A stretch of DNA of 64,000 nucleotides from contig CAMTYB010000002.1 in NCBI GenBank assembly GCA_947085855.1, positions 23,278-87,277 on the forward strand, written 5' to 3'. Positions 1 to 64,000 of the stretch are shown one piece after another (position 1 is the first letter of the stretch; every line of letters starts with the position of its first letter). This DNA is from an uncultured Candidatus Saccharibacteria bacterium (GTDB lineage: Bacteria > Patescibacteriota > Saccharimonadia > Saccharimonadales > 2-12-FULL-41-12). Both the position numbers and the translations under genes were made by a program. Under the pieces are notes generated by a model. It searched no databases, was not told the DNA's origin, and saw only the letters and a program-made list of their open reading frames with translations.

Positions 1-2
1 GT

Positions 3-539
3 CAGTTTGGTCTAGGTGAGCGTAAAACAGTTGACGACACGCCATATGGCGGCGGTGACGGAATGTTATTGCGGGTTGAGCCGTTGTTTGCTGCTATTGA
101 ATCCGCTAAAGAGCGTGACGCATCAGCAATCACCTACTTTATGTCGCCGCGTGGAGAGCGCTTGGTGCAAGCTCGCTCGCAAGCCATTGCCGATGAAGGT
201 AAGGGCATGATTATAGTCTGTGGCCGCTATGAAGGCATAGATGAGCGTGTTATGACACGGATTGACAGTCATGTGTCAGTTGGTGACTATGTAGTGACTG
301 GTGGTGAGCTACCGGCTATGCTGCTGGTTGATAGCGTGGTGCGACTTATACCTGGTGTACTCGGCGGTGAGCAAAGTGCCGAAATTGAAAGTTTTAGCGA
401 CGGTGAAACGCTGGAATTTCCGCAGTATACTCGGCCAGAAGAATTTCGGGGCATGAAGGTGCCTGATGTTCTTTTGACCGGAAATCATGCGGCGATAGCG
501 CAGTGGCGTGACGATAATTCCCAAAAAGCTAACCAATAG
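3..539 (+). CDS. trmD: tRNA (guanine37-N1)-methyltransferase TrmD, 5' end outside window
   Basis: Frame 3 is open from nt 3 (QFGLGERKTVDDTPYGGGDGML...) into listed ORF 63..539. TrmD motifs YGGGxGM, CGRYEGIDERV, SVGDYVVTGGELPAM. Confidence 0.9.
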   Translation, partial: QFGLGERKTVDDTPYGGGDGMLLRVEPLFAAIESAKERDASAITYFMSPRGERLVQARSQAIADEGKGMIIVCGRYEGIDERVMTRIDSHVSVGDYVVTGGELPAMLLVDSVVRLIPGVLGGEQSAEIESFSDGETLEFPQYTRPEEFRGMKVPDVLLTGNHAAIAQWRDDNSQKANQ

Positions 540-584
540 TTACTGAATAACTTGTATAATAAAAGTATAAACGAGGAGGGTCGC

Positions 585-1184
585 ATGTACACGTTACCAG
601 ATTTACCATATGCATATGATGCATTGGAGCCACATATCGACGCGGCGACCATGGAGCTACATCATAGCAAACACCATAAAACCTACATCGATAAGTTGAA
701 TGCTGCGCTCGAAGGCACTGATTTTGTCGAAACTCCAATCGAAGAATTACTTAAGCAACTCGATAAATTACCAGAAGCCAAGCGCACAGCCGTTCGCAAC
801 AATGGCGGCGGTCATTACAATCATAGTCTGTTTTGGCAATGGATGTCACCAGATGGCGGCGGCACGCCAAGCGGCAAACTAGCCGAGCAAATCAACGCTC
901 GTTTTGGTGACTTCGAAAAGTTCAAAGAATTATTTGCAGCTGCAGCTGTCGCTCGTTTTGGTAGCGGTTGGGTATGGCTTATTCAGCGCGACGGTAAGCT
1001 TGAAATAACAAGCAGCCCTAACCAAGATTCGCCGTTGATTGAAGGAGGGGTTAAGCCATTACTCGGCCTGGACGTGTGGGAACACGCCTATTATTTGAAG
1101 TACCAAAACAAGCGACCCGATTACATTGAGGCCTGGTGGAACGTTGTTAATTGGCAGTACGTCGAGTCGCTCTACGAAAATTAA
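585..1184 (+). CDS. sodA: Fe/Mn superoxide dismutase
   Basis: [57 protein letters not shown] 585 follows GAGGAGG at 574-580; the listed 552 start is an upstream extension. Confidence 0.93.
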
Positions 1185-4100
1185 GAACGCTGACTGATCC
1201 AATCATAGGCATTCATAAATAATTTGAACCACGGACCTTCTATTTCCCAGTCATTGGGATGCCATGATGATTGTTGACTGAGAAACGCCCGCTCTGGGTG
1301 TGGCATGAGGATAGTGGCTCGACCATCGTTACTGCTGAGTGCTGTGATGCCGAGTGGGCTACCGTTAGGATTCAGCGGATATGCGGTAGTCACGGCATTG
1401 TAATTATCAACGTACTGCAATGGCACGCAGCCGTTATGTATGAGCTTGGTCAGTGATTGCTTGTTGTTGTCGGTAAATTCGGCTCGACCTTCGCCATGTG
1501 CTACTGGAATCGGCAGGTACGAGCCTTCCATGCCGGTAAAGAAGGCTGAGTTCGACTTATTAACCTGCACCATAACAAAGCGCGCCTCAAATTGTTCCGA
1601 TATATTTTTTTTGAATGCTGGCCAGTGTGCGGTGCCGGGGATAAGCTCCTTAAGTGCAGATAACATTTGGCAACCGTTACAAACGCCAAAGCTAAGCGTG
1701 TCGGTGCGTTCAAAGAAATCGGCAAATTCTTGGCGTAGCTTTTTGTTATACAAAATTGACTTTGCCCAACCTTCACCGGCGCCTAAAACATCTCCATAAG
1801 AAAAGCCCCCGCAAACGGCTAGAAGTGAAAAGTCCGCCAAGCTGACGGTCCCACTTACAATGTCTTGCAGATGAACATCAACTGCTTCAAAACCGGCATA
1901 GTAAAAAGCGGCTGCCATTTCAACGTGGCCATTAACACCTTGCTCGCGCAAAATCGCTGCTCGTGGTCGTGTGCCGGTGGTTGAAGATGTAAGCTTTGGA
2001 ACGGTAAAGTTTATTACTGGCGAAATGCCAGGATCAGCAGCATCCGTTATGGCTGCAAACTCTGCGTCGGCAGCTGCTGGGTTATCGCGCAAGGCCTGAA
2101 TGCGATAACTGGTTTCGGCCCACCATTGTTCCAGCTGGACACGGCTATTTTCATATATGATGTTACCGGCTTGCGTAAAAGTGAGGGAAGGTGAGTCGCT
2201 TGGTCGGCCAATTTCATAGATGCAATCGCCCAGACTATCTTTTAGTTGGGCCGTTACTTTTTTGGCAACCGAAGCTTTAACCTGAATAACGGCACCCAGC
2301 TCCTCGCTAAAAAGAATGTCGCGGGCTTCACCCTTTATAGCGTCGAGTGAAATGTCTAGTCCGCAGTGGCTGGCGAAGGCCATTTCGCATAGTGTTGTCA
2401 GTAGACCACCGTCTGAACGATCATGATAGGCCAAGAGCTGATTATCGCGATGAAGTGCTTGGATGGCATCAAAGAATTTCTGAAGAATACCCGGCGCAAT
2501 ATCTGGAGTATCGCTACCGATCTGGTTATAAACCTGCGCTAAGATTGAGCCACCCAAACGATTTTGCGCTAAACCAAGGTCGATTAGGAGTAGTGTTGAT
2601 GGTTCGGTGGTATCGAGCTGCGGTGTCAATACTTGACGGACGTCTGGCACTGGTGCAAAGCCAGTGGCAATGAGCGACAAGGGTGATGTGATGGCTTTAT
2701 CTGACGCACCATCGTGCCAGGTAGTGCGCATGCTTAGTGAATCTTTACCGACAGGAATAGTTAGACCAAGTGGTGGACAGAAGTCTTCGCCGACAGCTGT
2801 AACGGCTTCAAATAAGGCTTGATCTTGATTGTCATGGCCGGCTGCCGCCATCCAGTTGGCCGATAATTTGATATCCGAAAGCTTGTTGAGCCGAGCGGCC
2901 GACATATTGGTAATAACTTCCCCGATAGCAATCCGTGCCGAAGCGGCACTGTTGATTACGGCCAGTGGCGTGCGCTCGCCTATAGCCATGGCTTCACCGG
3001 TTTTGCCAGTAAAGGTGCTGGCAGTGACAGCGACATCACTGACTGGAATTTGCCACGGTCCAACCATTTGGTCGCGTACTGTTAAGCCTCCAACGGTTCG
3101 ATCACCAATAGTAATCAGAAATTTTTTACTACCAACCGCAGGTGCCTTGAGGACTCTTTCAACTGCCTGCTCGAGCTTCATGGATGATGTCTGCAGAGCG
3201 GGCTGTGTCATAGTTTTATACTCAAACTGACGTGTCATTTTTGGCGGCTTGCCAAATAATAAATCCATTGGTATATCAACCGGGTTATTTTCGAATTTAG
3301 CATCGTGAACAATCAGCTGTTCCTTTTTGGTGGTTTCGCCAACGATGGCAAACGGGCAGCGCTCACGTTCGCAGAGTTTACGAAAAGCTTCGACGTCAGA
3401 TTTTTTGAGCCCGAGAACGTATCGCTCCTGAGCTTCGTTGCACCAAATTTCCATCGGTGACATGCCCGGTTCATCCGAAGGAATATTTCGCAACTCGATG
3501 GTTGCTCCAAGGTCTGAATCATGTACCAGTTCCGGTAAGGCATTCGAAAGGCCACCAGCACCGACATCGTGGATTGACACAATTGGATTATCGACGCCCA
3601 TACTCCAACAAGCATTTATCACTTCTTGAGCCCGACGCTGAATTTCTGGGTTGCCGCGTTGCACCGATGCAAAATCAAGTTGTTCATCGCTTGCACCAGT
3701 CTGCATGCTCGAAGCCGTGCCGCCACCAAGGCCAATTAACATAGCTGGCCCGCCGAGAACAATCAGCTGGTCGCCGGGTTGTAGGGCGTGCTTGTCGACA
3801 TCACGATTTTCGATTGTGCCGAGGCCACCAGCAATCATGATTGGTTTATGGTAACCCCATCTATCGATGGTAGAGTTTTGATCATTTTGTTCAAAGGTGC
3901 GGAAGTAGCCGGCTAGATTTGGTCGTCCGAATTCATTATTAAAAGCCGCACCACCCAGTGGTCCGACTAGCATGATTTCGAGTGGGGAAACTATTCTGTC
4001 TGGTTTACCATATGAATCTTCCCAAGGCTGAGTAAAATCAGGAATATGCAAATTTGAGACACTAAAGCCTGTTAAGCCCATTTTGGGTTTGGCGCCACGA

Positions 4101-5056
4101 CCGGTGGCTCCTTCGTCGCGTATTTCGCCGCCGGAGCCAGTGGCTGCGCCTGGAAATGGCGCTACAGCTGTCGGATGATTATGGGTTTCGACTTTTATAA
4201 CAAGGTTAGCTGTTTCTGAGTGAGTTTGATAATGCTTTGTCTGTGCGTTGGGATAAAAGCGGTCAACTGTTGGACCTTGCAAAACGGCAGCGTTGTCGGA
4301 ATAGGCCGATAAAATATTGTCAGCGTGCTTCTCGTACGTGTTACGGATTTTCTTAAACAAGCTTTTCGGTTGCTTATCTCCGTCAACTACCCAGTCTGCA
4401 TTGAAGATTTTGTGTCGGCAGTGCTCACTATTTACTGCCGAAAACATTACTAGTTCTGCATCGCTCGGATTCCGACCGATAGTACTATAAGCCTGAAATA
4501 AGTAGTCAATTTCATCGGACGCCAAAGCCAGGCCGAGCGCTTGGTTGGCTTCAGTCAAGTCGCCTTTGCCATTCTCTAGAATATTGATGGCTTTAAAGGT
4601 TGCTGGCTTTGTTTCTTTAAATAGAACAACTGCATCTGCCATATCATAGATAACGGTCTCAATCATTTTGTCGTGTAACAGATCTGATAGTAATACAAGG
4701 TCGATTTCTTCTCGACCGGTCAGGTGATAGGCTACGCCGCGCTCAATTCGTTCTACCTCGGCGAGGCCGGAATTATGGGCAATGTCGGTAGCCTTAGATG
4801 ACCATGGAGAAATCGTGCCAACTCGTGGAATGACAATGATGGTTTGTTTTGATGTGATCTCTGTAAAGGGCGAACCGTAGCTCAATAGTTTTTTGAGAGT
4901 GCCTTCGTCTGTGGCGTTTAGTTTTTTGTTGGTGTTAACAAAGTGGATATATTCGGCTGCTACATTAGTAACGCGCCCATCAATATTTTGGAGCTGTTCC
5001 AGGAGTTGCTTTTGTCGAAATTCAGACAGGGCATTGATGCCAGAGTATATTTTCAC
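1181..5056 (-). CDS. purL: phosphoribosylformylglycinamidine synthase, single-chain large type
   Basis: 1291 aa. FGAM synthetase body plus a C-terminal glutamine amidotransferase ([13 protein letters not shown]). 4-nt overlap with upstream purM. Confidence 0.95.
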
Positions 5057-6165
5057 GAGCGCACACCCAAGCTGTCGCCTTCAAAGGTAATGTTGAGTGG
5101 CTTTATGACAACCTTCTTGGGGCCGGTGGAAACGGTGCCGGCGTCCCAGGCTTGGAGGCCGACTTCTTGGGCGCTTGAAAGTGCTGCCTCAACTCCTTCA
5201 GCGGGGACATAAACAGCAAAGCCGGCTCCCATATTGAAGTTGCCGTACATTTCTTTGTTGTCCGCTCCAGCTTGTTTGGCAATATAGTCGAGCTCAACCG
5301 GAACTGGTGGCACGGTGGTCATCGTGTAGGTAAACGGCTGGGTTGCTCTCATTAACTTGCGCCAGCCATGACCAGTGACATTAACCATGTAGTGGATATC
5401 GATGTTCTTTTCTAATAATGCACGCACAAATGGCACATAGATGTGAGTCGGGCTGAGGAGAGCTTCGCCGTACATGCGGCCATTGCTGAGTTTAGTCGCG
5501 AAACCATCTGGCAATGTATCGGCAATGGAGCGTGCTAGGGTTAGGCCGTTAGCGTGAATGCCGCTACTTTCAACCAGGATGATATGGTCGCCATCGCTTA
5601 ATTTTTCACCGAGGACCAGTTTGCCTGGTGCGATGCTGCCGATAGCTGAGCCGGCTAAGTCGATAGTATCAGGGTTGATAATGCCCTTGAGGGCAGGAGT
5701 TTCACCGCCACCCCAGGTCGCGCCGGCGAGGTCGCACGCGGCTTTCCAGCCTTTGACCAAGTCACCACTACGTTCCTGATCATTCATCCAGTTAGAGTCG
5801 CCAATTGCGAAGTAGGCGTTGATGACGTTTGGTAAGGCGCCAACTACAATCAGGTCGTTGACTATCATAGCAACGGTGTCTTGGGCGATTTGATCGTAGT
5901 ACGTTCTATTGCCAATGGTACGCATAGCATCGGCCACTAGATTTTTTGTGCCAAGCCCTTCAACTACTAGAGCGCGATGACCGTCGCCTTCTTGCCAGAC
6001 ATAGGCAGATTCACCACGGCTGGCGGCAACTTCTTGCATGCCAAAAGATGTTAAGTTGTCGGCCGTAGCGGCGGCTGCCTGCTGGGCCGAAACTTTTACA
6101 GGATCAATTGAGCCGTAGTCTACCCCCGACTGAGAATAGGTGAGCTTTTTATTGTTGGTCCCCAT
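5053..6165 (-). CDS. purM: phosphoribosylformylglycinamidine cyclo-ligase (AIR synthetase)
   Basis: 370 aa. LTYSQSGVDYG N-terminus, a PurM-like AIR synthase N and C domain pattern, and position directly upstream of purL. Confidence 0.85.
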   Translation of the reverse strand: MGTNNKKLTYSQSGVDYGSIDPVKVSAQQAAAATADNLTSFGMQEVAASRGESAYVWQEGDGHRALVVEGLGTKNLVADAMRTIGNRTYYDQIAQDTVAMIVNDLIVVGALPNVINAYFAIGDSNWMNDQERSGDLVKGWKAACDLAGATWGGGETPALKGIINPDTIDLAGSAIGSIAPGKLVLGEKLSDGDHIILVESSGIHANGLTLARSIADTLPDGFATKLSNGRMYGEALLSPTHIYVPFVRALLEKNIDIHYMVNVTGHGWRKLMRATQPFTYTMTTVPPVPVELDYIAKQAGADNKEMYGNFNMGAGFAVYVPAEGVEAALSSAQEVGLQAWDAGTVSTGPKKVVIKPLNITFEGDSLGVRS

Positions 6166-6184
6166 TGCTTCTAAGTGTAGATAA

Positions 6185-6721
6185 TTACGCTATATGCTGC
6201 AAGACAAAGTCAGCACGTTCCTTAGGTGGCATAACCGGAACTTCTATAACTTCGAGACCGCTCGACTCGTAGGCGTCTCTGAGTAGATCATGAAGCTTGG
6301 CAACAAAATCGGCCGATTCGGTACGAGCATAGTCTTCTTCAAACATATCCAGTTGATTCAGTAAGAAGACTTTTTGGTAAGAGTGAGCTTTGCAGGCATT
6401 TTCAATAGCCTCGTTAATTCGATAATTATAGGCCTTACAGTATGCGATTGTGTCGTGAAGGCCACGATCGAGGAAGACGACAATATCATTTGCTGCCTCA
6501 GATAGCTTTTGTTCAATCTTAATTTTTCGGTCAAAAACCTTATTTTGAAAGGCTTCCTCGTCGGCTCTGAGTTGCTCAAGTGTATGACCGGCTGCTAAGC
6601 CCTCATCGATTACGAGACGGGCTGCCTCGGGCACAGTAGTCAGGCCATGTTTTGTGAGCTCTGCTAGGAGAGTAGTTTTACCGGTAGAGGGTCCACCTGT
6701 AATTACAAACCATTGCTTCAT
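6185..6721 (-). CDS. P-loop ATPase/kinase, AAA_28 (NadR ribosylnicotinamide-kinase-like) family
   Basis: Walker A ITGGPSTGKTTLL at the N-terminus, 178 aa, embedded in the pur operon. Confidence 0.6.
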   Translation of the reverse strand: MKQWFVITGGPSTGKTTLLAELTKHGLTTVPEAARLVIDEGLAAGHTLEQLRADEEAFQNKVFDRKIKIEQKLSEAANDIVVFLDRGLHDTIAYCKAYNYRINEAIENACKAHSYQKVFLLNQLDMFEEDYARTESADFVAKLHDLLRDAYESSGLEVIEVPVMPPKERADFVLQHIA

Positions 6722-7563
6722 GACTTGGTGTTTCCTTGACCAGTGCCGTTAAGTGAAATGTGTCCCAGACCAAGCCGTACATTGGTAAGTTCATGCCAGC
6801 CGTCAGCTGGGTTATCTGGCGATATATGTATGAATTGTGTATCGCAATTGCGGGCTAAGCCGCCATCTTTTTCTTTGGAGTCGCCTACGATGATGATTCG
6901 ATCGTTTAGCGAGGGGTCGCCAAGCAGCGTGCTTGGCTGGTTGTGGTGGGCAAGCCATAAAGTCTTGATAATGGAAACTGGCATGATTGACGGCTTTGCC
7001 AGTTGCTCCGGTGGCAGGGACGAGTTGAGGCCACGGATAGTCTCGTCGGTTACCATGATTTCTGGTTCGACTAATTTAGATTGTGCTAAACATTTGCGGA
7101 TGAATGAAGCATGGCCAGCCGAAGCGATAGCTTGAGATATGGGTGCGCCATCTTCTTTAGCGGCTGTAACCTGCTGCCAGTGTTCCAAGAAGCCTGGAAC
7201 TGGTCGGGGCCATAGCTCGCCATCTTGGAGTTCGCGACCGATCTGACCTGCCAGTACATTGAGTTTGGCGCCGACTAATTCACCAGTTAAGCGATCAAGA
7301 CCAGCGAGGGTGCAATCGGGAGCTAGACTGTTTACGATTTCGAGTGGTGTCCGGTTTTGGTGCTCGCCATCGTCGATGTAGCGTCGCAGAGCATCCTTAT
7401 CAAAGTAAAATACTTCCTCTATGGCGATGCGGTAGGCTTCATCAACTCCATAAATTTGTCGACTTGGATCAGCTTCAAATGTTTCGTACATGGTGCCATC
7501 GAAGTCATAAATATTGAGAACGTGTTGACTGAAATCTGATTCTGGTTGTGCGACGCGATTCAT
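6718..7563 (-). CDS. HAD-superfamily hydrolase/phosphatase
   Basis: Motif I IYDFDGTMYETF (DxDGT) and C-terminal IIIVGDSKEKDG. 4-nt overlap with the downstream ATPase gene. Confidence 0.6.
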   Translation of the reverse strand: MNRVAQPESDFSQHVLNIYDFDGTMYETFEADPSRQIYGVDEAYRIAIEEVFYFDKDALRRYIDDGEHQNRTPLEIVNSLAPDCTLAGLDRLTGELVGAKLNVLAGQIGRELQDGELWPRPVPGFLEHWQQVTAAKEDGAPISQAIASAGHASFIRKCLAQSKLVEPEIMVTDETIRGLNSSLPPEQLAKPSIMPVSIIKTLWLAHHNQPSTLLGDPSLNDRIIIVGDSKEKDGGLARNCDTQFIHISPDNPADGWHELTNVRLGLGHISLNGTGQGNTKS

Positions 7564-7574
7564 AAAGTGCCTCC

Positions 7575-8102
7575 TTATTCTTCCTTGAGTAGCGACTGCC
7601 AGCCTTTTGTCTGGGCTTGCGCATCATCTTGCAAGACGGCCTTTTTCAGGCCAGCTCGGTACGCTGAATACTGCTTGGCAAGGCCAGAATCTTGAAGAGA
7701 TAGTATTTCAATTGCGAGCAAGGCAGCATGATGAGCGCCGTTTTCAGGCACCACAGCCAGCGGTATACCAGGTGGCATTTCAATGCTCGAATATAACGCA
7801 GCCGGAGCTCGCCCGGGTCGTTTAATCGGCACTGCTATAACAGGTAGCGGAGTATGTGAGGCGGTCATACCAGGCAAATGAGCTGAGCCACCGGCACCAG
7901 CAATGATGAGTTTGAGGCCGCGTTCTTGGGCAGAAGCAGCGTAGTCTGTCATGGCGTCAGGTGTGCGGTGAGCAGAGATAATTCGGACCTCATGGGAGAC
8001 ATTGAATTCACTCAGAACTTCAGCAGCGACCCGCATGATATCAAGGTCCGATTTGGAACCCATGATTATGCCAACTTGGAAGTGCTTGGTATCGTTCTTC
8101 AT
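7575..8102 (-). CDS. purE: N5-carboxyaminoimidazole ribonucleotide mutase
   Basis: VGIIMGSKSDLDIM, SAHRTPD, GAGGSAHLPGM. Confidence 0.93.
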   Translation of the reverse strand: MKNDTKHFQVGIIMGSKSDLDIMRVAAEVLSEFNVSHEVRIISAHRTPDAMTDYAASAQERGLKLIIAGAGGSAHLPGMTASHTPLPVIAVPIKRPGRAPAALYSSIEMPPGIPLAVVPENGAHHAALLAIEILSLQDSGLAKQYSAYRAGLKKAVLQDDAQAQTKGWQSLLKEE

Positions 8103-9229
8103 ATGCTAATCGATTGCTCTGCCTGCAACGCCCGCTCCAACGTTTGTTTTATAGTATCACCGGTTGCCGTAATGTGTCCCATCTTTCTGTCGAGCTTTGT
8201 CATAAATTTACCGTAGAAATGCACATTAACATGATCAAGTGATAGGGCTGTATGAATGCCATCAAGCTGGGCTTCACCATCTCGTTTACCGAGAATATTA
8301 CGCATGACGGCATACGGTGCAGTTAGCTTTGTGCTGCCCAGTGGCAGGTTGCTGATAGCCCGGATGTGTTGCTCGAACTGTGAAGTTACGCTGGCGTCAA
8401 TCGTAAAGTGCCCAGAGTTGTGGACGCGTGGCGCGATTTCATTAATCATTAACGAACCATCATCCAGCAAAAAAAACTCAACTGCAAACAAGCCAGCTCC
8501 CTCTAGTTTGCTAATTGCTTCGGTGGCAAGTTTGACGGCTTTGGATTGGATCGTTTTAGAGAAACGGGCAGGAGTAATTGTCTGAATGCAAATGCTGCGC
8601 TCATGAAATGTTTCTGTCACGGGGTACGTCTGAGTGTTGCCCTTCATATCTTTGGCGACGAGTACGGCCAACTCTTGCTGGAATGGTACAGCCGCTTCAA
8701 CGTATAGCTGCTTGTCTTTGAAGTGTTGCAAGGCTTCCGTAAGTTCTTTTGAACTTGAAACGGTGGCGTTGCCGCGACCGTCAAAAGCGCCATGACGAGT
8801 TTTGAGGAAAACTTTTTGGCCATGCTTTTTCATGAAATTGCGAACATCTGTAGCTGAGTCAACTTGTTGAAACGGTGCTACCGGTAGATCGTGTTTCTGT
8901 AAGAACTCTTTTTGTTGGTATTTGTCTTGAATCAAAGCAATCGTGTCGGGGTGAGGATTCACCGGGACACCAGCTTCGGCAATCTTTTTAAGCGTTTTAG
9001 TTTCGAGATGTTCAATTTCGATGGTGATAAAGTCAGCTTGTTTAGCAAGTCTGTGCAGGGCATCGGAATCGTAAAGATTGGCTTTGATTTGTTTGGCGCC
9101 AACTTGGGCGGCGGGGCAGTTTTCGTTAGGGTCAACTACGACAACGGTAAAGCCAAGTGGTATAGCTGCTTGGGTGAGCATCCGCCCAAGTTGGCCCCCT
9201 CCCACAATACCGATGACCGGCTGTTTCAT
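8099..9229 (-). CDS. purK: N5-carboxyaminoimidazole ribonucleotide synthase (ATP-grasp)
   Basis: IGIVGGGQLGRML N-terminus, ATP-grasp body, 4-nt overlap with purE. Confidence 0.9.
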   Translation of the reverse strand: MKQPVIGIVGGGQLGRMLTQAAIPLGFTVVVVDPNENCPAAQVGAKQIKANLYDSDALHRLAKQADFITIEIEHLETKTLKKIAEAGVPVNPHPDTIALIQDKYQQKEFLQKHDLPVAPFQQVDSATDVRNFMKKHGQKVFLKTRHGAFDGRGNATVSSSKELTEALQHFKDKQLYVEAAVPFQQELAVLVAKDMKGNTQTYPVTETFHERSICIQTITPARFSKTIQSKAVKLATEAISKLEGAGLFAVEFFLLDDGSLMINEIAPRVHNSGHFTIDASVTSQFEQHIRAISNLPLGSTKLTAPYAVMRNILGKRDGEAQLDGIHTALSLDHVNVHFYGKFMTKLDRKMGHITATGDTIKQTLERALQAEQSISI

Positions 9230-9301
9230 ATGGCTATAATAGCTTATTCAGTCTAATTTTTACTATTTTATGTTCTTAATCCGCGCTACAATAATGCCAC
9301 T

Positions 9302-10270
9302 ATGCCTATCTTATCTACTAACTACGAGTTTCCGGGACAAACAAATGTCTACAAAGGTAAAGTACGAGACGTCTACACAATTAATGATACGTTAATAGTT
9401 TCGGTTGCGACCGACCGCATCTCTGCTTTTGATGTAATTCTTGAGCGACCTATTCCGTATAAGGGCCAAGTTTTGAATCAACTAGCAGCTCATTTTCTAG
9501 AAGCCACTGAGGATATTGCGCCAAACTGGCTACAGACAGTACCTGACCCCAACGTTTCAATAGGCAAAAAGTGTAAGCCTTTTGCGATTGAAATGGTCAT
9601 ACGGGGGTGCTTAGTAGGTCATGCGTGGCGGGTCTATCAGGCTGGCGTGCGCGAACTAAGTGGTGTGCAGCTGCCCGATGGCCTGCAAGAATACGATACA
9701 TTTGAGGAGCCATTGATAACGCCATCAACCAAGGCTACATCAGGTCACGACGAAGATATCAGTGGCGTCGACATTATTGAGCAAGGCTTGGCAACAGAAG
9801 AGGAATTTGAACGCTTGTCTATTCTGTCACGACAACTTTTTATTAAAGGGAAGCAGATGGCACGGGCGCAGGGTCTGGTATTGGCAGATACCAAATATGA
9901 GTTTGGCATGTGTGATGGCGAGATCTATGTCATTGATGAAATTCATACGCCAGACTCATCTCGGTATTTTTATGCCGATAGCTACGATGAATTTATTGCT
10001 GACCGTAGCAAGCCAGCGCCAAAGCACTTATCAAAAGAATTCGTTCGCCAGTGGCTACTGGATTTAGGTTTTAGTGGTCTCGATGGTCAAGTTCAGCCGG
10101 CGATGGACGATGAATTTATAGAAGCAGTCTCGAATCGTTATATAGAATTATTTGAGCAGCTGACCGGTAAATCATTTGAACGGCCCGATGACTCGGTTGA
10201 TGCTGAAGTGCGAATTGAAGCAAATGTCCGCGAGGCACTCAAGGCAGTCCGGGACAAGGAGGCGGCATGA
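9302..10270 (+). CDS. purC: phosphoribosylaminoimidazole-succinocarboxamide synthase
   Basis: VYKGKVRDVY, RISAFD, LADTKYEFG. Long-form SAICAR synthetase (322 aa). Confidence 0.9.
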   Translation: MPILSTNYEFPGQTNVYKGKVRDVYTINDTLIVSVATDRISAFDVILERPIPYKGQVLNQLAAHFLEATEDIAPNWLQTVPDPNVSIGKKCKPFAIEMVIRGCLVGHAWRVYQAGVRELSGVQLPDGLQEYDTFEEPLITPSTKATSGHDEDISGVDIIEQGLATEEEFERLSILSRQLFIKGKQMARAQGLVLADTKYEFGMCDGEIYVIDEIHTPDSSRYFYADSYDEFIADRSKPAPKHLSKEFVRQWLLDLGFSGLDGQVQPAMDDEFIEAVSNRYIELFEQLTGKSFERPDDSVDAEVRIEANVREALKAVRDKEAA

Positions 10271-11676
10271 CATACCAGCTACGGCCAATATCCCTGCTGA
10301 CGCAGGGCGGTGCTAATTTTGATGGCATTGATCCACTCGATGGTCGATATTTCGATCAAGATGTTGCTCGTTTTATTTCAGAACGTAGCCGCATTGCGTA
10401 TCAGGCGCACATTGAGGCAGCACTGGCTTTGACGTTGGCGGAGTTCGATATTTGCTCAGCTGAGGTTGCAGAAGAAATTGCCGAAGCTGCAAGCGAGGTG
10501 GTGGCCGAAGATGTTTACATCGAAGAGCAGCTGACCAGGCACGACATTAAGGCACTCGTAAATACTATCAAGAAAAACATTTCTGATGATGCCAAGCCGT
10601 TCGTTCATTTTGGAGCCACATCATATGACATTATTGCTACGGCCCAGGCCTTGCAAATGAAGTCAGTCATTCAAGAGAGCGTATTGCCGGCCTTCAAACT
10701 GCTACTCAAGACGTTAGCTGATATGGCGGTTAAGTATGCTGACACGCCTCAAGTTGGTCGTACTCACGGACAACACGCTGTGCCGATTACGTTTGGCTTT
10801 GCGATGGCGGAGTATGTGGCTCGGCTTGACGAGACAATTAGCAAAATTGAGGCACTGAGCAATGAGTTGCATGGTAAATTCTCTGGCGCAGTCGGTGCCT
10901 ACAATGCGCTCAGTGTTTTTGTGGACGATCCTTTGAAGTTTGAAGAAAGCGTACTGGCAAAAGTCGGTTTGCAGCCAGCCCCGTATGCAACGCAAATTGT
11001 GCCGCCCGAAGGTATGGTGCGTTTGATTAATGAAATGGCCATTGCAGCCGGTATTTTGGCAAATCTATCGCACGACATGCGTCACTTGCAGCGAACAGAG
11101 ATTGCTGAGGTACGTGAAAAATTTGAACCGGGCCAAACTGGCTCATCAACCATGGCCCATAAACGTAATCCCTGGAACTTTGAGAACGTTATCAGCTTGC
11201 GCAAGCAGATCGTTGGCCAAGCACTCAATGCTAACCTCAATCTAGCTAGTGAGCACCAGCGAGACTTGACCGATTCAGCCTCATCTCGCTTCTATGTACT
11301 GGTGCCCGCGTTGTTGGCCAATATGATTAAACGCCTCTATAAAGTTATGGGCAAAATGGAAATCGACGAAACGGCCATGCAGCGAAATCTTGACTTGAGT
11401 GCTGGCGCCATTGCGGCCGAACCGCTTTATTTATTGCTTGAAAAGTATGGCCATACTCAGGCTCACGAAATGGCCAAGCAAATTGCTCACGACGCTTTGC
11501 ACAGAGGCGTATCATTGGCTGATGCCGTGCAAGCCGATGAAGACGGCGCAGTGTACTGGAAAAAATTTTCTGCCAAGGAACGGGCTATTATCGAGCATCC
11601 AGATAAAAAATACACAGGACTATCGGCTAAGAAGACGCGCTTAATTGTTAAGCAAGCGAACAACATAAAGGCGTAG
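10267..11676 (+). CDS. purB: adenylosuccinate lyase
   Basis: Fumarate-lyase signature GSSTMAHKRNP. 4-nt overlap with purC. Confidence 0.92.
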   Translation: MTYQLRPISLLTQGGANFDGIDPLDGRYFDQDVARFISERSRIAYQAHIEAALALTLAEFDICSAEVAEEIAEAASEVVAEDVYIEEQLTRHDIKALVNTIKKNISDDAKPFVHFGATSYDIIATAQALQMKSVIQESVLPAFKLLLKTLADMAVKYADTPQVGRTHGQHAVPITFGFAMAEYVARLDETISKIEALSNELHGKFSGAVGAYNALSVFVDDPLKFEESVLAKVGLQPAPYATQIVPPEGMVRLINEMAIAAGILANLSHDMRHLQRTEIAEVREKFEPGQTGSSTMAHKRNPWNFENVISLRKQIVGQALNANLNLASEHQRDLTDSASSRFYVLVPALLANMIKRLYKVMGKMEIDETAMQRNLDLSAGAIAAEPLYLLLEKYGHTQAHEMAKQIAHDALHRGVSLADAVQADEDGAVYWKKFSAKERAIIEHPDKKYTGLSAKKTRLIVKQANNIKA

Positions 11677-11677
11677 T

Positions 11678-12868
11678 ATGGAGCCGCACGTCTTCCAGCC
11701 ATTGGCTGAACGAATGCGACCAGAAGTACTGGCAGATGTGATTGGCCAGGAGCATTTGGTTGGCAAGCACAAGATAATTCATGAAATTATTACTCAAAAA
11801 AAACCAACCAGTCTAATTCTGTGGGGTCCGCCAGGTAGCGGTAAAACAACCTTGGCTCGGATTATAGCTAAAGAAACAGATGCTCAATTTGTGGAGTTAA
11901 GCGCAGTTACGGCTGGCAAAGCCGACGTTATGCGTGTCATTAGCGATGCTCAAGCCAATCAGCGTCTTGGCATGCAGACGATACTGTTTGTAGATGAAAT
12001 TCACCGCTTCAACAAGGCCCAGCAAGATGCTTTTTTGCCGTATATCGAAGACGGTACACTTATCTTGATTGGCGCAACAACCGAAAACCCTAGTTTTGAA
12101 GTCATTAACCCCTTGCTATCACGGACAAAAGTAATTGTTTTGGAGCCGCTCGATAAGTCGCAACTTGTAGCTATCCTCCAGCGAGCTGCCAAGCATGAGA
12201 ACCTGACAGCCAAGCGTTTACCCGCTAAAAGCCTCGATTTGCTGGCCGAACTAAGTGGTGGCGATGCTCGGGTGGCGCTTGGTAATCTGCAACTCGCCGC
12301 GGAGCTAGCGGGTAGAAAAAATATTGATCCCGAGATAGTTAAAACTGCAGCCCAGAAACGATTGCCTGGCTATGATAAAAATGGTGAAGAGCACTATAAT
12401 CTCATCAGCGCATTCATCAAGTCGATGCGCGGCAGTGATCCGACGGCCTCTCTCTATTATTTGGCGCGTATTCTACAGGGCGGTGAAGATCCGAAATTTA
12501 TTGCTCGCCGTATGGTTGTATTTGCAAGTGAAGATGTTGGTATTGCGGCACCCGCCGCCTTGAACCTGGCTGTTAGTACATTTCAAGCCGTCGAGCGAAT
12601 TGGTTTGCCAGAATGTGAATATAATTTGTATCACTGCGCACTCGTACTAGCGAAGTGCGAAAAATCACGCACGGCTGCCAATGCTATGTATGCCGCCAAG
12701 AAACTAGCTGGTGACCACAGCGAATTGCCCGTTCCGCTTCATTTGCGGAATGCGCCAACTAAACTCATGAAAGACTTAGGTTACCAAAAAGGCACCCAGT
12801 GGAAAGCAGGCTTTGTGCATCCAGATGGCTTCTTGCCGCCCGAAATCAATGATCAAAAAATAGTTTAA
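11678..12868 (+). CDS. rarA: replication-associated recombination protein A (MgsA/RarA AAA+ ATPase)
   Basis: LILWGPPGSGKTTLAR, FVDEIHRFNKAQQD, C-terminal MgsA domain (YYLARIL..GEDP). Confidence 0.92.
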   Translation: MEPHVFQPLAERMRPEVLADVIGQEHLVGKHKIIHEIITQKKPTSLILWGPPGSGKTTLARIIAKETDAQFVELSAVTAGKADVMRVISDAQANQRLGMQTILFVDEIHRFNKAQQDAFLPYIEDGTLILIGATTENPSFEVINPLLSRTKVIVLEPLDKSQLVAILQRAAKHENLTAKRLPAKSLDLLAELSGGDARVALGNLQLAAELAGRKNIDPEIVKTAAQKRLPGYDKNGEEHYNLISAFIKSMRGSDPTASLYYLARILQGGEDPKFIARRMVVFASEDVGIAAPAALNLAVSTFQAVERIGLPECEYNLYHCALVLAKCEKSRTAANAMYAAKKLAGDHSELPVPLHLRNAPTKLMKDLGYQKGTQWKAGFVHPDGFLPPEINDQKIV

Positions 12869-14535
12869 AAGTGCTCGCGTAAGTGAGCCATGCTGAAATC
12901 CCAGTCGGCATCGGTTTTTTTGTGTGGGTTAAAGGTATTGTCCGGGTCAAAGATTTGCTTGACGCGCCTAAAGTGCGCCATGATGTGTGGATTGTACTGT
13001 TGCTTCAGCCACGGCCCGCGGCTCATACCATCATTGTGTTCACCACTCATTGAGCCGCCGTATTGCAAGACGAGTGCATTGACCTCCTGCATAGCTGGCT
13101 CAATTTTGGCTCGTTCTTTAGGATCTTCGAATTCCATGAGAGGGATAACGTGGAAGTTGCCATCGCCCATGTGACCAGCAATAGTTGCCATGAATTTATA
13201 TTTATTAAGTATCTGGCGTAATTCCGGCAAGAAGTGCGGTAAGTGCTCCGGCGGCACAACTAAGTCATCAATGAATGGCGCAGTGTGCTTATCCTTAACT
13301 TTGTTACGAAGTAGATTGAAGCTTTCGCGGCGCATGATCTGGAATTTGCGCTCCTTATACTCGGTTTCATCTTCTTCAAACAATGCATCATGTCCAAAGC
13401 CGGCCATGTCTTGCTTGAGTTGATGGACGCGGTGAGCAATTTCTTCTGGATCCTCACCTGTAAATTCAACAATAAGCACCATCTTTGGTATGCCACGGCG
13501 GAAGTTGATGAGGGAAGGCAGTAGTTGCAGGCCAAGCTTGATCATGCCGATCCAACCGAGAGTGCGGCGGAAGAAGAAAAATAACTTAAAGCTGAGCATG
13601 AGGGTGTAGTTATCGAAACCTTCAAAGGTAGCCGGCTTGTGGGCCATGACTTGGTTGATGACTTCGCCAAGATTATCAAGTGACTCCAGAAATATTATCA
13701 GGCTCCCGGCGTGAGCAGGATTTGGCACCAGTTTGAACTCAATTTCGGTTACGATGCCCAGTGTGCCTTGCGAGCCAACTATAAGTTGCGTCATGTCAAA
13801 GATACCTGTTTCGCGATCGTAGACATTCCACAGGTGATATCCTGTTGAATCTTTGGAGACATGAGGCTGGGCAGCTTTAATTTCGTCATAGTGATCATCA
13901 ACGAGCTCGAAGACAGACTGGTAGAGCTTGCCTTCGAAATCGGTTTGCTTCAATTTTTTGTCTAACTCTTTTTTGGTCAAAGGTTTCACAATATACTCTT
14001 TGCCATCGGCAAAGACAACCTTAAGTGATCGTATGAACTTTTCTGTTTTACCAAATTCAAGAGACTTTTCGCCGCCCGAATTGTTGGCGACCATGCCGCC
14101 GACGGTGCACAGTTCACGACTGGCTGGAAAGGGAGGCAGGATGGCATTGTGTTTTAGGGTGTCTTTATTGAAGTCACGGTAGTGTCGGCCAGGCAAGACT
14201 TTGGCGGAAGTTGGGCTGACTTCAAGCGTTTTATTGAAGTGCTTGGTCATATCCATGATGATGGAGGTGTTGATGGCGCCCCCGGTCATATCGGTGCCAG
14301 CGCTGCGAGCAGTTAATGATAACTGTGGGTTTTTAGCTTTGGTGCCAGCTACAAATTTAACTAGATTTTGGATGTCAGAACTATCTTTTGGAAAGACGAC
14401 TGCTTGCGGGAGCAGCTCGAACATACTCGCGTCGTGGCTGTAAAAATCACGAGTTTCTGACGATCGATCAACCTCACCCTGTATTATCGAAGAGAGGTCG
14501 TCGTAAATATCTGCTTGGTCTTTGCCCACGCTCAT
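12865..14535 (-). CDS. FAD-linked oxidase (GlcD/D-lactate dehydrogenase-like)
   Basis: 556 aa. PCMH-type FAD-binding N-domain (LTARSAGTDMTGGAI) and an FAD-oxidase C-domain (GGSMSGEHNDG). Confidence 0.8.
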   Translation of the reverse strand: MSVGKDQADIYDDLSSIIQGEVDRSSETRDFYSHDASMFELLPQAVVFPKDSSDIQNLVKFVAGTKAKNPQLSLTARSAGTDMTGGAINTSIIMDMTKHFNKTLEVSPTSAKVLPGRHYRDFNKDTLKHNAILPPFPASRELCTVGGMVANNSGGEKSLEFGKTEKFIRSLKVVFADGKEYIVKPLTKKELDKKLKQTDFEGKLYQSVFELVDDHYDEIKAAQPHVSKDSTGYHLWNVYDRETGIFDMTQLIVGSQGTLGIVTEIEFKLVPNPAHAGSLIIFLESLDNLGEVINQVMAHKPATFEGFDNYTLMLSFKLFFFFRRTLGWIGMIKLGLQLLPSLINFRRGIPKMVLIVEFTGEDPEEIAHRVHQLKQDMAGFGHDALFEEDETEYKERKFQIMRRESFNLLRNKVKDKHTAPFIDDLVVPPEHLPHFLPELRQILNKYKFMATIAGHMGDGNFHVIPLMEFEDPKERAKIEPAMQEVNALVLQYGGSMSGEHNDGMSRGPWLKQQYNPHIMAHFRRVKQIFDPDNTFNPHKKTDADWDFSMAHLREHF

Positions 14536-14603
14536 GGTGCTATGGTTTTATCTTTATCTTTTTTGTTACGAGTTAATGGTGGCAGTATAACATAGGTAAC
14601 TGT

Positions 14604-14631
14604 TTGAATCTGGCTATCTTTTCGCTACAAT
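14604..14631 (+). promoter_or_regulatory. sigma70-type promoter candidate for the NDH-2 gene
   Basis: TTGAAT (14604-14609), 16-nt spacer, TACAAT (14626-14631), 15 nt before ATG 14646. Confidence 0.5.
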
Positions 14632-14645
14632 AAGCGTAACTACAT

Positions 14646-15872
14646 ATGAAAATCAAAAAACCACAGATTGTGATTGTCGGCGGCGGCTTTGGGGGTGTAA
14701 AGGCTGCTATTGAGTTGGCTCAAGAAAATGTCGGAGAAGTAACACTGATTAGTGATCTTGACCATTTTCGCTACTACCCATCTCTCTATCGCACCGCAAC
14801 AGGTGGTAGCCGGCAGGTTTCAACAGTACCGCTTGAAGATCTGCTCGACACGAGCAAAGTCAAAGTAGTAAAAGCCCAGGTTGCTGCCATCGATCGTTTG
14901 CAGAAACACGTCGTGACGAGCAAGGGTAAAACATTTGCGTATGACTATGTGATCCTTTCGCTCGGCGTTATTACAAACTACTTTCACATACCTGGCCTCG
15001 AAGAACGAGCCTTTGGCATTAAAACTGTGGAAGATGCTGAAACTTTTAAACGTCACTTACATCAGCAGATTACGAATAACAAGAAACCTGACCTTAACTA
15101 CGTGGTTGTCGGCGGCGGTCCAACCGGTGTCGAGTTGGCCGGTGTACTGGGTGATTATATTAAATATATCTGTCGCAACCATGGTGTTGAGCAGCCGAAA
15201 ATACATGTTGATTTAGTTGAGTCGGCACCGAGAGTTTTAGCGCGTATGCCACGCGATGTCTCGAAGATGGTGGCGCGTCAGCTTCGTAAGAAAGGTGTTA
15301 GTCTGTACCTCAAATCAGTTGTTCAGGGTCAAACTGCCGATGATCTCACCGTAAACGGTAAGCCAATTCGGAGTCATACGGTTGTTTGGACAGCTGGTAT
15401 GGCCAATAATCCTTTCTTTGCTGAGCAAGGCTTTCAGTTGGCTAAAAACGGTAGAGTCAGAGTCGATCAGTATTTGCAGGCCGAGCCTGGCATTTTTGTA
15501 ATTGGAGATAATGCCGACACGCCATACTGCGGTATGGCGCAAACAGCACTGTACGACGGTGCTTATGTGGCTCGTTCATTGATCGCTATTATTCGTGATA
15601 ATCAAGCAGCAGCTCCGTATCGTGCCAAAAAACCGGTGTACGTCATGCCGGCCGGGCCGCACTGGGCGGCAGTTGTTTGGGGTCCGCTCCGTCTGTATGG
15701 TCGGCTTGGGTGGTGGCTACGACGAGCAGCCGATTTCGTTGGCTACCGTGATTATGAGCCGGCATTTAAGGCTACCCAGTGGTGGTTGGAAGAATATGCC
15801 CAAGAGGACCTCTGTGAAGTGTGTCAGCCAAATGCGGAAGTCAGGCAAGCACCCGCTGGCGCACAATCGTAG
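14646..15872 (+). CDS. ndh: type II NADH dehydrogenase (NDH-2)
   Basis: Two Rossmann motifs IVIVGGGFGGV and VVVGGGPTGVELAG. 408 aa. Confidence 0.85.
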   Translation: MKIKKPQIVIVGGGFGGVKAAIELAQENVGEVTLISDLDHFRYYPSLYRTATGGSRQVSTVPLEDLLDTSKVKVVKAQVAAIDRLQKHVVTSKGKTFAYDYVILSLGVITNYFHIPGLEERAFGIKTVEDAETFKRHLHQQITNNKKPDLNYVVVGGGPTGVELAGVLGDYIKYICRNHGVEQPKIHVDLVESAPRVLARMPRDVSKMVARQLRKKGVSLYLKSVVQGQTADDLTVNGKPIRSHTVVWTAGMANNPFFAEQGFQLAKNGRVRVDQYLQAEPGIFVIGDNADTPYCGMAQTALYDGAYVARSLIAIIRDNQAAAPYRAKKPVYVMPAGPHWAAVVWGPLRLYGRLGWWLRRAADFVGYRDYEPAFKATQWWLEEYAQEDLCEVCQPNAEVRQAPAGAQS

Positions 15873-16493
15873 CTAGTGCCCGATGATCGGCGCTTGTCGC
15901 ACGTGTTTGTCATCTTCCAAGCAGCGCAAAATTGCTTTGGCTACCTCTTTGCGAGCAGTCAATAGCTTAGCTGGGCCGTGCGGTCGCAAGCGAAACGGTC
16001 CGGCCGGCCCGTTTCGCAATTTGAGAACACGAATAATTGTCCAATCGAGGTCAGTACTCTTGATGAGTTCGACATGGCTACGTCCATCTTGAATACGGCT
16101 TGGGTCTACGAGGCCTAAAGTGCCGTTAAGGATTTTGTCGAGCAGACTAATGTGATCGTTCGGGAAGCGTACGCCGGTGCCGGTAAGACTAATGAGGCGC
16201 TGTACACCGAGTGACTCCATGACCGAGATAATAATTTGCATTGATTGAATTTGCAGATCAAACGGAGAGTGTCTGACGTGCCCGATAAGTGAAACGACAG
16301 CATCGCACCGAGCTACGAGACGTCGGACATCATGCTCATCGGTAGCGTCGCAATGCTGGATTGTTAAGCTTGGATGCTCTGGAAAATCAGTCGGATGACG
16401 AGTGCCAGCCACTACTTCATGGCCAGCTGCCAAGGCGGCTTGAACAAAAACTTTCCCGGTTCTCCCATTTGCTCCGAGTACTGCAATACGCAT
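15873..16493 (-). CDS. NAD(P)H-binding protein (NmrA/atypical SDR-like)
   Basis: MRIAVLGANGRTGK Rossmann start. I prefer ATG 16493 over the listed 16511. Confidence 0.75.
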   Translation of the reverse strand: MRIAVLGANGRTGKVFVQAALAAGHEVVAGTRHPTDFPEHPSLTIQHCDATDEHDVRRLVARCDAVVSLIGHVRHSPFDLQIQSMQIIISVMESLGVQRLISLTGTGVRFPNDHISLLDKILNGTLGLVDPSRIQDGRSHVELIKSTDLDWTIIRVLKLRNGPAGPFRLRPHGPAKLLTARKEVAKAILRCLEDDKHVRQAPIIGH

Positions 16494-16841
16494 ATACAGA
16501 CATTCTAGCATTGCAATTTATGAAATGGCTAATTCTGGTCTATAAATACATTGTTTGTGATATTTCTTACTTACATTTTATATCGCTGGGCGCAAAATAG
16601 TAGGTACTGACGTAGCTAAACGAGCACTAAGCTCGGGCGGGTATGCAGGAGGAGGGTAACATATGTCACATGCCTATGACTATGGTAACCAGTCGCCAAG
16701 AACTACTTTGAGTGGTGGCCGAGGAGCAGAGGACCATCTGTGGCTCTTACATTACGAGAAGCTCACGCACCAAGCTCGCCTTCCGCCTGGATAACAAGCA
16801 AACACGATACTTTTACTTGAAGGAGGCAGCCTATGGTTGCC

Positions 16842-18101
16842 TTAATGATTCAATGACTGGATCAGGGCTTGGATATCACTGTAATCGTTTGCGCCAGCTG
16901 CAGGGATGAGAGCCGACTGTCCAGTTGGGGTGGTATAGCCTTGAAGTAAGTTTCGGCCATTGAAATCGCGTAAGTTAACCGATTGAAGCTGGTTATCTGG
17001 TATGCGGTTGAAAAGTCTGTACAGCGGCAGAACTTCATTAATCCTTACATCGGTTTTGACATTATGAGCTACCGCATCTAAAACATCTTTATTTTCCTGT
17101 GGATCCAGTAACACCTTCCAGGTGAGTCCCTGCTTGATTCCCACCAGCACCTGTTGTTGGTGTTTTGTTCTATCAAAGTCTGACTGCGCAAATCCGTATG
17201 ACCCATAGGTCGCTCCGCGAGCTCTGGTTAGCTTGAGGGCTGTTTCTCCATCAAGTTTTTGAGGTCCATTACTGAGTTGTAGTGGGCCACCTTCTTTTGG
17301 TAAGAAGTTAGGGTCGTACAAGCCGCGTGGGTCGCTACTGGCTACCGTTACAGTAATGCCATCAAGTGCAGTAGTAATATCGCGGACAGTCGCATAATCA
17401 ACCAGAGCATAATAATCAATTTGAATGTCGAAGCTATCGTGGATTGTTTTCTCTAGCAAGCCCATACCACCTGCAGCGTAGCCAGCTTCCTTGAACCCAT
17501 CTATTTCACCCCGTTGGTAAGCCTCGTTAATCTTAGCCTTACCAGAGCCAGGGATTTGAACATACAAGTCACGTGGGACACTTAACATGTAGCCTTTTTT
17601 GTCTTTGGTATCCAAACTCAAAATCATTATCGAATCAGTCAAATTTGCACCAGCATGGCCCGGGTCATCGGCCGAATAGCCGACCACGAGAACATTAACG
17701 CGCCCGCGTTCGGAGCCAGACAAACTAGTTGGGACAACTGCCTCTAATAGATTACCGGTACCAAACATGGTTTTGCTGGCATCAGAGACGTTTTTGGCAT
17801 CCCAGCCAGCGATGAAGAGGATTGGAGCCAGCAGGATGAAAAGCACCAGGGCGATGGTTTTTTTGCGGGACCATGCAGAACGTTTGTCGGAACGATCCTT
17901 GCCCGGCTTGCGGACAGCTTTGCCCTTTGATGCCGGTGGTGTTTGCGATGCCTGTTGGCGTTGACTCGAAGGCTTGGCTGCTGACGCCGCTGGCGCATTT
18001 TGTGGAGCGGGTCGGCGGGTCGTGCGTGGACTATATGAAGTATTGCTCAGGGCTCGTCCGACAGTGTAGCGTTCGGCTGATGGTTTTTGTTTCTTGGCCA
18101 T
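16842..18101 (-). CDS. LytR-CpsA-Psr (LCP) family cell-envelope phosphotransferase
   Basis: Basic/Pro-rich N-terminus, one TM helix, then an LCP core (NVLVVGYSADD..LTDSIMILSLD, VPRDLYV). Confidence 0.85.
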   Translation of the reverse strand: MAKKQKPSAERYTVGRALSNTSYSPRTTRRPAPQNAPAASAAKPSSQRQQASQTPPASKGKAVRKPGKDRSDKRSAWSRKKTIALVLFILLAPILFIAGWDAKNVSDASKTMFGTGNLLEAVVPTSLSGSERGRVNVLVVGYSADDPGHAGANLTDSIMILSLDTKDKKGYMLSVPRDLYVQIPGSGKAKINEAYQRGEIDGFKEAGYAAGGMGLLEKTIHDSFDIQIDYYALVDYATVRDITTALDGITVTVASSDPRGLYDPNFLPKEGGPLQLSNGPQKLDGETALKLTRARGATYGSYGFAQSDFDRTKHQQQVLVGIKQGLTWKVLLDPQENKDVLDAVAHNVKTDVRINEVLPLYRLFNRIPDNQLQSVNLRDFNGRNLLQGYTTPTGQSALIPAAGANDYSDIQALIQSLNH

Positions 18102-18177
18102 ATCTTTATGTGTAGCTGCTCGTGGGCATATTGCTTATGGACACTACATTATGGACACTATAGCATTTTCGGGAACA

Positions 18178-19041
18178 TCAGAACACAAAGCTATCGACTA
18201 TCACAAGGAGGCTCCACGAGATAAGTGCTAGTAATGAATAGCCAAACATAGTTCCGCCCCATTTTTTGTCCGCCGCAGATTTATAAATACGCCAGCCACC
18301 ACCAAACCACAGGAGGCCAATTATAACGCAAGCGATGGCATACCAAACGCTCGTGTAGTCTGCCACTGTCAAAAGGGTGGAAGCAATAGTAAAGCCAATA
18401 ATGTACAGCATGATTTCAAACTTAGTGCGCCGCACCCCTTTTACAAGCGGGTAGACCGGTATGCTGGCGGAAGCGTACTCCTTAGCACGCAAGAGGGCAA
18501 TTGAATAAAAGTGGGCCATTTGCCAAAAAACCAAGATAGCAAATAGTAGGGCGGCTCCAATGTCGATTTGGTCACTGGCGGCAGTATAGCCGACGACAGG
18601 TGGAATAGCGCCGGAAATACTGCCGATAGCGGTGCCGTAAACTGTTTTACGCTTGCCGATACCGTATACCGCGACATAGGCGAGAAAGCCAATCAAGGCC
18701 ACTAGGGTAGTCAGCCCATTCACAAATAGTGTTAGCGTAGTTGTTCCGGCCACACCAAGGGCGAGACCAAACACGAGGGCGTCATTGGGTTTAACTTGGC
18801 CTGTTACAAGTGCCCGTTTTTTGGTGCGGGCCATTTTTTTATCGATGTCTTGATCAATGTAATTATTGAAAACGCAACCACTTGCTATGACTAGCGATAA
18901 GCCAGCCAGCATTGCCACGAAGGTTGACCACTCTATTGATCCACTGGCTGCCAAAAAATATCCTGCCGCCGCTGTATACGCATTACCCCGGATGATGCCC
19001 GGCTTAGTGAGGGACAGGTATTTAGTAAATTGCTTCTTCAT
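18178..19041 (-). CDS. cyoE: protoheme IX farnesyltransferase (heme O synthase)
   Basis: UbiA-family polytopic protein with NNYIDQDIDKKMARTKKRAL. Last gene of the cyo operon. Confidence 0.88.
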   Translation of the reverse strand: MKKQFTKYLSLTKPGIIRGNAYTAAAGYFLAASGSIEWSTFVAMLAGLSLVIASGCVFNNYIDQDIDKKMARTKKRALVTGQVKPNDALVFGLALGVAGTTTLTLFVNGLTTLVALIGFLAYVAVYGIGKRKTVYGTAIGSISGAIPPVVGYTAASDQIDIGAALLFAILVFWQMAHFYSIALLRAKEYASASIPVYPLVKGVRRTKFEIMLYIIGFTIASTLLTVADYTSVWYAIACVIIGLLWFGGGWRIYKSAADKKWGGTMFGYSLLALISWSLLVIVDSFVF

Positions 19042-19402
19042 GCTTGATGTATTCCTTTACTTCGTGTGGTGCCATGTGGTAATTGAGGTTATTCATAATC
19101 CATAGTGAGCCAACGACAACAATAAAGACAACCAAAGCCGCAAATAGTAGCACTAATCGATTCCAGTGCGGTTTTTCATCATGACCCAAGTGGATAAAGA
19201 ATCGTAGCTGAACAGCAAGTTGGGCGAGTGCGCATGCCAACAACAAGCCAATTCTTAGGTTGCCGGTAGCTACATCGCTAACCACAAGATAGAAAGGCAG
19301 AATGGTCAGAGCTATCGAAAGCATGAAGCCAATCACATATGATCGTAGCTCGGCTGGCTGACTGCTCGGATGCGTTGATACAACTGGTGTAGTTTTGCTC
19401 AT
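19022..19402 (-). CDS. cyoD: cytochrome o ubiquinol oxidase subunit IV
   Basis: Three-TM small subunit (LRSYVIGFMLSIALTILPFYLV). ATG 19402 overlaps the cyoC stop by 4 nt, so the listed start 19552 lies inside cyoC. Confidence 0.8.
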   Translation of the reverse strand: MSKTTPVVSTHPSSQPAELRSYVIGFMLSIALTILPFYLVVSDVATGNLRIGLLLACALAQLAVQLRFFIHLGHDEKPHWNRLVLLFAALVVFIVVVGSLWIMNNLNYHMAPHEVKEYIKHEEAIY

Positions 19403-19989
19403 GGATTTGCTCCCATCAAATAAACCATCGTGAAGATAAAGATCCAAACTATATCTAGGAAGTGCCAGAACAGACTCCATAATGTTAGGCGACGTTTTAC
19501 GTCCGGGGTAAGGCCAAGTCGAATAGCTTGAATAGCTAAAATGACTGACCATAGCAGCCCAACCGTAATATGAAGGCCGTGCGTGCCAATGAGGGTAAAG
19601 AATGCCGACAAGAAGCCGCTACGATCTGGCCCATGACCTTCGTTGATGAGGTGATTAAACTCGTAGATCTCCATGCCCAAGAATGTCAGGCCTAGTACAA
19701 ACGTTACAACCAACCAGCGCAGGACATGTAGGGCTTGGCCACGTTGAGCAGCGAGCAAAGCCAAGCCGCACGTAAAGCTACTTGTCAAAAGTATTAGCGT
19801 CTCGGTCAATACGAATGGGGCGTCAAAAATATCGCTGAGACCCGGACCACCGTATGTGTTTTTGTGCATGACGGCATAGGTTGCAAAGAGCGTTGCAAAG
19901 AGCACACAGTCGGTCATGAGGTATGTCCAAAAGCCAAAGATAGTCTTGGAGGTATTAGCTTCCGCCTGGGCGTGATGAGTTACACTCAT
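19399..19989 (-). CDS. cyoC: cytochrome o ubiquinol oxidase subunit III
   Basis: 196-aa five-TM subunit III pattern ([14 protein letters not shown]). 4-nt overlap with cyoB. Confidence 0.88.
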
Positions 19990-21947
19990 GCGTATTGCCT
20001 CCGAGCTTGAGCCTCAAGTTTTTTGACCTCAGCAGCTGTGATGACGTATTCGCTTTCATCATCTGAAGTCTTGATGATAACCAACGTTACTGCCAGTAGG
20101 AACCCAAGAATTGCCAGCCACCAGATATGCCAAATGATAGCAAAGCCGAACACAAAGGCAGCACTGGCGATCAGCAAACCGAACGGTGAGTTTTTGGGCA
20201 GATGGATATCTTCATACCGGTGTTTTGGCAGACTTTTGGCCTGCTTCATCTCCCAAAATGCATCACGATCGTGAACGACCGGTATGGTTGCAAAATTGTA
20301 GACCGGGGCAGGTGACGGGATTGACCATTCGAGCGTGCGACCATTCCACGGATCGCCAGTTATGTCTCGGTTTTGATGACGTTGCCAAATACTGACACCG
20401 ATCTGCAGCAGTTGGAAGCCAATGCCGAGTAGAATCACGCCCACACCAACGGCTGAGACTATAAATAGCCCTTGCCAACCCATCGATGCATCGTAATGGT
20501 CGAGCCGTCGCGTAGCGCCCATCAAACCCAGAATGTAGAGAGGGATAAAGGCCAGCAAGAAGCCGACGAGCCAACAGACAAAGGCATACTTACCGAGTCG
20601 TTCATTGAGTTTAAAACCAAAAATCTTGGGGAACCAATAAATTAAGCCGGCAAAGTAGCCGAATACTACGCCGCCAATAATCATGTTATGGAAGTGAGCC
20701 ACCAAGAACAGGCTATTGTGGGCCTGAAAATCGATGGCTGGCACCGACATAAGTACGCCGGTCATGCCACCAATCGTAAATGTAACGACGAAGGCTAGAA
20801 ACCACAGCATGGGTGTTTTGAAGCTGATGCGGCCACGGAACATGGTGAACAACCAGTTAAAGACTTTGACGCCTGTGGGCACAGCAATGACAGCTGTCAT
20901 AATGCCAAAGAATGCGTTCACGTCTGGCCCGGCACCCATAGTGAAGAAATGGTGCAACCAGACAACGAATGACAAGAACGTAATGGCACCAATCGCCCAT
21001 ACCATTGAGGTGTAGCCAAACAGTCGCTTGCGTGAGAATGTTGCGACGACTTCAGAAAAAATACCAAAGGCTGGCAATATCAAAATATAAACTTCTGGGT
21101 GACCCCAGGCCCAAATAAGATTGATGTACATCATGGGGTTGCCACCAAAATCTGACGTAAAGAAATGCATGCCAAGTGTACGGTCCAGCGCCAGTAGCGC
21201 AAGTGTGGCGGTTAGAATCGGGAAGGCAAACATAACCAACACCATGCTGCCGAGGACGCTCCACACGAATACAGGCATCTTCATGAGTGTCATGCCAGGC
21301 GCACGCATTTTTAGGATAGTCGTGAAGAAGTTGATGCCAGAGAAAAGGCTGCCTAAGCCGGCTATCTGTAGACTCCAGATCCAATAATCTACACCAACGC
21401 CTGGACTATATTCAAGGCCAGACAACGGAGGATACGCCAGCCAACCAGTGGCGGCAAATTCGCCAATCGCAAGCGATATATTCATGAGCATCGCACCAGC
21501 TACAAATAGCCAAAAACTAACCGAGTTCAGGAATGGAAATGCGACGTCACGGGCACCAATTTGCAGTGGTAGGACCAGGTTAATGATGCCAAACATCAGC
21601 CCCATGGCAACAAAAAATATCATCATGGTGCCGTGCGCAGTGAAGACTTGCTGGAAATGATCGGAAGATAAGAAACCCTGGTTGTCGCCAACTGCGGTGG
21701 CTTGTTGCGCGCGCATCATAGCCGCATCCATGACGCCACGGATGCCCATAATGACGGCTACAAGTAAATACATGACGCCAATACGCTTTGGGTCGAGGCT
21801 AGTGAGCCAATTATTCCACAGCCACTTCCAGCGCTTGAAGTAAAACAGGGCGCCAATGACTGTTAGAGCTGCGCCGACCATGCTGATTTGGCCAAAAGTC
21901 ACGATCATATCGTGCTGGAAGGCATCAAGTGAAAGTCGGCCCCACAT
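19986..21947 (-). CDS. cyoB: cytochrome o ubiquinol oxidase subunit I (heme-copper oxidase)
   Basis: 653 aa. [35 protein letters not shown] histidine ligand motifs. Confidence 0.95.
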
Positions 21948-22882
21948 TAGTAGTACTGTCCTATTTGAGGTTGATGCTCATCTTCAATGTGATCCTGCTC
22001 GGCAGTCTTCATGTGGGCATGTTCGGGTGACATATATTTCATGACAATTTTATTATATAGGTCGTCTTCTTTGAGCCAGAACGTTTGGTCGGCATCATCA
22101 CGACTCGGTTTAGCGAGCTCAGCATATTCACTAATGCCAAGCACGGCATCACGGCTTTTTACGTCTTTTACCCATTGGTCAAACTCGGCTTGCGAGCCTG
22201 CCTGGGCAGTAAATTTCATATCGGCAAATCCTTCGCCGCTGATGTTAGCTGACATGCCCTTGTAATCGCCTGGTTTATCGGCAATCAAGTGTAGTTTAGT
22301 AGACATACCTGCCATGGCATAGACTTGACCGCCAAGTTGTGGAATCCAGAATGAATTCATGGGCGCGTCAGACGTAATTTCAAAGTTAATCGGTCGGTCT
22401 TCAGGAAAACGTAGGTAATTAGTGCTGGCTATATCTTGGTCGGGGTAAATAAACAGCCATTGCCACTGCAGAGCTACCACTTGAATACGGAGTGGTTCGG
22501 CGTGGTGCTCCAGTGGTCTAAAAGGGTCGAGCTTATGCGAGCTTTGCCAGATAATAACACTCAAGACACTAATAATTGCCAACGGAATAATCCACCAAAT
22601 AGTTTCCAAAACATGACTGCCGTCGAGGTTGGGGCTATATGTGGCTTTTTTGTTACCTTCGCGGTAGCGCCAGGCAATCAGGCCAGTCAGTATAAACACC
22701 GGAAGCACAACAATCAACATTAGTAGTGTGGCAATAATAATCAAGTCGCGCTGCTGGTCGGCCACGTTGCCAGCTGGTTGCAAAACGAGCACATTGCTAC
22801 GGGTAAATAAGAAAACAAGCATACCTATTATCAGTACGCCGAGCGTGACAATGAATATAACCCTCTGTTTTTTACCCATCAC
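21947..22882 (-). CDS. cyoA: cytochrome o ubiquinol oxidase subunit II
   Basis: [49 protein letters not shown] resembles CyoA. The protein has no cysteine at all, so there is no CuA site and it is a quinol oxidase, not a cytochrome c oxidase. Confidence 0.9.
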
Positions 22883-22923
22883 TTAGCGCTTATTATATGC
22901 TAAGTGCTCATGGTTTGTAAGGA

Positions 22924-23202
22924 TTATTTGCGTGGTGGACGCTTTGCGCGATGACGAGTAGCATAGAGCGAAACGACTGCTACTAAGACCACTAAAATTA
23001 CCCCACCTATGACAACGCCAGCTAACGGGAACGACTGTGTCTCGGCAGGAGTAGTGAGCTGCACGGTTTCGGTAGCGACAGCTGACTGGTCGTCTGCTTT
23101 TGGTGCGTCGTTGGTAGGAGGTTGAACTGGGTTGCCATTTTGATCATGAGGATGAGTAGTGCCGTCGGCGTGAGAAATTTGCATATGCTTAAGCTTACCC
23201 AA
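22924..23202 (-). CDS. small His-rich, C-terminally membrane-anchored protein, first gene upstream of cyoA
   Basis: 92 aa. N-terminal HMQISHADGTTHPHD, Pro/Thr linker, one C-terminal TM helix followed by RHRAKRPPRK. Confidence 0.5.
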   Translation of the reverse strand: MGKLKHMQISHADGTTHPHDQNGNPVQPPTNDAPKADDQSAVATETVQLTTPAETQSFPLAGVVIGGVILVVLVAVVSLYATRHRAKRPPRK

Positions 23203-23220
23203 TTATCTTGTGACCAGCAA

Positions 23221-23772
23221 CTACTGCGTCTCTGTTTCTTGTAGGATCGTAGCTAGTTTGCGTACGGTGTTAATGTTGCGAATCGTCATATGTTTATAGA
23301 GGGGTGTGCCAATAATTTTCAACATGCCGCTACGCGTAACATTTGGTCGATCAACTTTCCACACCAAAGCTCCGTCAATGTAAAAGCAGTCATCGATGTC
23401 AGAATTGAGGGTCACGTCTTTTATGACATCGGGCGAATCATATTCTGGCCACAAAAACATGACATCGCATTTCATATCAGAATTATTCACCCACTCAGAC
23501 GACACTGCGTGCTGAATTTCGTAAATAGTTTTGGCGTCTTTGACTAGCACCTTAACGCGTAGATTAGTTCGTTTAGTGATCGCTGCTTCAATCTGCTCAG
23601 TCATGGTCGCAACAGGAGTCTTTGCAGGCGTTGTGAACACTACGTTACCAGAATTAATGTAGGTGCTAATATTCTCAAAACCGAGCTCAGCGAAGAGTTC
23701 TTTTAGGTCGGCCATGCTGACCTTGGAGTTGCCCCCGACGTTGATGCCTCTGAGTAACGTTACATATGCCAT
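23221..23772 (-). CDS. DUF1697 family protein
   Basis: MAYVTLLRGINVGGNSKVSMADLKELF is the typical DUF1697 N-terminus. The listed extension to 23868 runs across a consensus plus-strand promoter. Confidence 0.75.
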   Translation of the reverse strand: MAYVTLLRGINVGGNSKVSMADLKELFAELGFENISTYINSGNVVFTTPAKTPVATMTEQIEAAITKRTNLRVKVLVKDAKTIYEIQHAVSSEWVNNSDMKCDVMFLWPEYDSPDVIKDVTLNSDIDDCFYIDGALVWKVDRPNVTRSGMLKIIGTPLYKHMTIRNINTVRKLATILQETETQ

Positions 23773-23820
23773 GTTACTACTATAGCAAGTAAGGACAGAT
23801 GACTCTCTGTGGATAATCTG

Positions 23821-23848
23821 TTGACAAGCATAAGCGTGCCCGTATAAT
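23821..23848 (+). promoter_or_regulatory. consensus sigma70-type promoter for the secreted-protein gene
   Basis: TTGACA (23821-23826), 16-nt spacer, TATAAT (23843-23848), 40 nt upstream of ATG 23889. Confidence 0.65.
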
Positions 23849-23888
23849 CCTAAGTATATTCTCACCAAAAACTCAAAAAGGAATAAAA

Positions 23889-24752
23889 ATGAAAGTTAAA
23901 ATAAAAAATGTAATCGGTCTGACAGTTGCACTCGGGCTTTTTGTGGGCGCCTTTAGCGTATTTGCTCAGACGCAACATGCCCGCGCACAGGTCAATTGCT
24001 ACCGAAACAGTGCCGGCTTATGTATTGGCTGCCCGAGTGGCACCACTCCTAATGGCGCTGGTGGATGTCGGCCTAAAACGACTACCAAGCCGTCAACACC
24101 CGATCCGTTGCGCCTAAAGGAAGAGAGAAAGAAGCACGCCAAAGATGTTGCCGATAAGCAAAAAGACAGGGGTCAGCAGACCACTACCAACACAACACAG
24201 CAGGTGGCCCAGGAAGATAATAATGGCCAGACCGCACCTTCTCAAACGACCTCTACAGGTTATCCGGGCTCAGCAGTGGCTGGCCCACGAGGACCGTGGC
24301 CAACTCCTGCAGAGGGTGTAAAGAAGATCGAACCCAAAAAAGGCAACGTTATTGTGATTACCTACCTTGACCAGAATCGCAAAGACAGCAAGGGCAATGT
24401 CGATAAGCGTCTGGGCCTCGTCAATGTGAAAGTTGAAAAAGTAGACGGCTCAGCTAAGTGCAGTAACCGTAAGAAAGTCGGTGCTATTACTAACGGCAAA
24501 CGAGAAATCGAAAAAAATGGTAAGAAAGTGCTAGTCAAAGGTACTGCTAACTGGCGAAACTGTAACATCGGCAAGTACAAAGTGACGGCAGTCAGTCGTG
24601 ACGGCTACAAGATTAAGGGCGAAACTACTAAAGAAATTAATCTAGAAGATGATGAGACGCAGGTAGTCAAGTTTGTACTATCCAAGAACAAGCCTGCTAA
24701 GAAATCGAAAAAGACGAGCCAAGTAATGTATATTAATACGAGACGATCGTAA
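23889..24752 (+). CDS. secreted Lys-rich protein with a possible C-terminal Ig/carboxypeptidase-regulatory-like beta-sandwich
   Basis: Signal peptide (VALGLFVGAFSVFAQTQHARA), low-complexity T/Q/K linker, C-terminal GKYKVTAVSRDGYKIKGETTKEINLEDDETQVVKFVL pattern. Confidence 0.55.
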   Translation: MKVKIKNVIGLTVALGLFVGAFSVFAQTQHARAQVNCYRNSAGLCIGCPSGTTPNGAGGCRPKTTTKPSTPDPLRLKEERKKHAKDVADKQKDRGQQTTTNTTQQVAQEDNNGQTAPSQTTSTGYPGSAVAGPRGPWPTPAEGVKKIEPKKGNVIVITYLDQNRKDSKGNVDKRLGLVNVKVEKVDGSAKCSNRKKVGAITNGKREIEKNGKKVLVKGTANWRNCNIGKYKVTAVSRDGYKIKGETTKEINLEDDETQVVKFVLSKNKPAKKSKKTSQVMYINTRRS

Positions 24753-24771
24753 ATAGGGTGGAGAAAAATAA

Positions 24772-25020
24772 ATGAAAGTACAAAAACTCAAATCAGAACA
24801 GTTCGGCATCGCTCATCTTGGCCTGATACTGGTGGTAATTGTCTTGTTTGCTGTCGGTGGCGCGAGCTATCTTGTTTACCAGCGACAAAGCGATAAAAAC
24901 GATGAGACAGCTGTGCAAGTTGATGCTGACGAAGAACAAGCACAGGATGGCGAAGACGATGAGGCTAACGAGAGCGCTCAACTAGAAGAAGAGAACGAAG
25001 CAGCAGCTGAGCAGCAATAA
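24772..25020 (+). CDS. small single-pass membrane protein with acidic C-terminal tail
   Basis: 82 aa. TM helix LGLILVVIVLFAVGGASYLV followed by a D/E-rich tail. Confidence 0.5.
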   Translation: MKVQKLKSEQFGIAHLGLILVVIVLFAVGGASYLVYQRQSDKNDETAVQVDADEEQAQDGEDDEANESAQLEEENEAAAEQQ

Positions 25021-25061
25021 GACATACCATACCGAGCGCCTCTAACTACCTCTGTAATTTA

Positions 25062-25090
25062 TTGTAAAATTTGACCATCTGTGCTATAAT
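25062..25090 (+). promoter_or_regulatory. sigma70-type promoter (extended -10) for typA
   Basis: TTGTAA (25062-25067), 17-nt spacer ending in TGC, TATAAT (25085-25090). Confidence 0.6.
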
Positions 25091-25136
25091 ATAAGTATAG
25101 TATTCGCATAGATTATGCGACAAATAGAAAGCTGGT

Positions 25137-26969
25137 TTGATTGTGCCTTCAGGAGTCCAAGACCCCACTAAGATTCGTAATATCGCCGTAATTGCCCACG
25201 TGGACCACGGCAAGACTACCTTGGTTGACGGTTTGCTCAAGCAGAGTAAAACGTTTCGTGATAACCAAAGCGAAATGAGCCAAGAGCTTATCATGGATAG
25301 CGGCGACCAAGAAAAAGAACGTGGCATCACCATTACTGCCAAAGTAACGGCAGTGCAGCATGGTGATTATCGCGTTAATATTATTGATACTCCAGGTCAC
25401 GCTGACTTTTCTGGCGAAGTTGAACGAACCCTTAACCTAGCTGACGGCTGTCTGCTCATTGTTGACGCCCAAGAAGGCCCCATGCCGCAAACCAAGTTTG
25501 TGCTTGGCAAAGCCCTGGCAGCCGAGCTCAAGCCAATTGTTATTATCAATAAAATCGACAAACCAGGTTCACGTGTTGCTGAAGTCGAGAATGAACTGGC
25601 TGACCTATTCCTAGAACTAGCGGTCCATGAAGATCAGCTGCACTATCCGGTTTACTATGCCATTGGCCGCGAAGGCAAGGCTTGGGCCGCACTACCGGAT
25701 AACCCGGCTGAGTCTGGCGACTTGAATGATGTATTTGAGGCGATTATTGATCATGTTCCGGCGCCGAGTGTTGAATTGGATAAGCCATTTCAAATGTTGG
25801 TAACTGCCCTAGCTTGGGACAGCTATAAAGGTAAGTACGCGATTGGCCGTATCACCCGTGGTCACGTTAAGGCGGGACAGCAAGTAGCTCTTTGCAAAAA
25901 GGATGGCTCTATTACCAAAGCCAAAGTCGACCTGGTTTTCATGAGTCACGGTGTGAGCAAGTTTGAAGTTGTCCAGGGTGTGGCCGGCGACATTGTGCAG
26001 CTGACCGGTGTCGGTGATGCCCAGATTGGCGAAACAGTTGCCGATGCTGATCAACCAGAAGCTCTACCAGTGCTAGAAGTCGAAGCGCCAACCCTTAAAA
26101 TCTATCTTGGTCCAAACACCAGCCCGCTTAAAGGCACAGAAGGCGAATTTAATACTTCACGACAAATTGCCGAACGCCTTAAGAAAGAGCTTGAAATTAA
26201 TGTTGGCCTACGTGTTGAAGAAGAAGGAATTGGCTTTTTGGTGTCTGGCCGTGGCGAACTGCACCTAAGTGTTTTGATCGAAACCATGCGCCGCGAAGGC
26301 TACGAATTTGAAGTCGGTCGCCCACAGGTTGTCACTCGTGAAAACAATGGCGTCACCGAAGAACCAGTCGAAGAATTAATTGTTGAAGTACCGGCCGAGC
26401 ACGTTGGTACCGTGCAGCAAGAGATGGGCTCACGCCGCGCTACCTTGAAAGAGCAGTTTGCCAGCCCCAAGGGTGTCACCAAACTTATTTACGAACTACC
26501 AACCCGCAGCCTGCTTGGTGCCAAAGGCATCTTACTAACGAATACCAAGGGTACGGTCATTATGCATAGTCTCATGACCGGCTATCAGCCAGAAGGACCG
26601 GCTTTGCAGCAACTACGCAACGGTGTCTTGATTGTCTTTGAAGCCGGCACGACTACCCCGTATGCCCTGCAAAGCGCCGAAGCCCGTGGCACAATTTTTA
26701 TTGGCCCTGGCGAAAAAGTTTACGCTGGGCAAGTCATTGGCCTGAATACACGACAAGAAGACATGGAGCTGAATGTGTGCCGAGCCAAGCAGCTAACCAA
26801 TATGCGCAGCACAAGCAGCGATGGCGTGGTCCAACTGACGCCGCCGACAATCTTGAGTCTTGAACAATGCCTCGATTTCATCGAAAACGATGAATTACTA
26901 GAAGTTACGCCCCAAAATCTTCGGTTGCGTAAGCGTGAACTAGATCCAAACAAGCGCAAACGCAAATAA
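25137..26969 (+). CDS. typA: translational GTPase TypA/BipA
   Basis: IRNIAVIAHVDHGKTTL, DTPGHADF, NKIDK. 610 aa. TTG start at 25137 as listed. Confidence 0.93.
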   Translation: MIVPSGVQDPTKIRNIAVIAHVDHGKTTLVDGLLKQSKTFRDNQSEMSQELIMDSGDQEKERGITITAKVTAVQHGDYRVNIIDTPGHADFSGEVERTLNLADGCLLIVDAQEGPMPQTKFVLGKALAAELKPIVIINKIDKPGSRVAEVENELADLFLELAVHEDQLHYPVYYAIGREGKAWAALPDNPAESGDLNDVFEAIIDHVPAPSVELDKPFQMLVTALAWDSYKGKYAIGRITRGHVKAGQQVALCKKDGSITKAKVDLVFMSHGVSKFEVVQGVAGDIVQLTGVGDAQIGETVADADQPEALPVLEVEAPTLKIYLGPNTSPLKGTEGEFNTSRQIAERLKKELEINVGLRVEEEGIGFLVSGRGELHLSVLIETMRREGYEFEVGRPQVVTRENNGVTEEPVEELIVEVPAEHVGTVQQEMGSRRATLKEQFASPKGVTKLIYELPTRSLLGAKGILLTNTKGTVIMHSLMTGYQPEGPALQQLRNGVLIVFEAGTTTPYALQSAEARGTIFIGPGEKVYAGQVIGLNTRQEDMELNVCRAKQLTNMRSTSSDGVVQLTPPTILSLEQCLDFIENDELLEVTPQNLRLRKRELDPNKRKRK

Positions 26970-27045
26970 GCCGGGTTGTTGCCCTAGTTTTTCCTAAGCA
27001 GACATACTATATTAGATAGAAGTTGTTAAATGAGGGTTCTCTTGC

Positions 27046-28065
27046 ATGCCGGCTAAAAAATCGACCAAATCGAAATCATCCAACTGGCGCGATAATGCTA
27101 TCGTTGTTAGTGATCTTCAGAAGTCATACAAAAAACTAAAAGTCCTGAAAGGCATCAATTTTAGCGTTCGGCGCGGGACAGTCCTGGCTTTGCTTGGCCC
27201 TAACGGTGCCGGCAAAACTACCACAGTCCGCATCCTCAGTACGCTTTTGCGACCCGATGGCGGCACTGTGACGGTTAATGGCTACGAGATTGGTCGGCAA
27301 GATGACGAGGTTCGGTCCAGCATTGGCTTAACTGGTCAGTACGCAGCGGTTGACGAGTATCTAACTGGTCGCGAAAATCTCTACATGATTGCGCGTCTGT
27401 ACCGTATGAGTAAGTCCGAGTCAAACCAGCGTACCACCGAGCTGATTGAGCAGTTTGACTTAGTGGAGGCCTCAACTCGGCCAGTCCGTACTTATTCCGG
27501 CGGTATGCGCCGACGCTTAGATTTGGCAATGAGCTTGATTGCTACTCCAAAGATTATTTTCTTAGACGAGCCAACTACAGGTCTCGATCCGCGCAGTCGC
27601 ATGGCGATGTGGGAAATGATCAAAAAGTTGGTTAAAGGCGGTACGACCGTGCTGCTAACCACTCAGTACATGGAAGAGGCAGACCAGCTGGCTGACGAAA
27701 TCATCGTTATAGATAATGGCAAAGTTATTGCCGAAGGCACAGCCACGCAGCTAAAGGCTAAAGTTGGTTCTGATCGTCTAGAGATTACGATTGCCAAGAA
27801 AGGCGACTTCAAAGCTGCTGCCACGGTTGTAGGTAGCAAGAATCTGCAGTTGGATGAAGAGCGACGAGTCTTAAGTTTAGCCACCAAAGGTGGGGTGAAA
27901 GATTTGAAGATAGTGCTCGATAAGCTCGAAAAAGCCAAAATTGGCGTGGAAAGTGTTGAGCTACGGCGTCCGACACTTGATGACGTATTTTTGTCTCTCA
28001 CCGGACATGGTGCCTCGGCTAAATCAGACGCAACAGATGAAAAACCCAAGAAGGGAGCCAAATAA
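27046..28065 (+). CDS. ABC transporter ATP-binding protein (DrrA/ABC-2 type exporter)
   Basis: GPNGAGKTT, YSGGMRRRL, IFLDEPTTGLD. Confidence 0.9.
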   Translation: MPAKKSTKSKSSNWRDNAIVVSDLQKSYKKLKVLKGINFSVRRGTVLALLGPNGAGKTTTVRILSTLLRPDGGTVTVNGYEIGRQDDEVRSSIGLTGQYAAVDEYLTGRENLYMIARLYRMSKSESNQRTTELIEQFDLVEASTRPVRTYSGGMRRRLDLAMSLIATPKIIFLDEPTTGLDPRSRMAMWEMIKKLVKGGTTVLLTTQYMEEADQLADEIIVIDNGKVIAEGTATQLKAKVGSDRLEITIAKKGDFKAAATVVGSKNLQLDEERRVLSLATKGGVKDLKIVLDKLEKAKIGVESVELRRPTLDDVFLSLTGHGASAKSDATDEKPKKGAK

Positions 28066-28853
28066 TGAACGACTCACTAATTTCTCGTGCCTTGTGGACC
28101 ATGAGCGACACCTGGATTCTAGCCAAGCGCAGTACTTTGCATATCATTCGTAGCTTTGACCAGGTAATGTCATTGATTTTGTTCCCGATCATGTTCATGC
28201 TCTTGAACCGCTATGTGCTTGGTGGTGCTATCGATACTGGTGATGTTAGCTATGCTAACTATCTGTTTGCCGGAATTTTGGTACAGACACTGGCCTTCGG
28301 CGCTAACTATACGACAATTAACTTGGCTGTTGATATGAAAGAAGGTATTGTCGATCGTTTCCGCTCACTGCCAATGTCTAACTCGGCTTTGGTTACCGGG
28401 CATATTGCCTCTGACTTGGTGCGCAACATCATCTCGGGAGCAATCATCATTGCAGTTGGTTTTGCGGTTGGCTTTCGGCCAAACGCCAGTTTTGGCGACT
28501 GGCTCCTGGTTATTGGCATGGCAATTTTGTTCACGCTGGCAATCTCTTGGCTATCTGCCATTCTTGGACTCCTCGTCAAGAGTCTCGAAGCTGCCCAATG
28601 GGTTGGCTTTGTCTTGATTTTCCCACTGACGTTCATTTCGAGTGCTTTTGTGCCGACCGATACAATGCCACCGGTGTTGCAGGCGTTTGCTGAGAATCAG
28701 CCAATTACACACGTTATCAATGCAATGCGCTCCTGGTTAGTCGGCACCCCAATGGGTGATTCAGCGTGGTTAGCCTTAATTTGGAACGTCGCCATCATTG
28801 TGGTGTCGGTGCCAATCACAACCTGGCTCTTCCGTCGCCGAGCTGCTCAATAA
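28065..28853 (+). CDS. ABC-2 type transporter permease
   Basis: 262-aa six-TM protein. Its start overlaps the ATPase stop by 1 nt. Confidence 0.85.
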   Translation: MNDSLISRALWTMSDTWILAKRSTLHIIRSFDQVMSLILFPIMFMLLNRYVLGGAIDTGDVSYANYLFAGILVQTLAFGANYTTINLAVDMKEGIVDRFRSLPMSNSALVTGHIASDLVRNIISGAIIIAVGFAVGFRPNASFGDWLLVIGMAILFTLAISWLSAILGLLVKSLEAAQWVGFVLIFPLTFISSAFVPTDTMPPVLQAFAENQPITHVINAMRSWLVGTPMGDSAWLALIWNVAIIVVSVPITTWLFRRRAAQ

Positions 28854-28857
28854 ATTG

Positions 28858-30012
28858 ATGAAAAAAATAGCCGGAGTATCACTGCCTCGTTTACCAAAAT
28901 GGCTGGTCATTACAGTAATCGTACTGATTGTAGTATTTATCGGCGCATATAGTGCAATTGGTTGGCATTTTTCTAATAAGCTTCTCGTGGTAAAGCCGCA
29001 GACAGTTGACTACGATCAAACTGTTCTCACAGCAAGCAATGGTAAATACACCCTTACCGGTAGTGCCTACAATATTGAGGGTGTAGTGGGCGGCATTCGT
29101 CCCGACGGTAGCTTTATAGGCATCTTTAATCATCCCGATGCCACGTTTGACGTCAACCAGTCTTCGACACGTCAATTACTGGAACCAAAAGGCACTTTGC
29201 CCAAGGCCGGCGACAAAGTTTCACTGCAAGGCAACATCTGGAAAACTGATCCTAAGCAAGCCCTCGACATAGATTTTGAAACAGTTAAATACGATAGTCC
29301 GGTCGGTGCGCTGGAAGCCTGGGTTATTCCGGGCGAAAAGACTAGCACATGGACCGTTGCTGTTCATGGAATCGGTGGGCAAAAGCAAGAGATGTTACGT
29401 TTTGTAAAACCAGTGCATGAGACTGGCAACACGATGATGGTGATTAACTATCGCGGCGACACCAATAACCCAGCTTCGCCAGACGGCTATACACATATCG
29501 GTGATACCGAATGGCAAGATGTTGAGGCAGCAGTTCGTTACGCAAAAGCCAATGGTGCCACCGATATCCAGCTCTATGCCAGCTCGATGGGCGGGTCGCT
29601 TGCCCAAAATTATCTGCGACGCTCAGATGAAGCAAAGAACACCACGATCTCTAAAGTCATACTCGACTCACCAGCCCTAGACTGGAACGAAATCTTGAAA
29701 TACCGCGTCACCAAAATGGGGCTACCAGCTTTTATCAGTAAGCCGGGTATGCAAGTTGCTGGTTGGCGAGCTAACATTGATTTTGATCGTGTTTCCACGC
29801 AGCCGGGTAGCATACGGCATCCAACCTTAATTATCCATAATGCCGATGACACGTCGGTGCCGCAAGCAGCCAGTAAACGCGTTGCCGAAGCCCAGCCAAA
29901 CCTCGTAACCTTTGTTGACTTTGGTAAGGGTGGCCACATCCGAGCCTGGAATCACGATAGTGCTCGCTACGAGACGCTGGTGACGGACTTTTTGAAAAAC
30001 CCAGCAAATTAA
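28858..30012 (+). CDS. membrane-anchored alpha/beta hydrolase
   Basis: N-terminal TM (WLVITVIVLIVVFIGAY), HGIGG oxyanion motif, nucleophile elbow YASSMGGS. ATG 28858 is preferred over the listed 28798, which overlaps the permease gene. Confidence 0.7.
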   Translation: MKKIAGVSLPRLPKWLVITVIVLIVVFIGAYSAIGWHFSNKLLVVKPQTVDYDQTVLTASNGKYTLTGSAYNIEGVVGGIRPDGSFIGIFNHPDATFDVNQSSTRQLLEPKGTLPKAGDKVSLQGNIWKTDPKQALDIDFETVKYDSPVGALEAWVIPGEKTSTWTVAVHGIGGQKQEMLRFVKPVHETGNTMMVINYRGDTNNPASPDGYTHIGDTEWQDVEAAVRYAKANGATDIQLYASSMGGSLAQNYLRRSDEAKNTTISKVILDSPALDWNEILKYRVTKMGLPAFISKPGMQVAGWRANIDFDRVSTQPGSIRHPTLIIHNADDTSVPQAASKRVAEAQPNLVTFVDFGKGGHIRAWNHDSARYETLVTDFLKNPAN

Positions 30013-30039
30013 AGCATAATAATTTACAAAGCAACATTA

Positions 30040-30068
30040 TTGACGAAGATACACAAAAGATGTAATAT
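30040..30068 (+). promoter_or_regulatory. sigma70-type promoter (extended -10)
   Basis: TTGACG (30040-30045), 17-nt spacer ending in TG, TAATAT (30063-30068), 9 nt before ATG 30078 (near-leaderless). Confidence 0.5.
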
Positions 30069-30077
30069 ACATCTACT

Positions 30078-30785
30078 ATGTTGTTGTCAGATCACAAAAA
30101 AGCAACTGAAATCGATCATCAGATTCAAGCATTACATGCGCAGCTGACATCTCTTTATGAAACCAAACTCACATTGCAAAATAACACTGTAGAGCAACCA
30201 CACCAAACCACTATGAACACCGCCGATTGGCAGGTTATTGTCTATGCCCAGCTCAAGGCACAATGGGCAGTCAAAGGTGTTAAGGTGCCCAGTCTTGCCT
30301 CGCTTCGCTCAAAGCTTCAAAAAGCTCAACGTATCTTGGCCGATATCAATGCCGAACAAACCTACGCTGGCATGTTTGACGTAATGCTTGTGCCACCGAC
30401 GTCTGTATACGGCGATGCGCAGATTGTTCGCGACCAGGGCGCCGAACGAACTGCATCCAATGGTAAAAACTGGAAACTCTTTGTTGTCTATCAGCCAAAG
30501 CAAGGTTTAGTAATTGCTGACCAAGTTAGCTTTATAGAAGCTGGCCAGATGAAAATTGCTGACTACGCTATGCCTGGTCTAACTCTATCTCAATACGAAG
30601 TCTTTACGCAGCTTAAGCAAGATGTTTGCGATGAGGGCAGCTGGAGTGTGTTACCAGCCGAGATGCGCGCACCGTTTACTGTGTTGTGCGTTGGCTATAT
30701 TGGTGATGCCTATCACGCTGTGGCCGATGACACGCGAAGTTTAATTGGTGATAATCGCTTCCGACCAGCACTCGAGGTGAAATAG
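30078..30785 (+). CDS. hypothetical protein
   Basis: 235-aa ORF behind a good promoter. No motif recognised. Confidence 0.6.
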   Translation: MLLSDHKKATEIDHQIQALHAQLTSLYETKLTLQNNTVEQPHQTTMNTADWQVIVYAQLKAQWAVKGVKVPSLASLRSKLQKAQRILADINAEQTYAGMFDVMLVPPTSVYGDAQIVRDQGAERTASNGKNWKLFVVYQPKQGLVIADQVSFIEAGQMKIADYAMPGLTLSQYEVFTQLKQDVCDEGSWSVLPAEMRAPFTVLCVGYIGDAYHAVADDTRSLIGDNRFRPALEVK

Positions 30786-30787
30786 GT

Positions 30788-31135
30788 ATGAAAAACGACA
30801 CTATCCAAGGCATTGTTTTCGACAAACATCGCACGATTACGTTTCGGGATCCACCCAAGAATTTTGAGAAAGTACCGTATTATTTTGGTCGTCTCAAGCA
30901 CCAACTAAAGAACTATGCCAAGCAGCAATCGGCCAAGCGTCACAAGACTACGTTTAGCACTGACTTGCTACCTGCGCAAAAGCAAACGACAGCTAACACT
31001 GTAAAAGCGCAAACAGTAGCAGTATCTTATTCGGCTACAACTGGTTCAGGTGTCGTAGTTTCAGATTTTACGACAGGAGCTGAAACAGCTGGTGCAGGTG
31101 CACGCCGCTCAACTACACGAGTTGTATTGCGATAG
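30788..31135 (+). CDS. hypothetical basic protein (3' end uncertain)
   Basis: Starts 2 nt after the previous stop. The last 109 nt overlap the convergent gene 31027..31458, so the C-terminus may be read-through. Confidence 0.4.
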   Translation: MKNDTIQGIVFDKHRTITFRDPPKNFEKVPYYFGRLKHQLKNYAKQQSAKRHKTTFSTDLLPAQKQTTANTVKAQTVAVSYSATTGSGVVVSDFTTGAETAGAGARRSTTRVVLR

Positions 31136-31458
31136 CTCTTTGGCGTCTTGTCTTCGAGGATGGTTCCGTAGTGCTGTTCGATTGAAGCCAAGTGCTTGCT
31201 GGCTTGTTCGCTAACTTCTACGAGGATCAGTGAGTTTTCAGAGATGCGCTTGTTGAGCTCAGAGGCGTCCTCGGCCATTTTTTGGAGGTTCTTGCGGAAC
31301 TCAACGATGCTCGGAGAGCTGATAGTGTTTTCGTGCTTAGAAACAATTGACTGTAGTTTTTGCAGTGCTGGAGCGATAGTTGCAACTTCGGTAGCAATGT
31401 TGCGGATCTGATCGTGAACTTCGCTTTGCGGTTTGTCTTCTACTTTATAAACAATCAT
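31027..31458 (-). CDS. small helical protein, paralog B of a tandem pair, with disordered Pro/Thr tail
   Basis: MIVYKVEDKPQSE.., SSPSIVEFRKNLQKM, VEVSEQASKHLASIEQHYG align to the neighbouring ORF. Confidence 0.65.
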   Translation of the reverse strand: MIVYKVEDKPQSEVHDQIRNIATEVATIAPALQKLQSIVSKHENTISSPSIVEFRKNLQKMAEDASELNKRISENSLILVEVSEQASKHLASIEQHYGTILEDKTPKSYRNTTRVVERRAPAPAVSAPVVKSETTTPEPVVAE

Positions 31459-31469
31459 CGTCTAACTCC

Positions 31470-31811
31470 TTAGTATTGGTACCGATTTGGCTTAGTAGCA
31501 TGTTTCTCGAGCGTATTGCTAAAGTGGTCTTCGATGGCGAGTAGTTGCTTACTGGCTTGCTCGCTGATAACAACGAGTTTACGTGAATTATCTACGATGT
31601 TGCCAGACAGCTCCATGGCCTGCACGATCATGGTCTTTAATTCTTTGCGGAAGTTATTGATAGTAGGTGAGCTGAGGGCTTCTTCTTGTTGGTTCACAAC
31701 ATCGAGCATAATTTCATAAGTGGTGACGATTTCGCGCAGGACAGCGTCCATATCTTTGATATGGGCAGTAGCTGCACTATTTGGCTTTTGGTCAATTTTA
31801 TACTCGATCAT
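31470..31811 (-). CDS. small helical protein, paralog A of a tandem pair
   Basis: MIEYKIDQKPNSA.., SSPTINNFRKELKTM, VVISEQASKQLLAIEDHFS align to ORF 31027..31458. Confidence 0.65.
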   Translation of the reverse strand: MIEYKIDQKPNSAATAHIKDMDAVLREIVTTYEIMLDVVNQQEEALSSPTINNFRKELKTMIVQAMELSGNIVDNSRKLVVISEQASKQLLAIEDHFSNTLEKHATKPNRYQY

Positions 31812-31896
31812 TCAGAAACACTCCGATTTAATACATATATTAACACAAACTGATCTGAAAGTAAATAAAATTGTAAAGTATATTGCGTCGTAAGTT

Positions 31897-32349
31897 TTAA
31901 GGACGCTTGGCCAGAATCCGGCCGGCCTTCAGGCGCTTAATGCGCCGGCCAGTCTTGTGCTGCAGATAGCTCTTGCGCAGACGTTGCACAGTATTCAGGT
32001 CACCGTGACCAGCACTAGTCTGTCCTGCACTGCTGTTGGCTGCCAAGTCATGAGCAAAAGTTAGACGAGATAAGTCCTCTGCGCTAACAGCGTGCTTAAG
32101 ACGAGTACGTTGAGGTCGGCTCGCTACGGTGTTGTTCTGCCTCGCAAGTCGAGAATAAAAGACAAGGCGGGACTCATGATTTTTGGCTACACGCAACGGA
32201 CGACTGACGTCGATTACTTCGCTGAACTGCTTCGCGGGCTTAACGGTGACCGAGATAGGCGTGGCTGCTGAGCGAGACACGGTTCGCGTCTGAGGGCGTG
32301 AAAGTGGTGTGACTCCGTCGATAGTTTTTCTGATAGAGGGTCGATACAT
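31897..32349 (-). CDS. hypothetical highly basic, low-complexity protein
   Basis: 150 aa, rich in R/K/S/T. First gene of the minus-strand trio with the two paralogs. Confidence 0.5.
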   Translation of the reverse strand: MYRPSIRKTIDGVTPLSRPQTRTVSRSAATPISVTVKPAKQFSEVIDVSRPLRVAKNHESRLVFYSRLARQNNTVASRPQRTRLKHAVSAEDLSRLTFAHDLAANSSAGQTSAGHGDLNTVQRLRKSYLQHKTGRRIKRLKAGRILAKRP

Positions 32350-32445
32350 ATGTATAGTATATAATCTACTAATTTATTAGTAAACTCTATTAACACATTG
32401 TTGCGAATAATAAAATAATCTGCCCGAAGAGTATGGCTTATATGT

Positions 32446-32464
32446 ATTGCAATTATGTTGCAAT
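32446..32464. promoter_or_regulatory. candidate operator: two TTGCAAT half-sites in the divergent region upstream of the Fur-family gene
   Basis: ATTGCAAT (32446-32453, itself palindromic) and GTTGCAAT (32457-32464), 11 nt apart, 20 nt before ATG 32484. Confidence 0.35.
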
Positions 32465-32483
32465 TTGATTACTATGGCAATAT

Positions 32484-32921
32484 ATGACAGATGAGCAGCA
32501 AGAACAGTTGAAGGCAGTCTTGGCAAAAGGCAACCATCATCTTACGCAAGCCCGGCTAAAAACGTTTGAATTGCTGGTGCACCCAGAACCGCAGTCAATT
32601 CGTGAGATTTTGAGTAAAAATAATGGCGATATTGACCGAGTGACAATCTATCGCAATATTGATTTGTTTGAAAAGCTCGGCATTGTCCATCGACTCTATG
32701 TGGGCTGGAAGTTCAAACTGGAACTGTCCGATCAGTTTATACCGCACCACCACCACTTAAGTTGTTTGCAGTGCCAAAAAATTATTGATATAGAGGGCGA
32801 ACAAAGCATAGACGAGTTTATTAAAAAGGTATCAGCTCAGTTTAATTTCTTGCCGCAGCAACATCATTTTGAGGTTAGCGGTTACTGTCATGATTGCCAG
32901 GCTAAGGAAGGGTCGACATGA
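32484..32921 (+). CDS. Fur-family metalloregulator (Fur/Zur/PerR type)
   Basis: Winged-helix RVTIYRNIDLFEKLGIVHRL, then HHHHLSCLQCQKI and a C-terminal CHDC (two CxxC pairs). Confidence 0.8.
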   Translation: MTDEQQEQLKAVLAKGNHHLTQARLKTFELLVHPEPQSIREILSKNNGDIDRVTIYRNIDLFEKLGIVHRLYVGWKFKLELSDQFIPHHHHLSCLQCQKIIDIEGEQSIDEFIKKVSAQFNFLPQQHHFEVSGYCHDCQAKEGST

Positions 32922-33484
32922 GCTATCGACCAGAGTCAGTTTACGAGCCAACCTCGACGTATTGGATTAGTGCTAATACTGAACTCGATTATTTATTTGG
33001 GTCGGTTGAGGCCAAGCCCTCCAGGGAATATCCCGAAATTGAAGTGTTTAAGGAGCGCGTTTGGACTACCCGTGAGTCAGGAGAGGGGAGTGATAAGGTC
33101 TGCTTTTTTAGCGCCGAAGAGCGTCAACCGTGTAATCCAACCCTTGCTCTCGCCATAGCTAGTCTGATTGGCCACTCACTCATACCGTCCAATACAAGTA
33201 ATGACAGGTTTGCAGTGCATGTAATCAGGGTTAACCCGCCAGAAAATCATCAGATTAATATTCGTAACTACATATATACCCTCGGGCAACTACAGGTGAT
33301 TAACTCTTGGTACACCCAGGACGAAGCAGCTGATTATTTAAATGATGAAGCTGTACAGAGTCGCTTTTTGGCACAGCAACAGCCAGCTCTAGAAATGGGC
33401 ATCTATCGGCCAACCGATGAAGAATATATGGATTTTTTGACCGATCTTAACTCATTCCGTAGGGCGGATGATGTGATCGTTTAG
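32918..33484 (+). CDS. hypothetical protein, translationally coupled to the Fur-family gene
   Basis: ATGA overlap at 32918-32921. 188 aa, no motif recognised. Confidence 0.55.
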   Translation: MSYRPESVYEPTSTYWISANTELDYLFGSVEAKPSREYPEIEVFKERVWTTRESGEGSDKVCFFSAEERQPCNPTLALAIASLIGHSLIPSNTSNDRFAVHVIRVNPPENHQINIRNYIYTLGQLQVINSWYTQDEAADYLNDEAVQSRFLAQQQPALEMGIYRPTDEEYMDFLTDLNSFRRADDVIV

Positions 33485-33801
33485 TTAGTGGGAGAAGTAG
33501 TCTCAAAAGCTAATTCTATGGCTGCGCCACCGGTGCCTGGAATTGGTCTGCGTGGTTCACGGACGCAAGTTTCTGGTCCTGAGTCGTCTGGGTGGACCAA
33601 ACGATAGTGCGGAAAGCCGCTCTTATCAGTAGGTTCGCCATGCATATCAGTGACTTGCTCTAGTTTTGCCCCTTGAAGTTCTAATGGCAGGCCACGCAGG
33701 TGATTATTGTTCAATGTTTCAGGACTTGGTACACCTATTGTAATAGTGCTGCCCGATTCAAGCCGACGAGTTATTTTTGTCATAACCTTAATATATAGCA
33801 A
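33481..33801 (-). CDS. hypothetical protein
   Basis: 106-aa ORF (alternative ATG at 33783). No motif recognised. Confidence 0.45.
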   Translation of the reverse strand: MLYIKVMTKITRRLESGSTITIGVPSPETLNNNHLRGLPLELQGAKLEQVTDMHGEPTDKSGFPHYRLVHPDDSGPETCVREPRRPIPGTGGAAIELAFETTSPTN

Positions 33802-33881
33802 GTCATTTTCAAGTACAACTAAACAATATTCATTCAGCTAAACATAGCGCAGAGTTGTAAAATGTGATATAGCTATAGGAT

Positions 33882-34502
33882 ATGGAAGATGAAAGAGGTC
33901 CATGGGAGCAAAGGACGTATGACTTTGTAGAAGGTCGACCATCGCTTGGTGATGGCGAAGGCTTCTTTTTGGATATTGAGAATGATGTGCTTGGAGCGCC
34001 TACTACGCCTGGGGCTGATGAGCAGAATTTGGTTGACGCACTCGATAGAGTACCACTTGATGTAAATGAACAGATGGATCTAGAGGTCGGAATGGTAGAA
34101 GGTACTGCGCGGGGTATACTACTGACGTTGCAAAAAGCAGGCGTTCCGGAAGCGATATCCTTAAGCAGTAAGCTTGATGACGTCCTAGTTGAGTATCAGG
34201 ACAGACCAGCTTATTTGTTGCACTTTACACTGCTGAGCGTGCTTATGATTGAGGTGCATGATGCCAAGCGCACCGATGATCAAGAAATTATCAAGGCTGC
34301 CCAAGACGAATTTAATGTAGGACAGATAGTCGAGAGCCTAACAAGTGCTCGGCTGTCATTATTCCACTACGGACCATCGCCTAAGATGCACGATATGCTC
34401 AGTCAGCTCGAAATGAAGCTTGCTGAGATGTCGCTCAGCGATAACACGCTGGCTGTAAGCCTGCGACTAGTCGAAGAAATCCGGCAGGCCGCAGACGAAT
34501 AA
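33882..34502 (+). CDS. hypothetical acidic protein
   Basis: 206-aa ORF. No motif recognised. Confidence 0.5.
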   Translation: MEDERGPWEQRTYDFVEGRPSLGDGEGFFLDIENDVLGAPTTPGADEQNLVDALDRVPLDVNEQMDLEVGMVEGTARGILLTLQKAGVPEAISLSSKLDDVLVEYQDRPAYLLHFTLLSVLMIEVHDAKRTDDQEIIKAAQDEFNVGQIVESLTSARLSLFHYGPSPKMHDMLSQLEMKLAEMSLSDNTLAVSLRLVEEIRQAADE

Positions 34503-34509
34503 GCCAACG

Positions 34510-34929
34510 TTAAAACGTTAGTTCGGTGATACTCCACGGATTAGTTCGTAAGTCCGTAAAGCGAATCCACGTAGGTGTAATAATGAAATATCGATTATTC
34601 GGATTGTCTGAATAGGCTTTGGCATGGGGATTCTTTTGCCAGTAATTATCACGCACCACGTCTAGCTCGTCTTCTTTCAGTTCTCGAGCTGTGCCTTCAA
34701 GTTGAATGGTCTCAGGAGTAGTGCCGCCAATCGCAACCGCGACACGTGGGTTTGTCTGCAAGTTCTTATATTTCCGGGTGGTATTATCGGTACTGATTAA
34801 AAGTTCGAGCTCTTTAGTTTGGCCAAAGCCAACAATAGCTGCGCTCGGATTGCCCTCGGCAGTTACGGTAGAAACTACTGCCAGGCTATTATTGTTCATA
34901 AAATCATATAATTCTTGTTTGCTTTTCAT
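34510..34929 (-). CDS. pyridoxamine 5'-phosphate oxidase-family (FMN-binding split-barrel) protein
   Basis: 139 aa. LAVVSTVTAEGNPSAAIVGF...PRVAVAIG pattern typical of PNPOx-like proteins. Confidence 0.7.
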   Translation of the reverse strand: MKSKQELYDFMNNNSLAVVSTVTAEGNPSAAIVGFGQTKELELLISTDNTTRKYKNLQTNPRVAVAIGGTTPETIQLEGTARELKEDELDVVRDNYWQKNPHAKAYSDNPNNRYFIITPTWIRFTDLRTNPWSITELTF

Positions 34930-35025
34930 AGTTATAACTATAGCAAATACATATTTCGGGGTGTATGGTTGCGCGAGGTTACTACCCGTGCTTTAATGCC
35001 CAGAAGTAGAGTGAGAGGAAATCGC

Positions 35026-35454
35026 ATGAAAGACATTTTCCAGGAAATGATTGAGAAAGATGATTTCGCCAGCACTGTTGATCCGATATCAATGGCCTTG
35101 CAGCTCGATCGTGACCGTCAGGCTGACCAAGGATTATTTCAAGGAGATGCCGAATTTCGGGATAGCTCATTACGTGTTGTGTGTGGTATCGCTAATGTTG
35201 TCCTGGATCACCCGATGTGTTTTCGGGTTGATTTGCCTCAAGGCGGCCGGACTACCGTCGGTAATCCTGAGCCAGCCTTACCCAAGGACTTCTATGTTGC
35301 CTTAAAAGGCCTCGTTTTATTACGCGATGACGACATAAAAGGCCTGAGCCTCTATCGAGAAGGGGCAACCTATAAGGACTATCTGTCTCCGGCAGACGAA
35401 ATGTTACTCAGAAGCAGATTTCGAGATGGTGATAGCATAACGGCCTACATATAG
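35026..35454 (+). CDS. hypothetical protein
   Basis: ATG 35026 follows GAGAGGA at 35012-35018. The listed start 34915 overlaps the previous gene. Confidence 0.5.
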   Translation: MKDIFQEMIEKDDFASTVDPISMALQLDRDRQADQGLFQGDAEFRDSSLRVVCGIANVVLDHPMCFRVDLPQGGRTTVGNPEPALPKDFYVALKGLVLLRDDDIKGLSLYREGATYKDYLSPADEMLLRSRFRDGDSITAYI

Positions 35455-35478
35455 TCAGTATATGTCGTATTGAAAACT

Positions 35479-35838
35479 ATGGAAAAACATCGAATCTACA
35501 CCATGACCTTTGGCCGGGTTTACCCACTGTACATTACAAAGGCAGAGAAAAAGGGTCGCACCAAAGCTGAAGTCGATGAAATTATTTGTTGGCTGACTGG
35601 TTATAGTCAAAAGGAACTTGATAGTCAGATAGAAAAAGCAGTTAACTTTGAAGAGTTTTTTGCCGAAGCGCCCGAGCTGAATCCGGCGCGCAAGCTCATA
35701 ACTGGTGTGATTTGCGGGATCAGGGTAGAGGAAATCGAAGATCCTCTCATGCAAGAGGTTCGTTGCCTGGATAAACTGATTGATGAACTCGCCAAAGGCA
35801 AGGCCATGGACAAGATTTTGCGAAAATTGCCCGAGTAG
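35479..35838 (+). CDS. DUF2200 family protein
   Basis: [39 protein letters not shown] is the conserved DUF2200 N-terminal block. Confidence 0.75.
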
Positions 35839-35868
35839 TTTCTGCGTGCTATAGTTCATAACTAATTT

Positions 35869-36474
35869 ATGAGTGAGATAGAGCCCTTTGTCGTCCGCGG
35901 TCATCATTTAAATCAGCTTGTTCGGTTTGAAAAAGGTGATCGATCTCCAGATGAGATGGCATCAAAAATAGCCGCACTGGTACGCAGGCGGAGCGGTGAA
36001 AGAGGTGATGACTACGCAACTGATGTACTGGGCGATACCGAAGAAAGTAGCAATCGATGTATAGAGGGCTGGAGTGCTTTCTTCAGTCGATACGCCGAAC
36101 TTTCGCCTGAGCATCCAGTGAAGATAACCATCACCGAGCCTGACGGAATCTGTAATAGCTGTGCCATTGGTGAGCACTGTATTAGAGGCACCCAATCTAC
36201 CCAAGCCCACATTAAATGGGCTTTACGTAACGACAGTGTACGGGCGCAACTATTAAGCGATGAAAAGGATGACATAGGGGCTACTCACAAGTTTTTAGTT
36301 ATTAGTGCCGCGCTCGCATTATCTCAGAAGTTCGACTTTACCGGTCAGGTAGAATCAACTTCAGAAGATACTTTACCTGCATGGGCACAAGATAGGCTTG
36401 GGATTGGGCCTCTTCTTGCGCCAGCGAGCACGGTCAAAACCGTGCTCAAACATTGGCAGACGAAGACTTTCTAG
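35869..36474 (+). CDS. DUF1284-like putative Fe-S/metal-binding protein
   Basis: VVRGHHL near the N-terminus and a DGICNSCAIGEHC cysteine cluster, as I recall for DUF1284. Not verified by search. Confidence 0.45.
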   Translation: MSEIEPFVVRGHHLNQLVRFEKGDRSPDEMASKIAALVRRRSGERGDDYATDVLGDTEESSNRCIEGWSAFFSRYAELSPEHPVKITITEPDGICNSCAIGEHCIRGTQSTQAHIKWALRNDSVRAQLLSDEKDDIGATHKFLVISAALALSQKFDFTGQVESTSEDTLPAWAQDRLGIGPLLAPASTVKTVLKHWQTKTF

Positions 36475-36478
36475 GCTG

Positions 36479-36886
36479 TTATTGGATGCTGCTACATCCC
36501 TCAGGTGGACAGTGGGCAAGGAGGTTTGTTATTTCCCCAAGTGTAGCTTCGATCGTAGCGTCCTCTTCCTCTAGATGAGATCCGGCGTTTTTAAGAAACT
36601 CGGGGTATTGATCACTGTCAAGAAAGCTGGCAATGCTCCTGCTGGCCGTAGCGGCAATTTCTTCTTCTGTTGCATGGGGTATCATGTGCCTCATTTGTTC
36701 GGCAAGCTGACTGTGCATATTTGCAGTCAGGACATCTTTATCGCTTGATGTGGTAATAAATTGCTTGTTCTCTTTAGCAATAGAAAGCGTCGAAGCCAAT
36801 GCACCGAGTCGTGGGCACTGCTTGCATTTGTCTGGAATAGTAATCCCGGACTCACCAAGTGTTACTGCCATTTCGAAACTATCCAT
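36479..36886 (-). CDS. hypothetical protein (CxxC ... HCPPEGC)
   Basis: 135-aa ORF overlapping the upstream gene by 8 nt. Confidence 0.5.
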   Translation of the reverse strand: MDSFEMAVTLGESGITIPDKCKQCPRLGALASTLSIAKENKQFITTSSDKDVLTANMHSQLAEQMRHMIPHATEEEIAATASRSIASFLDSDQYPEFLKNAGSHLEEEDATIEATLGEITNLLAHCPPEGCSSIQ

Positions 36887-37358
36887 CTATGTCCTTGAAA
36901 TCTAATTCTACAAGTAACTTTCCGTTAGAATCAGCTACCTTGACCCAATAACGAGTAAAATAACCAAAGCGAGGACGCACGACGAGCGACTTACTCTCAA
37001 TGTCTAAGCCGACGACTTTGCCCTGAACCTTTTTGCGGTGAGCCCATATATCACCGGGAATAAATATTTGTCCGGTTAATGGATCTAAGCGACTGCGCGA
37101 ACCAGGGCCACTATCTACCACATTCAACGAATTGTACATGCCGTAGCGAGTAATAGGCCGAAGGCCTTCGCTATCACGGTCAAGTTCTCGAACTGCTACC
37201 TTCTTGCCAGCTAGGGCTTGTGAGGCCTCATGTACTTCGCTCTGTACGGTAGCTTGGGCAATTAATGCATCCATTGCGAGCCGGTCACGCTCTTCAACGA
37301 CATACTCTGCGTAGGGTGCATGAAGTCGTTCAAAAATCTGCTCTTCAGGTGTAGACAT
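36879..37358 (-). CDS. hypothetical protein
   Basis: ORF listed to 37409. ATG 37358 (MSTPEEQIFERL) is preferred. Confidence 0.5.
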   Translation of the reverse strand: MSTPEEQIFERLHAPYAEYVVEERDRLAMDALIAQATVQSEVHEASQALAGKKVAVRELDRDSEGLRPITRYGMYNSLNVVDSGPGSRSRLDPLTGQIFIPGDIWAHRKKVQGKVVGLDIESKSLVVRPRFGYFTRYWVKVADSNGKLLVELDFKDIDG

Positions 37359-37609
37359 GACTACATCATAAAACAAAATTGCACTACATGTAAGGGGATG
37401 TTCGAGCATCTCGTATAGTCTAGTAATCTAGAGATACAAGAGGAATAACTCGACTTATTCGCTGAACTCAGAATCATAAGCAGCAATAACGTCGTCGGAG
37501 CTCACGCCTAATGATAGAGCAGTATAGCCAGAACCATCAGGACATAGATAGTTACCCACAGTAGACCCTCAATGATAAGAGGAGTAAATTTATTCCATTA
37601 CTCGGCGGA

Positions 37610-38164
37610 CTACTTGCAATTAAGCAGTTGTTGGAAAATCTTCGTGGATATTGCTTTTGGTAAAGCGTCAGATCGAGGTGTAGACTGGGTACCTAGATCG
37701 CTTCCAAAGTCAATCATTACAACGTCCGTTCCTCGAGACCGTATGTCGTGTAGGCTTAATGCATTAAATCCAAGTTTATAAATTGACTGCACGGTACTAT
37801 TGAGACTGTCCTTTAATTTCTCTTGGGTGTCCATGGTCTGTGGATTCTGGTAGGCCTCCGAAATTGTAAAAGGTATGAACTCCTCTACAAGAACGGCTCC
37901 TTCTACTGTGTGCAAGACAGGTGTAGCCAGGCCCGCTTCTCTAATCACTTCTCTACGTTCAAGCCATTCTTTCATAGTTTCGAGTGGTGCAAACTTTACG
38001 CACGCTTTTGCAATTAAATGGCTTTCGTCGTGACCTGCCAAAAAGTCTGTGCTGTATGTCTCCGCCCCAGAGCGATGCCAGTCGTTAATTACAGAAAAAG
38101 GGCCAGGAAATTTCTCGCCAAGCTGTTCAAGGACTATGTTATCGAGTTGTGGCGCTGGATTCAT
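37610..38164 (-). CDS. mini protein-kinase-like fold protein (RIO/Kdo/APH-like)
   Basis: 184 aa. C-terminal LSLHDIRSRGTDVVMIDFGSDLG resembles the HxD...N / IDFG catalytic and Mg-binding loops of kinase-like phosphotransferases. Confidence 0.4.
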   Translation of the reverse strand: MNPAPQLDNIVLEQLGEKFPGPFSVINDWHRSGAETYSTDFLAGHDESHLIAKACVKFAPLETMKEWLERREVIREAGLATPVLHTVEGAVLVEEFIPFTISEAYQNPQTMDTQEKLKDSLNSTVQSIYKLGFNALSLHDIRSRGTDVVMIDFGSDLGTQSTPRSDALPKAISTKIFQQLLNCK

Positions 38165-38191
38165 GTCAGATAACCCATTACGCTAAGGTAT

Positions 38192-38809
38192 TTAGCTTGA
38201 TCGTTCTGTATCGCGGATACTTTGCCTAATAATGTCGAGCTCTTTGAATACTGCAGCTGGCTCGTCGCTACCATGAACTAGGTTGTTGTATTTATTAACA
38301 CCAAAAGCGCCTCGTATAGTTGCAGGATCTCGAATTTCATCAATATTCCAATGTCCAAGATGACCACGCCAACGTGTAATAGCATCACCATATGGTGAGT
38401 ATAGTAATAAGGCGGTTGTTGGGGCGGATGCCATAAAATCACGAAACTCTAACCATCTAGACGCATATGTCGTGGGATCAACTGGTTTTTCTTTCTCCAT
38501 GCTAGCCTGGGGACCACCGCCATAAAATGAATCAACAGCATTGTGGGTAAATGTAAACGAGAACTTCGATATTACGGCTAAGCCAAAAATGGACTCTTCA
38601 ATATGGTCTGTCGCCTCCAAGTCCTGTAGGCCTAGAAGATTGGCGTCTGGCCCTACATGCGGACGAATCATCGCAAGTGTCACGTTGCCTTTTGTAATCT
38701 CTTCATGTAACTCTGGGTTTTCAAGAAGCTCTAATACAGGTACAAACTCCGCAGCGACTGGCTGACTGATCGAGCGGTCAAGCTCAGGATTATAAAACGG
38801 ACTAATCAT
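38192..38809 (-). CDS. nucleoside diphosphate kinase-family protein (long, divergent)
   Basis: VTLAMIRPH, ATIRGAFG and the active-site block NNLVHGSDEP. 205 aa against about 140-150 for canonical NDK. Confidence 0.65.
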   Translation of the reverse strand: MISPFYNPELDRSISQPVAAEFVPVLELLENPELHEEITKGNVTLAMIRPHVGPDANLLGLQDLEATDHIEESIFGLAVISKFSFTFTHNAVDSFYGGGPQASMEKEKPVDPTTYASRWLEFRDFMASAPTTALLLYSPYGDAITRWRGHLGHWNIDEIRDPATIRGAFGVNKYNNLVHGSDEPAAVFKELDIIRQSIRDTERSS

Positions 38810-38922
38810 AGACGTAACTCCTCAAATGTTGAACGTATTGCTACCTAATATAGTAGTACCCTAACATAATATTGTGTTACGTGCTAGTATTAGCTTATTA
38901 CTAGTTTTTTGAGAGGTATACA

Positions 38923-39600
38923 GTGTTACATAGCACTATATATGAAGCACTTATGGACACCTATATATCGCAGCCCCGAGTTGCGATCTTGATGAGCGGT
39001 CAAGGGTCTAACGCTGAAGCTATTCTTAACCACGAACCATTGAGGGGTTTGTACGATATTGCATTGATTGCTAGTGATAAGGTCGACTCCAATGCTCAAG
39101 ATATCGCAAAGAGAAACGACCTAGACACGATGATTATGCCAGCAGGCCATTTTAGGGGCATTGCAGCGCGTGAAGCCTATTTTCGTGAATTAGGTGAAGC
39201 ACTCAAAGGTAGGGGTATCGATGCTGTTTTTTACGCCGGCTTTATGAAGGTGGCTTCTGCCATGTTTTGCCAGAACTTCCCTGGGGTAAATATTCATCCT
39301 TCAAATCTTACGATTGTCGATGGAGATGGTTTACCGAAGTACCGGGGTATGGGAGCTTTGTCGGAAATGCGCTCAGATCTTGGCTATGTTCAGTCAACTG
39401 TGCACGTCGTAGAAGAGAAGGTTGATACTGGCGCAAGTCTGGCTCTAACTCCTGAATTAATGATTAGCAACGAGCTCAGTGATGCGCAGGCGCATCATGC
39501 CTTGAAATCACTTGAACATACTACATACCCGCGCACGCTCCAACTGATCGCAGAAGGTGTCCTTAATGCAAAAAATGTTCCATTACGGTTTGAGGGTTAA
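38923..39600 (+). CDS. phosphoribosylglycinamide formyltransferase-family protein (PurN-like)
   Basis: RVAILMSGQGSNAEAIL, GFMKV, VNIHPSNL (Asn/His pair) and VHVVEEKVDTG (Asp) line up with E. coli PurN. There is an insertion after the NIHPS motif. GTG 38923 follows GAGAGG. Confidence 0.7.
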   Translation: MLHSTIYEALMDTYISQPRVAILMSGQGSNAEAILNHEPLRGLYDIALIASDKVDSNAQDIAKRNDLDTMIMPAGHFRGIAAREAYFRELGEALKGRGIDAVFYAGFMKVASAMFCQNFPGVNIHPSNLTIVDGDGLPKYRGMGALSEMRSDLGYVQSTVHVVEEKVDTGASLALTPELMISNELSDAQAHHALKSLEHTTYPRTLQLIAEGVLNAKNVPLRFEG

Positions 39601-39603
39601 TAA

Positions 39604-40413
39604 ATGAGAAACTCAGGATTAATCAGACATGAGGGTCGCCAGCTGATTGCGCTGGATGGCTTATGGCAATCAGTCAATAAAGCACCCACAGAGGAGAAAT
39701 TGGCGACTGCTTTAGAGTACGCGGGGTGTGAATTTCATGACGAAGACCGCCGATTCGTTCAAAATTACACTGTATCGCTCGCGGGTCTTGGCGGTGTGCC
39801 AGTGGCCCACCCGGGTGAGAGTGCCGAGGTAATAGGAGGGCGTGTAGACAATTTTGTGCTCGGGTCACGCGCTATGATGGCTAGCTCGGCTGCGTTTTCA
39901 TATTTAAATAACAGTGAAAAGCCTATGGATGATCTTTATGAAACGGTGACAAATCTCGGACATTTTTCGATTGCCCATACAGTATCGGTTAACCTCTTGA
40001 TCGCTGGTATTACACAGGCAACTGAGCTCGAGCTAAGCCTACAGAGAGACCTCGTACATATTAGCAAAGTAACCAACACTCGCACATCTATTCAAAACCA
40101 ACCACCGATGGTTGTACGCGACCCGACGCATCTTCCAGAAGCGCACGCGGCTTATCGTGCAGTAGTCAAAGCCTCGCAAGCCATACGCGAGATTAACAGT
40201 AGTCCAGATGCACTTGAAGTTGCTAACGGCTATTTCCCGCTCAACAAGGCATCGATTCTACTGATAAGTGGTGATTTGTCTGATCTAAAAAAATTTACAA
40301 AGCTTGCAGAAGACACAGGGAAGGAAGTAGAGTTAAGAGAAGTTGCGCAGCAAGTTAGTAACCAACTATCACTAGCATGGCCAGAAATATTTAAAGGAGA
40401 AGCAACGCTATGA
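39604..40413 (+). CDS. ThyX-fold-like protein with degenerate catalytic motif
   Basis: GHFSIAHTVSVNLLIAGITQATELELSLQRDLVHISKVTNTRT parallels the ThyX block GH.S..EH..F.I.G.SR...Q..RHR..S...S.RY, but RHR is QRD and S.RY is absent. The C-terminal FPLN..L..F..L....EVELREVA...L....PEIF also parallels ThyX. Confidence 0.35.
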   Translation: MRNSGLIRHEGRQLIALDGLWQSVNKAPTEEKLATALEYAGCEFHDEDRRFVQNYTVSLAGLGGVPVAHPGESAEVIGGRVDNFVLGSRAMMASSAAFSYLNNSEKPMDDLYETVTNLGHFSIAHTVSVNLLIAGITQATELELSLQRDLVHISKVTNTRTSIQNQPPMVVRDPTHLPEAHAAYRAVVKASQAIREINSSPDALEVANGYFPLNKASILLISGDLSDLKKFTKLAEDTGKEVELREVAQQVSNQLSLAWPEIFKGEATL

Positions 40414-41084
40414 CACAGGAAGAAAACGGAGAAACTTTACGAAGAAATGAGAGAGAATACATGACAGATTATTTTGCAGATAGGTTACTGTTGGGGCTGC
40501 CGGACGCCGACCCAGTGCAGGCAGCATTTGACGCCCAGGATATATCGCGCGCAGTTGGCTTTGACTTTAAAGACTTTCAGGATACGGTGCCTCGTGCTCT
40601 TGATGAGTTGCGGGAAACTCGGGAAGCATTTCAAGAAGGTCCAGCAGGCCGTGAGCATTTTGGTGACGAGATTGCCGATATCATGTTCTCCCTCGTTAAT
40701 CTTACTCGTCATGCTGGCAATACTGAGCTTGGCAACCTAGACGAATATGCCGACGATGCTAATAGTGCAAATACCACGTTTGAACTTGTAGATCAGATTG
40801 AGCTAGGCATAAATAAAGTTGCGGCAATTCCCGTCGAACAATCAGATGAGATTAAAGCCGCCATGCAAAGCTTTTTCTCAGAGGGCATGGCGCGAGCAAT
40901 TAAACTGGCCCATATCAACAAATTTGATCCGGAAACTATTTTGAAGTCTAACGTTGAGAAATACTTACTACGATGTAAGGCTATCGAGACTCTGGCCGCC
41001 CAAGACGGCAAGCAGTGGGCTGATCTTGCTCGCGAAGGTGAAATCGTTGATTATTGGAAGCGAGCCAAGACTATTCTTTCGTAG
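40410..41084 (+). CDS. MazG-family nucleoside triphosphate pyrophosphohydrolase
   Basis: LDELRETREAF...EHFGDEIADIMFSLVNLTRHAG (EExxE/D-type MazG helix pair). ATGA overlap with the upstream gene. Confidence 0.7.
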   Translation: MTQEENGETLRRNEREYMTDYFADRLLLGLPDADPVQAAFDAQDISRAVGFDFKDFQDTVPRALDELRETREAFQEGPAGREHFGDEIADIMFSLVNLTRHAGNTELGNLDEYADDANSANTTFELVDQIELGINKVAAIPVEQSDEIKAAMQSFFSEGMARAIKLAHINKFDPETILKSNVEKYLLRCKAIETLAAQDGKQWADLAREGEIVDYWKRAKTILS

Positions 41085-41095
41085 GGTATTTTCTT

Positions 41096-42688
41096 ATGCC
41101 GATAGCAAATTCAAGAGAAATAATCTCTGAACCAGTCGGTTCACCGGCTGAAAGAGTCTTTGCTGATATCTTGCAGGAACAACATGGTATATTTCGGGTC
41201 AACTTTATGCCGACTTCTAATGTTGATCATGACAACAGCACCAACGCTCCGCTGATGAGAATCGTGCAAAATAGCACAGATCCCAGTCTGTATAGTGTAA
41301 GTCCAATAAGTGACGAGGTAATGGAGCCAATGGAGGTTCGGCTTGATGATGCTGAAGGATTGGCTCGGGCTGCGTCTTATATCGCGGTGCGAGGCTTAGG
41401 GCTGAGTCTCTCTGACCAGACTTCGCGAACAGATGAGGAGGTGCTTAAGTCATACGTTGGAGAAACTCCAAGACTAGACATTGACCCAACGAACTGGATA
41501 TCGCGGAATCCCTTCATATTTGATTTAACTCGCCTGGACCCCAAATACGGCAACGTTTTGCGCTATCTTTGTAATGAGCGCGGGCTATTCCTTAAGGCGG
41601 GTAATTATCCATCCCAACGTGCTTACTGGAATTCTACACTGAATGGTGGCTTGCCTGTTTTCAAAAAGGCCGATCCGATTCATGAAGGAACATTCATGCT
41701 CCACGACCTATATCACTTTGTCCCTACAGATCCCTTGCTTGGGAACAAAGCTAACGATGCGTACAGTGTATCGCTCTACCTAGCCCATCGACTCATGTCT
41801 GAAGCAACAACATTGGTATTGGCAGATATGGTTGCTATTGCCGACTCAAAGATTGAGGCTAAAGGATATGACTTAGATAAGCGCAAGATATTCCCTGTAT
41901 ATCGCTCAATTGCTGAGTCGAGCGGAAAGCCCGACACTGATAAGCTGCTGGCTGCCAACACATACTTTTGTTTTACCGGCGATGCAATCGGATTCCGAAT
42001 GCTTAACGCATCCGAAGATTCTATACTGGATTACGAACAAAAGTATTCTGGCGTGTTTCGAGATGACTTTATGTGGAATTTTCAGAATATTCAACACATG
42101 GTTCAGGAACGTAGTAGTAACCCATTATTCGAGGATTACTACGAATGGCTAGAAGCTTGCACTAATCTACCTACCCTTGATCAATACACTGACCTTTGCG
42201 ATGAAAGCGGTATAGAAATTGCTGATATGCTCAGTTCGTTTCGTGCAGACTATATGCAGGCCCAGACCTACAATGGGGCAATTGATGACGCGAAGCGGCA
42301 TGGGATGGCTGCCCGTAAGTATTTTGCTGGTCAGAGGGTTATTTTTGCACGATATGGCGATATCGTTAACCCTTGTGAATATCTAACAAGATTTGACGAG
42401 TGCTATAGTCAAATCGACACAGCAACCTCGGTCGAGGAGCACAAGGCACTTGATGAAGAAATGAAGGAAATCGTTAGTCGATATGTAGACGTCATTAGTG
42501 CCAGAGGTGTATTGCTGCCACATGAGATTCTAGATAATAAATTTGCTACACCTCTGTATCCTGTGCGGTTCATAAGTTATGAAAAGACGAGTACAAGAAC
42601 AAAAGAGCAGCTGTCTGCGGCCATGAATTCGTTTGTGCGTACAAATCAGCGGCAGCTGGGTCGTATGCTCGAAATTGTGCAATCTTAG
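41096..42688 (+). CDS. large hypothetical protein (HDLYH motif)
   Basis: About 530 aa, last gene of the plus-strand operon. The only notable motif is MLHDLYHFVPTDP. ATG 41096 is preferred over the listed TTG 41054. Confidence 0.55.
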   Translation: MPIANSREIISEPVGSPAERVFADILQEQHGIFRVNFMPTSNVDHDNSTNAPLMRIVQNSTDPSLYSVSPISDEVMEPMEVRLDDAEGLARAASYIAVRGLGLSLSDQTSRTDEEVLKSYVGETPRLDIDPTNWISRNPFIFDLTRLDPKYGNVLRYLCNERGLFLKAGNYPSQRAYWNSTLNGGLPVFKKADPIHEGTFMLHDLYHFVPTDPLLGNKANDAYSVSLYLAHRLMSEATTLVLADMVAIADSKIEAKGYDLDKRKIFPVYRSIAESSGKPDTDKLLAANTYFCFTGDAIGFRMLNASEDSILDYEQKYSGVFRDDFMWNFQNIQHMVQERSSNPLFEDYYEWLEACTNLPTLDQYTDLCDESGIEIADMLSSFRADYMQAQTYNGAIDDAKRHGMAARKYFAGQRVIFARYGDIVNPCEYLTRFDECYSQIDTATSVEEHKALDEEMKEIVSRYVDVISARGVLLPHEILDNKFATPLYPVRFISYEKTSTRTKEQLSAAMNSFVRTNQRQLGRMLEIVQS

Positions 42689-42691
42689 CAG

Positions 42692-43279
42692 TTAGCTAAC
42701 ACGTAATCCCGCAAAATTTAAAATATATCCCGCAACGTTAGTGCAAGTTTCTTCTTGTCGTCCGTATTCGTTTACGACAATGTGATCAAATGCTGGCAAC
42801 ATAGTAAGATCTGTTGGTTCAGATGCTCTTCGAGTCATAATAGCCTCCTCGGACAAGCCTCCATCACGCATTTGCTGCTCAATGTCAGTCCAACTTCGGG
42901 GCAAAACAAAAACTGAACCTACTGCCTGCTCGCCCATCTCTCTGCGAAGCTCAATGGCACTTCCGGCAGCTAAGTTAATTGTCCGTATGCGATCAATCGA
43001 GTCATTAGGGGCTGCAATGACATTGTCAAATTCCCTTATTGGAGTGCCGTATTTGTTTTCACCAAGCGTTAACACATCGAACATGCCAACTGTACGGCGA
43101 ATCGTATCGAACTCTCGGTTCCCAATAAAGTTATAGTCTCTTCCGTCAACTTCGTGCGGACGAGGTTCTCGCGTTGTGTAGGGCACTATAGGTCGTATGC
43201 CATAGCTATCACGAAGTCCATCAATAAGGGCACTTTTGCCAACTCCGCGTGGTCCAGAAACAGTAATGATTTTTGCCAT
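42692..43279 (-). CDS. guanylate kinase-family nucleotide kinase
   Basis: ITVSGPRGVGKSAL P-loop and PYTTREPRPHEVDGRDYNFI, KYGTP. Confidence 0.75.
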   Translation of the reverse strand: MAKIITVSGPRGVGKSALIDGLRDSYGIRPIVPYTTREPRPHEVDGRDYNFIGNREFDTIRRTVGMFDVLTLGENKYGTPIREFDNVIAAPNDSIDRIRTINLAAGSAIELRREMGEQAVGSVFVLPRSWTDIEQQMRDGGLSEEAIMTRRASEPTDLTMLPAFDHIVVNEYGRQEETCTNVAGYILNFAGLRVS

Positions 43280-43398
43280 CTTCTCTAGAAACTAACATAA
43301 TGCAACAAATGATGCAATCTAGCAATCTAATTATCAAGGCATATCAACAGAGTTTAAGAATATTTATACATACCATAAAATCCCCACTCGAAACAGCG

Positions 43399-43422
43399 AA
43401 AAAACGAGCCCAAATGGACTCG
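43399..43422 (-). terminator. intrinsic terminator, interpreted as the displaced terminator of tRNA-Gln
   Basis: Minus strand reads CGAGTCC-ATTT-GGGCTCG (7-bp stem with one G-U) followed by TTTTTT. No minus-strand gene lies immediately upstream of it. Confidence 0.6.
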
Positions 43423-43430
43423 CCTTTTCG

Positions 43431-43438
43431 TGGCTGGG
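43431..43438. repeat. left copy of 8-bp direct repeat TGGCTGGG (putative attL core)
   Basis: Identical to 62807-62814, which is the complement of the tRNA-Gln 3' end CCCAGCCA. Lies 8 nt from the orphan terminator. Confidence 0.5.
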
Positions 43439-43559
43439 CTAGTGTCCCGTAGGTGGAACCACCTTTATCCAACATTACTCAGTATATATCAAAAACTAGA
43501 CAGTCTTGGCTTCGAATATATAGAGGGTAAAGTCTCATATCCAGAGTTGGAGGAACACG

Positions 43560-44036
43560 ATGTTTAGCTCACGCAAGACCTCTCCTGACGACCTCCTAAC
43601 TTCAAGGCTTTTTGATGACAGAACATTCTACAATAGCTTCCTGAGTGATCTCAAGAAGGCTAAGCATGAAGTCCTTATCGAGAGTCCCTACATGACAACT
43701 AACAGGCTTACCCTGTTAGAGCCCAGCCTGCGCAAACTCATCAAAAAAGGTGTAAAGATACGTGTACATACACGTTTTCCGGGGCATCATGATGAACTCC
43801 TGAGAATTCAAGCTTGGATCGTCACAAAACGCCTCAAGGAGATGGGTGTTAAAGTTAAGTTCTTTAACGATTACCATCACCGCAAGATAGCCGTACTCGA
43901 TAGCCGCATATTATGGGAAGGTAGTCTTAATATTCTCTCTCAAAGCAATAGCAGAGAGATCATGCGGCGCATTGAGTCGGAGCAACTAGCCAAGCAGATG
44001 ATACAGTTTCTGGGGCTAAAGCGATTTTACTGGTAA
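43560..44036 (+). CDS. phospholipase D-family (single HKD) nuclease, Nuc-like
   Basis: Complete HKD signature HRKIAVLDSRILWEGSLN = HxK(x)4D(x)6GSxN. 158 aa, no signal peptide. Confidence 0.8.
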   Translation: MFSSRKTSPDDLLTSRLFDDRTFYNSFLSDLKKAKHEVLIESPYMTTNRLTLLEPSLRKLIKKGVKIRVHTRFPGHHDELLRIQAWIVTKRLKEMGVKVKFFNDYHHRKIAVLDSRILWEGSLNILSQSNSREIMRRIESEQLAKQMIQFLGLKRFYW

Positions 44037-44049
44037 AATGGAGGGTATT

Positions 44050-44247
44050 ATGGCAGAAGATTACGAAATCAATGAAAAAGATATTGAGAGCACGATACGC
44101 TTTCTAAAAATTCATGATCCTGAGAATGCGACACCAGAGAAAGCTATTGCTCTGCTTGAAGACTTACGGGCTGGCGTGCATCAAATGTCTCACTCCAACC
44201 CTGAGCTTCTCGAAAAACTCCTCAAAGATCTTAAGAGGTCGTCCTAA
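44050..44247 (+). CDS. small acidic helical protein coupled to the PLD nuclease gene
   Basis: ATG 44050 is preceded by GGAGGG (44039-44045). An alternative ATG at 44038 lies 1 nt after the PLD stop. 65-69 aa. Confidence 0.5.
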   Translation: MAEDYEINEKDIESTIRFLKIHDPENATPEKAIALLEDLRAGVHQMSHSNPELLEKLLKDLKRSS

Positions 44248-44456
44248 ACTTCAAAGACATCGGTTGATTTGGCGCCGAGGGCTTTGACAATATCTAGCAC
44301 TACCTCGGCAGAGACTCGTACATCAGCTCGTTCAATACGGGCATAGTAGTTCACACTAACGCCTGCCTTTTTGGCGACATCCGCTTGTGTCATCCCCTTT
44401 CTGAGGCGAATCTGTTTCAGGTTCTTAGCAATGGTGCGTCTTGTTTTTTCACTCAT
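44244..44456 (-). CDS. XRE-family helix-turn-helix regulator
   Basis: LRKGMTQADVAKKAGVSVNYYARIERA HTH_3 pattern. Divergent from the OLD-family operon. Confidence 0.85.
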   Translation of the reverse strand: MSEKTRRTIAKNLKQIRLRKGMTQADVAKKAGVSVNYYARIERADVRVSAEVVLDIVKALGAKSTDVFEV

Positions 44457-44490
44457 AGTATTCTGGAATTATTGTAGCATGCCCCTCTAT

Positions 44491-44519
44491 CTGACAAGAG
44501 AGGCAAAAAGTAGTAGAAT
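44491..44519 (+). promoter_or_regulatory. promoter candidate for the OLD/DUF2130 operon with an overlapping imperfect inverted repeat
   Basis: CTGACA (44491-44496), 17-nt spacer, TAGAAT (44514-44519). Imperfect IR GCCCCTCT / AGAGAGGC (44481-44488 / 44497-44504) brackets the -35. Confidence 0.4.
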
Positions 44520-44562
44520 AATAAGGAAATATATGGTTTAGGAATAAGAAGATTGAAGACGA

Positions 44563-46269
44563 ATGAAACTAGTAAAGTTTGCTGTAAACAATTTCAGATG
44601 TATCTCAGGAGGTACAGATAGCAATTATATAGACTTTGAGGAAGCGAATGCTATTTTTATTTTTGGACAAAATAATGTTGGTAAGTCCACTTTTCTTAGA
44701 GCCTATGAGGTATTTTATGAAGATAAAATTACCCCAGACGACTATAACCATTCTGCGGAGAATGATATTGAAGTCGAGGCGTGGTTCAGGATCGATGAGT
44801 CACAGGATAAACCGATTATCGATGAGGGAACCTCAAACAAATTCGATAACTTAAAAGAAAACTATTTAAGCGATGGCTTGCTTAAGATTAAAAAGTCTTG
44901 GCAGTATGCAGACAAAGGCAAGTCTCCATCTAGCCAGACATATAATATAAAGACAGAGACTTGGGATGTTAAGGCCTATGGCGGGATAGGCGCTCACTCC
45001 GTGTTTAAGCCTTTGATGTTGAAACCACTCTTTATTCAAGCAATGCCAAGTGAAAAACAAGTCGAAGACATAGTCAACGAGATCTTGAAAGAAGCAGCCA
45101 CAAAAAAACTTTCCGATCAAGAAAGCCAGGAATTAAAGGACGCCGAAGAGAAGATCTCAAATCTGCAAGACAAGGTTTATAGCAAGACTGCGATTTCAGA
45201 ATATCGCACTAAGGTGAATGAGAAGTTCAGCGCTTTATTTAGTGACTATGAAGTGGATATCGATGATGGTACTTCAAAGGTGAAATATACTCACGATAAA
45301 TTAGGTAAAGACTTTAAGATTACCTTTAATAAAACCGATACAAACAAAGCTAGTACATACATGCAAATGGGGCATGGTGCTGTGCGTATGGCTATATTTC
45401 TATTAATGCTGATGCGTGACGAGCTGCGGGAGACGGGAGTTGCAGAAAAGAACTATCTAGTGTTGTTTGAAGAGCCCGAACTGTTTCTACACCCAACACT
45501 CACGAAGAAACTACGGGATTTAATATATGAGGTTAGCGATGATGATATGCCATTTCAGGTTCTCTCGGCATCACACTCCCCTCAAATGATAGATATAAGC
45601 AAAGACCACACATCTTTAGTAAGAATGACTCGGGAAGAAGATGCATCAACTTCCCTGTTCCAGGTTAATAAAGAAGATCTTAAGAACCCCGAACAGCAGA
45701 CAGATGAAGCTGTTAAGAATAAGATTTATGAGATACTTCGATTCGATCCTTTTATCTGCGAATCATTCTATGCTGACGAGGTTGTGCTTGTTGAAGGAGA
45801 CACAGAGGCAATTATTTGGCGCGGTTTTCAGCAGGAGTTTAAGTCAAAGAAAGATGTATTCGTAGTTAATTGTCACTCATGTACTAACATCCCCTTCTAC
45901 CAGAAAATATTCTCAAAGTTTAATATACCTTACAGTGTAATCTGCGATACCGACGCTAACAGCGGGTGGGACAATAATACAACCAGTCCAAAGTTTACGG
46001 CAGGTATCCAAAAAAGTATCGCAGAACAATTTTATGCAGATTTAGACAATAAAAAGTCAAAGCATTTTCTTGTTTTTGAGGAGACGTTTGAGCCAGCACA
46101 CATAAAACTGAGTGATCCTTTTCAGTATGATGCTTCTGGCACAGAAGGTAAGCCATTCAAAGCAGATCGCTATTGGAGGCAACTCATTGAAAATAAAGAG
46201 ACTGATGGGTTTGATGCGATCCCTATAGTTAGTTATATGAAGGTAATTTCAGGGGAAAATAATGGATAA
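44563..46269 (+). CDS. OLD-family ATP-dependent nuclease (ABC-type ATPase plus Toprim)
   Basis: Walker A FGQNNVGKST, LVLFEEPELFLHP (Walker B/D-loop of AAA_15/21 type), C-terminal Toprim VVLVEGDTEAIIW and ICDTD. Confidence 0.8.
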   Translation: MKLVKFAVNNFRCISGGTDSNYIDFEEANAIFIFGQNNVGKSTFLRAYEVFYEDKITPDDYNHSAENDIEVEAWFRIDESQDKPIIDEGTSNKFDNLKENYLSDGLLKIKKSWQYADKGKSPSSQTYNIKTETWDVKAYGGIGAHSVFKPLMLKPLFIQAMPSEKQVEDIVNEILKEAATKKLSDQESQELKDAEEKISNLQDKVYSKTAISEYRTKVNEKFSALFSDYEVDIDDGTSKVKYTHDKLGKDFKITFNKTDTNKASTYMQMGHGAVRMAIFLLMLMRDELRETGVAEKNYLVLFEEPELFLHPTLTKKLRDLIYEVSDDDMPFQVLSASHSPQMIDISKDHTSLVRMTREEDASTSLFQVNKEDLKNPEQQTDEAVKNKIYEILRFDPFICESFYADEVVLVEGDTEAIIWRGFQQEFKSKKDVFVVNCHSCTNIPFYQKIFSKFNIPYSVICDTDANSGWDNNTTSPKFTAGIQKSIAEQFYADLDNKKSKHFLVFEETFEPAHIKLSDPFQYDASGTEGKPFKADRYWRQLIENKETDGFDAIPIVSYMKVISGENNG

Positions 46270-47407
46270 ACTGACTTGTCCGCATTGCGGCAGAGAGGTT
46301 GAGCTTACTGAGGCTTTTACCAAAGATATTGAGAAAACATTACTTGAAGCTGAGCATAAAAAACATATTGCTGAGATTGAACAGGTTCGAAAGGACGCTG
46401 AGACAAAAGCTCGTACAGCTGCCGAGGCTAAGATTGATCTAAAACTCAAGCAACTGGAGTCTGCCAGCGAAGAAGATAGAAAAGAAAATAAGGAATTGAG
46501 AACACAGATAGTCACCTTAACTACTGAGCTTCGTGCATCAAGAAAAACGGCTGAAAATGCTGAGCTGGAAATGCAAAAGAAGCTCACTGAGGAAGAGGCT
46601 AAGATTCGTGAGGCAGCCGATAAGTCTGCGGACGAAAAACAACGTCTCAAGCTTGCCGAGAAAGATAAGCAGCTAGAGGCTGCCCGAAAGGCTAACGAAG
46701 ACCTACAAAGAAAACTTAATCAAGGTTCGCAACAAATGCAGGGCGAGATTCTTGAACTTGACCTTGAAAATGCCCTATCAGCTGAATTCAAAGATGATTT
46801 AATTGCGCCTGTAGAAAAAGGCATCAAAGGCGCAGATATTAAGCACTCCGTGCGTACACCTTTAGGCAATGAGTGTGGCGTAATTCTGTGGGAAATCAAA
46901 CGCACGAAAGCTTGGACTGAGGGCTGGATTGCAAAACTCAAGAATGATCTCCGAGAGACTAAGGCAAATATTCCGGTCATTATTACCGAAGTGATGCCTA
47001 AAGATATAGATGGAGAAATACATTTTCATAATGGTGTATGGATTGCGAAGCCAGCATCGGCTTTGATACTTGCTGCCCTGCTTCGAAAAAGCTTGCTTGA
47101 TGTGGCTCGCGAAAAGGCCATTACTAAGCATCGAGGTACGAGCGCGGACGCTCTCTATACCTTCGTGACGAGTCATGAGTTTGTACAGCAAATCGAGGCA
47201 ATGGTTGAAGTTTACATGGAGATGATTACCGACATCACTAAGGAGAAGGCAAGCTTTGATCGAGTATGGGCAAAACGTGAAGCACAGGCTAAGAAGCTAC
47301 TGGGTAGCACAGCTAATATTATTGGCAGTATGCAAGGACAACTAGGTACCGGTGCAATGCCAAAAATTAAGGGGCTTGAGTTGCTTGAGCCTGGCGACCA
47401 AGCCTAA
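46262..47407 (+). CDS. DUF2130-like protein: Zn-ribbon, long coiled coil, PD-(D/E)xK nuclease-like C-domain
   Basis: N-terminal LTCPHCGREVEL, about 150 aa of E/K/A-rich heptad-like sequence, then GADIKHSV...GVILWEIKRTKAW (D...ExK). Overlaps the OLD gene by 8 nt. Confidence 0.65.
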   Translation: MDKLTCPHCGREVELTEAFTKDIEKTLLEAEHKKHIAEIEQVRKDAETKARTAAEAKIDLKLKQLESASEEDRKENKELRTQIVTLTTELRASRKTAENAELEMQKKLTEEEAKIREAADKSADEKQRLKLAEKDKQLEAARKANEDLQRKLNQGSQQMQGEILELDLENALSAEFKDDLIAPVEKGIKGADIKHSVRTPLGNECGVILWEIKRTKAWTEGWIAKLKNDLRETKANIPVIITEVMPKDIDGEIHFHNGVWIAKPASALILAALLRKSLLDVAREKAITKHRGTSADALYTFVTSHEFVQQIEAMVEVYMEMITDITKEKASFDRVWAKREAQAKKLLGSTANIIGSMQGQLGTGAMPKIKGLELLEPGDQA

Positions 47408-47619
47408 TCCCGGAACAATTCCTTCATCTTTATTTTTAGTGCTTTGGCGATCTTCTCTACGTTCTTGACGGAAGGGTTGCGTACCCCTCTCTCAATACCA
47501 GATATATATGTACGATCTAATCCAGTCATAAAGCCTAGTTCTTCTTGGGATAATTCCGCAGCTAGTCGGTACTCACGTACTCTCTTACCAAGTTTCTGCT
47601 GAGTGCTTAAACGTGCCAT
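47404..47619 (-). CDS. XRE-family helix-turn-helix regulator
   Basis: LSQEELGFMTGLDRTYISGIERG HTH_3 pattern. Divergent from the tail-fibre-like cluster. Confidence 0.85.
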   Translation of the reverse strand: MARLSTQQKLGKRVREYRLAAELSQEELGFMTGLDRTYISGIERGVRNPSVKNVEKIAKALKIKMKELFRD

Positions 47620-47632
47620 ATACTCAATAGTG

Positions 47633-47644
47633 GCAACATGTTGC
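47633..47644. promoter_or_regulatory. 12-bp perfect palindrome GCAACATGTTGC just upstream of the second XRE gene (candidate operator)
   Basis: Read directly at 47633-47644, 14 nt from the XRE start codon at 47619. Confidence 0.35.
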
Positions 47645-47786
47645 TTATGAGACTACGGACTATAAGTCACAATCGAGCTTGATTTCTATCTGCTAGACTG
47701 CTATTAATTGTAATAATGCTTATGCAGCAATGAGGCGAACAAGTAAAAATATGAACACAACCACACAACACGACAAAGTACCTTAC

Positions 47787-47815
47787 TTGACAGGCGAAAC
47801 CAGTCTATGGATAAT
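47787..47815 (+). promoter_or_regulatory. sigma70-type promoter for the tail-fibre-like cluster
   Basis: TTGACA (47787-47792), 17-nt spacer, GATAAT (47810-47815). Confidence 0.5.
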
Positions 47816-47881
47816 CATAACTAGTATGAGGGACAAAATAAACAATACTATCTGCTCTAATTCCAGGGACACTATATAGCC

Positions 47882-48394
47882 ATGCCCAGTAGACTCCCAA
47901 CACCAGGAGGAGACCAAGGTTCTTGGGGAGACATCCTCAATGACTTTCTAGAACAAAGCCATGCTAGTGATGGCTCACTGAAAGACGGAGTAGTAACTAA
48001 TGCCAAAGTATCCGCTACTGCAGCCATAGCTAAGACTAAACTAGCCAGTGATGTCCAAACATCTCTGGACGCTGCAGACAATGCTATTCCTGCAAGTCAA
48101 AAAGGTGCGAGCGGTGGTGTAGCATCCCTCACCGGCACAACCCTAACCCCCGCACAAATACCTACCACAGTCGTTACTAAGTCAACCGATTCAAACGATA
48201 CTGGCAAAGCCATAGATGCTCATACTGGAGCCCCGCTTGTGGTGGTAAGTAAGAGCGATGGGCTAGGAGTCGTAGTGCACGGCGGCAACGCGAACACCGC
48301 GCGTCCCGCCGGCTACGCCGTCGTGCATTGGATTGGGTCGGTCGAGCCCATCAATGCCGTAGACGACGACCTTTGGGCAGATACGAGCGTCTGA
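47882..48394 (+). CDS. phage minor-tail/tail-fibre-like protein, compositionally chimeric
   Basis: The N-terminus LPTPGGDQGSWGDILNDFLEQSHASDGSLK resembles the N-terminal motif I associate with actinophage minor tail proteins. GC jumps inside the ORF near 48.25 kb without breaking the frame. Confidence 0.55.
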   Translation: MPSRLPTPGGDQGSWGDILNDFLEQSHASDGSLKDGVVTNAKVSATAAIAKTKLASDVQTSLDAADNAIPASQKGASGGVASLTGTTLTPAQIPTTVVTKSTDSNDTGKAIDAHTGAPLVVVSKSDGLGVVVHGGNANTARPAGYAVVHWIGSVEPINAVDDDLWADTSV

Positions 48395-49833
48395 TGACGA
48401 AGCTCCGCCGCAAAATGTCGGGGAACTTCGTGGGACGTGGTCCAAACGGCGAGCGAGTCCCACCCAAAACACCCGCGTATTCCACGTCGGCTGACATTCA
48501 GGTCGCCTCCATCTCCGAGTTGCTTGCGGCGGTAGCGGCGCTCGGTCCCAGCGGAGGCGGGTCGGTAATCGAGATCACCGCTAGCTCTCTGGCCGGTCAG
48601 ATCACGATTCCGAATAACTCCAACTCCGCGTCATGGACAGAGAACGTTCTGGTACGTCCACGGCTTGGTGAACGATGCAGCGTTGGGTTGCTCTCGAGCA
48701 GTTGCGCAAACGTCACCTTCGCTGGACTGGACTTCGAAAAGCAATACGCGCCTAGTACCGATCAGTGCCAGGCATACCTCAACAACACCGCCCACGGTTC
48801 TGGTTTCTGGCGATGTCGGAACCTTGATCCAATTCTCATCCAGTTCCGGGCACTCACCGATCCATGCTCGAATTGCTTCCTCTGCGAATGGGTCCAGCCG
48901 GATTGGCAGTTCTTCTACGTTCAGGACTTCTGCAACTTCGGCAGCCAAGGCCCCCTGTTCGACGGCTGCTACCTCGCCCCCATGGCCGTGACGCTGTATG
49001 ACGATGACTGGACGGTCGGCGCGACGACGTACGCCAATCCTGGTCGCCCGTTCGACTACCACAACGATGGAGCGGTCCAAGCGGGCACGTCCGTGACGCT
49101 CGGGATCTGCGACGGCGAGTACAGCTTCGGCCCGCCGAACCTGGCGCTCCTCATGTATCTCGACGACAGCCGGCATGACGCAGTGACCGCCACGGTCAGC
49201 GTCAACGGCACCGAGTGGGCTTCACTAACACTCGTCGGGCCGGACTACCGCCTTGCGCTCCGTCGGGGAGATATCGACCGCAGCTTCTCCGACGGCGATG
49301 TCGTAACGGCGACGTTCGACAAGGACGTAACCGGCGTCCACCTCGCGGCCGGTGTAGATATCACCGGCAACCCGAGCGCCGGCACGCCTGGCGTCCACGG
49401 GGACGTTTTCCAAGCGTACGCATCGGGAGAGTTCAGCCCTGGCGTACCGAGGATCGCCAAGGACTTCACATGGCGGGATTCTGTCATCGGCGCGACCACG
49501 TCGCTCAACTCGGCGTTCCAGTTCAACCCGACCTTGCAGGGCGAATTCGTCTGGGACAACTGCTTCATCGGCGCTACGGGCGGCAACAACGTTTGGGGCA
49601 ACATCGCGAATCCGGGCTACGACATCTGGCGCGAATACGTGCAGGGTTGTGACTGGCAAGGTCAGGCGAGTCTCACCGCTGACGGCTTGCTTAGTCTCTT
49701 TGCGAATAACACCTACAACGGCCTGAGTGGCACATACACCCCGGACGGCACGAATACCAACCGTGGTGCGGCCATGAAGACGCCGCCGCCTCCAAACCTC
49801 GCAGCCATCTGGCCGGAGTGTCCGCCGCTATGA
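48394..49833 (+). CDS. high-GC protein, possible right-handed beta-helix (depolymerase/tail-spike-like)
   Basis: ATG 48394 overlaps the upstream TGA (TGATG). The N-terminal SELLAAVAALGPSGGGSVIEITASSLAGQITIP pattern resembles beta-helix proteins. The functional call is weak. Confidence 0.5.
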   Translation: MTKLRRKMSGNFVGRGPNGERVPPKTPAYSTSADIQVASISELLAAVAALGPSGGGSVIEITASSLAGQITIPNNSNSASWTENVLVRPRLGERCSVGLLSSSCANVTFAGLDFEKQYAPSTDQCQAYLNNTAHGSGFWRCRNLDPILIQFRALTDPCSNCFLCEWVQPDWQFFYVQDFCNFGSQGPLFDGCYLAPMAVTLYDDDWTVGATTYANPGRPFDYHNDGAVQAGTSVTLGICDGEYSFGPPNLALLMYLDDSRHDAVTATVSVNGTEWASLTLVGPDYRLALRRGDIDRSFSDGDVVTATFDKDVTGVHLAAGVDITGNPSAGTPGVHGDVFQAYASGEFSPGVPRIAKDFTWRDSVIGATTSLNSAFQFNPTLQGEFVWDNCFIGATGGNNVWGNIANPGYDIWREYVQGCDWQGQASLTADGLLSLFANNTYNGLSGTYTPDGTNTNRGAAMKTPPPPNLAAIWPECPPL

Positions 49834-50828
49834 GCGCTCCAACGATCGTCTCCAAGGACGTCCACGGGTTCGGGGCGGACACCACCTCCCCCGGAATCAC
49901 CCTTCCAAGCTCGCCCGCGGTACTGCCGGGCGACATCATCATCTGCGCATGGCACGTCGCCGGACTTAACACGAGCACCGCCCCGGTCGTCCCTAGCGGC
50001 TTTACCGAACTGATCCGGAGCGGCAGCACCGTAGCTGCCATCACGGTGGCGGCAAAGATCGCATCGGGCGGCGAAGAGGGATCGACGTTCACTCCAGCGT
50101 CGGCGACCATCAGCCGAGCATGGACCACGTCGGTGTTCGTGGTCCGCGGCGGCCCGACTAACCTCGCACACCTGCTGGCGAACGGTAACAACGTGGCGGC
50201 GACGATCTCTCGTCCGGTCTTGACGGTTACTACTGCCACCGTCGACAACCTCGTGCTTGCCGGTGCTGCGGTCGAAGGTGGAGCCAACACCCTGACCGAC
50301 CCTGGTAGCCCATGGAGTCCAGATGACCAGGCCGCGAGCACCGGAAGCAGCGCTAGTTATGCGACCGCGATTCACGCAACAAAAGCCACCCCGGGGACGA
50401 CCGACGGGAGTTCGTGGACGGCAACCACTACCGGGAAGTGGGCTAGGTGGACAGTCGCAATCCCTCCCAATGTCAATCAACCCCCTGCGGTCGGCTCAAT
50501 CACGCCTGGCTACATCGTTGCCACGGTCGGAGAGGAGTACTCAGCAACGGCCACGGCAACAGACTCCGATGGCGCAATCGCTTCGTGGGCATGGCAACAG
50601 AACGCGACGGGCACCAACGTAACGGCTCCGGCGCTCAGCGGTGCAGACACAGCCACAGTGACCTTCACCCCAACGGAGTTGGGCGCCTTCACGCTTCAGG
50701 TAGTTGCCACAGACGATGACGGCTCGGATTCCGTCCCCGCGTACCTGCCCGTGATCGTGACCCACCAGCGCGACATCGCGCTGAAGGTGCGATCCGGGGG
50801 AACTTTTCAAAGTGTCGACCTGATTTGA
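49830..50828 (+). CDS. high-GC protein with C-terminal PKD/Ig-like domain (minor-tail-like)
   Basis: ATG 49830 overlaps the upstream TGA (ATGA). The C-terminal PPAVGSITPG...ATATDSDGAIASWAWQQ...TVTFTPTELGAFTLQVVATDDDGSDS resembles a PKD-type repeat. Confidence 0.55.
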   Translation: MSAPTIVSKDVHGFGADTTSPGITLPSSPAVLPGDIIICAWHVAGLNTSTAPVVPSGFTELIRSGSTVAAITVAAKIASGGEEGSTFTPASATISRAWTTSVFVVRGGPTNLAHLLANGNNVAATISRPVLTVTTATVDNLVLAGAAVEGGANTLTDPGSPWSPDDQAASTGSSASYATAIHATKATPGTTDGSSWTATTTGKWARWTVAIPPNVNQPPAVGSITPGYIVATVGEEYSATATATDSDGAIASWAWQQNATGTNVTAPALSGADTATVTFTPTELGAFTLQVVATDDDGSDSVPAYLPVIVTHQRDIALKVRSGGTFQSVDLI

Positions 50829-50895
50829 TCTCCACGCTTGGGGATTTGTGAGAGTCAGATAGCACCCTCGCCTAAATACACAGCCAACTATTTGC

Positions 50896-51660
50896 TTATC
50901 GAGTTGGTAGATATTTTGTATGGGGCACCGGCATCATAGGCCTGGTTCTTTTACCAATCGGTTCCAGTAATTCAATAGGTGAAACGCTACGAAGGTAGAG
51001 TGCAGTCACATCCAGTCTGGCATGACCAAGCTGTTGTTGGATGCGATATACATCAATACCTTCACGCCATAACTCAACCGCATGTTCGTGTCGGAAGCAA
51101 TGCGGATTAGCTCTTCTTCTCAACCCAGCTCGTTTGGCAGCACGCCTTAGTTGTCGCCGTATGTCAGACGCATGGACAGACCTTCCGGCTGTCGATCCCG
51201 TAAGGACACAAAACAATGCTCCATACGGCAGCTCCTTTCTTGCTATACGCCACTGCTCTAGCGCTTGCCATCCCCACTCGTCCATGGCAGATACGCGACG
51301 CTTATCTCCCTTTCCATGTCGCACCGTGATGGAAAAGTCATGACGGTTGAGATCACGCTCTTCAAGCGCCAGTGCCTCACTTATGCGTAGTCCCGAACGC
51401 CATAGTAGTGCAATCAGGGCTTGCAAGCGCAGTGCGCCTAGTTGCTGGTCAAGACGTGGCTTTGGGTAGTTAGGTGGCTCGCAGGCCTTTATTAGCTTAA
51501 AGATATCTTCTACTGCAATAGGGTCTGGTGGAAACTTCTTCCCCTTTGTCTTTGGCGATATGCCCTTACGAAAACCTGGCATGGTTGAGCTTGATCTTCG
51601 CCTGCCACGGATGTCTCGCACCTCAGTGATTGCGAGTGGTGATTGCTGTAGTGTAAACAT
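50896..51660 (-). CDS. tyrosine recombinase, catalytic-core-only (254 aa)
   Basis: RISEAL (Arg), HGKGDKRR (Lys), HCFRHEHA (His-x-x-Arg), LGHARLDVTALYL (His, Tyr nucleophile). No obvious N-terminal core-binding domain. Confidence 0.8.
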   Translation of the reverse strand: MFTLQQSPLAITEVRDIRGRRRSSSTMPGFRKGISPKTKGKKFPPDPIAVEDIFKLIKACEPPNYPKPRLDQQLGALRLQALIALLWRSGLRISEALALEERDLNRHDFSITVRHGKGDKRRVSAMDEWGWQALEQWRIARKELPYGALFCVLTGSTAGRSVHASDIRRQLRRAAKRAGLRRRANPHCFRHEHAVELWREGIDVYRIQQQLGHARLDVTALYLRSVSPIELLEPIGKRTRPMMPVPHTKYLPTR

Positions 51661-51908
51661 GATATGTACTCCTTCTTAGTAGTTAAGTTGCTACAGTTGA
51701 ACGAGGATAACATGTTTTGCCATATAGTTTGATAAAAAGCGAGGACATGTGGCTTGGCGTTGCACTTTTTGCGCTTGTTTTCATTAAATAATCATTAAAT
51801 TCCCGTGTGAATTTCGTCACATTGTGAAAGATTTTTCAAATTCATTGTAAGCGTTTTCAACACCTTAGCGGTGTTATTTTATTGTGCTTATCTTTATTAA
51901 AAAACTAT

Positions 51909-51923
51909 TTGCAAATATTGCAA
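51909..51923. promoter_or_regulatory. 15-bp perfect palindrome TTGCAAATATTGCAA upstream of the T4SS pilin gene (candidate operator)
   Basis: Read directly. Lies 39 nt before GTG 51962. Confidence 0.35.
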
Positions 51924-51961
51924 GCTGTGATAAATGTAGAGGCACAAAGGAGGATAACAAC

Positions 51962-52303
51962 GTGAGAAGTCAAAAACAGCTGCTATTTGTAGCACTATTC
52001 GCGGCAGTGGGGATGCCGTTGTTTGTGAGCGCCCCGGCACTAGCAGCCGGGGGAGATATCGGGCAAGTGGAGAACTTCATACGCTCGATCATAAAGGTCA
52101 TTGCAGGTTTAGCCGGTCTCATCGCGACCGGTTTTTTTGTGGTCGGAGGATTCACCTACATCACCAGCAGTGGCAACCCAGAGCAGTTGGATAAAGCAAA
52201 GCGGACGCTTACGTGGTCAGCCATAGGGCTTGCCATCGTGATTGCGGCCTTTGTGATCTCCAATATTGTGACGAGCTTGGCTACGTCTGCTTTTGGAGGC
52301 TAG
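51962..52303 (+). CDS. T4SS pilin, TrbC/VirB2-like
   Basis: GTG 51962 follows AGGAGG (51950-51955). Signal peptide ...PLFVSAPALA-AG, then two hydrophobic helices flanking YITSSGNPEQLDKAKR. Confidence 0.65.
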   Translation: MRSQKQLLFVALFAAVGMPLFVSAPALAAGGDIGQVENFIRSIIKVIAGLAGLIATGFFVVGGFTYITSSGNPEQLDKAKRTLTWSAIGLAIVIAAFVISNIVTSLATSAFGG

Positions 52304-52337
52304 ATGGATCTTTAAATAGTTAACGAGGAATGGTTGC

Positions 52338-53828
52338 ATGGATAGTGTACTTAACTTACCCCTAACACTCTTCGCCGATACATCAGGTGCTATTTCTGTC
52401 ATGCGTGATTGGGTGACACCAACCATTCGTACGTTTGCCGCACTTGGCTCGATAGTCTGCGTGTTCTTTGTAGTCAATTCCGGCTACTTGTACATGACGA
52501 GTAGCGGTAAGCCAGTGCAAATGGATCATGCCAAGAAAGTGCTTCGTAATGCACTACTAGGCTTAGTGATCGTCTTGAGCGCCTTGACGATCACTTCGAT
52601 TTTATCGAGTGCGTATGGGAATCCGACGGCAACCCAAGGGGCAACACTACCCAACTTGCAGGCTATTCCGCCGGATAACGTTGGTAATGGTCTGGTGGAC
52701 GTGCTCATCAAGGCGGTTACTGGTTTTCTCAATAACATCATTCAAGCAGTGGCCGCACCGTTTTTGGCAGCGCTCGAGTTCTTCACGAAAGCCACGCCAC
52801 TTATGGCCAGTAACCCGAGTGTGTTTAACCTGTGGCTGGCAATTGTCGGCATCTGCAATGTGCTGTTCGCTGTTATCTTAGCCCTCATCGGCCTGCACGT
52901 GATGAGTGCCGCATCTTTTGGCTTCGATGAGATTGAGTTTAAACACATGCTGCCACGCATTGGCCTGGTGTTTGTGCTCATGAACAGCTCAATCTTTCTG
53001 ATCGACGGCATCATTGAAATGTCCAACGTCCTGATTAATGCTGTCTCGCAAGTCAGTGGGGCCAGCTCCGTCTGGGCAACACTGACAGAAGTGGTGAAGA
53101 AAGCGGGCGGTCAAGGACTGGCGGCTCTGCTCGTTATGCTGGCGTTTCTCATCTTCACCGTTATTTTACTGGTCTACTACGTTGGTCGTCTGGTGACACT
53201 CTTTATTGGGGCGGTGATTTCACCGCTGATTGTGCTGCTATGGTTAGTCCCGGGTTTCCGGGACTTTTCTGAAACGGCGGCTAAAACATACTTGTCGACC
53301 ATCTTTGTACTGTTTGTACATGTGATCATCCTGATCCTGGCCTCGTCACTGTTTACCGGCATGGCTGTTGGCCAGGACGACGCACTTCCCGACACGCTCA
53401 TGAGTATGGTGGTGGGACTGGCTACTGTGCTAGCCCTGCTCAAAACTCAAGGCGTCATGATGCAATTTAGCTACGTCAGTATGGGAGCTCGTAATGCCCG
53501 CATGCTGGGTAGTCAGTTTGTAAACGGCGTCAGTTACATGACTGGTCACGGTAAGGCAGCGGCCAGTGCCGCTGCCGGTAAAGTACCGAGCCGCAGCAGT
53601 ATGAGCAGTAGCACTACGAAGTCGAGTTCTAGAAATTCAGGCACTGGTGGCTACAAGCAACCAAATACTGGCCACACACCAAAGACAGATAAAAACACAA
53701 TGCCATCCCCACGCGCCAAGACAGGTACTAGCTACGAAGCACCAAAGCTAGGCACCTCGCGCGATGAGGCAGTCGAAAGCATGAAGCAAAAGCAGTCTAC
53801 GAATAAGACAAAGGAGAATAAGTCATGA
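52338..53828 (+). CDS. pilin-like domain fused to a VirB6/TrbL-like polytopic membrane protein
   Basis: The N-terminal 100 aa align to the preceding pilin (FFVVNSGYLYMTSSGKPVQMDHAKK against FFVVGGFTYITSSGNPEQLDKAKR). At least 6 further TM helices and an S/T/K-rich tail follow. Confidence 0.6.
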   Translation: MDSVLNLPLTLFADTSGAISVMRDWVTPTIRTFAALGSIVCVFFVVNSGYLYMTSSGKPVQMDHAKKVLRNALLGLVIVLSALTITSILSSAYGNPTATQGATLPNLQAIPPDNVGNGLVDVLIKAVTGFLNNIIQAVAAPFLAALEFFTKATPLMASNPSVFNLWLAIVGICNVLFAVILALIGLHVMSAASFGFDEIEFKHMLPRIGLVFVLMNSSIFLIDGIIEMSNVLINAVSQVSGASSVWATLTEVVKKAGGQGLAALLVMLAFLIFTVILLVYYVGRLVTLFIGAVISPLIVLLWLVPGFRDFSETAAKTYLSTIFVLFVHVIILILASSLFTGMAVGQDDALPDTLMSMVVGLATVLALLKTQGVMMQFSYVSMGARNARMLGSQFVNGVSYMTGHGKAAASAAAGKVPSRSSMSSSTTKSSSRNSGTGGYKQPNTGHTPKTDKNTMPSPRAKTGTSYEAPKLGTSRDEAVESMKQKQSTNKTKENKS

Positions 53829-54346
53829 AGATAACTGTTGTACCAGCTCAGGTCACCACCGTCGAAGATAGGATTATGGGCAGTCTCGGCTTCTCGCAGA
53901 TGTTACTGCTCGTTTGCCCGGTGTTTATTTCAGCTCTATTGTTTGCAGGCTTGCCGCCGTTCATGGAGGGTGCCTGGTATAAGTACGTCCTCATTGGTGT
54001 ACTGACCGTCCTCTGCTGTATCTTGGCTATCCGTATTAAAGGCAAGATTGTGGCGCTGTGGTTAGTGACCATCCTGCGCTATAACCTACGACCAAAGTAC
54101 TATCTGTTCAACAAAAATACCGTATCCTACCGCGAAATGTATGCCCAGTCATCTGAAGCCGATGATAGAGCAAGTAATGAAAAGTCCGATGCACGTGAGC
54201 ATCACCATCTGCCAAAGCTGGCTCTTCCAGATAAAGCCCGGGTGCTGGCTGCTATTGAGAATCCTGCATCTAAGCTCAGATTTGAAACAACCAAGAAAGG
54301 AGGCATTCATGTTCGCCTTACAGAAATCGAAGAACAAAACATCTAG
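53825..54346 (+). CDS. PrgI/VirB3-like small T4SS membrane protein
   Basis: VPAQVTTVEDRIMGSLGFSQMLLL followed by two TM helices, as in PrgI-family proteins. ATGA overlap with the upstream gene. Confidence 0.5.
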   Translation: MKITVVPAQVTTVEDRIMGSLGFSQMLLLVCPVFISALLFAGLPPFMEGAWYKYVLIGVLTVLCCILAIRIKGKIVALWLVTILRYNLRPKYYLFNKNTVSYREMYAQSSEADDRASNEKSDAREHHHLPKLALPDKARVLAAIENPASKLRFETTKKGGIHVRLTEIEEQNI

Positions 54347-54935
54347 TCGTCAACAAGTCGCCATTAAGGGGGTGCGTGACGGTATTCTGATCCTGCCTGG
54401 CAACCAGTACCGGGCGGTACTGAAAGTCTCATCGCTCAACTTTGAACTCAAAAGCGAAGTTGAGCAGGACGCCATTATTGATACCTATGAGAGTTTTCTA
54501 AATTCCGTCGGTACCAGCCTGCAAGTCTTGATCCGTACTCGTGAAATAGATATGGATAAGTACCTAGAAGATTTAAATGAGCGGCTGCAGGATGAGCCTG
54601 AGGCAATCTATAGGTCGCAGCTAAAACACTACGACGAGTTTATCCGCTCACTCATTACGACTAACAAAATCTTGACGCGCCATTTTTACATCGTGATTCC
54701 ATATAGTGCCGGTGCAAAGGCTAACTTTGAGCTGGTGCAAGAGCAGCTCAACCTCAAAGTCGACATTGTCAGTAAAGGCATGACCAGACTCGGTATGCAC
54801 ACCACCCAACTAACCGATCTTGAACTATTCGATTTGTTCTATACGTTCTACAGTCCGGCTCAAGCGAAACTGCAACCACTCAGTAGTCGCATGATGCTTG
54901 CTATTAACAGTGCGCTTGTAGAAAGGAGTGTGTAA
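54309..54935 (+). CDS. VirB4/TrsE N-terminal domain as a separate ORF
   Basis: ATG 54309 follows AAGGAGG (54296-54302). IKGVRDGILILPGNQYRAVLKVSSLNFELKSEVEQDAIIDTYESFLNSV is the typical VirB4 N-terminal region. The stop overlaps the next ATG (TAATG). Confidence 0.6.
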   Translation: MFALQKSKNKTSSRQQVAIKGVRDGILILPGNQYRAVLKVSSLNFELKSEVEQDAIIDTYESFLNSVGTSLQVLIRTREIDMDKYLEDLNERLQDEPEAIYRSQLKHYDEFIRSLITTNKILTRHFYIVIPYSAGAKANFELVQEQLNLKVDIVSKGMTRLGMHTTQLTDLELFDLFYTFYSPAQAKLQPLSSRMMLAINSALVERSV

Positions 54936-56668
54936 TGGATAAGTTGTTGTCCCCACTCAAGAAACGGAGCGAAGCGCGGGAAGAAAAGCGCCGCGAATTA
55001 TCGATTACCTTTGGTGAGCAAGATGCGCTTGATGTGCTGAGCTATTCAGGACTCGAAGAAAACATAGATTACCTGATGATCGACGGGGTTTACATCCGTA
55101 CACTGTATATTTCTGGCTATCCTTTTGTGGCAAGCTCTGGTTGGATGGATAGCTTGATTAACTTTAATCACGACACCGACATTAGTTACCACCTTCATGA
55201 GGTAAACGCATTATCGGCACTACCGAAACTGCACCGTAAGATTACGGAGCTTGAGAGCACTAAGCGTGCCATGATGCGCGCCGGTAAAATTGTTGGCAGC
55301 GAGATAACCGACCCGCTCGAGTCGGCCATTGAGCTCAGAGACAAGATCCAGCGTGGTCAGGAAAAACTGTTTCAGATGAGTATCTATGTTTGCGTGCGAG
55401 CAGATAGCTTGGAGGAGCTGAACAAGATAACCAAGTTACTGGAAGCGACCATGTCAGCTCGTTTGTTTTACTCCAAAGTTGCCCGCTATGAACAACTCGA
55501 AGCCTTGCAGTCTATCTTACCTAGGGGTGAAGACCAGCTGCACCAGAAGCGCAACTTAGATAGCAGTTCTGCCGCTTTGACATTCCCATTCATGTCATCC
55601 GAACTCGTCCAGGAATCGGGCATTTTGTATGGCGTCAACAAATCAAATAACAGCCTAGTCATCTTAGATCGCTTTAGCCTGCACAACGCGAACTCGATTG
55701 TGTTTGCGCAGAGTGGCAGTGGTAAGAGCTACACCACCAAAGTTGAGATACTCCGTCAGCTTATGCAAGGCACTAAGGTTATTGTGATTGACCCTGAGCG
55801 GGAGTATAAGCGCCTGACAGAATCAGTCGGTGGTACGTATATAAAACTCAGTGCCAAGAGTAAAGAAAAGGTGAATCCTTTTGACCTTGCTACAACCTTC
55901 CACAATATTAGTGATCTTTCTGAGCACGCCCAAGACTTAACTGAAGTCATTAGCCTGATGGCCGAAGGGCTATCTGGCCGCGAAAAAGCCGCCGTCGACA
56001 AGGCAATCTTACGAGTTTACAAAAAAGCCAAAGGTACGCAGCCTCTGCTCGAAGATTTCTATGCTGAATTACAAACCTTAGGCCAGCTCAAACTGTGCGA
56101 ACGACTGGAGAAGTATATATCTGGGTCGCTAGCAGATGTCTTTAATGCCCAAACCAACATCAAACTAGATAACCGCCTAGTAATCTTTGACATTAAAGAT
56201 TTACCGGAAAGCTTGCGGCAAATCATGATGCTGATAATCTCCAACTTCGTCCAAAACCAAGTCAAAGCAAGACCAGAAAAGCGGCTCCTCATCATAGACG
56301 AAGGCTGGATGTTACTTGAGCACGAACAATCGGCTCGGTTTGTGTCCGGCCTGGTGCGCCGCGCTCGTAAGTACTACTTAGGTGTATCGATCATCTCCCA
56401 GCAAGCAAACGACTTCTTAAGATCTGACTACGGCCGCGCTATCGCCAGTCAATCTGCCCTCCGAATCCTGATGCGCCAAGATACCACCACTATTAAAAAT
56501 GTGGTCAGTGAGTTTAACTTGAGTGAATACGAACAAAGTTATCTGCTGACCTGTGAGCGAGGTGACGCCTTGATTATTGCTGATCAGCATCACGTGGCCG
56601 TCAAGGTTGTTGCCAGCGATAAAGAACACCCCCTCATTACCACCAACCCTGCGGAGCTGTACTCGTGA
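54935..56668 (+). CDS. virB4: VirB4-like T4SS ATPase (ATPase domain)
   Basis: Walker A VFAQSGSGKSYTTK and Walker B RLLIIDEGW. 577 aa. Confidence 0.85.
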   Translation: MDKLLSPLKKRSEAREEKRRELSITFGEQDALDVLSYSGLEENIDYLMIDGVYIRTLYISGYPFVASSGWMDSLINFNHDTDISYHLHEVNALSALPKLHRKITELESTKRAMMRAGKIVGSEITDPLESAIELRDKIQRGQEKLFQMSIYVCVRADSLEELNKITKLLEATMSARLFYSKVARYEQLEALQSILPRGEDQLHQKRNLDSSSAALTFPFMSSELVQESGILYGVNKSNNSLVILDRFSLHNANSIVFAQSGSGKSYTTKVEILRQLMQGTKVIVIDPEREYKRLTESVGGTYIKLSAKSKEKVNPFDLATTFHNISDLSEHAQDLTEVISLMAEGLSGREKAAVDKAILRVYKKAKGTQPLLEDFYAELQTLGQLKLCERLEKYISGSLADVFNAQTNIKLDNRLVIFDIKDLPESLRQIMMLIISNFVQNQVKARPEKRLLIIDEGWMLLEHEQSARFVSGLVRRARKYYLGVSIISQQANDFLRSDYGRAIASQSALRILMRQDTTTIKNVVSEFNLSEYEQSYLLTCERGDALIIADQHHVAVKVVASDKEHPLITTNPAELYS

Positions 56669-57210
56669 ACGCTGGCCTGTTTGCTATTGGTTTGCTGACG
56701 GGCGGTAATACGAAGAAACAGATTGGCCTAGTACTCGCTACAATGGCGATCATTCTATCGCTGCCGTTCATGGCAGTGACGGCAATGGGGTCAAGTGTGC
56801 TCACGTTTCTCTCGAGCGTTCCGAACGCTGAAGCGGCTGAGCTGCAAGGCTTTTACATGGGTGGGCCAGTGCCTGGTGACACCTACGAATGGGGCAACTG
56901 TACCTACTGGTCGTTTGCCCAGCGACTGTGGGCAAATAACCCCATCCCGACTACCTGGGGCAATGCGAACACCTGGGACGATTATGCTAAACGAGATGGC
57001 TATGAGGTGAATAACACTCCTTTACCTGGAGCAGTCTTCCAGACAGACAGTGGCTATTGGGGGCATGTGGCGTTCGTCACCAAGGTTGAGCCAAACGGCA
57101 GTTGGACGATATCCGAGATGAACGTGAAGGGACTAAATATTGTCTCGACCCGCACCTTTCCCAAAGATGCCGCAATCTTTTACAGCTTTATCCATAACAA
57201 GGTGCGCTAG
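56665..57210 (+). CDS. CHAP-domain peptidoglycan hydrolase (VirB1 functional analogue)
   Basis: N-terminal TM/signal, then GNCTYWSFAQRL (Cys) and GHVAFVTKV (His). Confidence 0.8.
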   Translation: MNAGLFAIGLLTGGNTKKQIGLVLATMAIILSLPFMAVTAMGSSVLTFLSSVPNAEAAELQGFYMGGPVPGDTYEWGNCTYWSFAQRLWANNPIPTTWGNANTWDDYAKRDGYEVNNTPLPGAVFQTDSGYWGHVAFVTKVEPNGSWTISEMNVKGLNIVSTRTFPKDAAIFYSFIHNKVR

Positions 57211-59811
57211 ATGGAGGCCTTGCAGCTGATAAAACCATATATCATTACCGCTCTGTGGGTTGTGTTCGGTTTGCTGATCATTTACTGCCTTTTGGTACTT
57301 GTTCGAACAATCCTCAACCTACGAGCACTGCTGAGTCGCCATATGGCGTGGCTGGAAATTACCCCGCCAGCGAGTATTAACAAAACACCAGCTGCAACCG
57401 AGCAATTATTTTCCGTGCTGCATGGTCTGCGCGTGACTAGGCGGCTCAAAGACAAAATACTGAACCGTGAACCGGTCATGAGTTTTGAGATCGTTTCCAC
57501 TAAGCAGCATGGTATTCGCTATCTCGTGCAGGTCGAAAAGCAGCACGCCCAGGCCGTCCACAAAATGATCGTGGCCTACATTCCTGATGCCAAAGTAAAA
57601 CAAGTGAAGCATGAAACGGCCTCAGTACCTGTAGTTATTGAGTTCAAGCAAGCTGGCCACTTCGTACTGCCCCTGACCTTGACCTCTGCCGTTGAAGAGC
57701 ATGACCCACTGTCCTATGTCACGAGCGCAATGGCGAACTTGAGAGAAAACGAGCAACTTACCTTACAGCTGGTTGCTAAGCCCATTAAACTGCGTGAAGC
57801 TGAGAGGTTGTCGCATCGCATCTTAGGTAACGAGAATATTTTGCAGCAAGTTGGCGGCCAAGGGCTATCGAAATTCAGCAGAGGAACCAGTATTGCCCAG
57901 CGCGGCGTACAAGGTATTGCTGATCTGACCAGTGAAATCTATGTCGGCACCACCTATGGACATAAAAACTATTACGATTCAAAACAAAAACAACTACATC
58001 AGCAAACAGCTATTCGCCGCGATGACCGACCAGCCCGGACACTCAGTGTATTTGAACTAGAGCTAATGGACACCATGCACAAGAAAGTCAGCAAGCCACT
58101 GTTTCAAGTGAGCCTACGACTGCTTATTAACAGCGATACACCAAAAGAGCACTTGAGCGCACTGCGCTCGTCACTAGATGGCTTTAGCGTGCCACAGTAT
58201 CAAAGCTTACGTAAGAAGCCACAGCTGCCACCAGTGCAAACAACACGCGTAGCTTTAGCTCGCCGGAGATTACCGACATTGTTTCAGCGAAATGCACTCA
58301 TATTATCTTCTTCTGAGCTGGCCAGCCTGTACCACTTCCCAGCAAGTGACATTAGTAAGACCGATAATCTTATTACATCGCTCAGCCGCACTCTACCGGC
58401 ACCGGTTTCACTCAAACAAGGCACTACGCTTGATGTGGCTTTTGGCATGAATCGCCACAACGGAGTTGAAACGCTAATTGGATTAACCGGTGCTGAGCGC
58501 CAGCGCCACATCTACATCATCGGTGGTACGGGCAATGGTAAAACCACGATGCTTCTCTATGGTATTGTCCAGGATATGCAGGCGGGTAAAGGTATCGCAG
58601 TGCTTGATCCGCATGGCGATCTCGCTGAAACAATTCTGCGTCATGTGCCAGAAGATCGCATTCAGGATGTTATCTATATGAACCCGGATGACCTCATGCA
58701 TCCCGTCGGCATCAACTTGCTAGAACTTGACGCTAGTCTTACTGGCGACGACTTACTGCGCGAGAAAGATCTGATCACTGAATCAACCATCTCGGTCTTA
58801 CGTAAAATATTCTCCGAGGATGATTCAGGCGGACACCGTATTGAATACGTACTACGTAATACCATTCAAACTGCTCTGACAGTAGAAGGCGCAACGCTCT
58901 TTACGATCTTTCGCCTCTTGAATGACCAAAAGTATCGTCGTTCAGTCACTAAAGCACTCGAAGACCAAGACCTCAAGAACTTCTGGGATAACGAGCTGGG
59001 TAAGGCTGGTGAGTTCCAGCGAGTTAAGATGGCCGCTGGTATCACTGCTAAGATCGGGCGTTTTCTGTTCTCAGCCAGTGCGAAACGAATCCTAGAACAA
59101 GAAAAGTCTAGTGTTGATTTCTACGATGTCATTAACTCTGGCAAGATACTAATCTGTAACTTCTCCAAAGGTTTGCTGGGAGAGGATACATCAACGCTGT
59201 TTGGTACAACCGTGCTCGCAAAACTTCAAGTGGCATCACTGAAACGGGCACGACTGCAACAAACTGATCGTCGCCCCTTCTATCTCTATGTCGATGAGTT
59301 CCAGAACTTTGCGACTATGAGCTTTGTCCAGATGCTCAGTGAAGCACGGAAGTACAAACTATTCCTGACAATGGCTGAACAGTCTACCTCGCAGCAAGAT
59401 GAACAAAGGTTGGTGGATATAATCCTCGCCAACGTCGGGACGGTGATCTGCTTCCGCTCAGGCAGTCCTTCCGATGAGCGCCTTATGTTACCACTATTCA
59501 GCCCATACATTGAGCAGGGCGAAATAGCTAATCTGCCAGCTTATACTTTCTATTGCCGGATTGCTGCCTTGCAGGCACAGGAGCCGATGTCAGGACAGAC
59601 AATGCTGCTTGAACAAGAAGATGACCATAAGATAGCCGAACGTGCGATTGCATACTCACGAAAGGCATATGGAACGAAGCAGAAACCTGAAGTAGCCCAA
59701 ATAAGAAAGTCTGCACCCAAGAAAGCTGCGCCGTCAAAGAAGCAGAAAACTCAGGTGAAAAATGCTGCGCCAGCAGCAGATAACGCAAGTCAGGATACGC
59801 CAACAAATTAA
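57211..59811 (+). CDS. virD4: VirD4/TraG-like type IV coupling protein
   Basis: N-terminal TM, Walker A IIGGTGNGKTTML, Walker B FYLYVDEFQNF. 866 aa. Confidence 0.8.
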   Translation: MEALQLIKPYIITALWVVFGLLIIYCLLVLVRTILNLRALLSRHMAWLEITPPASINKTPAATEQLFSVLHGLRVTRRLKDKILNREPVMSFEIVSTKQHGIRYLVQVEKQHAQAVHKMIVAYIPDAKVKQVKHETASVPVVIEFKQAGHFVLPLTLTSAVEEHDPLSYVTSAMANLRENEQLTLQLVAKPIKLREAERLSHRILGNENILQQVGGQGLSKFSRGTSIAQRGVQGIADLTSEIYVGTTYGHKNYYDSKQKQLHQQTAIRRDDRPARTLSVFELELMDTMHKKVSKPLFQVSLRLLINSDTPKEHLSALRSSLDGFSVPQYQSLRKKPQLPPVQTTRVALARRRLPTLFQRNALILSSSELASLYHFPASDISKTDNLITSLSRTLPAPVSLKQGTTLDVAFGMNRHNGVETLIGLTGAERQRHIYIIGGTGNGKTTMLLYGIVQDMQAGKGIAVLDPHGDLAETILRHVPEDRIQDVIYMNPDDLMHPVGINLLELDASLTGDDLLREKDLITESTISVLRKIFSEDDSGGHRIEYVLRNTIQTALTVEGATLFTIFRLLNDQKYRRSVTKALEDQDLKNFWDNELGKAGEFQRVKMAAGITAKIGRFLFSASAKRILEQEKSSVDFYDVINSGKILICNFSKGLLGEDTSTLFGTTVLAKLQVASLKRARLQQTDRRPFYLYVDEFQNFATMSFVQMLSEARKYKLFLTMAEQSTSQQDEQRLVDIILANVGTVICFRSGSPSDERLMLPLFSPYIEQGEIANLPAYTFYCRIAALQAQEPMSGQTMLLEQEDDHKIAERAIAYSRKAYGTKQKPEVAQIRKSAPKKAAPSKKQKTQVKNAAPAADNASQDTPTN

Positions 59812-59818
59812 ATAAAAA

Positions 59819-59855
59819 GAAGGCTTCTGTTTCCTCGCAAGGAGCACAAGCCTTC
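59819..59855 (-). terminator. hairpin between convergent virD4-like and Replic_Relax-like genes (terminator candidate)
   Basis: GAAGGCTT (59819-59826) pairs with AAGCCTTC (59848-59855). On the minus strand it is followed by TTTTTATT (59811-59818). Confidence 0.45.
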
Positions 59856-59911
59856 CTGGGTTTGATTATAGCTGCATTGCGTCCACAACGAAATCGTTAT
59901 GGAAGCCCTAA

Positions 59912-60727
59912 TTAAAGCGCAGTAAGCTTTCCAGGCTCATAGACACTGCTCCACACTGCCGCAGTTGCATCTGAGACCTTCAGAGCCTTCATGGTCGTCA
60001 AATAAATCTGCAAGTCGTCTATACCAGCGTTGTCGAGAGTCTTATAAATATGATGTTGTAGTTTCTTTTCCATGCTGGAATCTGCACAGACGAGCAAGAT
60101 GGTTGGGTAGTCAGTTTTTGAGCTTGCTTCCCAGTCACCTGAATCAAAGTGTTCAAGAAGTGCTGCAAACTCCTTCTTTATGATGAAAAGTGCCTTATCA
60201 GTATAGATATGAAGGATGTACTCATTCGTAGTGGCAGAGGGCTTGATTCTATTTAGGTAGAGGTCTGGTCGGGGCTCGGGCATGTAGCTGTACTTAGTAA
60301 GCTCGGTCTTGGTGAAGATATGAAAGGTTTCTGCATAGCTTGCTCGTAAGGCAAGGTAGACTTTGAAGGTGTTTGTATATTGGTCTATATAGCTTTCAGA
60401 CACTGACTTATTGTTATACATAATATGCAGCGCCTTTTCATTGACGCCTTCACTGCGCAATAGCTTCACCGATTCAGTCGTGAGATAGTAGCGAGCGCCT
60501 TTGTTCTGAAATAATTCATTGCCTGTTACTCGTTTGTCCAAGTATCCATTTTCTACCAAACGTTCTAATGCATTAAACATAGATTGTCTGCTTTTCAGGT
60601 TCTTGTACTGAGCTAGTAATGGTGCTGTTATGAATCTAAATTTATAAGCTAGTTTCAGTATGTGTAGTTGTTTTTTAGTTACTTGAGGTTTAGCAGTAGG
60701 GTCTGGCCTGGCTATAGTCTTTCGCAT
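59912..60727 (-). CDS. Replication-relaxation (Replic_Relax)-like protein
   Basis: The N-terminal winged-helix pattern VTKKQLHILKLAYKFRFITAPLLAQY...ALERLVENGYLDKRV resembles the family. Not verified by search. Confidence 0.45.
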   Translation of the reverse strand: MRKTIARPDPTAKPQVTKKQLHILKLAYKFRFITAPLLAQYKNLKSRQSMFNALERLVENGYLDKRVTGNELFQNKGARYYLTTESVKLLRSEGVNEKALHIMYNNKSVSESYIDQYTNTFKVYLALRASYAETFHIFTKTELTKYSYMPEPRPDLYLNRIKPSATTNEYILHIYTDKALFIIKKEFAALLEHFDSGDWEASSKTDYPTILLVCADSSMEKKLQHHIYKTLDNAGIDDLQIYLTTMKALKVSDATAAVWSSVYEPGKLTAL

Positions 60728-60893
60728 CTAGTATGGTTGCTGCCTCTCTCCACCGTTCTGTTATTTCTCCCTATATAGTACATATAAAAGAGGAAGAATA
60801 ATAGGGTTAATTTATATCTGTTAAAACGTGTAAATTATAAATACATCGGGGTATTCATTATTTGTGGAAAACTTTATCATAAAAAGTACTTGC

Positions 60894-60937
60894 AACTATC
60901 TCTATCAAGATAGTATACTATATCTATAGAGATAGTT
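60894..60937. promoter_or_regulatory. 12-bp perfect inverted repeat with nested GATAG/CTATC palindromic spacer (candidate oriT or operator)
   Basis: AACTATCTCTAT (60894-60905) and ATAGAGATAGTT (60926-60937) flank a 20-nt spacer CAAGATAGTATACTATATCT. Confidence 0.45.
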
Positions 60938-60962
60938 AATCTCTGAAGCGAGGGTATAAAAA

Positions 60963-61157
60963 ATGGCAAGAACCAAGGGCGCTAAAAACAAGAACACCGA
61001 CACTTTACCTCATTATGTGAAGCTTCCGACAGAGGCTAAAGTACAGTTCCTTGCGGCACTTATCGTTGACTGTATCCAGGCCGACCAAACACAGGGCGGT
61101 AAGTTACTGAAACAAGTGAGGGTCAAAGATCGTGGAAGACCAACGCTACTTACCTAA
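60963..61157 (+). CDS. small basic protein upstream of and overlapping the serine recombinase gene
   Basis: 64 aa. ATG follows GAGGG (60951-60955). Function unknown. Confidence 0.45.
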   Translation: MARTKGAKNKNTDTLPHYVKLPTEAKVQFLAALIVDCIQADQTQGGKLLKQVRVKDRGRPTLLT

Positions 61158-62806
61158 AAACGCTGTCGCTGCGATTCGGGTGTCTTCAGTAAAGCAAGGC
61201 ACTCAGGGCGATTCGCCTGATGCTCAGAAAGAGCAAATTGAACGCTATGCCGAAAGCCATAACCTTGTTATTAAAAAGATCTTCGTATTTCTAGAGTCTG
61301 CTAGTAAAGAACAGCAGCCCATGCAGGAAGCCATCGATTACTGCAAGAATCCTAAGAATGGTGTACAGCTCTTTATCATTAAGTCTATCGATCGTTTTAC
61401 GCGAGGCGGCTCTTATTCATATGACCATCTCAAGCTACAACTAGAAAAGTATGATGTGCAGCTGGTGGATATATACGGCGTTATTAGCTCGCAAAAAGTA
61501 AATACACTCGATCACTTAGGCGTTGAATACAAATGGAGCGTCTACTCCCCGACGCAGAAGGCGGAGATATTAGAGGCCGAACGAGCCAAGGATGAAATGC
61601 GCGACATTATGAGCCGTATGATTGGTGCTCAAATACGCTATGCCCGTATGGGCTACTGGGTCAGAAAACCACCCTTTGGCTTTGACAATAAGAAGGTTGA
61701 GACAGCTAATGGTAAGCGCTGTATTCTTGTGCCGCATCCCACAGAAGCCGAGTTCATAATCAAGATGTTTGAGTTGAGGGCTAAAGGCACACTTAACGAT
61801 GAACAGATTGTCGATAAGATAAATCAAATGGGCTATGTGTCCAGAACAGACCTATTGCGAGATAAGAGTGACCGTTCAAGGGTTATTGCTAAGAGAGGTG
61901 GGCAGGAACTGATCCTCAAGACATTCTGGAGGATGATTCAAAATCCGGTGTATGCTGGCGTCAATCCTGAGAAATGGACACAGGGTAAGCCTGTGAAGTG
62001 TCATTTTGACGGACTGGTATCAATAGAACTCTTTAATAAGGCTAACCGCGGTAAGATTACTATCACCGAGAATAATGGTGAGGTTGAGATATATCGGCGT
62101 AAACCACCAGAGCATTTAGTGAAAAAAGGCGTCCGTAACCCTGACTTCCCATACAAGCGTGAGGTTATGTGCCCAGAATGCGAGAAACCACTCTACGGTA
62201 GTGCGTCGCGTGGCAGGCTTGGCAAGTATTACCCTGCTTACCATTGTAATAAACGTGGACACTATTTCAGAGTGCCTAAGGCTGATTTTGAAAAGACCAT
62301 TGAGAACTTCGTGAAGAGCATTCGCATAGCACCAGAGCGGATCAGCGAGCTAGAGGAAGCGGTCATCGCTGAGTGGAACAAGCGACAAGCAGAGGTTCAA
62401 AAAGATGAACTGAGCATAGATGTACGTATTACTGAACAGAAGACATCTGCTGCTATGGCAATGGATAAGATTAAATACTTAAACTCAGAGACAGCAATTA
62501 AATATATGGAGGATGAACTTATGAAAACAGAGGATCAGATCGCGTCGTTAATGGCACAAAAGGAGAAACTAAAACAGGCAGAAACCACTCAAATCAGTAC
62601 CGTTATGGACTATATACGATATTTTCTGGAACACCTTGAGTATCTACTACTCCAACAGATGAATCCAGTCGCAAAAGCGGGTTATTTTGGCTTAATTTTC
62701 GACAAAGCACCCACATACCGGGAAATAATTTCTGGAACCGAAGATATTACGAAAATTTCAGGAGTGAATGAGCTATTCTTAGCCCTGAATGATGATTCAG
62801 GACACA
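61132..62806 (+). CDS. large serine recombinase (3' end undefined: no in-frame stop before 63375)
   Basis: AVAAIRVSSVKQGTQGDSPDAQ (catalytic Ser), recombinase domain, Zn-ribbon CPECEKPLYG...YHCNKRGH, coiled-coil insert. Recombinase-like sequence ends at about aa 558, where the ORF runs antisense into tRNA-Gln. Confidence 0.8.
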
Positions 62807-62814
62807 TGGCTGGG
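62807..62814. repeat. right copy of 8-bp direct repeat TGGCTGGG (putative attR core, equal to the tRNA-Gln 3' end)
   Basis: The complement is CCCAGCCA, the last 8 nt of the tRNA including the CCA. Confidence 0.5.
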
Positions 62815-62880
62815 GATGAGGGATTCGAACCCCCGATCTCGGGACCAGAACCCGGTGCCTTACCACTTGGCCAATCCCCA
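62807..62880 (-). tRNA. tRNA-Gln (anticodon CUG), CCA encoded
   Basis: Hand-folded. Acceptor UGGGGAU/AUCCCCA with U1-A72 and discriminator G, as in E. coli tRNA-Gln. D arm GCCAAGUGGUAAGGC, anticodon arm CCGGG-UUCUGGU-CCCGA, T arm GGGGG-UUCGAAU-CCCUC. Hidden inside track ORF 61132..63375 (translated as GDEGFEPPISGPEPGALPLGQSP). Confidence 0.85.
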
Positions 62881-63003
62881 TTACTGGTATGTACAGGGGC
62901 AAATTGTAGCAGATTATATATAAATTATCCAGACGTTCTTATTGAATGTCGGGGTGTTTCATGGTATAAAATATTCAATAACATGGTGTCGCAAGGAGAG
63001 AAT

Positions 63004-63375
63004 ATGGCTGACGATAAGCAACCGAGTCCACAAGAACAATTTGAACAGAATTTTACTGCTGCAATGCAAGCGATTGAAGCGGCTGGCGCCCAAGATCCGT
63101 ATAAGGGCGATGAGCTGCGGGCTGCCAAAGTCGGTGCCTATTCTGTACTACAGGCTGGTGAAATGGCTCATACTGAACGTCTACAGCGCCAAATTAATGT
63201 AGCTAGCCGAGTTGGCGAATTGGCTGCTAGAAATGGTGATAGTTTATTGAGTGAAGAAATGGTGCAAGTAGTCGAGCTGGATCGTCCAATTTTGGACGCA
63301 TTGTTGGCTGGCGAGTCTGATAATCCTGAGAAAGCGCCAACCGATAAAGCCAAAACAGGTGGTGGCAAAGCCTAG
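63004..63375 (+). CDS. hypothetical protein
   Basis: ATG 63004 follows AAGGAG (62993-62998). 123 aa. By chance in frame with the recombinase ORF. Confidence 0.55.
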   Translation: MADDKQPSPQEQFEQNFTAAMQAIEAAGAQDPYKGDELRAAKVGAYSVLQAGEMAHTERLQRQINVASRVGELAARNGDSLLSEEMVQVVELDRPILDALLAGESDNPEKAPTDKAKTGGGKA

Positions 63376-63418
63376 GCTGCCCAGCTCCTTTTGCTCGTAA
63401 CAAGCACCTGGAATTGCT

Positions 63419-64000
63419 ATGGAAATTGTTAGAGTTCCAGCGTTTGATCATTCGCACATAGACAGCGAGCCGTTGAATCCGGTTGGCGCGCCGATACCAT
63501 ATGAGTGGCAGGGCGAAAAGGTCCCGTTGGTAGTTTCGCACGACGCAACATTAGATAGTCCGCTACGCCAAATATCTGGAATCCACGGCCGCTCGTATGA
63601 AGTAACTTCGCCAGACGCTGAAGTCTGGACGGATGAATATGGCAATCCGTATACTTCGTTGAGCAGTAAGGGTAATAACCTAACACGACCTGACTTAATG
63701 CGGTCGGCAACCGCACCGAGTGGTTTTTTGCCTTACGGCCTGCAGGAGAGCGACGCGCTGTTGCGCGTAGTGCGGGCGTCTCGCATTATGCGCGAAGCTG
63801 GCGTTGATACCGAATGGCCGCTGCGCTATTTGCAGCCAAAGTCGTTGGTATTTGAAGGCGACGTCTTGAGTGTAGGCGAGTATAAGGCTCGTTTAATTTC
63901 GCGCCTACTCGATAAAGTTCAGACCGAGGAATCGTTTGATGATAATCGCGCTGAGGCTCTCGAAGAATTAAGTGAGGCCTCAAAAGTTATTGTAGAGATG
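63419..64000 (+). CDS. hypothetical protein, 3' end outside window (not in the ORF track)
   Basis: Hand translation from ATG 63419 (MEIVRVPAFDHSHIDSEPLNPVGAPIPYEWQGEK...) gives 194 codons with no stop to the window edge. The listed minus-strand ORFs here are antisense to it. Confidence 0.6.
   Translation, partial: MEIVRVPAFDHSHIDSEPLNPVGAPIPYEWQGEKVPLVVSHDATLDSPLRQISGIHGRSYEVTSPDAEVWTDEYGNPYTSLSSKGNNLTRPDLMRSATAPSGFLPYGLQESDALLRVVRASRIMREAGVDTEWPLRYLQPKSLVFEGDVLSVGEYKARLISRLLDKVQTEESFDDNRAEALEELSEASKVIVEM

What the first reader, a model, noticed from the sequence alone, without database searches (positions are those of the whole stretch)
43399..62880. 19.4-kb insertion at the 3' end of tRNA-Gln: an 8-bp direct repeat plus an orphaned tRNA terminator delimit an integrative conjugative element
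tRNA-Gln(CUG) sits on the minus strand at 62807-62880. Its last 8 nt (CCCAGCCA, which reads TGGCTGGG on the plus strand at 62807-62814) recur in the same orientation at 43431-43438.

Eight nt beyond that left copy is a minus-strand hairpin, CGAGTCC-ATTT-GGGCTCG, followed by T6 (43399-43422). That is a good intrinsic terminator, but it has no minus-strand gene to terminate: the next gene upstream is the plus-strand PLD gene.

Joining the left flank to the right flank reconstructs tRNA-Gln, an 8-nt spacer and the terminator, which is what an empty site would look like.

The 19,368 bp in between are all mobile-element-like. They hold a large serine recombinase abutting the tRNA, a Replic_Relax-like protein, a VirD4/VirB4/VirB6/pilin/CHAP T4SS, a second (tyrosine) recombinase, nuclease/defence cargo and a foreign-GC block. 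A self-transmissible element in a Patescibacteria-like genome would be notable.
Basis: partly seen in the sequence, partly recalled or inferred. Interest (0 to 1): 0.8.

Follow-up and report, generated by a model that had tools for sequence, protein, structure and literature searches.

The report
Conjugative element inserted in tRNA-Gln
A 19.4-kb mobile element carrying a full DNA-transfer machine sits in the tip of a tRNA-Gln gene of a tiny parasitic (Saccharimonadia) bacterium; its serine integrase belongs to a large, apparently undescribed family that always targets tRNA ends and whose own gene is cut by the integration.

Summary
tRNA-Gln(CUG) lies at 62807-62880 (-). Its last 8 nt recur at 43431-43438, next to a strong minus-strand hairpin followed by T6.

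In the nearest relative genome, the gmk gene is followed at exactly that position by a terminator and a complete tRNA-Gln. The left 8-mer is therefore a displaced tRNA end, not a chance repeat. Homology on the right starts exactly at 62807.

The 19,368 bp in between hold a large serine recombinase (LSR), a small conserved ORF, a divergent Replic_Relax/MOB_C-type protein, VirD4, VirB4, VirB6, a pilin, a CHAP hydrolase, defence cargo and a high-GC block with a tyrosine recombinase. This is the gene set of an ICE.

New findings:
- In 65 of 72 related metagenomic loci, the homologous LSR abuts the 3' end of a convergent tRNA (19 isoacceptors).
- In all 65, the LSR ORF has no stop codon before the tRNA.
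- Joining the element's right end, core and left end restores one ORF with a conserved 41-44-aa tail. This holds in the window and three relatives, so integration splits the recombinase gene.

Caveats:
- No circular or exact empty junction was found.
- The relative's gmk-linked tRNA is Gln(UUG), not CUG.
- Transfer is inferred, not shown.

The parts
43399..43422 (-). Displaced intrinsic terminator of a tRNA-Gln gene: hairpin CGAGTCC-ATTT-GGGCTCG followed by T6. An upstream A-tract makes it look bidirectional.
   Evidence: Read. Folds at -27.2 kcal/mol, z = -6.35. It occupies the same position as the terminator between gmk and tRNA-Gln in relative L007.
43431..43438 (.). Left copy of the 8-bp core TGGCTGGG (attL). 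It is the displaced last 8 nt of a tRNA-Gln.
   Evidence: It aligns with the 3' end of tRNA-Gln(TTG) of L007 (alignment A1). The same repeat bounds related element L049.
43439..43567 (+). Left-end coding segment of 42 codons plus a stop that overlaps the PLD start. In the excised circle it would be the C-terminal tail of the serine recombinase.
   Evidence: Only the recombinase frame stays open across the reconstructed junction. The tail aligns with those of L049, L017 and L020. Codon-position differences are 126/98/162, and conserved residues use synonymous codons.
43560..44036 (+). PLD-like nuclease, the first gene of the conserved left-end module.
   Evidence: PLDc_2 at 2.7e-13. MkoC-like in PADLOC. 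Homologues sit at the left ends of L017, L020 and L049, and directly after the recombinase in L055.
44038..44456 (.). Small ORF (69 aa, + strand) and an HTH_3 regulator (70 aa, - strand), both part of the left-end module.
   Evidence: HTH_3 at 1.9e-15. Homologues are found in L017, L020, L049 and L055.
44563..47619 (.). Defence-type cargo: an OLD-family ATPase/TOPRIM nuclease (44563-46269), a DUF2130 protein (46262-47407) and a second HTH_3 regulator (47404-47619, - strand).
   Evidence: AAA_15 at 3e-27 plus OLD-like TOPRIM at 4e-14, and DUF2130 at 1.4e-54. PADLOC 'Old' at 2.7e-63.
47882..50828 (+). High-GC block (57-64% GC) with three ORFs. One has a tail-protein-like N-terminal segment and one has a PKD domain.
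   Evidence: Composition. phrog_2012 minor tail protein at 5e-9. PKD at 1.2e-6. The 501-aa ORF has no match in phage records.
50896..51660 (-). Short tyrosine recombinase (254 aa) beside the high-GC block.
   Evidence: Phage_integrase at 7.6e-26. It lies on its own 1,239-nt unitig in an independent assembly, which overlaps both neighbours by 30 nt.
51884..57210 (+). Mating-pore genes: VirB2-like pilin, a VirB6/TrbL-like protein, a PrgI/VirB3-like protein, a TraC-like protein, the VirB4 ATPase and a CHAP cell-wall hydrolase.
   Evidence: Precomputed Pfam TrbL_3 and TraC-like appear. VirB4 is 69-72% identical to genes next to homologous recombinase modules in L054 and L067.
57211..59811 (+). VirD4-type coupling protein (866 aa).
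   Evidence: T4SS-DNA_transf, TrwB_AAD_bind and TraG-D_C. Homologues are linked to the recombinase in about 30 related loci.
59912..60727 (-). Candidate relaxase: an N-terminal MarR-like winged helix plus a divergent Replic_Relax (PD-(D/E)XK, MOB_C class) domain.
   Evidence: No Pfam hit on its own. 25 of 29 homologues hit PF13814. The profile matches MarR-family structures at residues 9-107. PF13814 is listed as MobC in PMC5357655.
60963..61157 (+). Conserved 64-aa ORF overlapping the recombinase start. It is a candidate directionality factor (inference only).
   Evidence: Homologues lie directly upstream of the recombinase in about 25 related loci. No family match was found.
61132..62806 (+). 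Large serine recombinase, element-encoded part (558 codons, no stop codon).
   Evidence: Resolvase plus Recombinase. phrog_95 integrase at 1.4e-38. S18, R88, R91 and the zinc-ribbon residues C347/C350 are invariant in alignment A2. The ORF runs on to 63375.
62807..62814 (.). Right copy of the 8-bp core (attR). It is the last 8 nt of the intact tRNA.
   Evidence: Homology to relative L005 begins at 62807.
62807..62880 (-). tRNA-Gln(CUG), intact, with its CCA end encoded.

Best explanation
Bases 43439-62806 are an integrated mobile element of the integrative-conjugative type in a Saccharimonadia (Patescibacteria) chromosome.

**Integration (inferred from anatomy)**
- The element's large serine recombinase recombined a site on the circular element with the extreme 3' end of a tRNA-Gln gene.
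- That element site (attP) has the core TGGCTGGG flanked by the imperfect inverted repeat GGACAC...GTGTCC.
- The crossover lies inside the 8-nt core. The core equals the last 8 nt of the tRNA: four acceptor-stem bases, the discriminator and CCA.
- As a result the tRNA is rebuilt at the right junction. Its old tip and terminator are left 19.4 kb away, next to gmk.

**Split recombinase gene (shown by sequence; consequences inferred)**
- attP lies inside the recombinase ORF, so integration cuts off a conserved tail of about 42 codons encoded at the element's left end.
- The tail is replaced by a read-through of the antisense tRNA. Here that read-through fuses by chance to the next host gene, giving a 747-aa ORF.
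- The full-length enzyme of about 600 aa can therefore be made only from the excised circle.

**Excision and transfer (inferred)**
- Excision would need a directionality factor. The conserved 64-aa ORF overlapping the recombinase start is the candidate.
- Transfer would use the divergent Replic_Relax/MOB_C-type protein as relaxase, VirD4 as coupling protein, and the VirB4/VirB6/pilin/CHAP pore.

**Cargo**
- PLD-like and OLD-type nucleases, a DUF2130 protein, and a nested high-GC block with a tyrosine recombinase.
For: **Boundaries**
- The tRNA, the 8-mer and the hairpin are confirmed.
- Relative L005 is homologous to the window starting exactly at 62807.
- In relative L007, gmk is followed by a terminator and then tRNA-Gln. 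The tRNA's 3' end aligns with the window's left 8-mer.
- Related small elements show the same plan. L049 (about 5.5 kb, tRNA-Gln) has TGGCTGGG at both ends. L020 (tRNA-Val) has TGGTGGGT at both ends. In both, a PLD homologue lies just inside the left end.

**Family rule**
- 65 of 72 related loci with enough sequence have a convergent tRNA 3' end within 30 nt of the equivalent junction.
- In 65 of 65, the recombinase ORF has no stop codon before the tRNA. Nineteen isoacceptors are targeted.
- Protein representatives end in antisense-tRNA peptides such as MAGDEGFEPP, GGIRTPD and AGFEPAT.

**Split gene**
- The reconstructed circular junction gives a single open frame, the recombinase frame. This holds in the window, L049 and L020 (for L017 the frame was read by eye from the junction sequences), and the tails of all four align.
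- Substitutions in the tail show a coding pattern.
- In L055 the recombinase is followed directly by the PLD gene, with no tRNA.

**Conjugation genes**
- The Replic_Relax assignment rests on homologues. PF13814 is listed as MobC in PMC5357655.
- The recombinase, orf64, p271 and VirD4 are linked in many loci. A T4SS lies next to the module in L054 and L067.

**Assembly**
- Independent unitigs L001, L096 and L002 tile window 32692-64000 at 100% identity.
Against: - No circular junction and no exact empty site for this element was found. The viral collection scan gave nothing, and the other collections could not be scanned for these junctions.
- In the nearest relative, the tRNA next to gmk is Gln(UUG). 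tRNA-Gln(CUG) lies elsewhere with a different terminator.
- In the source species, the tRNA-Gln(UUG) locus carries other genes in place of the gmk block. The two flanks of the element therefore correspond to two loci in the relative, and some rearrangement has occurred.
- The candidate relaxase does not reach any Pfam threshold on its own, and its structure model was unusable (pLDDT 45.8).
- Published work regards the Patescibacteria T4SS as mostly relaxase-less and co-opted for other functions (PMC12102498).
- The conserved tail was found only in the four elements that share the PLD left end. It was not found among 150 protein representatives.
- The assembly graph branches on both sides of the tyrosine recombinase. 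A second sample shares only 59540-64000.
Confidence: 0.75

Rival explanations
1. This is an integrated island rather than a conjugative element. The T4SS would be the lineage's host-interaction apparatus, as proposed for Patescibacteria. The mobile unit proper would be an integrative mobilizable module (recombinase, orf64, Replic_Relax protein, VirD4) that happens to enclose or sit beside the T4SS. DNA transfer by this T4SS would not occur.
For: - PMC12102498 reports that the Patescibacteria T4SS is chromosomal, widespread, mostly without a relaxase and essential for epibiotic growth.
- In most related loci with 10 kb of upstream sequence, only the recombinase/orf64/p271/VirD4 module is present. 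VirB4 is nearby only in L054 and L067.
Against: - The T4SS genes lie between the conserved left-end module (PLD, orf69, HTH) and the right-end module, so they are inside the repeat-bounded unit.
- The whole block is absent from both tRNA-Gln sites of the nearest relative.
- A MOB_C-type candidate and a coupling protein are adjacent to the pore genes.
- L067 repeats the order VirB4 - VirD4 - p271 - recombinase - tRNA-Gln.
Confidence: 0.25
2. This is a composite or rearranged locus. The left junction (gmk side) and the right junction (tRNA-Gln(CUG) side) would come from two different tRNA-Gln loci, joined for example by recombination between two element copies or by successive insertions. The present 19.4 kb may then not be the unit that last moved, and may no longer excise.
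For: - The relative has gmk-tRNA-Gln(UUG)-VanY and, separately, tRNA-Gln(CUG)-123-aa gene.
- In the source species, the tRNA-Gln(UUG)-VanY locus carries other genes instead of the gmk block.
- Relative to L005, all of 37411-62806 (25.4 kb) is extra.
- Both tRNA-Gln loci carry nested remnants flanked by tRNA-end copies.
- The element also holds a nested high-GC block with a second recombinase, and the assembly graph branches there.
Against: - The window's own right and left ends join into one in-frame conserved ORF through the shared core, as expected if they are the two ends of one element.
- There is no further + strand copy of the core inside the interval.
- Proteins of the gmk block are not clearly more divergent than flank proteins (70-88% against 85-91%), so import of that block with the element is not supported.
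- More distant relatives have no tRNA next to gmk, so the ancestral order cannot be set.
Confidence: 0.2
3. The 8-mer and hairpin are a chance coincidence, and there is no insertion at these coordinates.
For: The 8-mer count is not significant on its own (4 observed, 1.8 expected).
Against: - The 8-mer matches the position of the tRNA end in the relative's gmk locus.
- A homology break falls exactly at 62807.
- Related elements have the same repeat architecture.
- Family-wide, the recombinase lies next to a tRNA.
Confidence: 0.02

Closest known systems
ICEs and IMEs of monoderm bacteria that use a large serine recombinase and an MPF_FATA-type T4SS (for example the Tn5397/TndX type, from general knowledge; streptococcal IMEs with serine integrases, PMC5357655)
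   Same: The element has a serine recombinase at one end, a VirB4/VirD4/VirB6/CHAP pore of the monoderm type, cargo in the middle, and short direct repeats at its ends.
   Different: The target is the 3' tip of a tRNA gene. [quoted passage not shown] The recombinase ORF also crosses attP. The relaxase candidate is a very divergent MOB_C type. The host is a Patescibacterium.
SSV-type 'suicidal' tyrosine integrases of archaeal viruses and plasmids (PMC7253208)
   Same: attP lies inside the integrase ORF, the target is a tRNA gene, and integration splits the integrase gene. The intact gene therefore exists only in the free element.
   Different: Those enzymes are tyrosine recombinases from archaea, and the split yields two inactive halves. 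Here the enzyme is a serine recombinase in bacteria, and only the last ~42 codons are removed. All recognised catalytic and DNA-binding domains stay in the integrated copy.
Myxophage Mx8 integrase (IntP) (PMC6070905; cited in PMC4383910)
   Same: attP lies within the 3' part of int. Integration creates a gene with a new 3' end and an altered C-terminus, and this changes the enzyme's properties.
   Different: Mx8 Int is a tyrosine recombinase of a phage. No such case is described for a serine recombinase in the papers searched.
Patescibacteria T4SS clusters described by Quinonero-Coronel et al. 2025 (PMC12102498)
   Same: The gene set is the same (VirB4 of an MPF_FATA-related clade, VirB6, VirB2-like pilin, PrgI-like protein, CHAP, T4CP). 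MOB_C was the most frequent relaxase class they found (58 of 109), and relaxases were often close to t4cp.
   Different: That paper treats the system as chromosomal and co-opted, and does not mention recombinases, tRNA or att sites. Here the cluster is inside a repeat-bounded, tRNA-integrated element with its own integrase.
MOB_C relaxases / Replic_Relax family (PF13814; PD-(D/E)XK fold, PMC3424549; listed as MobC in PMC5357655)
   Same: The p271 family has an N-terminal winged helix plus a C-terminal Replic_Relax domain, and it is linked to a coupling protein.
   Different: The window's copy is too divergent to reach Pfam on its own. No catalytic test and no oriT are available.

Membership tests
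Integrative and conjugative element (ICE) | Site-specific recombinase gene at one end of the element | tested here: met
   Resolvase plus Recombinase domains at 61132-62806, ending at the junction. The catalytic Ser and Arg residues are invariant in alignment A2.
Integrative and conjugative element (ICE) | Element bounded by attL/attR sharing a core with the target; target site intact in genomes without the element | tested here: inconclusive
   An 8-bp repeat is present. The relative shows tRNA-Gln at the equivalent gmk position, and a homology break at 62807. However, the exact empty site (same tRNA isoacceptor with both flanks) was not found.
Integrative and conjugative element (ICE) | Mating-pair-formation T4SS with a VirB4 ATPase | tested here: met
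   TraG P-loop/AAA_10 VirB4, TrbL/VirB6, T4SS_pilin, PrgI and CHAP.
Integrative and conjugative element (ICE) | Type IV coupling protein | tested here: met
   T4SS-DNA_transf, TrwB_AAD_bind and TraG-D_C matches on the 866-aa protein.
Integrative and conjugative element (ICE) | Relaxase and oriT | tested here: inconclusive
   p271 has no Pfam hit on its own. 25 of 29 of its homologues match Replic_Relax/MOB_C. No oriT was identified.
Integrative and conjugative element (ICE) | Excision to a circle and transfer between cells | not testable with these tools
   The predicted circular junction is absent from viral contigs. Reads of the source samples could not be searched.
Large serine recombinases (serine integrases) | N-terminal resolvase catalytic domain with nucleophilic Ser, a recombinase domain, and a zinc-ribbon domain with a coiled-coil insert | tested here: met
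   Resolvase at 4e-9 and Recombinase at 2e-4. S18, R88, R91, C347, C350 and the Y370/H371 motif are conserved in 30 sequences. phrog_95 integrase at 1.4e-38. The coiled coil was not tested explicitly.
Large serine recombinases (serine integrases) | Short core identity between attP and attB, with imperfect inverted-repeat half-sites | tested here: met
   The core is 8 bp. In the reconstructed attP, GGACAC and GTGTCC flank the core (read). The crossover dinucleotide was not determined.
tDNA-integrating genomic islands (Islander definition, PMC4383910) | An intact tDNA at one end and a displaced tDNA fragment at the other | tested here: met
   The intact tRNA-Gln is at 62807-62880 and the displaced 8-nt fragment is at 43431-43438.
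tDNA-integrating genomic islands (Islander definition, PMC4383910) | Integrase of the tyrosine recombinase family | tested here: not met
   The end-located integrase is a serine recombinase. The internal tyrosine recombinase (50896-51660) is not at an end.
SSV-type suicidal integrases | attP inside the integrase ORF, so integration splits the gene | tested here: met
   There is no stop codon before the junction in the window or in 65 of 65 related loci. An in-frame conserved tail is encoded at the left end in 4 elements.
SSV-type suicidal integrases | Tyrosine recombinase fold, archaeal host | tested here: not met
   The enzyme is a serine recombinase in a bacterial (Patescibacteria) host. It is an analogue, not a member.

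The most novel reading that the evidence does not exclude
Four linked propositions make up the most novel reading.

- The window holds one member of a large Patescibacterial family of integrative elements. At least 390 relatives were found in one metagenome scan.
- Their large serine recombinases are the first serine integrases found to target tRNA genes systematically, at the 3' tip.
- Their genes span attP. The complete enzyme, carrying a conserved C-terminal tail, is encoded only by the excised circle. This would be a built-in switch that changes or disables the integrase after integration.
- Some of these elements carry the Patescibacterial T4SS together with a cryptic MOB_C relaxase. At least part of the 'relaxase-less, co-opted' T4SS of these bacteria would then still be conjugative.
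Probability: 0.4. Interest if true: 0.85.

Novelty: new variant of a known kind. Interest (0 to 1): 0.7.

Why it matters
**Conjugation in Patescibacteria.** It is an open question whether the widespread T4SS of these bacteria moves DNA. The latest survey found few relaxases and proposed that the system was co-opted. A repeat-bounded, tRNA-integrated element with an integrase, coupling protein, pore genes and a divergent MOB_C-type protein gives a concrete, testable candidate for conjugation. It also suggests that relaxases were missed because they have diverged.

**A genetic tool.** A serine integrase with a defined 8-bp core in a conserved tRNA tip would be a natural site-specific integration tool for bacteria that are very hard to manipulate.

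**Recombinase biology.** Serine integrases were stated not to target tRNA genes (PMC4383910). Integrase genes that cross attP were known only for tyrosine enzymes (Mx8, SSV). A serine-family counterpart would extend both ideas, and it offers a natural experiment on how a C-terminal segment affects integrase activity or direction.

**Annotation.** The read-through creates false fusion proteins in public gene calls. Here the result is a 747-aa 'recombinase' that swallows a 123-aa host gene.

Tried and rejected
- **Genome collection scan with the 544-aa flank protein.** It returned only a 35%-identical Saccharimonas aalborgensis locus with no tRNA nearby.
- **Exact look-ups of flank and element proteins.** These returned only the source samples.
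- **Viral collection.** It held no relative of the recombinase and no match to the predicted circular junction.
- **Simple terminator scanner.** It did not list the hairpin. Folding was used instead.
- **AlphaFold2 of p271 without an alignment.** It gave pLDDT 45.8, so no fold search was run. Homologue sequences from loci could not be submitted to that tool.
- **Tail HMM against 150 recombinase representatives and all six-frame segments of the loci.** It found the tail only in the four elements with a PLD left end. Its generality is unproven.
- **Hypothesis that the gmk block was imported together with the element.** This would make a 25.4-kb composite insertion. Protein identities to the relative are 70-88% against 85-91% for the flanks, which is not a clear difference. 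Not supported.
- **Polarising the rearrangement with more distant relatives.** They have no tRNA next to gmk.
- **Repeats bounding the high-GC block.** Nothing convincing was found.
- **The 501-aa high-GC ORF against phage records.** No match.
- **Literature searches for tRNA-targeting or attP-spanning serine integrases, or for ICEs in Saccharibacteria.** Nothing was found in the held library. This is not proof of absence.

Full report
**1. The observation**

ARAGORN finds a single tRNA in the window, tRNA-Gln(CTG), at 62807-62880 on the minus strand. On the + strand its 3' end reads TGGCTGGG.

That 8-mer occurs four times in the window on both strands. About 1.8 occurrences are expected, and 12 of 100 shuffles reach four. 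Only two copies are on the + strand, at 43431-43438 and 62807-62814. Alone, the repeat proves nothing.

Eight bases to the left of the left copy, the minus strand reads CGAGTCC-ATTT-GGGCTCG followed by T6. With its flanks it folds at -27.2 kcal/mol, z = -6.35. The simple scanner missed it, probably because an A-tract pairs with the T-run.

The interval between the two copies is 19,368 bp.

**2. Gene content**

Pfam, PHROGs and PADLOC give the following order from left to right:
- a PLD-like nuclease;
- a 69-aa ORF;
- an HTH_3 regulator;
- an OLD-family ATPase/TOPRIM nuclease (PADLOC 'Old', 2.7e-63);
- a DUF2130 protein;
- a second HTH_3 regulator;
- three ORFs in a 57-64% GC block;
- a 254-aa tyrosine recombinase;
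- a VirB2-type pilin, a VirB6/TrbL-like protein, a PrgI-like protein and a TraC-like protein;
- VirB4 and a CHAP hydrolase;
- a VirD4-type coupling protein;
- a 271-aa protein on the minus strand (p271);
- a 64-aa ORF (orf64);
- a large serine recombinase.

The recombinase ORF has no stop codon before the tRNA. It reads through the junction and the antisense tRNA, and continues in frame into the next gene (63004-63375). This gives a 747-aa ORF, which public gene calls report as one protein.

**3. Boundaries**

The host is a Saccharimonadia-type bacterium. A flank protein is related to Candidatus Saccharimonas aalborgensis, and the nearest named homologues are from Saccharimonadales and Patescibacteria.

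A relative with about 90% nucleotide identity (sample ERR9903371) was reached through the 123-aa right-flank protein. Its homology to the window starts exactly at 62807, the tRNA's 3' end.

The same relative holds the gmk block on another contig. There gmk is followed by a terminator and a complete tRNA-Gln(TTG). In the alignment, the 3' end of that tRNA falls on the window's left 8-mer.

The detail differs from the prediction, however:
- In the relative, the gmk-linked tRNA is the UUG isoacceptor and is followed by VanY.
- The CUG isoacceptor with the 123-aa gene lies at a different locus with its own terminator.
- In the source species, the tRNA-Gln(UUG)-VanY locus exists without the gmk block.

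So the two genomes differ by an exchange of what lies 3' of the two tRNA-Gln genes. Both tRNA-Gln genes share the core TGGCTGGGG. Both loci also carry small nested remnants bounded by tRNA-tip copies. They are integration hot spots.

I could not set the ancestral order, because more distant relatives have no tRNA next to gmk. The idea that the gmk block came in with the element is not supported by protein identities.

**4. The recombinase family**

A full HMMER scan found 261 representatives with E < 1e-30. They are mostly 560-600 aa long.

Their C-termini read like translated antisense tRNA. Examples are MAGDEGFEPPMPGPEPGALPLGQSPL, GGIRTPDT, EGLEPPTS, AGFEPAT and GGDRTHD.

A metagenome scan with an alignment of these proteins gave 390 relatives, and 80 loci were fetched. 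Of these, 72 have at least 90 nt beyond the equivalent junction:
- In 65 of the 72, a convergent tRNA has its 3' end within 30 nt of that point.
- In all 65, the recombinase ORF is open up to or into the tRNA.
- Nineteen isoacceptors are used. Gln is the most frequent, followed by Glu, Lys, Arg, Val and Trp.

[quoted passage not shown] The large survey of serine integrases by Durrant et al. does not mention tRNA in its main text.

**5. The recombinase gene is split by integration**

Three related elements are small enough to have their left ends inside the fetched loci:
- L049 (about 5.5 kb, tRNA-Gln) has the identical TGGCTGGG at both ends.
- L020 (tRNA-Val) has TGGTGGGT at both ends.
- L017 shows a longer repeat.

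In all three, a PLD homologue lies just inside the left end.

Joining right end, core and left end leaves exactly one frame open, the recombinase frame. This holds in the window, L049 and L020; for L017 I read the same frame by eye from the junction sequences. The frame continues for 41-44 codons and stops at or over the PLD start.

The four tails align well. The window's tail is LVSRRWNHLYPTLLSIYQKLDSLGFEYIEGKVSYPELEEHDV. Differences by codon position are 126/98/162, and conserved residues use synonymous codons. The segment is therefore under coding constraint.

It starts at the first base of the element, which leaves no room for its own ribosome-binding site. The simplest reading is that it is the recombinase's C-terminus in the circular form.

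L055 shows a recombinase followed directly by PLD with no tRNA. L035, L047 and L087 also end in non-tRNA tails. These may be attP forms or tandem copies. None shows terminal redundancy.

The known analogues are both tyrosine enzymes: SSV-type 'suicidal' integrases (PMC7253208) and Mx8 Int (PMC6070905; PMC4383910).

What the tail does is unknown. I favour a change or loss of integrase activity after integration. A further inference is that the tRNA has lost its terminator and may now be transcribed antisense into the recombinase gene.

**6. Conjugation module**

p271 has no Pfam hit of its own. It does have about 40 homologues next to the related recombinases. Of 29 that were aligned, 25 match PF13814 Replic_Relax, with a best E-value of 6.4e-16. 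A profile of the family matches MarR-type winged helices at its N-terminus.

PF13814 is a PD-(D/E)XK family (PMC3424549). It corresponds to the MobC relaxase class in the streptococcal IME study (PMC5357655). In the Patescibacteria T4SS survey, MOB_C was the most frequent relaxase class, and relaxases often lay close to t4cp (PMC12102498).

The module of recombinase, orf64, p271 and VirD4 recurs in many loci. VirB4 and the other pore genes lie nearby only in L054 and L067. L067 repeats the window's order VirB4 - VirD4 - p271 - recombinase - tRNA-Gln.

Most family members therefore look like mobilizable elements. The window's element is one of the few with a full pore, which makes it ICE-like.

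**7. Assembly check**

Independent unitigs from ERR3478710 tile window 32692-64000 at 100% identity. L001 ends at 50723, L096 covers 50694-51932, and L002 starts at 51903.

The graph branches on both sides of the tyrosine recombinase. A second sample (ERR4904396) shares 59540-64000, but its assembly has no identical VirB4. The element is therefore probably polymorphic in content.

**8. Verdict**

Shown:
- the boundaries;
- the gene content;
- the family-wide tRNA targeting;
- the open reading frame across the junction.

Inferred:
- the position of the crossover within the core;
- the role of the tail;
- the roles of orf64 and p271;
- actual excision and transfer.

The element is a new variant of a known kind, an ICE. 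Its integrase family combines two features that I could not find described for serine recombinases.

Noticed in passing
window 61132-63375: The recombinase ORF reads through the antisense tRNA and fuses in frame with the 123-aa host gene (63004-63375, which has its own ATG and a GGAGAG ribosome-binding site upstream). Public gene calls list a 747-aa 'recombinase', and the 123-aa gene is not on record on its own. This is probably an annotation artefact.
   Followed up: yes
window 47882-50828, with 50896-51660: A 57-64% GC block of three ORFs lies inside a ~45% GC element, next to a short tyrosine recombinase. One ORF has a segment resembling a phage minor tail protein, and one has a PKD domain. 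No bounding repeats were found, and the 501-aa ORF has no match in phage records. The GC content resembles that of Actinobacteria, the usual hosts of Saccharibacteria (general knowledge).
   Followed up: partly
window 50694-50723 and 51903-51932: In the independent Logan assembly, the tyrosine recombinase sits on its own 1,239-nt unitig that overlaps both neighbours by 30 nt. The assembly graph therefore branches on both sides of this gene. This could reflect a population variant, an invertible segment or a repeat.
   Followed up: partly
L003 (ERR4904396), equal to window 59540-64000: A second sample has identical sequence from the end of virD4 through the recombinase, the tRNA and the flank. 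Its contig stops at 59540, and no identical VirB4 is on record there. The left part of the element probably differs between samples.
   Followed up: partly
window 37411-43430; L005, L007, L009, L010: The housekeeping block from the 184-aa gene through ndk, the formyltransferase gene, thyX, the 224-aa and 544-aa genes to gmk lies 3' of tRNA-Gln(CUG) in the window (with the element in between). In the nearest relative it lies 3' of tRNA-Gln(UUG). In the source species, the UUG locus instead carries 307-aa, 144-aa and 535-aa (beta-helix) genes. The history of this exchange is unresolved.
   Followed up: partly
L005 9662-9803; L009 7380-7543 and 9720-9850: A unit of ~125-165 nt (GGGATAGCGCTTCCCTCGGCTGA...GCCGAACC...) occurs three times at tRNA-Gln loci of the two genomes. 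It is bounded by copies of the tRNA-Gln 3' end, an 18-nt copy in L005. It looks like a remnant or a miniature non-autonomous insert at the same target.
   Followed up: partly
L055 1-2430: This is a 3.3-kb metagenome contig. A homologous recombinase, with a 55-aa non-tRNA tail, is followed directly by the PLD and HTH left-end genes, and there is no tRNA. That arrangement is expected for a circular form or a tandem copy. The contig has no terminal redundancy.
   Followed up: partly
L025/L026, about 4520-4690: The recombinase is followed by a ~25-nt fragment of a tRNA 3' end, and an intact tRNA-Gln lies 78 nt further on. This suggests a second, older junction at the same site.
   Followed up: no
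L017 1940-1990 and 11630-11660: Just outside the left end of this element lies a ~30-nt copy of the recombinase's 3' coding end (ATTCGTACAGTCTCAGGnGAAGCTAGCTG). It may be a remnant of a tandem or earlier copy.
   Followed up: no
L091-L093 1-1162: In a more distant relative (about 47% identity of the 544-aa protein), another serine recombinase gene lies a few genes beyond the ndk end of the same housekeeping block.
   Followed up: no
window 60963-61157: A 64-aa ORF overlaps the recombinase start. It is conserved directly upstream of the recombinase in about 25 related loci and matches no family. It is a candidate recombination directionality factor.
   Followed up: partly

What the first reader, a model, noticed from the sequence alone, without database searches (positions are those of the whole stretch)
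61132..63375. Serine recombinase ORF has no stop of its own: it reads antisense through tRNA-Gln and fuses in frame with the next gene
Recombinase-like sequence ends near aa 558. The frame then continues through the whole tRNA (GDEGFEPPISGPEPGALPLGQSP is the tRNA read antisense) and on into an SD-preceded gene at 63004. This produces the 747-aa track ORF.

If the element excises at the 8-bp core, the same frame instead continues from 62814 into 43439. By hand translation it stays open for 42 codons (LVSRRWNHLYPTLLSIYQKLDSLGFEYIEGKVSYPELEEHDV). It stops at TAG 43565-43567, overlapping the PLD start at 43560.

The att core therefore appears to lie inside the 3' end of the recombinase gene, so the integrated and excised forms would encode different C-termini. 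Myxophage Mx8 intP/attP is an established precedent for an att site inside an integrase gene.
Basis: partly seen in the sequence, partly recalled or inferred. Interest (0 to 1): 0.6.

Follow-up and report, generated by a model that had tools for sequence, protein, structure and literature searches.

The report
Recombinase gene ends across its attachment site
A mobile element's integration enzyme gene has no stop codon of its own because the DNA crossover site lies in its last codons, so the protein's tail changes when the element is inserted in a tRNA gene; this holds for a large enzyme family in the tiny "candidate phyla" bacteria.

Summary
ORF 61132..63375 (747 aa) is a large serine recombinase (LSR). 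It runs antisense through tRNA-Gln(CUG) (62807..62880), then through 41 stop-free intergenic codons into an in-frame orphan ORF at 63004.

The LSR sits at the right end of a 19,376-bp integrative element carrying a type IV secretion system (T4SS), 43439..62814. The element is inserted at the CCA/acceptor end of the tRNA.

- **Empty site:** a relative (L085) has tRNA-Gln, terminator and gmk uninterrupted. This locus is colinear with the window once the element is removed.
- **Family-wide:** relatives occur in 342 loci of Patescibacteria species-representative genomes. In 62 of 62 fetched loci with a tRNA at the junction, the first in-frame stop lies inside or beyond the tRNA. The last 33 nt before the tRNA carry no in-frame stop in 0 of 55 distinct junctions, against 26 and 45 of 55 in the other two frames.
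- **Site geometry:** the reconstructed attP has the canonical LSR layout, with a T-arm-like motif 5 bp further out than in attB.
- **Circular-form tail:** the 42-codon tail is real in sequence. In three related element ends its frame stays open with pN/pS 0.11-0.43.

The fusion to the downstream ORF looks fortuitous. Excision, and any functional effect of the tail swap, remain untested. I rate this a new variant of a known kind.

The parts
43439..62814 (+). Integrative, T4SS-carrying element (19,376 bp). Cargo: PLD, OLD nuclease and DUF2130; a high-GC segment; a Xer-like tyrosine recombinase; T4SS pilin, VirB6-like, PrgI-like, VirB4, CHAP and T4CP; a Replic_Relax-like protein; a small ORF; and the LSR.
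   Evidence: Pfam scans. Absent from the syntenic tRNA-Gln/gmk locus of L085.
61132..62814 (+). Element-encoded part of the large serine recombinase gene (codons 1-561). There is no stop codon before the element's end.
   Evidence: PF00239 E=4e-9 and PF07508 at its cutoff. AF2 model with NTD, alphaE, RD, ZD, coiled coil and C-terminal helices; residues 550-561 disordered. Foldseek top hits are full-length serine integrase-DNA complexes, E about 1e-15.
62807..62814 (.). attR copy of the 8-bp common core TGGCTGGG (antisense of the tRNA's CCCAGCCA). The predicted crossover dinucleotide is TG at 62811-62812.
   Evidence: Symmetry of GGACAC (62800-62805) with GTGTCC (43442-43447) in the reconstructed attP. 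Contigs L005 and L006 end exactly after this 8-mer.
62807..62880 (-). Host tRNA-Gln(CUG), intact, with encoded CCA. It forms the B' arm of attB and carries TCGAAC at 62825-62830.
   Evidence: ARAGORN; Rfam RF00005 at 58.5 bits.
62782..62803 (-). 9-bp-stem hairpin inside the P arm. On the tRNA strand it starts 3 nt after the CCA.
   Evidence: strand folding: -12.1 kcal/mol, z=-3.3. This is not a general family feature.
62881..63003 (+). 41 stop-free in-frame intergenic codons. The tRNA promoter lies on the minus strand (TGGATA/TACAAT, 62931..62903).
   Evidence: The promoter is conserved with L085.
63004..63375 (+). SD-preceded 123-aa orphan ORF, fused in frame by accident to give the 747-aa ORF.
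   Evidence: No Pfam hit. One weak hit among 1.8 billion representatives.
43431..43438 (.). attL copy of the 8-bp core TGGCTGGG.
43439..43567 (+). Element left end. It holds the P' arm (GTGTCC 43442-43447, TGGAAC 43454-43459), the 42 codons that would complete the recombinase in the excised circle, and the stop TAG 43565-43567.
   Evidence: The P' 19-mer is shared with L091 and L094/L096. pN/pS is 0.11-0.43 only in this frame.
43385..43430 (-). Displaced native terminator of tRNA-Gln (15-bp stem plus U-run), now 19.4 kb away from the tRNA.
   Evidence: strand folding: -21.6 kcal/mol, z=-5.5. The equivalent hairpin directly follows the tRNA in L085.
43560..44036 (+). PLD-like gene whose ATG overlaps the stop of the circular-form recombinase ORF.
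   Evidence: PF13091 E=3e-13. The same arrangement occurs in L091.
60963..61157 (+). 64-aa ORF overlapping the recombinase start. It is positionally conserved in relatives and is a candidate directionality factor or regulator.
   Evidence: No family hit.
42692..43279 (-). Host guanylate kinase gene flanking the insertion.
   Evidence: PF00625. Synteny with L085.

Best explanation
The 747-aa ORF is the integrated-state (attR) version of a large serine recombinase gene whose attachment site is embedded in its own 3' end.

**Arrangement.** The 19.4-kb element (43439..62814) inserted into the last 8 bp of tRNA-Gln (CCA, discriminator and 4 acceptor nt; TGGCTGGG on the + strand). The crossover is probably the central TG at 62811-62812. 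The recombinase frame runs through the P arm and the core (codons 559-561) without a stop. Its end is therefore supplied by whatever is joined there.

- **Integrated state:** antisense tRNA, then by luck 41 open intergenic codons and an in-frame orphan ORF, giving 747 aa.
- **Excised circle:** 42 codons of the element's left end, stopping at a TAG that overlaps the next gene's ATG, giving 603 aa.

**Site recognition (inferred).** The zinc-ribbon domain reads the tRNA T-arm motif TCGAAC at positions 14-19 from the centre in attB. It reads a look-alike TGGAAC at 19-24 in attP. This is the canonical 5-bp offset of serine integrases.

**Scope.** The arrangement is a family trait of Patescibacteria recombinases that target the 3' ends of many tRNAs.

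**Shown versus inferred.** Shown: the boundaries, the absence of a stop across the family, the LSR fold and the site geometry. Inferred: excision, translation of the tail, and any difference in activity between the two forms.
For: - **Empty site and colinearity:**. The displaced terminator is shown.
- **Family distribution:** 342 related loci in species-representative genomes.
- **No stop before the tRNA:** 62/62 fetched loci have a minus-strand tRNA (Gln, Glu, Lys, Arg, Ser, Asn, Asp, Trp) overlapped by the ORF, with the first stop 8-566 nt past the tRNA 3' end.
- **Frame kept open:** 0/55 in-frame stops in the last 33 nt, against 26/55 and 45/55 out of frame (p=2e-18).
- **Protein tails:** 103/120 homologous proteins end in antisense T-arm peptide.
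- **Fold:** LSR fold.
- **attP symmetry and motif offset:** GGACAC/GTGTCC symmetry plus T(C/G)GAAC at nt 24-29 from the TGG. This holds in the window P' arm and the P-O-P' junctions L003 and L011. L055 has it at 23-28 and L092 at 25-30. The tRNAs carry it at 19-24. The offset matches the published rule (PMC3783163).
- **Shared P' arm:** the 19-mer is shared with L091 and L094/L096.
- **Tail under constraint:** pN/pS 0.43, 0.35 and 0.11 only in the recombinase-continuing frame; a 36-nt in-frame indel; and a common stop overlapping the PLD ATG.
- **Assembly breaks:** L005 and L006 end exactly after TGGCTGGG.
Against: - No circular junction was found in viral or metagenome contigs.
- No predicted protein in 5.8 billion carries the tail.
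- The tail is conserved only among three close relatives. In more distant P-O-P'-type junctions it is 9-149 aa and unrelated beyond the DNA motif.
- Residues 550-561 are predicted disordered, so the swap may be functionally neutral.
- The P and B arms lack the T-arm-like motif, so the site model rests on the right-hand arms only.
- The selection test uses 21 codons and three sequences.
Confidence: 0.8

Rival explanations
1. The arrangement is real but the C-terminal swap is a neutral by-product. The enzyme is complete by about residue 549. Any tail, whether tRNA-antisense, left-end or host ORF, is tolerated junk. The gene merely abuts its site for tight linkage.
For: - The last 12 residues are disordered.
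- Integrated-form tails range from a few to 186 residues after codon 561 with no pattern.
- P-O-P'-type tails of distant relatives are unrelated and can be as short as 9-10 aa.
- The frame relative to the CCA is not constant (37 in frame 1, 10 in frame 2, 1 in frame 0).
Against: - 0/55 in-frame stops in the poorly conserved last 33 nt, against 26 and 45 of 55 out of frame.
- pN/pS of 0.11-0.43 and an in-frame indel in the left-end tail of three relatives.
- In every P-O-P' junction seen, the stop falls beyond the P' motif.
Confidence: 0.4
2. The conserved reading frame at the element's left end is a separate micro-gene (45 aa, starting at the NTG formed at the core, 43430..43567). It is not the recombinase's C-terminus.
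For: An ORF with a GTG start exists in the integrated state. The equivalent codon is ATG in L091 and TTG in L094.
Against: - No Shine-Dalgarno sequence; the start base comes from variable host flank.
- No such protein was ever called in 5.8 billion predicted proteins.
- It does not explain the family-wide lack of a stop in the recombinase.
Confidence: 0.1
3. The 747-aa product is a genuine functional fusion of the recombinase with the downstream 123-aa protein.
For: The frame is open and in phase. The same ORF appears in three assemblies.
Against: - It was seen only in this lineage. Homologues have a median length of 573 aa and unrelated ends.
- The downstream ORF has its own SD and ATG and is an orphan.
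- With more than 1,600 family members, a P of about 0.02 x 1/3 coincidence is expected somewhere.
- The fused part includes a tRNA gene and its promoter, transcribed convergently.
Confidence: 0.03
4. The element is moved by its tyrosine recombinase (50896..51660), and the serine recombinase's position next to the tRNA is incidental. Alternatively, a sequencing error hides a stop.
For: A Xer-like tyrosine recombinase is present. tRNA 3' ends are classic tyrosine-integrase targets (own knowledge).
Against: - The serine recombinase-tRNA junction geometry recurs in 62/62 loci across classes of Patescibacteria.
- No long direct repeat of the tRNA 3' part occurs, as tyrosine integrases would leave.
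- Three assemblies have identical sequence.
Confidence: 0.03

Closest known systems
Canonical large serine integrases (Listeria A118/LI, phiC31, Bxb1, TP901-1, SPbeta)
   Same: - Domain order and fold.
- Short asymmetric att sites around a 2-bp centre.
- The ZD-type motif lies 5 bp further out in attP than in attB (positions 16-24 against 11-19 in LI; PMC3783163). The same numbers fit here.
   Different: - Sequence is very remote: only the catalytic domain hits the PDB by profile, E=0.007.
- The target is the 3' end of tRNA genes rather than protein-coding genes.
- The whole attP lies inside the enzyme's own coding 3' end. I tested phage R4, which I had recalled as a precedent. Its attP core lies 27 nt upstream of the sre start, not inside the gene.
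Myxophage Mx8 IntP/attP (own knowledge, not checked here)
   Same: attP lies within the integrase gene, so integration replaces the 3' end and the prophage encodes a protein with a different C-terminus.
   Different: Mx8 IntP is a tyrosine integrase from a single phage system. Here it is a serine recombinase family spread over a superphylum, and the new end is antisense tRNA.
SSV1-type archaeal integrases (own knowledge)
   Same: The att site lies inside the integrase gene, and the target is a tRNA gene.
   Different: That enzyme is a tyrosine recombinase. Its gene is split into two parts by integration rather than losing only its last codons.
Integration-dependent immunity of mycobacteriophage BPs and relatives (PMC4557955)
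   Same: attP lies inside the 3' end of a coding gene, so the viral and prophage forms differ at the C-terminus, with regulatory consequences.
   Different: There the affected gene is the repressor, the enzyme is a tyrosine integrase, and the functional effect (loss of a degradation tag) is demonstrated. Here any effect is only hypothesised.
Tn4451/Tn4453 TnpX (own knowledge)
   Same: A large serine recombinase whose expression depends on the joint formed in the circular intermediate.
   Different: In Tn4451 the joint creates a promoter at the 5' end. Here the joint completes the 3' coding end.

Membership tests
Large serine recombinase (serine integrase) | N-terminal resolvase-type catalytic domain with nucleophilic Ser and conserved Arg/Asp residues | tested here: met
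   PF00239 E=4e-9. A profile of the family aligns RVS(18) to the TP901-1 catalytic domain. R16, S18, Q22, D87, R88 and R91 are invariant in 34 sequences.
Large serine recombinase (serine integrase) | Recombinase domain, then a zinc-ribbon domain with an inserted coiled coil | tested here: met
   PF07508 at 21.1 bits, equal to its cutoff. Invariant C347, C350, H371, C372 and H377. AF2 shows strands at 309-382 and long helices at 401-482. Foldseek gives full-length matches to serine integrase-DNA complexes, E=5e-16.
Large serine recombinase (serine integrase) | attP and attB of about 40-60 bp with a shared central dinucleotide and the ZD motif shifted 5 bp outward in attP | tested here: met
   In silico only. 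The shared core is 8 bp. GGACAC/GTGTCC are symmetric about TG. TCGAAC lies at 14-19 from the centre in the tRNA arm and TGGAAC at 19-24 in the P' arm. The same 5-bp offset appears in L003, L011 and L092 (rule). Only the right-hand arms show the motif.
Large serine recombinase (serine integrase) | Catalyses unidirectional attP x attB recombination; excision needs a directionality factor | not testable with these tools
   No junction of an excised form was found. A conserved 57-68-aa ORF overlapping the recombinase start is the only candidate RDF.
Integrases with the att site inside their own gene (Mx8 IntP type) | Crossover point lies within the coding sequence, so integration changes the encoded C-terminus | tested here: met
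   Codons 559-561 are the core. The predicted products are 603 aa (circle) and 747 aa (integrated). No stop before the junction in 62/62 relatives.
Integrases with the att site inside their own gene (Mx8 IntP type) | Tyrosine recombinase chemistry | tested here: not met
   The enzyme is a serine recombinase. The resemblance is functional and not one of family membership.
Integrative and conjugative element | Discrete insertion with its own integrase and a conjugation-type T4SS (VirB4, coupling protein, pilin) | tested here: met
   for the genes; for the empty site.
Integrative and conjugative element | Relaxase and oriT | tested here: inconclusive
   The 271-aa protein (59912..60727) has no direct Pfam hit. 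It is 25-26% identical over its full length to proteins of L091 and L092 that carry PF13814 Replic_Relax hits. oriT was not identified; a palindrome at 60894..60937 was noted.

The most novel reading that the evidence does not exclude
The embedded att site is a state sensor for serine recombinases. Only the excised circle encodes the complete enzyme, with an element-encoded, selected tail and a proper stop coupled to the next gene. The integrated copy yields a tRNA-antisense-tailed product from a transcript that collides with tRNA transcription, which would keep excision low. The family also reads the universal tRNA T-arm with its zinc-ribbon domain, which would let it retarget among tRNAs. 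It would mobilise bona fide conjugative elements that carry the 'orphan' T4SS of Patescibacteria.
Probability: 0.2. Interest if true: 0.85.

Novelty: new variant of a known kind. Interest (0 to 1): 0.65.

Why it matters
- **For recombinase biology.** An att site embedded in the recombinase gene is documented for tyrosine integrases. My literature searches found no description of it for a serine recombinase, nor of serine recombinases specialised on tRNA 3' ends.
- **For annotation.** It explains why hundreds of annotated Patescibacteria recombinases have odd, variable, GFEP-containing C-termini, and why assemblies break there.
- **For engineering.** It gives predicted attP/attB pairs for a phylum-scale group that is very hard to manipulate genetically.
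- **For the T4SS question.** At least some Patescibacteria T4SS clusters sit on discrete integrative elements with a candidate relaxase. This bears on the published view that these T4SS are not conjugative (PMC12102498).

Tried and rejected
- **Phage R4 as an LSR precedent.** Its attP core lies upstream of sre, not inside it.
- **P arm as a surrogate tRNA terminator.** It has a 9-bp hairpin in the window. Across the family, terminator-like trailers are no more frequent than in control windows (8/56 against 14%; mean MFE -6.5 against -5.6). Only some subgroups (L039, L041, L056, L058, L066) have strong ones.
- **Exact attP junction.** Not found in viral contigs or metagenome contigs. The family is absent from IMG/VR.
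- **Profile of the three tails against 5.8 billion proteins.** No candidates.
- **Left ends within 10 kb upstream of 59 related recombinases** (core repeat plus motif). None were found, so those elements are larger than the flank.
- **Circular contigs among fetched whole contigs.** None.
- **Homologues of the 123-aa downstream ORF.** It is an orphan.
- **Sequence search of the recombinase against the PDB.** Nothing with a single sequence.
- **Exact-protein look-up of gmk.** Only the occupied site was found.
- **Junctions in L051 and L091.** These turned out to be composite or pseudo-site arrangements. I did not resolve them.
Full report
**1. The observation**

The ORF 61132..63375 (+, GTG start, 747 aa) is present as described. 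ARAGORN finds one tRNA in the whole window, tRNA-Gln(CTG), at 62807..62880 on the minus strand. Rfam's tRNA model covers 62810..62880 at 58.5 bits, so 62807-62809 is an encoded CCA. Codon 559 of the ORF (ATG, 62806-62808) straddles the tRNA 3' end. The next 24 codons are the tRNA read antisense (GDEGFEPPISGPEPGALPLGQSP). Then follow 41 stop-free codons of intergenic DNA and an in-frame, SD-preceded ATG at 63004.

TGGCTGGG occurs at 62807-62814 and at 43431-43438. They stop at TAG 43565-43567, which overlaps the ATG (43560) of a PLD-like gene. The same 747-aa ORF and junction are present in two independent Logan assemblies. A sequencing error is therefore excluded.

Taken alone, the numbers are weak. 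An 8-bp repeat is at chance level. Shuffles leave 42 codons open 5% of the time and the 41 intergenic codons 2% of the time.

**2. What lies between the two cores**

The interval 43439..62814 encodes the following:
- a PLD-like protein, an OLD-family nuclease and DUF2130;
- a 57-64% GC segment;
- a Xer-like tyrosine recombinase;
- a T4SS set: VirB2-type pilin, VirB6-like, PrgI-like, VirB4, a CHAP hydrolase and a coupling protein;
- a 271-aa protein, a 64-aa ORF and the recombinase.

The left flank is guanylate kinase (gmk, minus strand). The 46 nt next to the left core fold into a 15-bp hairpin followed by a U-run on the minus strand (-21.6 kcal/mol, z=-5.5).

**3. The boundaries are right**

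The closest gmk relative I could find (88% identical, L085) has no element. There, tRNA-Gln is followed directly by a comparable terminator hairpin (-18.1 kcal/mol, z=-4.9) and then gmk, 152 nt from tRNA end to gmk start.

Deleting 43439..62814 from the window gives 159 nt. The result aligns colinearly with L085 from the tRNA promoter (TGCTACAAT) through the tRNA, the terminator and the gmk promoter into gmk. L085's tRNA is the UUG isoacceptor, so the loci are orthologous in position and not identical.

Two related assemblies (L005, recombinase 84% identical; L006, 73%) end exactly at ...TTGGCTGGG. That is what an assembly graph does when reads diverge after that base.

**4. It is a large serine recombinase**

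- Pfam gives Resolvase (E=4e-9) and Recombinase (at cutoff).
- A 34-sequence family profile hits only the TP901-1 catalytic domain in the PDB (E=0.007), aligning the RVS serine.
- The AlphaFold model (pLDDT 75) shows the catalytic domain, alphaE, the recombinase domain, a zinc-ribbon region with invariant C347, C350, H371, C372 and H377, a 401-482 coiled coil and extra C-terminal helices up to about 533. Residues 550-561 are disordered.
- Foldseek's best PDB matches are full-length serine integrase-DNA complexes (E=5e-16 to 1e-13, about 575 aligned columns).

**5. The missing stop is a family rule**

The protein search returned 1,643 clusters at E<=1e-10. Of the best 120, 103 end in an antisense T-arm peptide (G-F/L-E-P...) after the conserved ...LNE-F segment. 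Lengths run from 547 to 747 aa with a median of 573.

In GTDB species representatives, 342 loci encode relatives. They span Saccharibacteria, Microgenomates, WWE3, Levy-, Shapiro- and Roizmanbacteria. Of the 80 loci fetched:
- 62 have a minus-strand tRNA (Gln, Glu, Lys, Arg, Ser, Asn, Asp or Trp) whose 3' end is overlapped by the recombinase ORF;
- in all 62, the first in-frame stop is 8-566 nt past the tRNA 3' end;
- most of the rest are contigs that end at or just after the junction.

The last 33 nt before the tRNA encode poorly conserved, disordered residues. In 55 distinct junctions they contain no in-frame stop, against 26/55 and 45/55 in the other two frames (Fisher p=2e-18). The frame is therefore kept open up to the junction.

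The phase relative to the CCA is common but not fixed: 37 of 48 CCA-encoding cases read xTG-Gxx.

**6. Site architecture**

In the reconstructed attP (...caGGACACaTGGCTGGGCTAGTGTCCcg...), GGACAC and GTGTCC are symmetric about the TG of TGGC-TG-GG. This TG lies inside the 8 bp shared with attB, as a crossover dinucleotide must.

Counting from that centre, the tRNA arm carries TCGAAC (the T-arm) at 14-19 and the element's left arm carries TGGAAC at 19-24. Rutherford et al. place the zinc-ribbon motif at 16-24 in attP and 11-19 in attB, a 5-bp shift (PMC3783163). The numbers here fit that rule.

Junctions where a related recombinase is followed by element-type DNA instead of a tRNA show the same pattern:
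- L003, L011, L055 and L092 carry T(C/G)GAA(C/T) at nt 23-30 from the TGG. Their tRNA-integrated sisters have it at 19-25.
- The P arms of L050 and L092 are identical to those of tRNA-integrated sisters (L059, L015/L018) up to a 7-bp core and then diverge. L050 carries TGGAAC at 20-25, 4 nt closer to the TGG than the others.
- L092 and L003 carry a second recombinase downstream. These junctions are best read as tandem arrays.

The P and B arms do not show the motif, so this part is an inference from the right-hand arms only.

**7. The circular-form tail**

The P' 19-mer GTGTCCCGTAGGTGGAACC recurs at two other places:
- upstream of a PLD homologue in L091;
- in two groundwater contigs (L094/L096), where AT-rich flank and TGGCTGGC precede it, as expected of an attL.

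In all three the frame that would continue the recombinase is open: 42, 30 and 50 codons. The first 21 codons after the core give pN/pS of 0.43, 0.35 and 0.11. The other five frames either carry stops or give ratios of about 1 or more, apart from the phase-linked antisense frame, which has stops. The window and L091 differ by a 36-nt in-frame indel and share the stop that overlaps the PLD ATG.

This is suggestive evidence that the tail is translated. It rests on 21 codons and three sequences. Part of the region also carries the PLD ribosome-binding site.

In more distant elements the sequence after the P' motif is unrelated and stops come 9-149 codons after the core. No predicted protein in 5.8 billion shares the tail. 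No attP junction was found in viral or metagenome contigs.

**8. Interpretation**

The structural claim is well supported: the att core lies in the recombinase's last codons, and the integrated and excised forms encode different ends.

The fusion with the ORF at 63004 is best seen as an accident of one lineage. That ORF is an orphan with its own SD. The fused stretch contains the convergently transcribed tRNA and its promoter. Relatives stop at arbitrary places.

Whether the swap matters is open. For a function: the frame is kept open and the close-relative tail appears to be under selection. For neutrality: tail diversity and predicted disorder. A regulatory switch of the kind shown for integration-dependent immunity (PMC4557955) remains a hypothesis.

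**9. Comparison with what is known**

By fold and site geometry this is a large serine recombinase. It is remote in sequence from characterised ones. It targets tRNA 3' ends and contains its attP in its own coding end.

I tested my recollection that phage R4 does the same. It does not: its attP core lies 27 nt upstream of sre. Mx8 IntP, SSV1 integrase and Tn4451 TnpX are functional analogies recalled from memory, not family members. Full-text searches found no description of this arrangement, nor of these Patescibacteria recombinases.

**10. Verdict**

It extends to a family spanning the superphylum. I rate it a new variant of a known kind, with interest 0.65.

Noticed in passing
window 51884-59811 within 43439-62814: The complete T4SS cluster lies inside a discrete insertion that is absent from the syntenic locus of a relative. 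A published survey concluded that most Patescibacteria T4SS lack relaxases and may not be conjugative (PMC12102498). Here the cluster is on an integrative element.
   Followed up: partly
window 59912-60727 (-): This 271-aa protein has no direct family hit. It is 25-26% identical over its full length to proteins next to related recombinases that carry PF13814 Replic_Relax hits. It is a candidate relaxase.
   Followed up: partly
window 60963-61157 (+) and 60894-60937: A 64-aa ORF overlaps the recombinase start by 26 nt and is positionally conserved (57-68 aa) in L003, L091 and L092. It is preceded by a 22+22-nt palindrome. These are a possible directionality factor or regulator and an operator or oriT.
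   Followed up: no
window 48000-51700: A segment of 57-64% GC sits in a background of about 45%. It holds ORFs without family hits and a PKD-domain protein, and abuts a Xer-like tyrosine recombinase at 50896-51660. It may be a nested foreign insertion.
   Followed up: no
L092 (whole), L003, L051, L091: Related recombinases occur in tandem or composite arrays: two recombinases 5 kb apart in L092, and P-O-P'-type junctions inside chromosomes. L091's junction looks like a non-tRNA pseudo-attB, with TTGAAACC at the attB spacing. This implies accretion by recombination with attR or with secondary sites.
   Followed up: partly
L039, L041, L056, L058, L059, L066 junctions: In some subgroups the last 25-40 nt of the recombinase gene encode, on the tRNA strand, a strong hairpin plus U-run directly after the tRNA (down to -27 kcal/mol). 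This looks like a replacement terminator. It is not general across the family.
   Followed up: yes
L093, L095, L097 (metagenome contigs): The same 22-nt P'-arm sequence (AGTGTCCCGTAGGTGGAACCA) occurs in GC-rich contigs with no TGG core and an in-frame TAA just upstream. Its context is unexplained.
   Followed up: no
window 43273-43452 (+) and 43344-43475 (-): Mechanical ORFs cross the left junction. One of them was called as a 43-aa gene in the public assembly. They are probably annotation artefacts created by the insertion.
   Followed up: no
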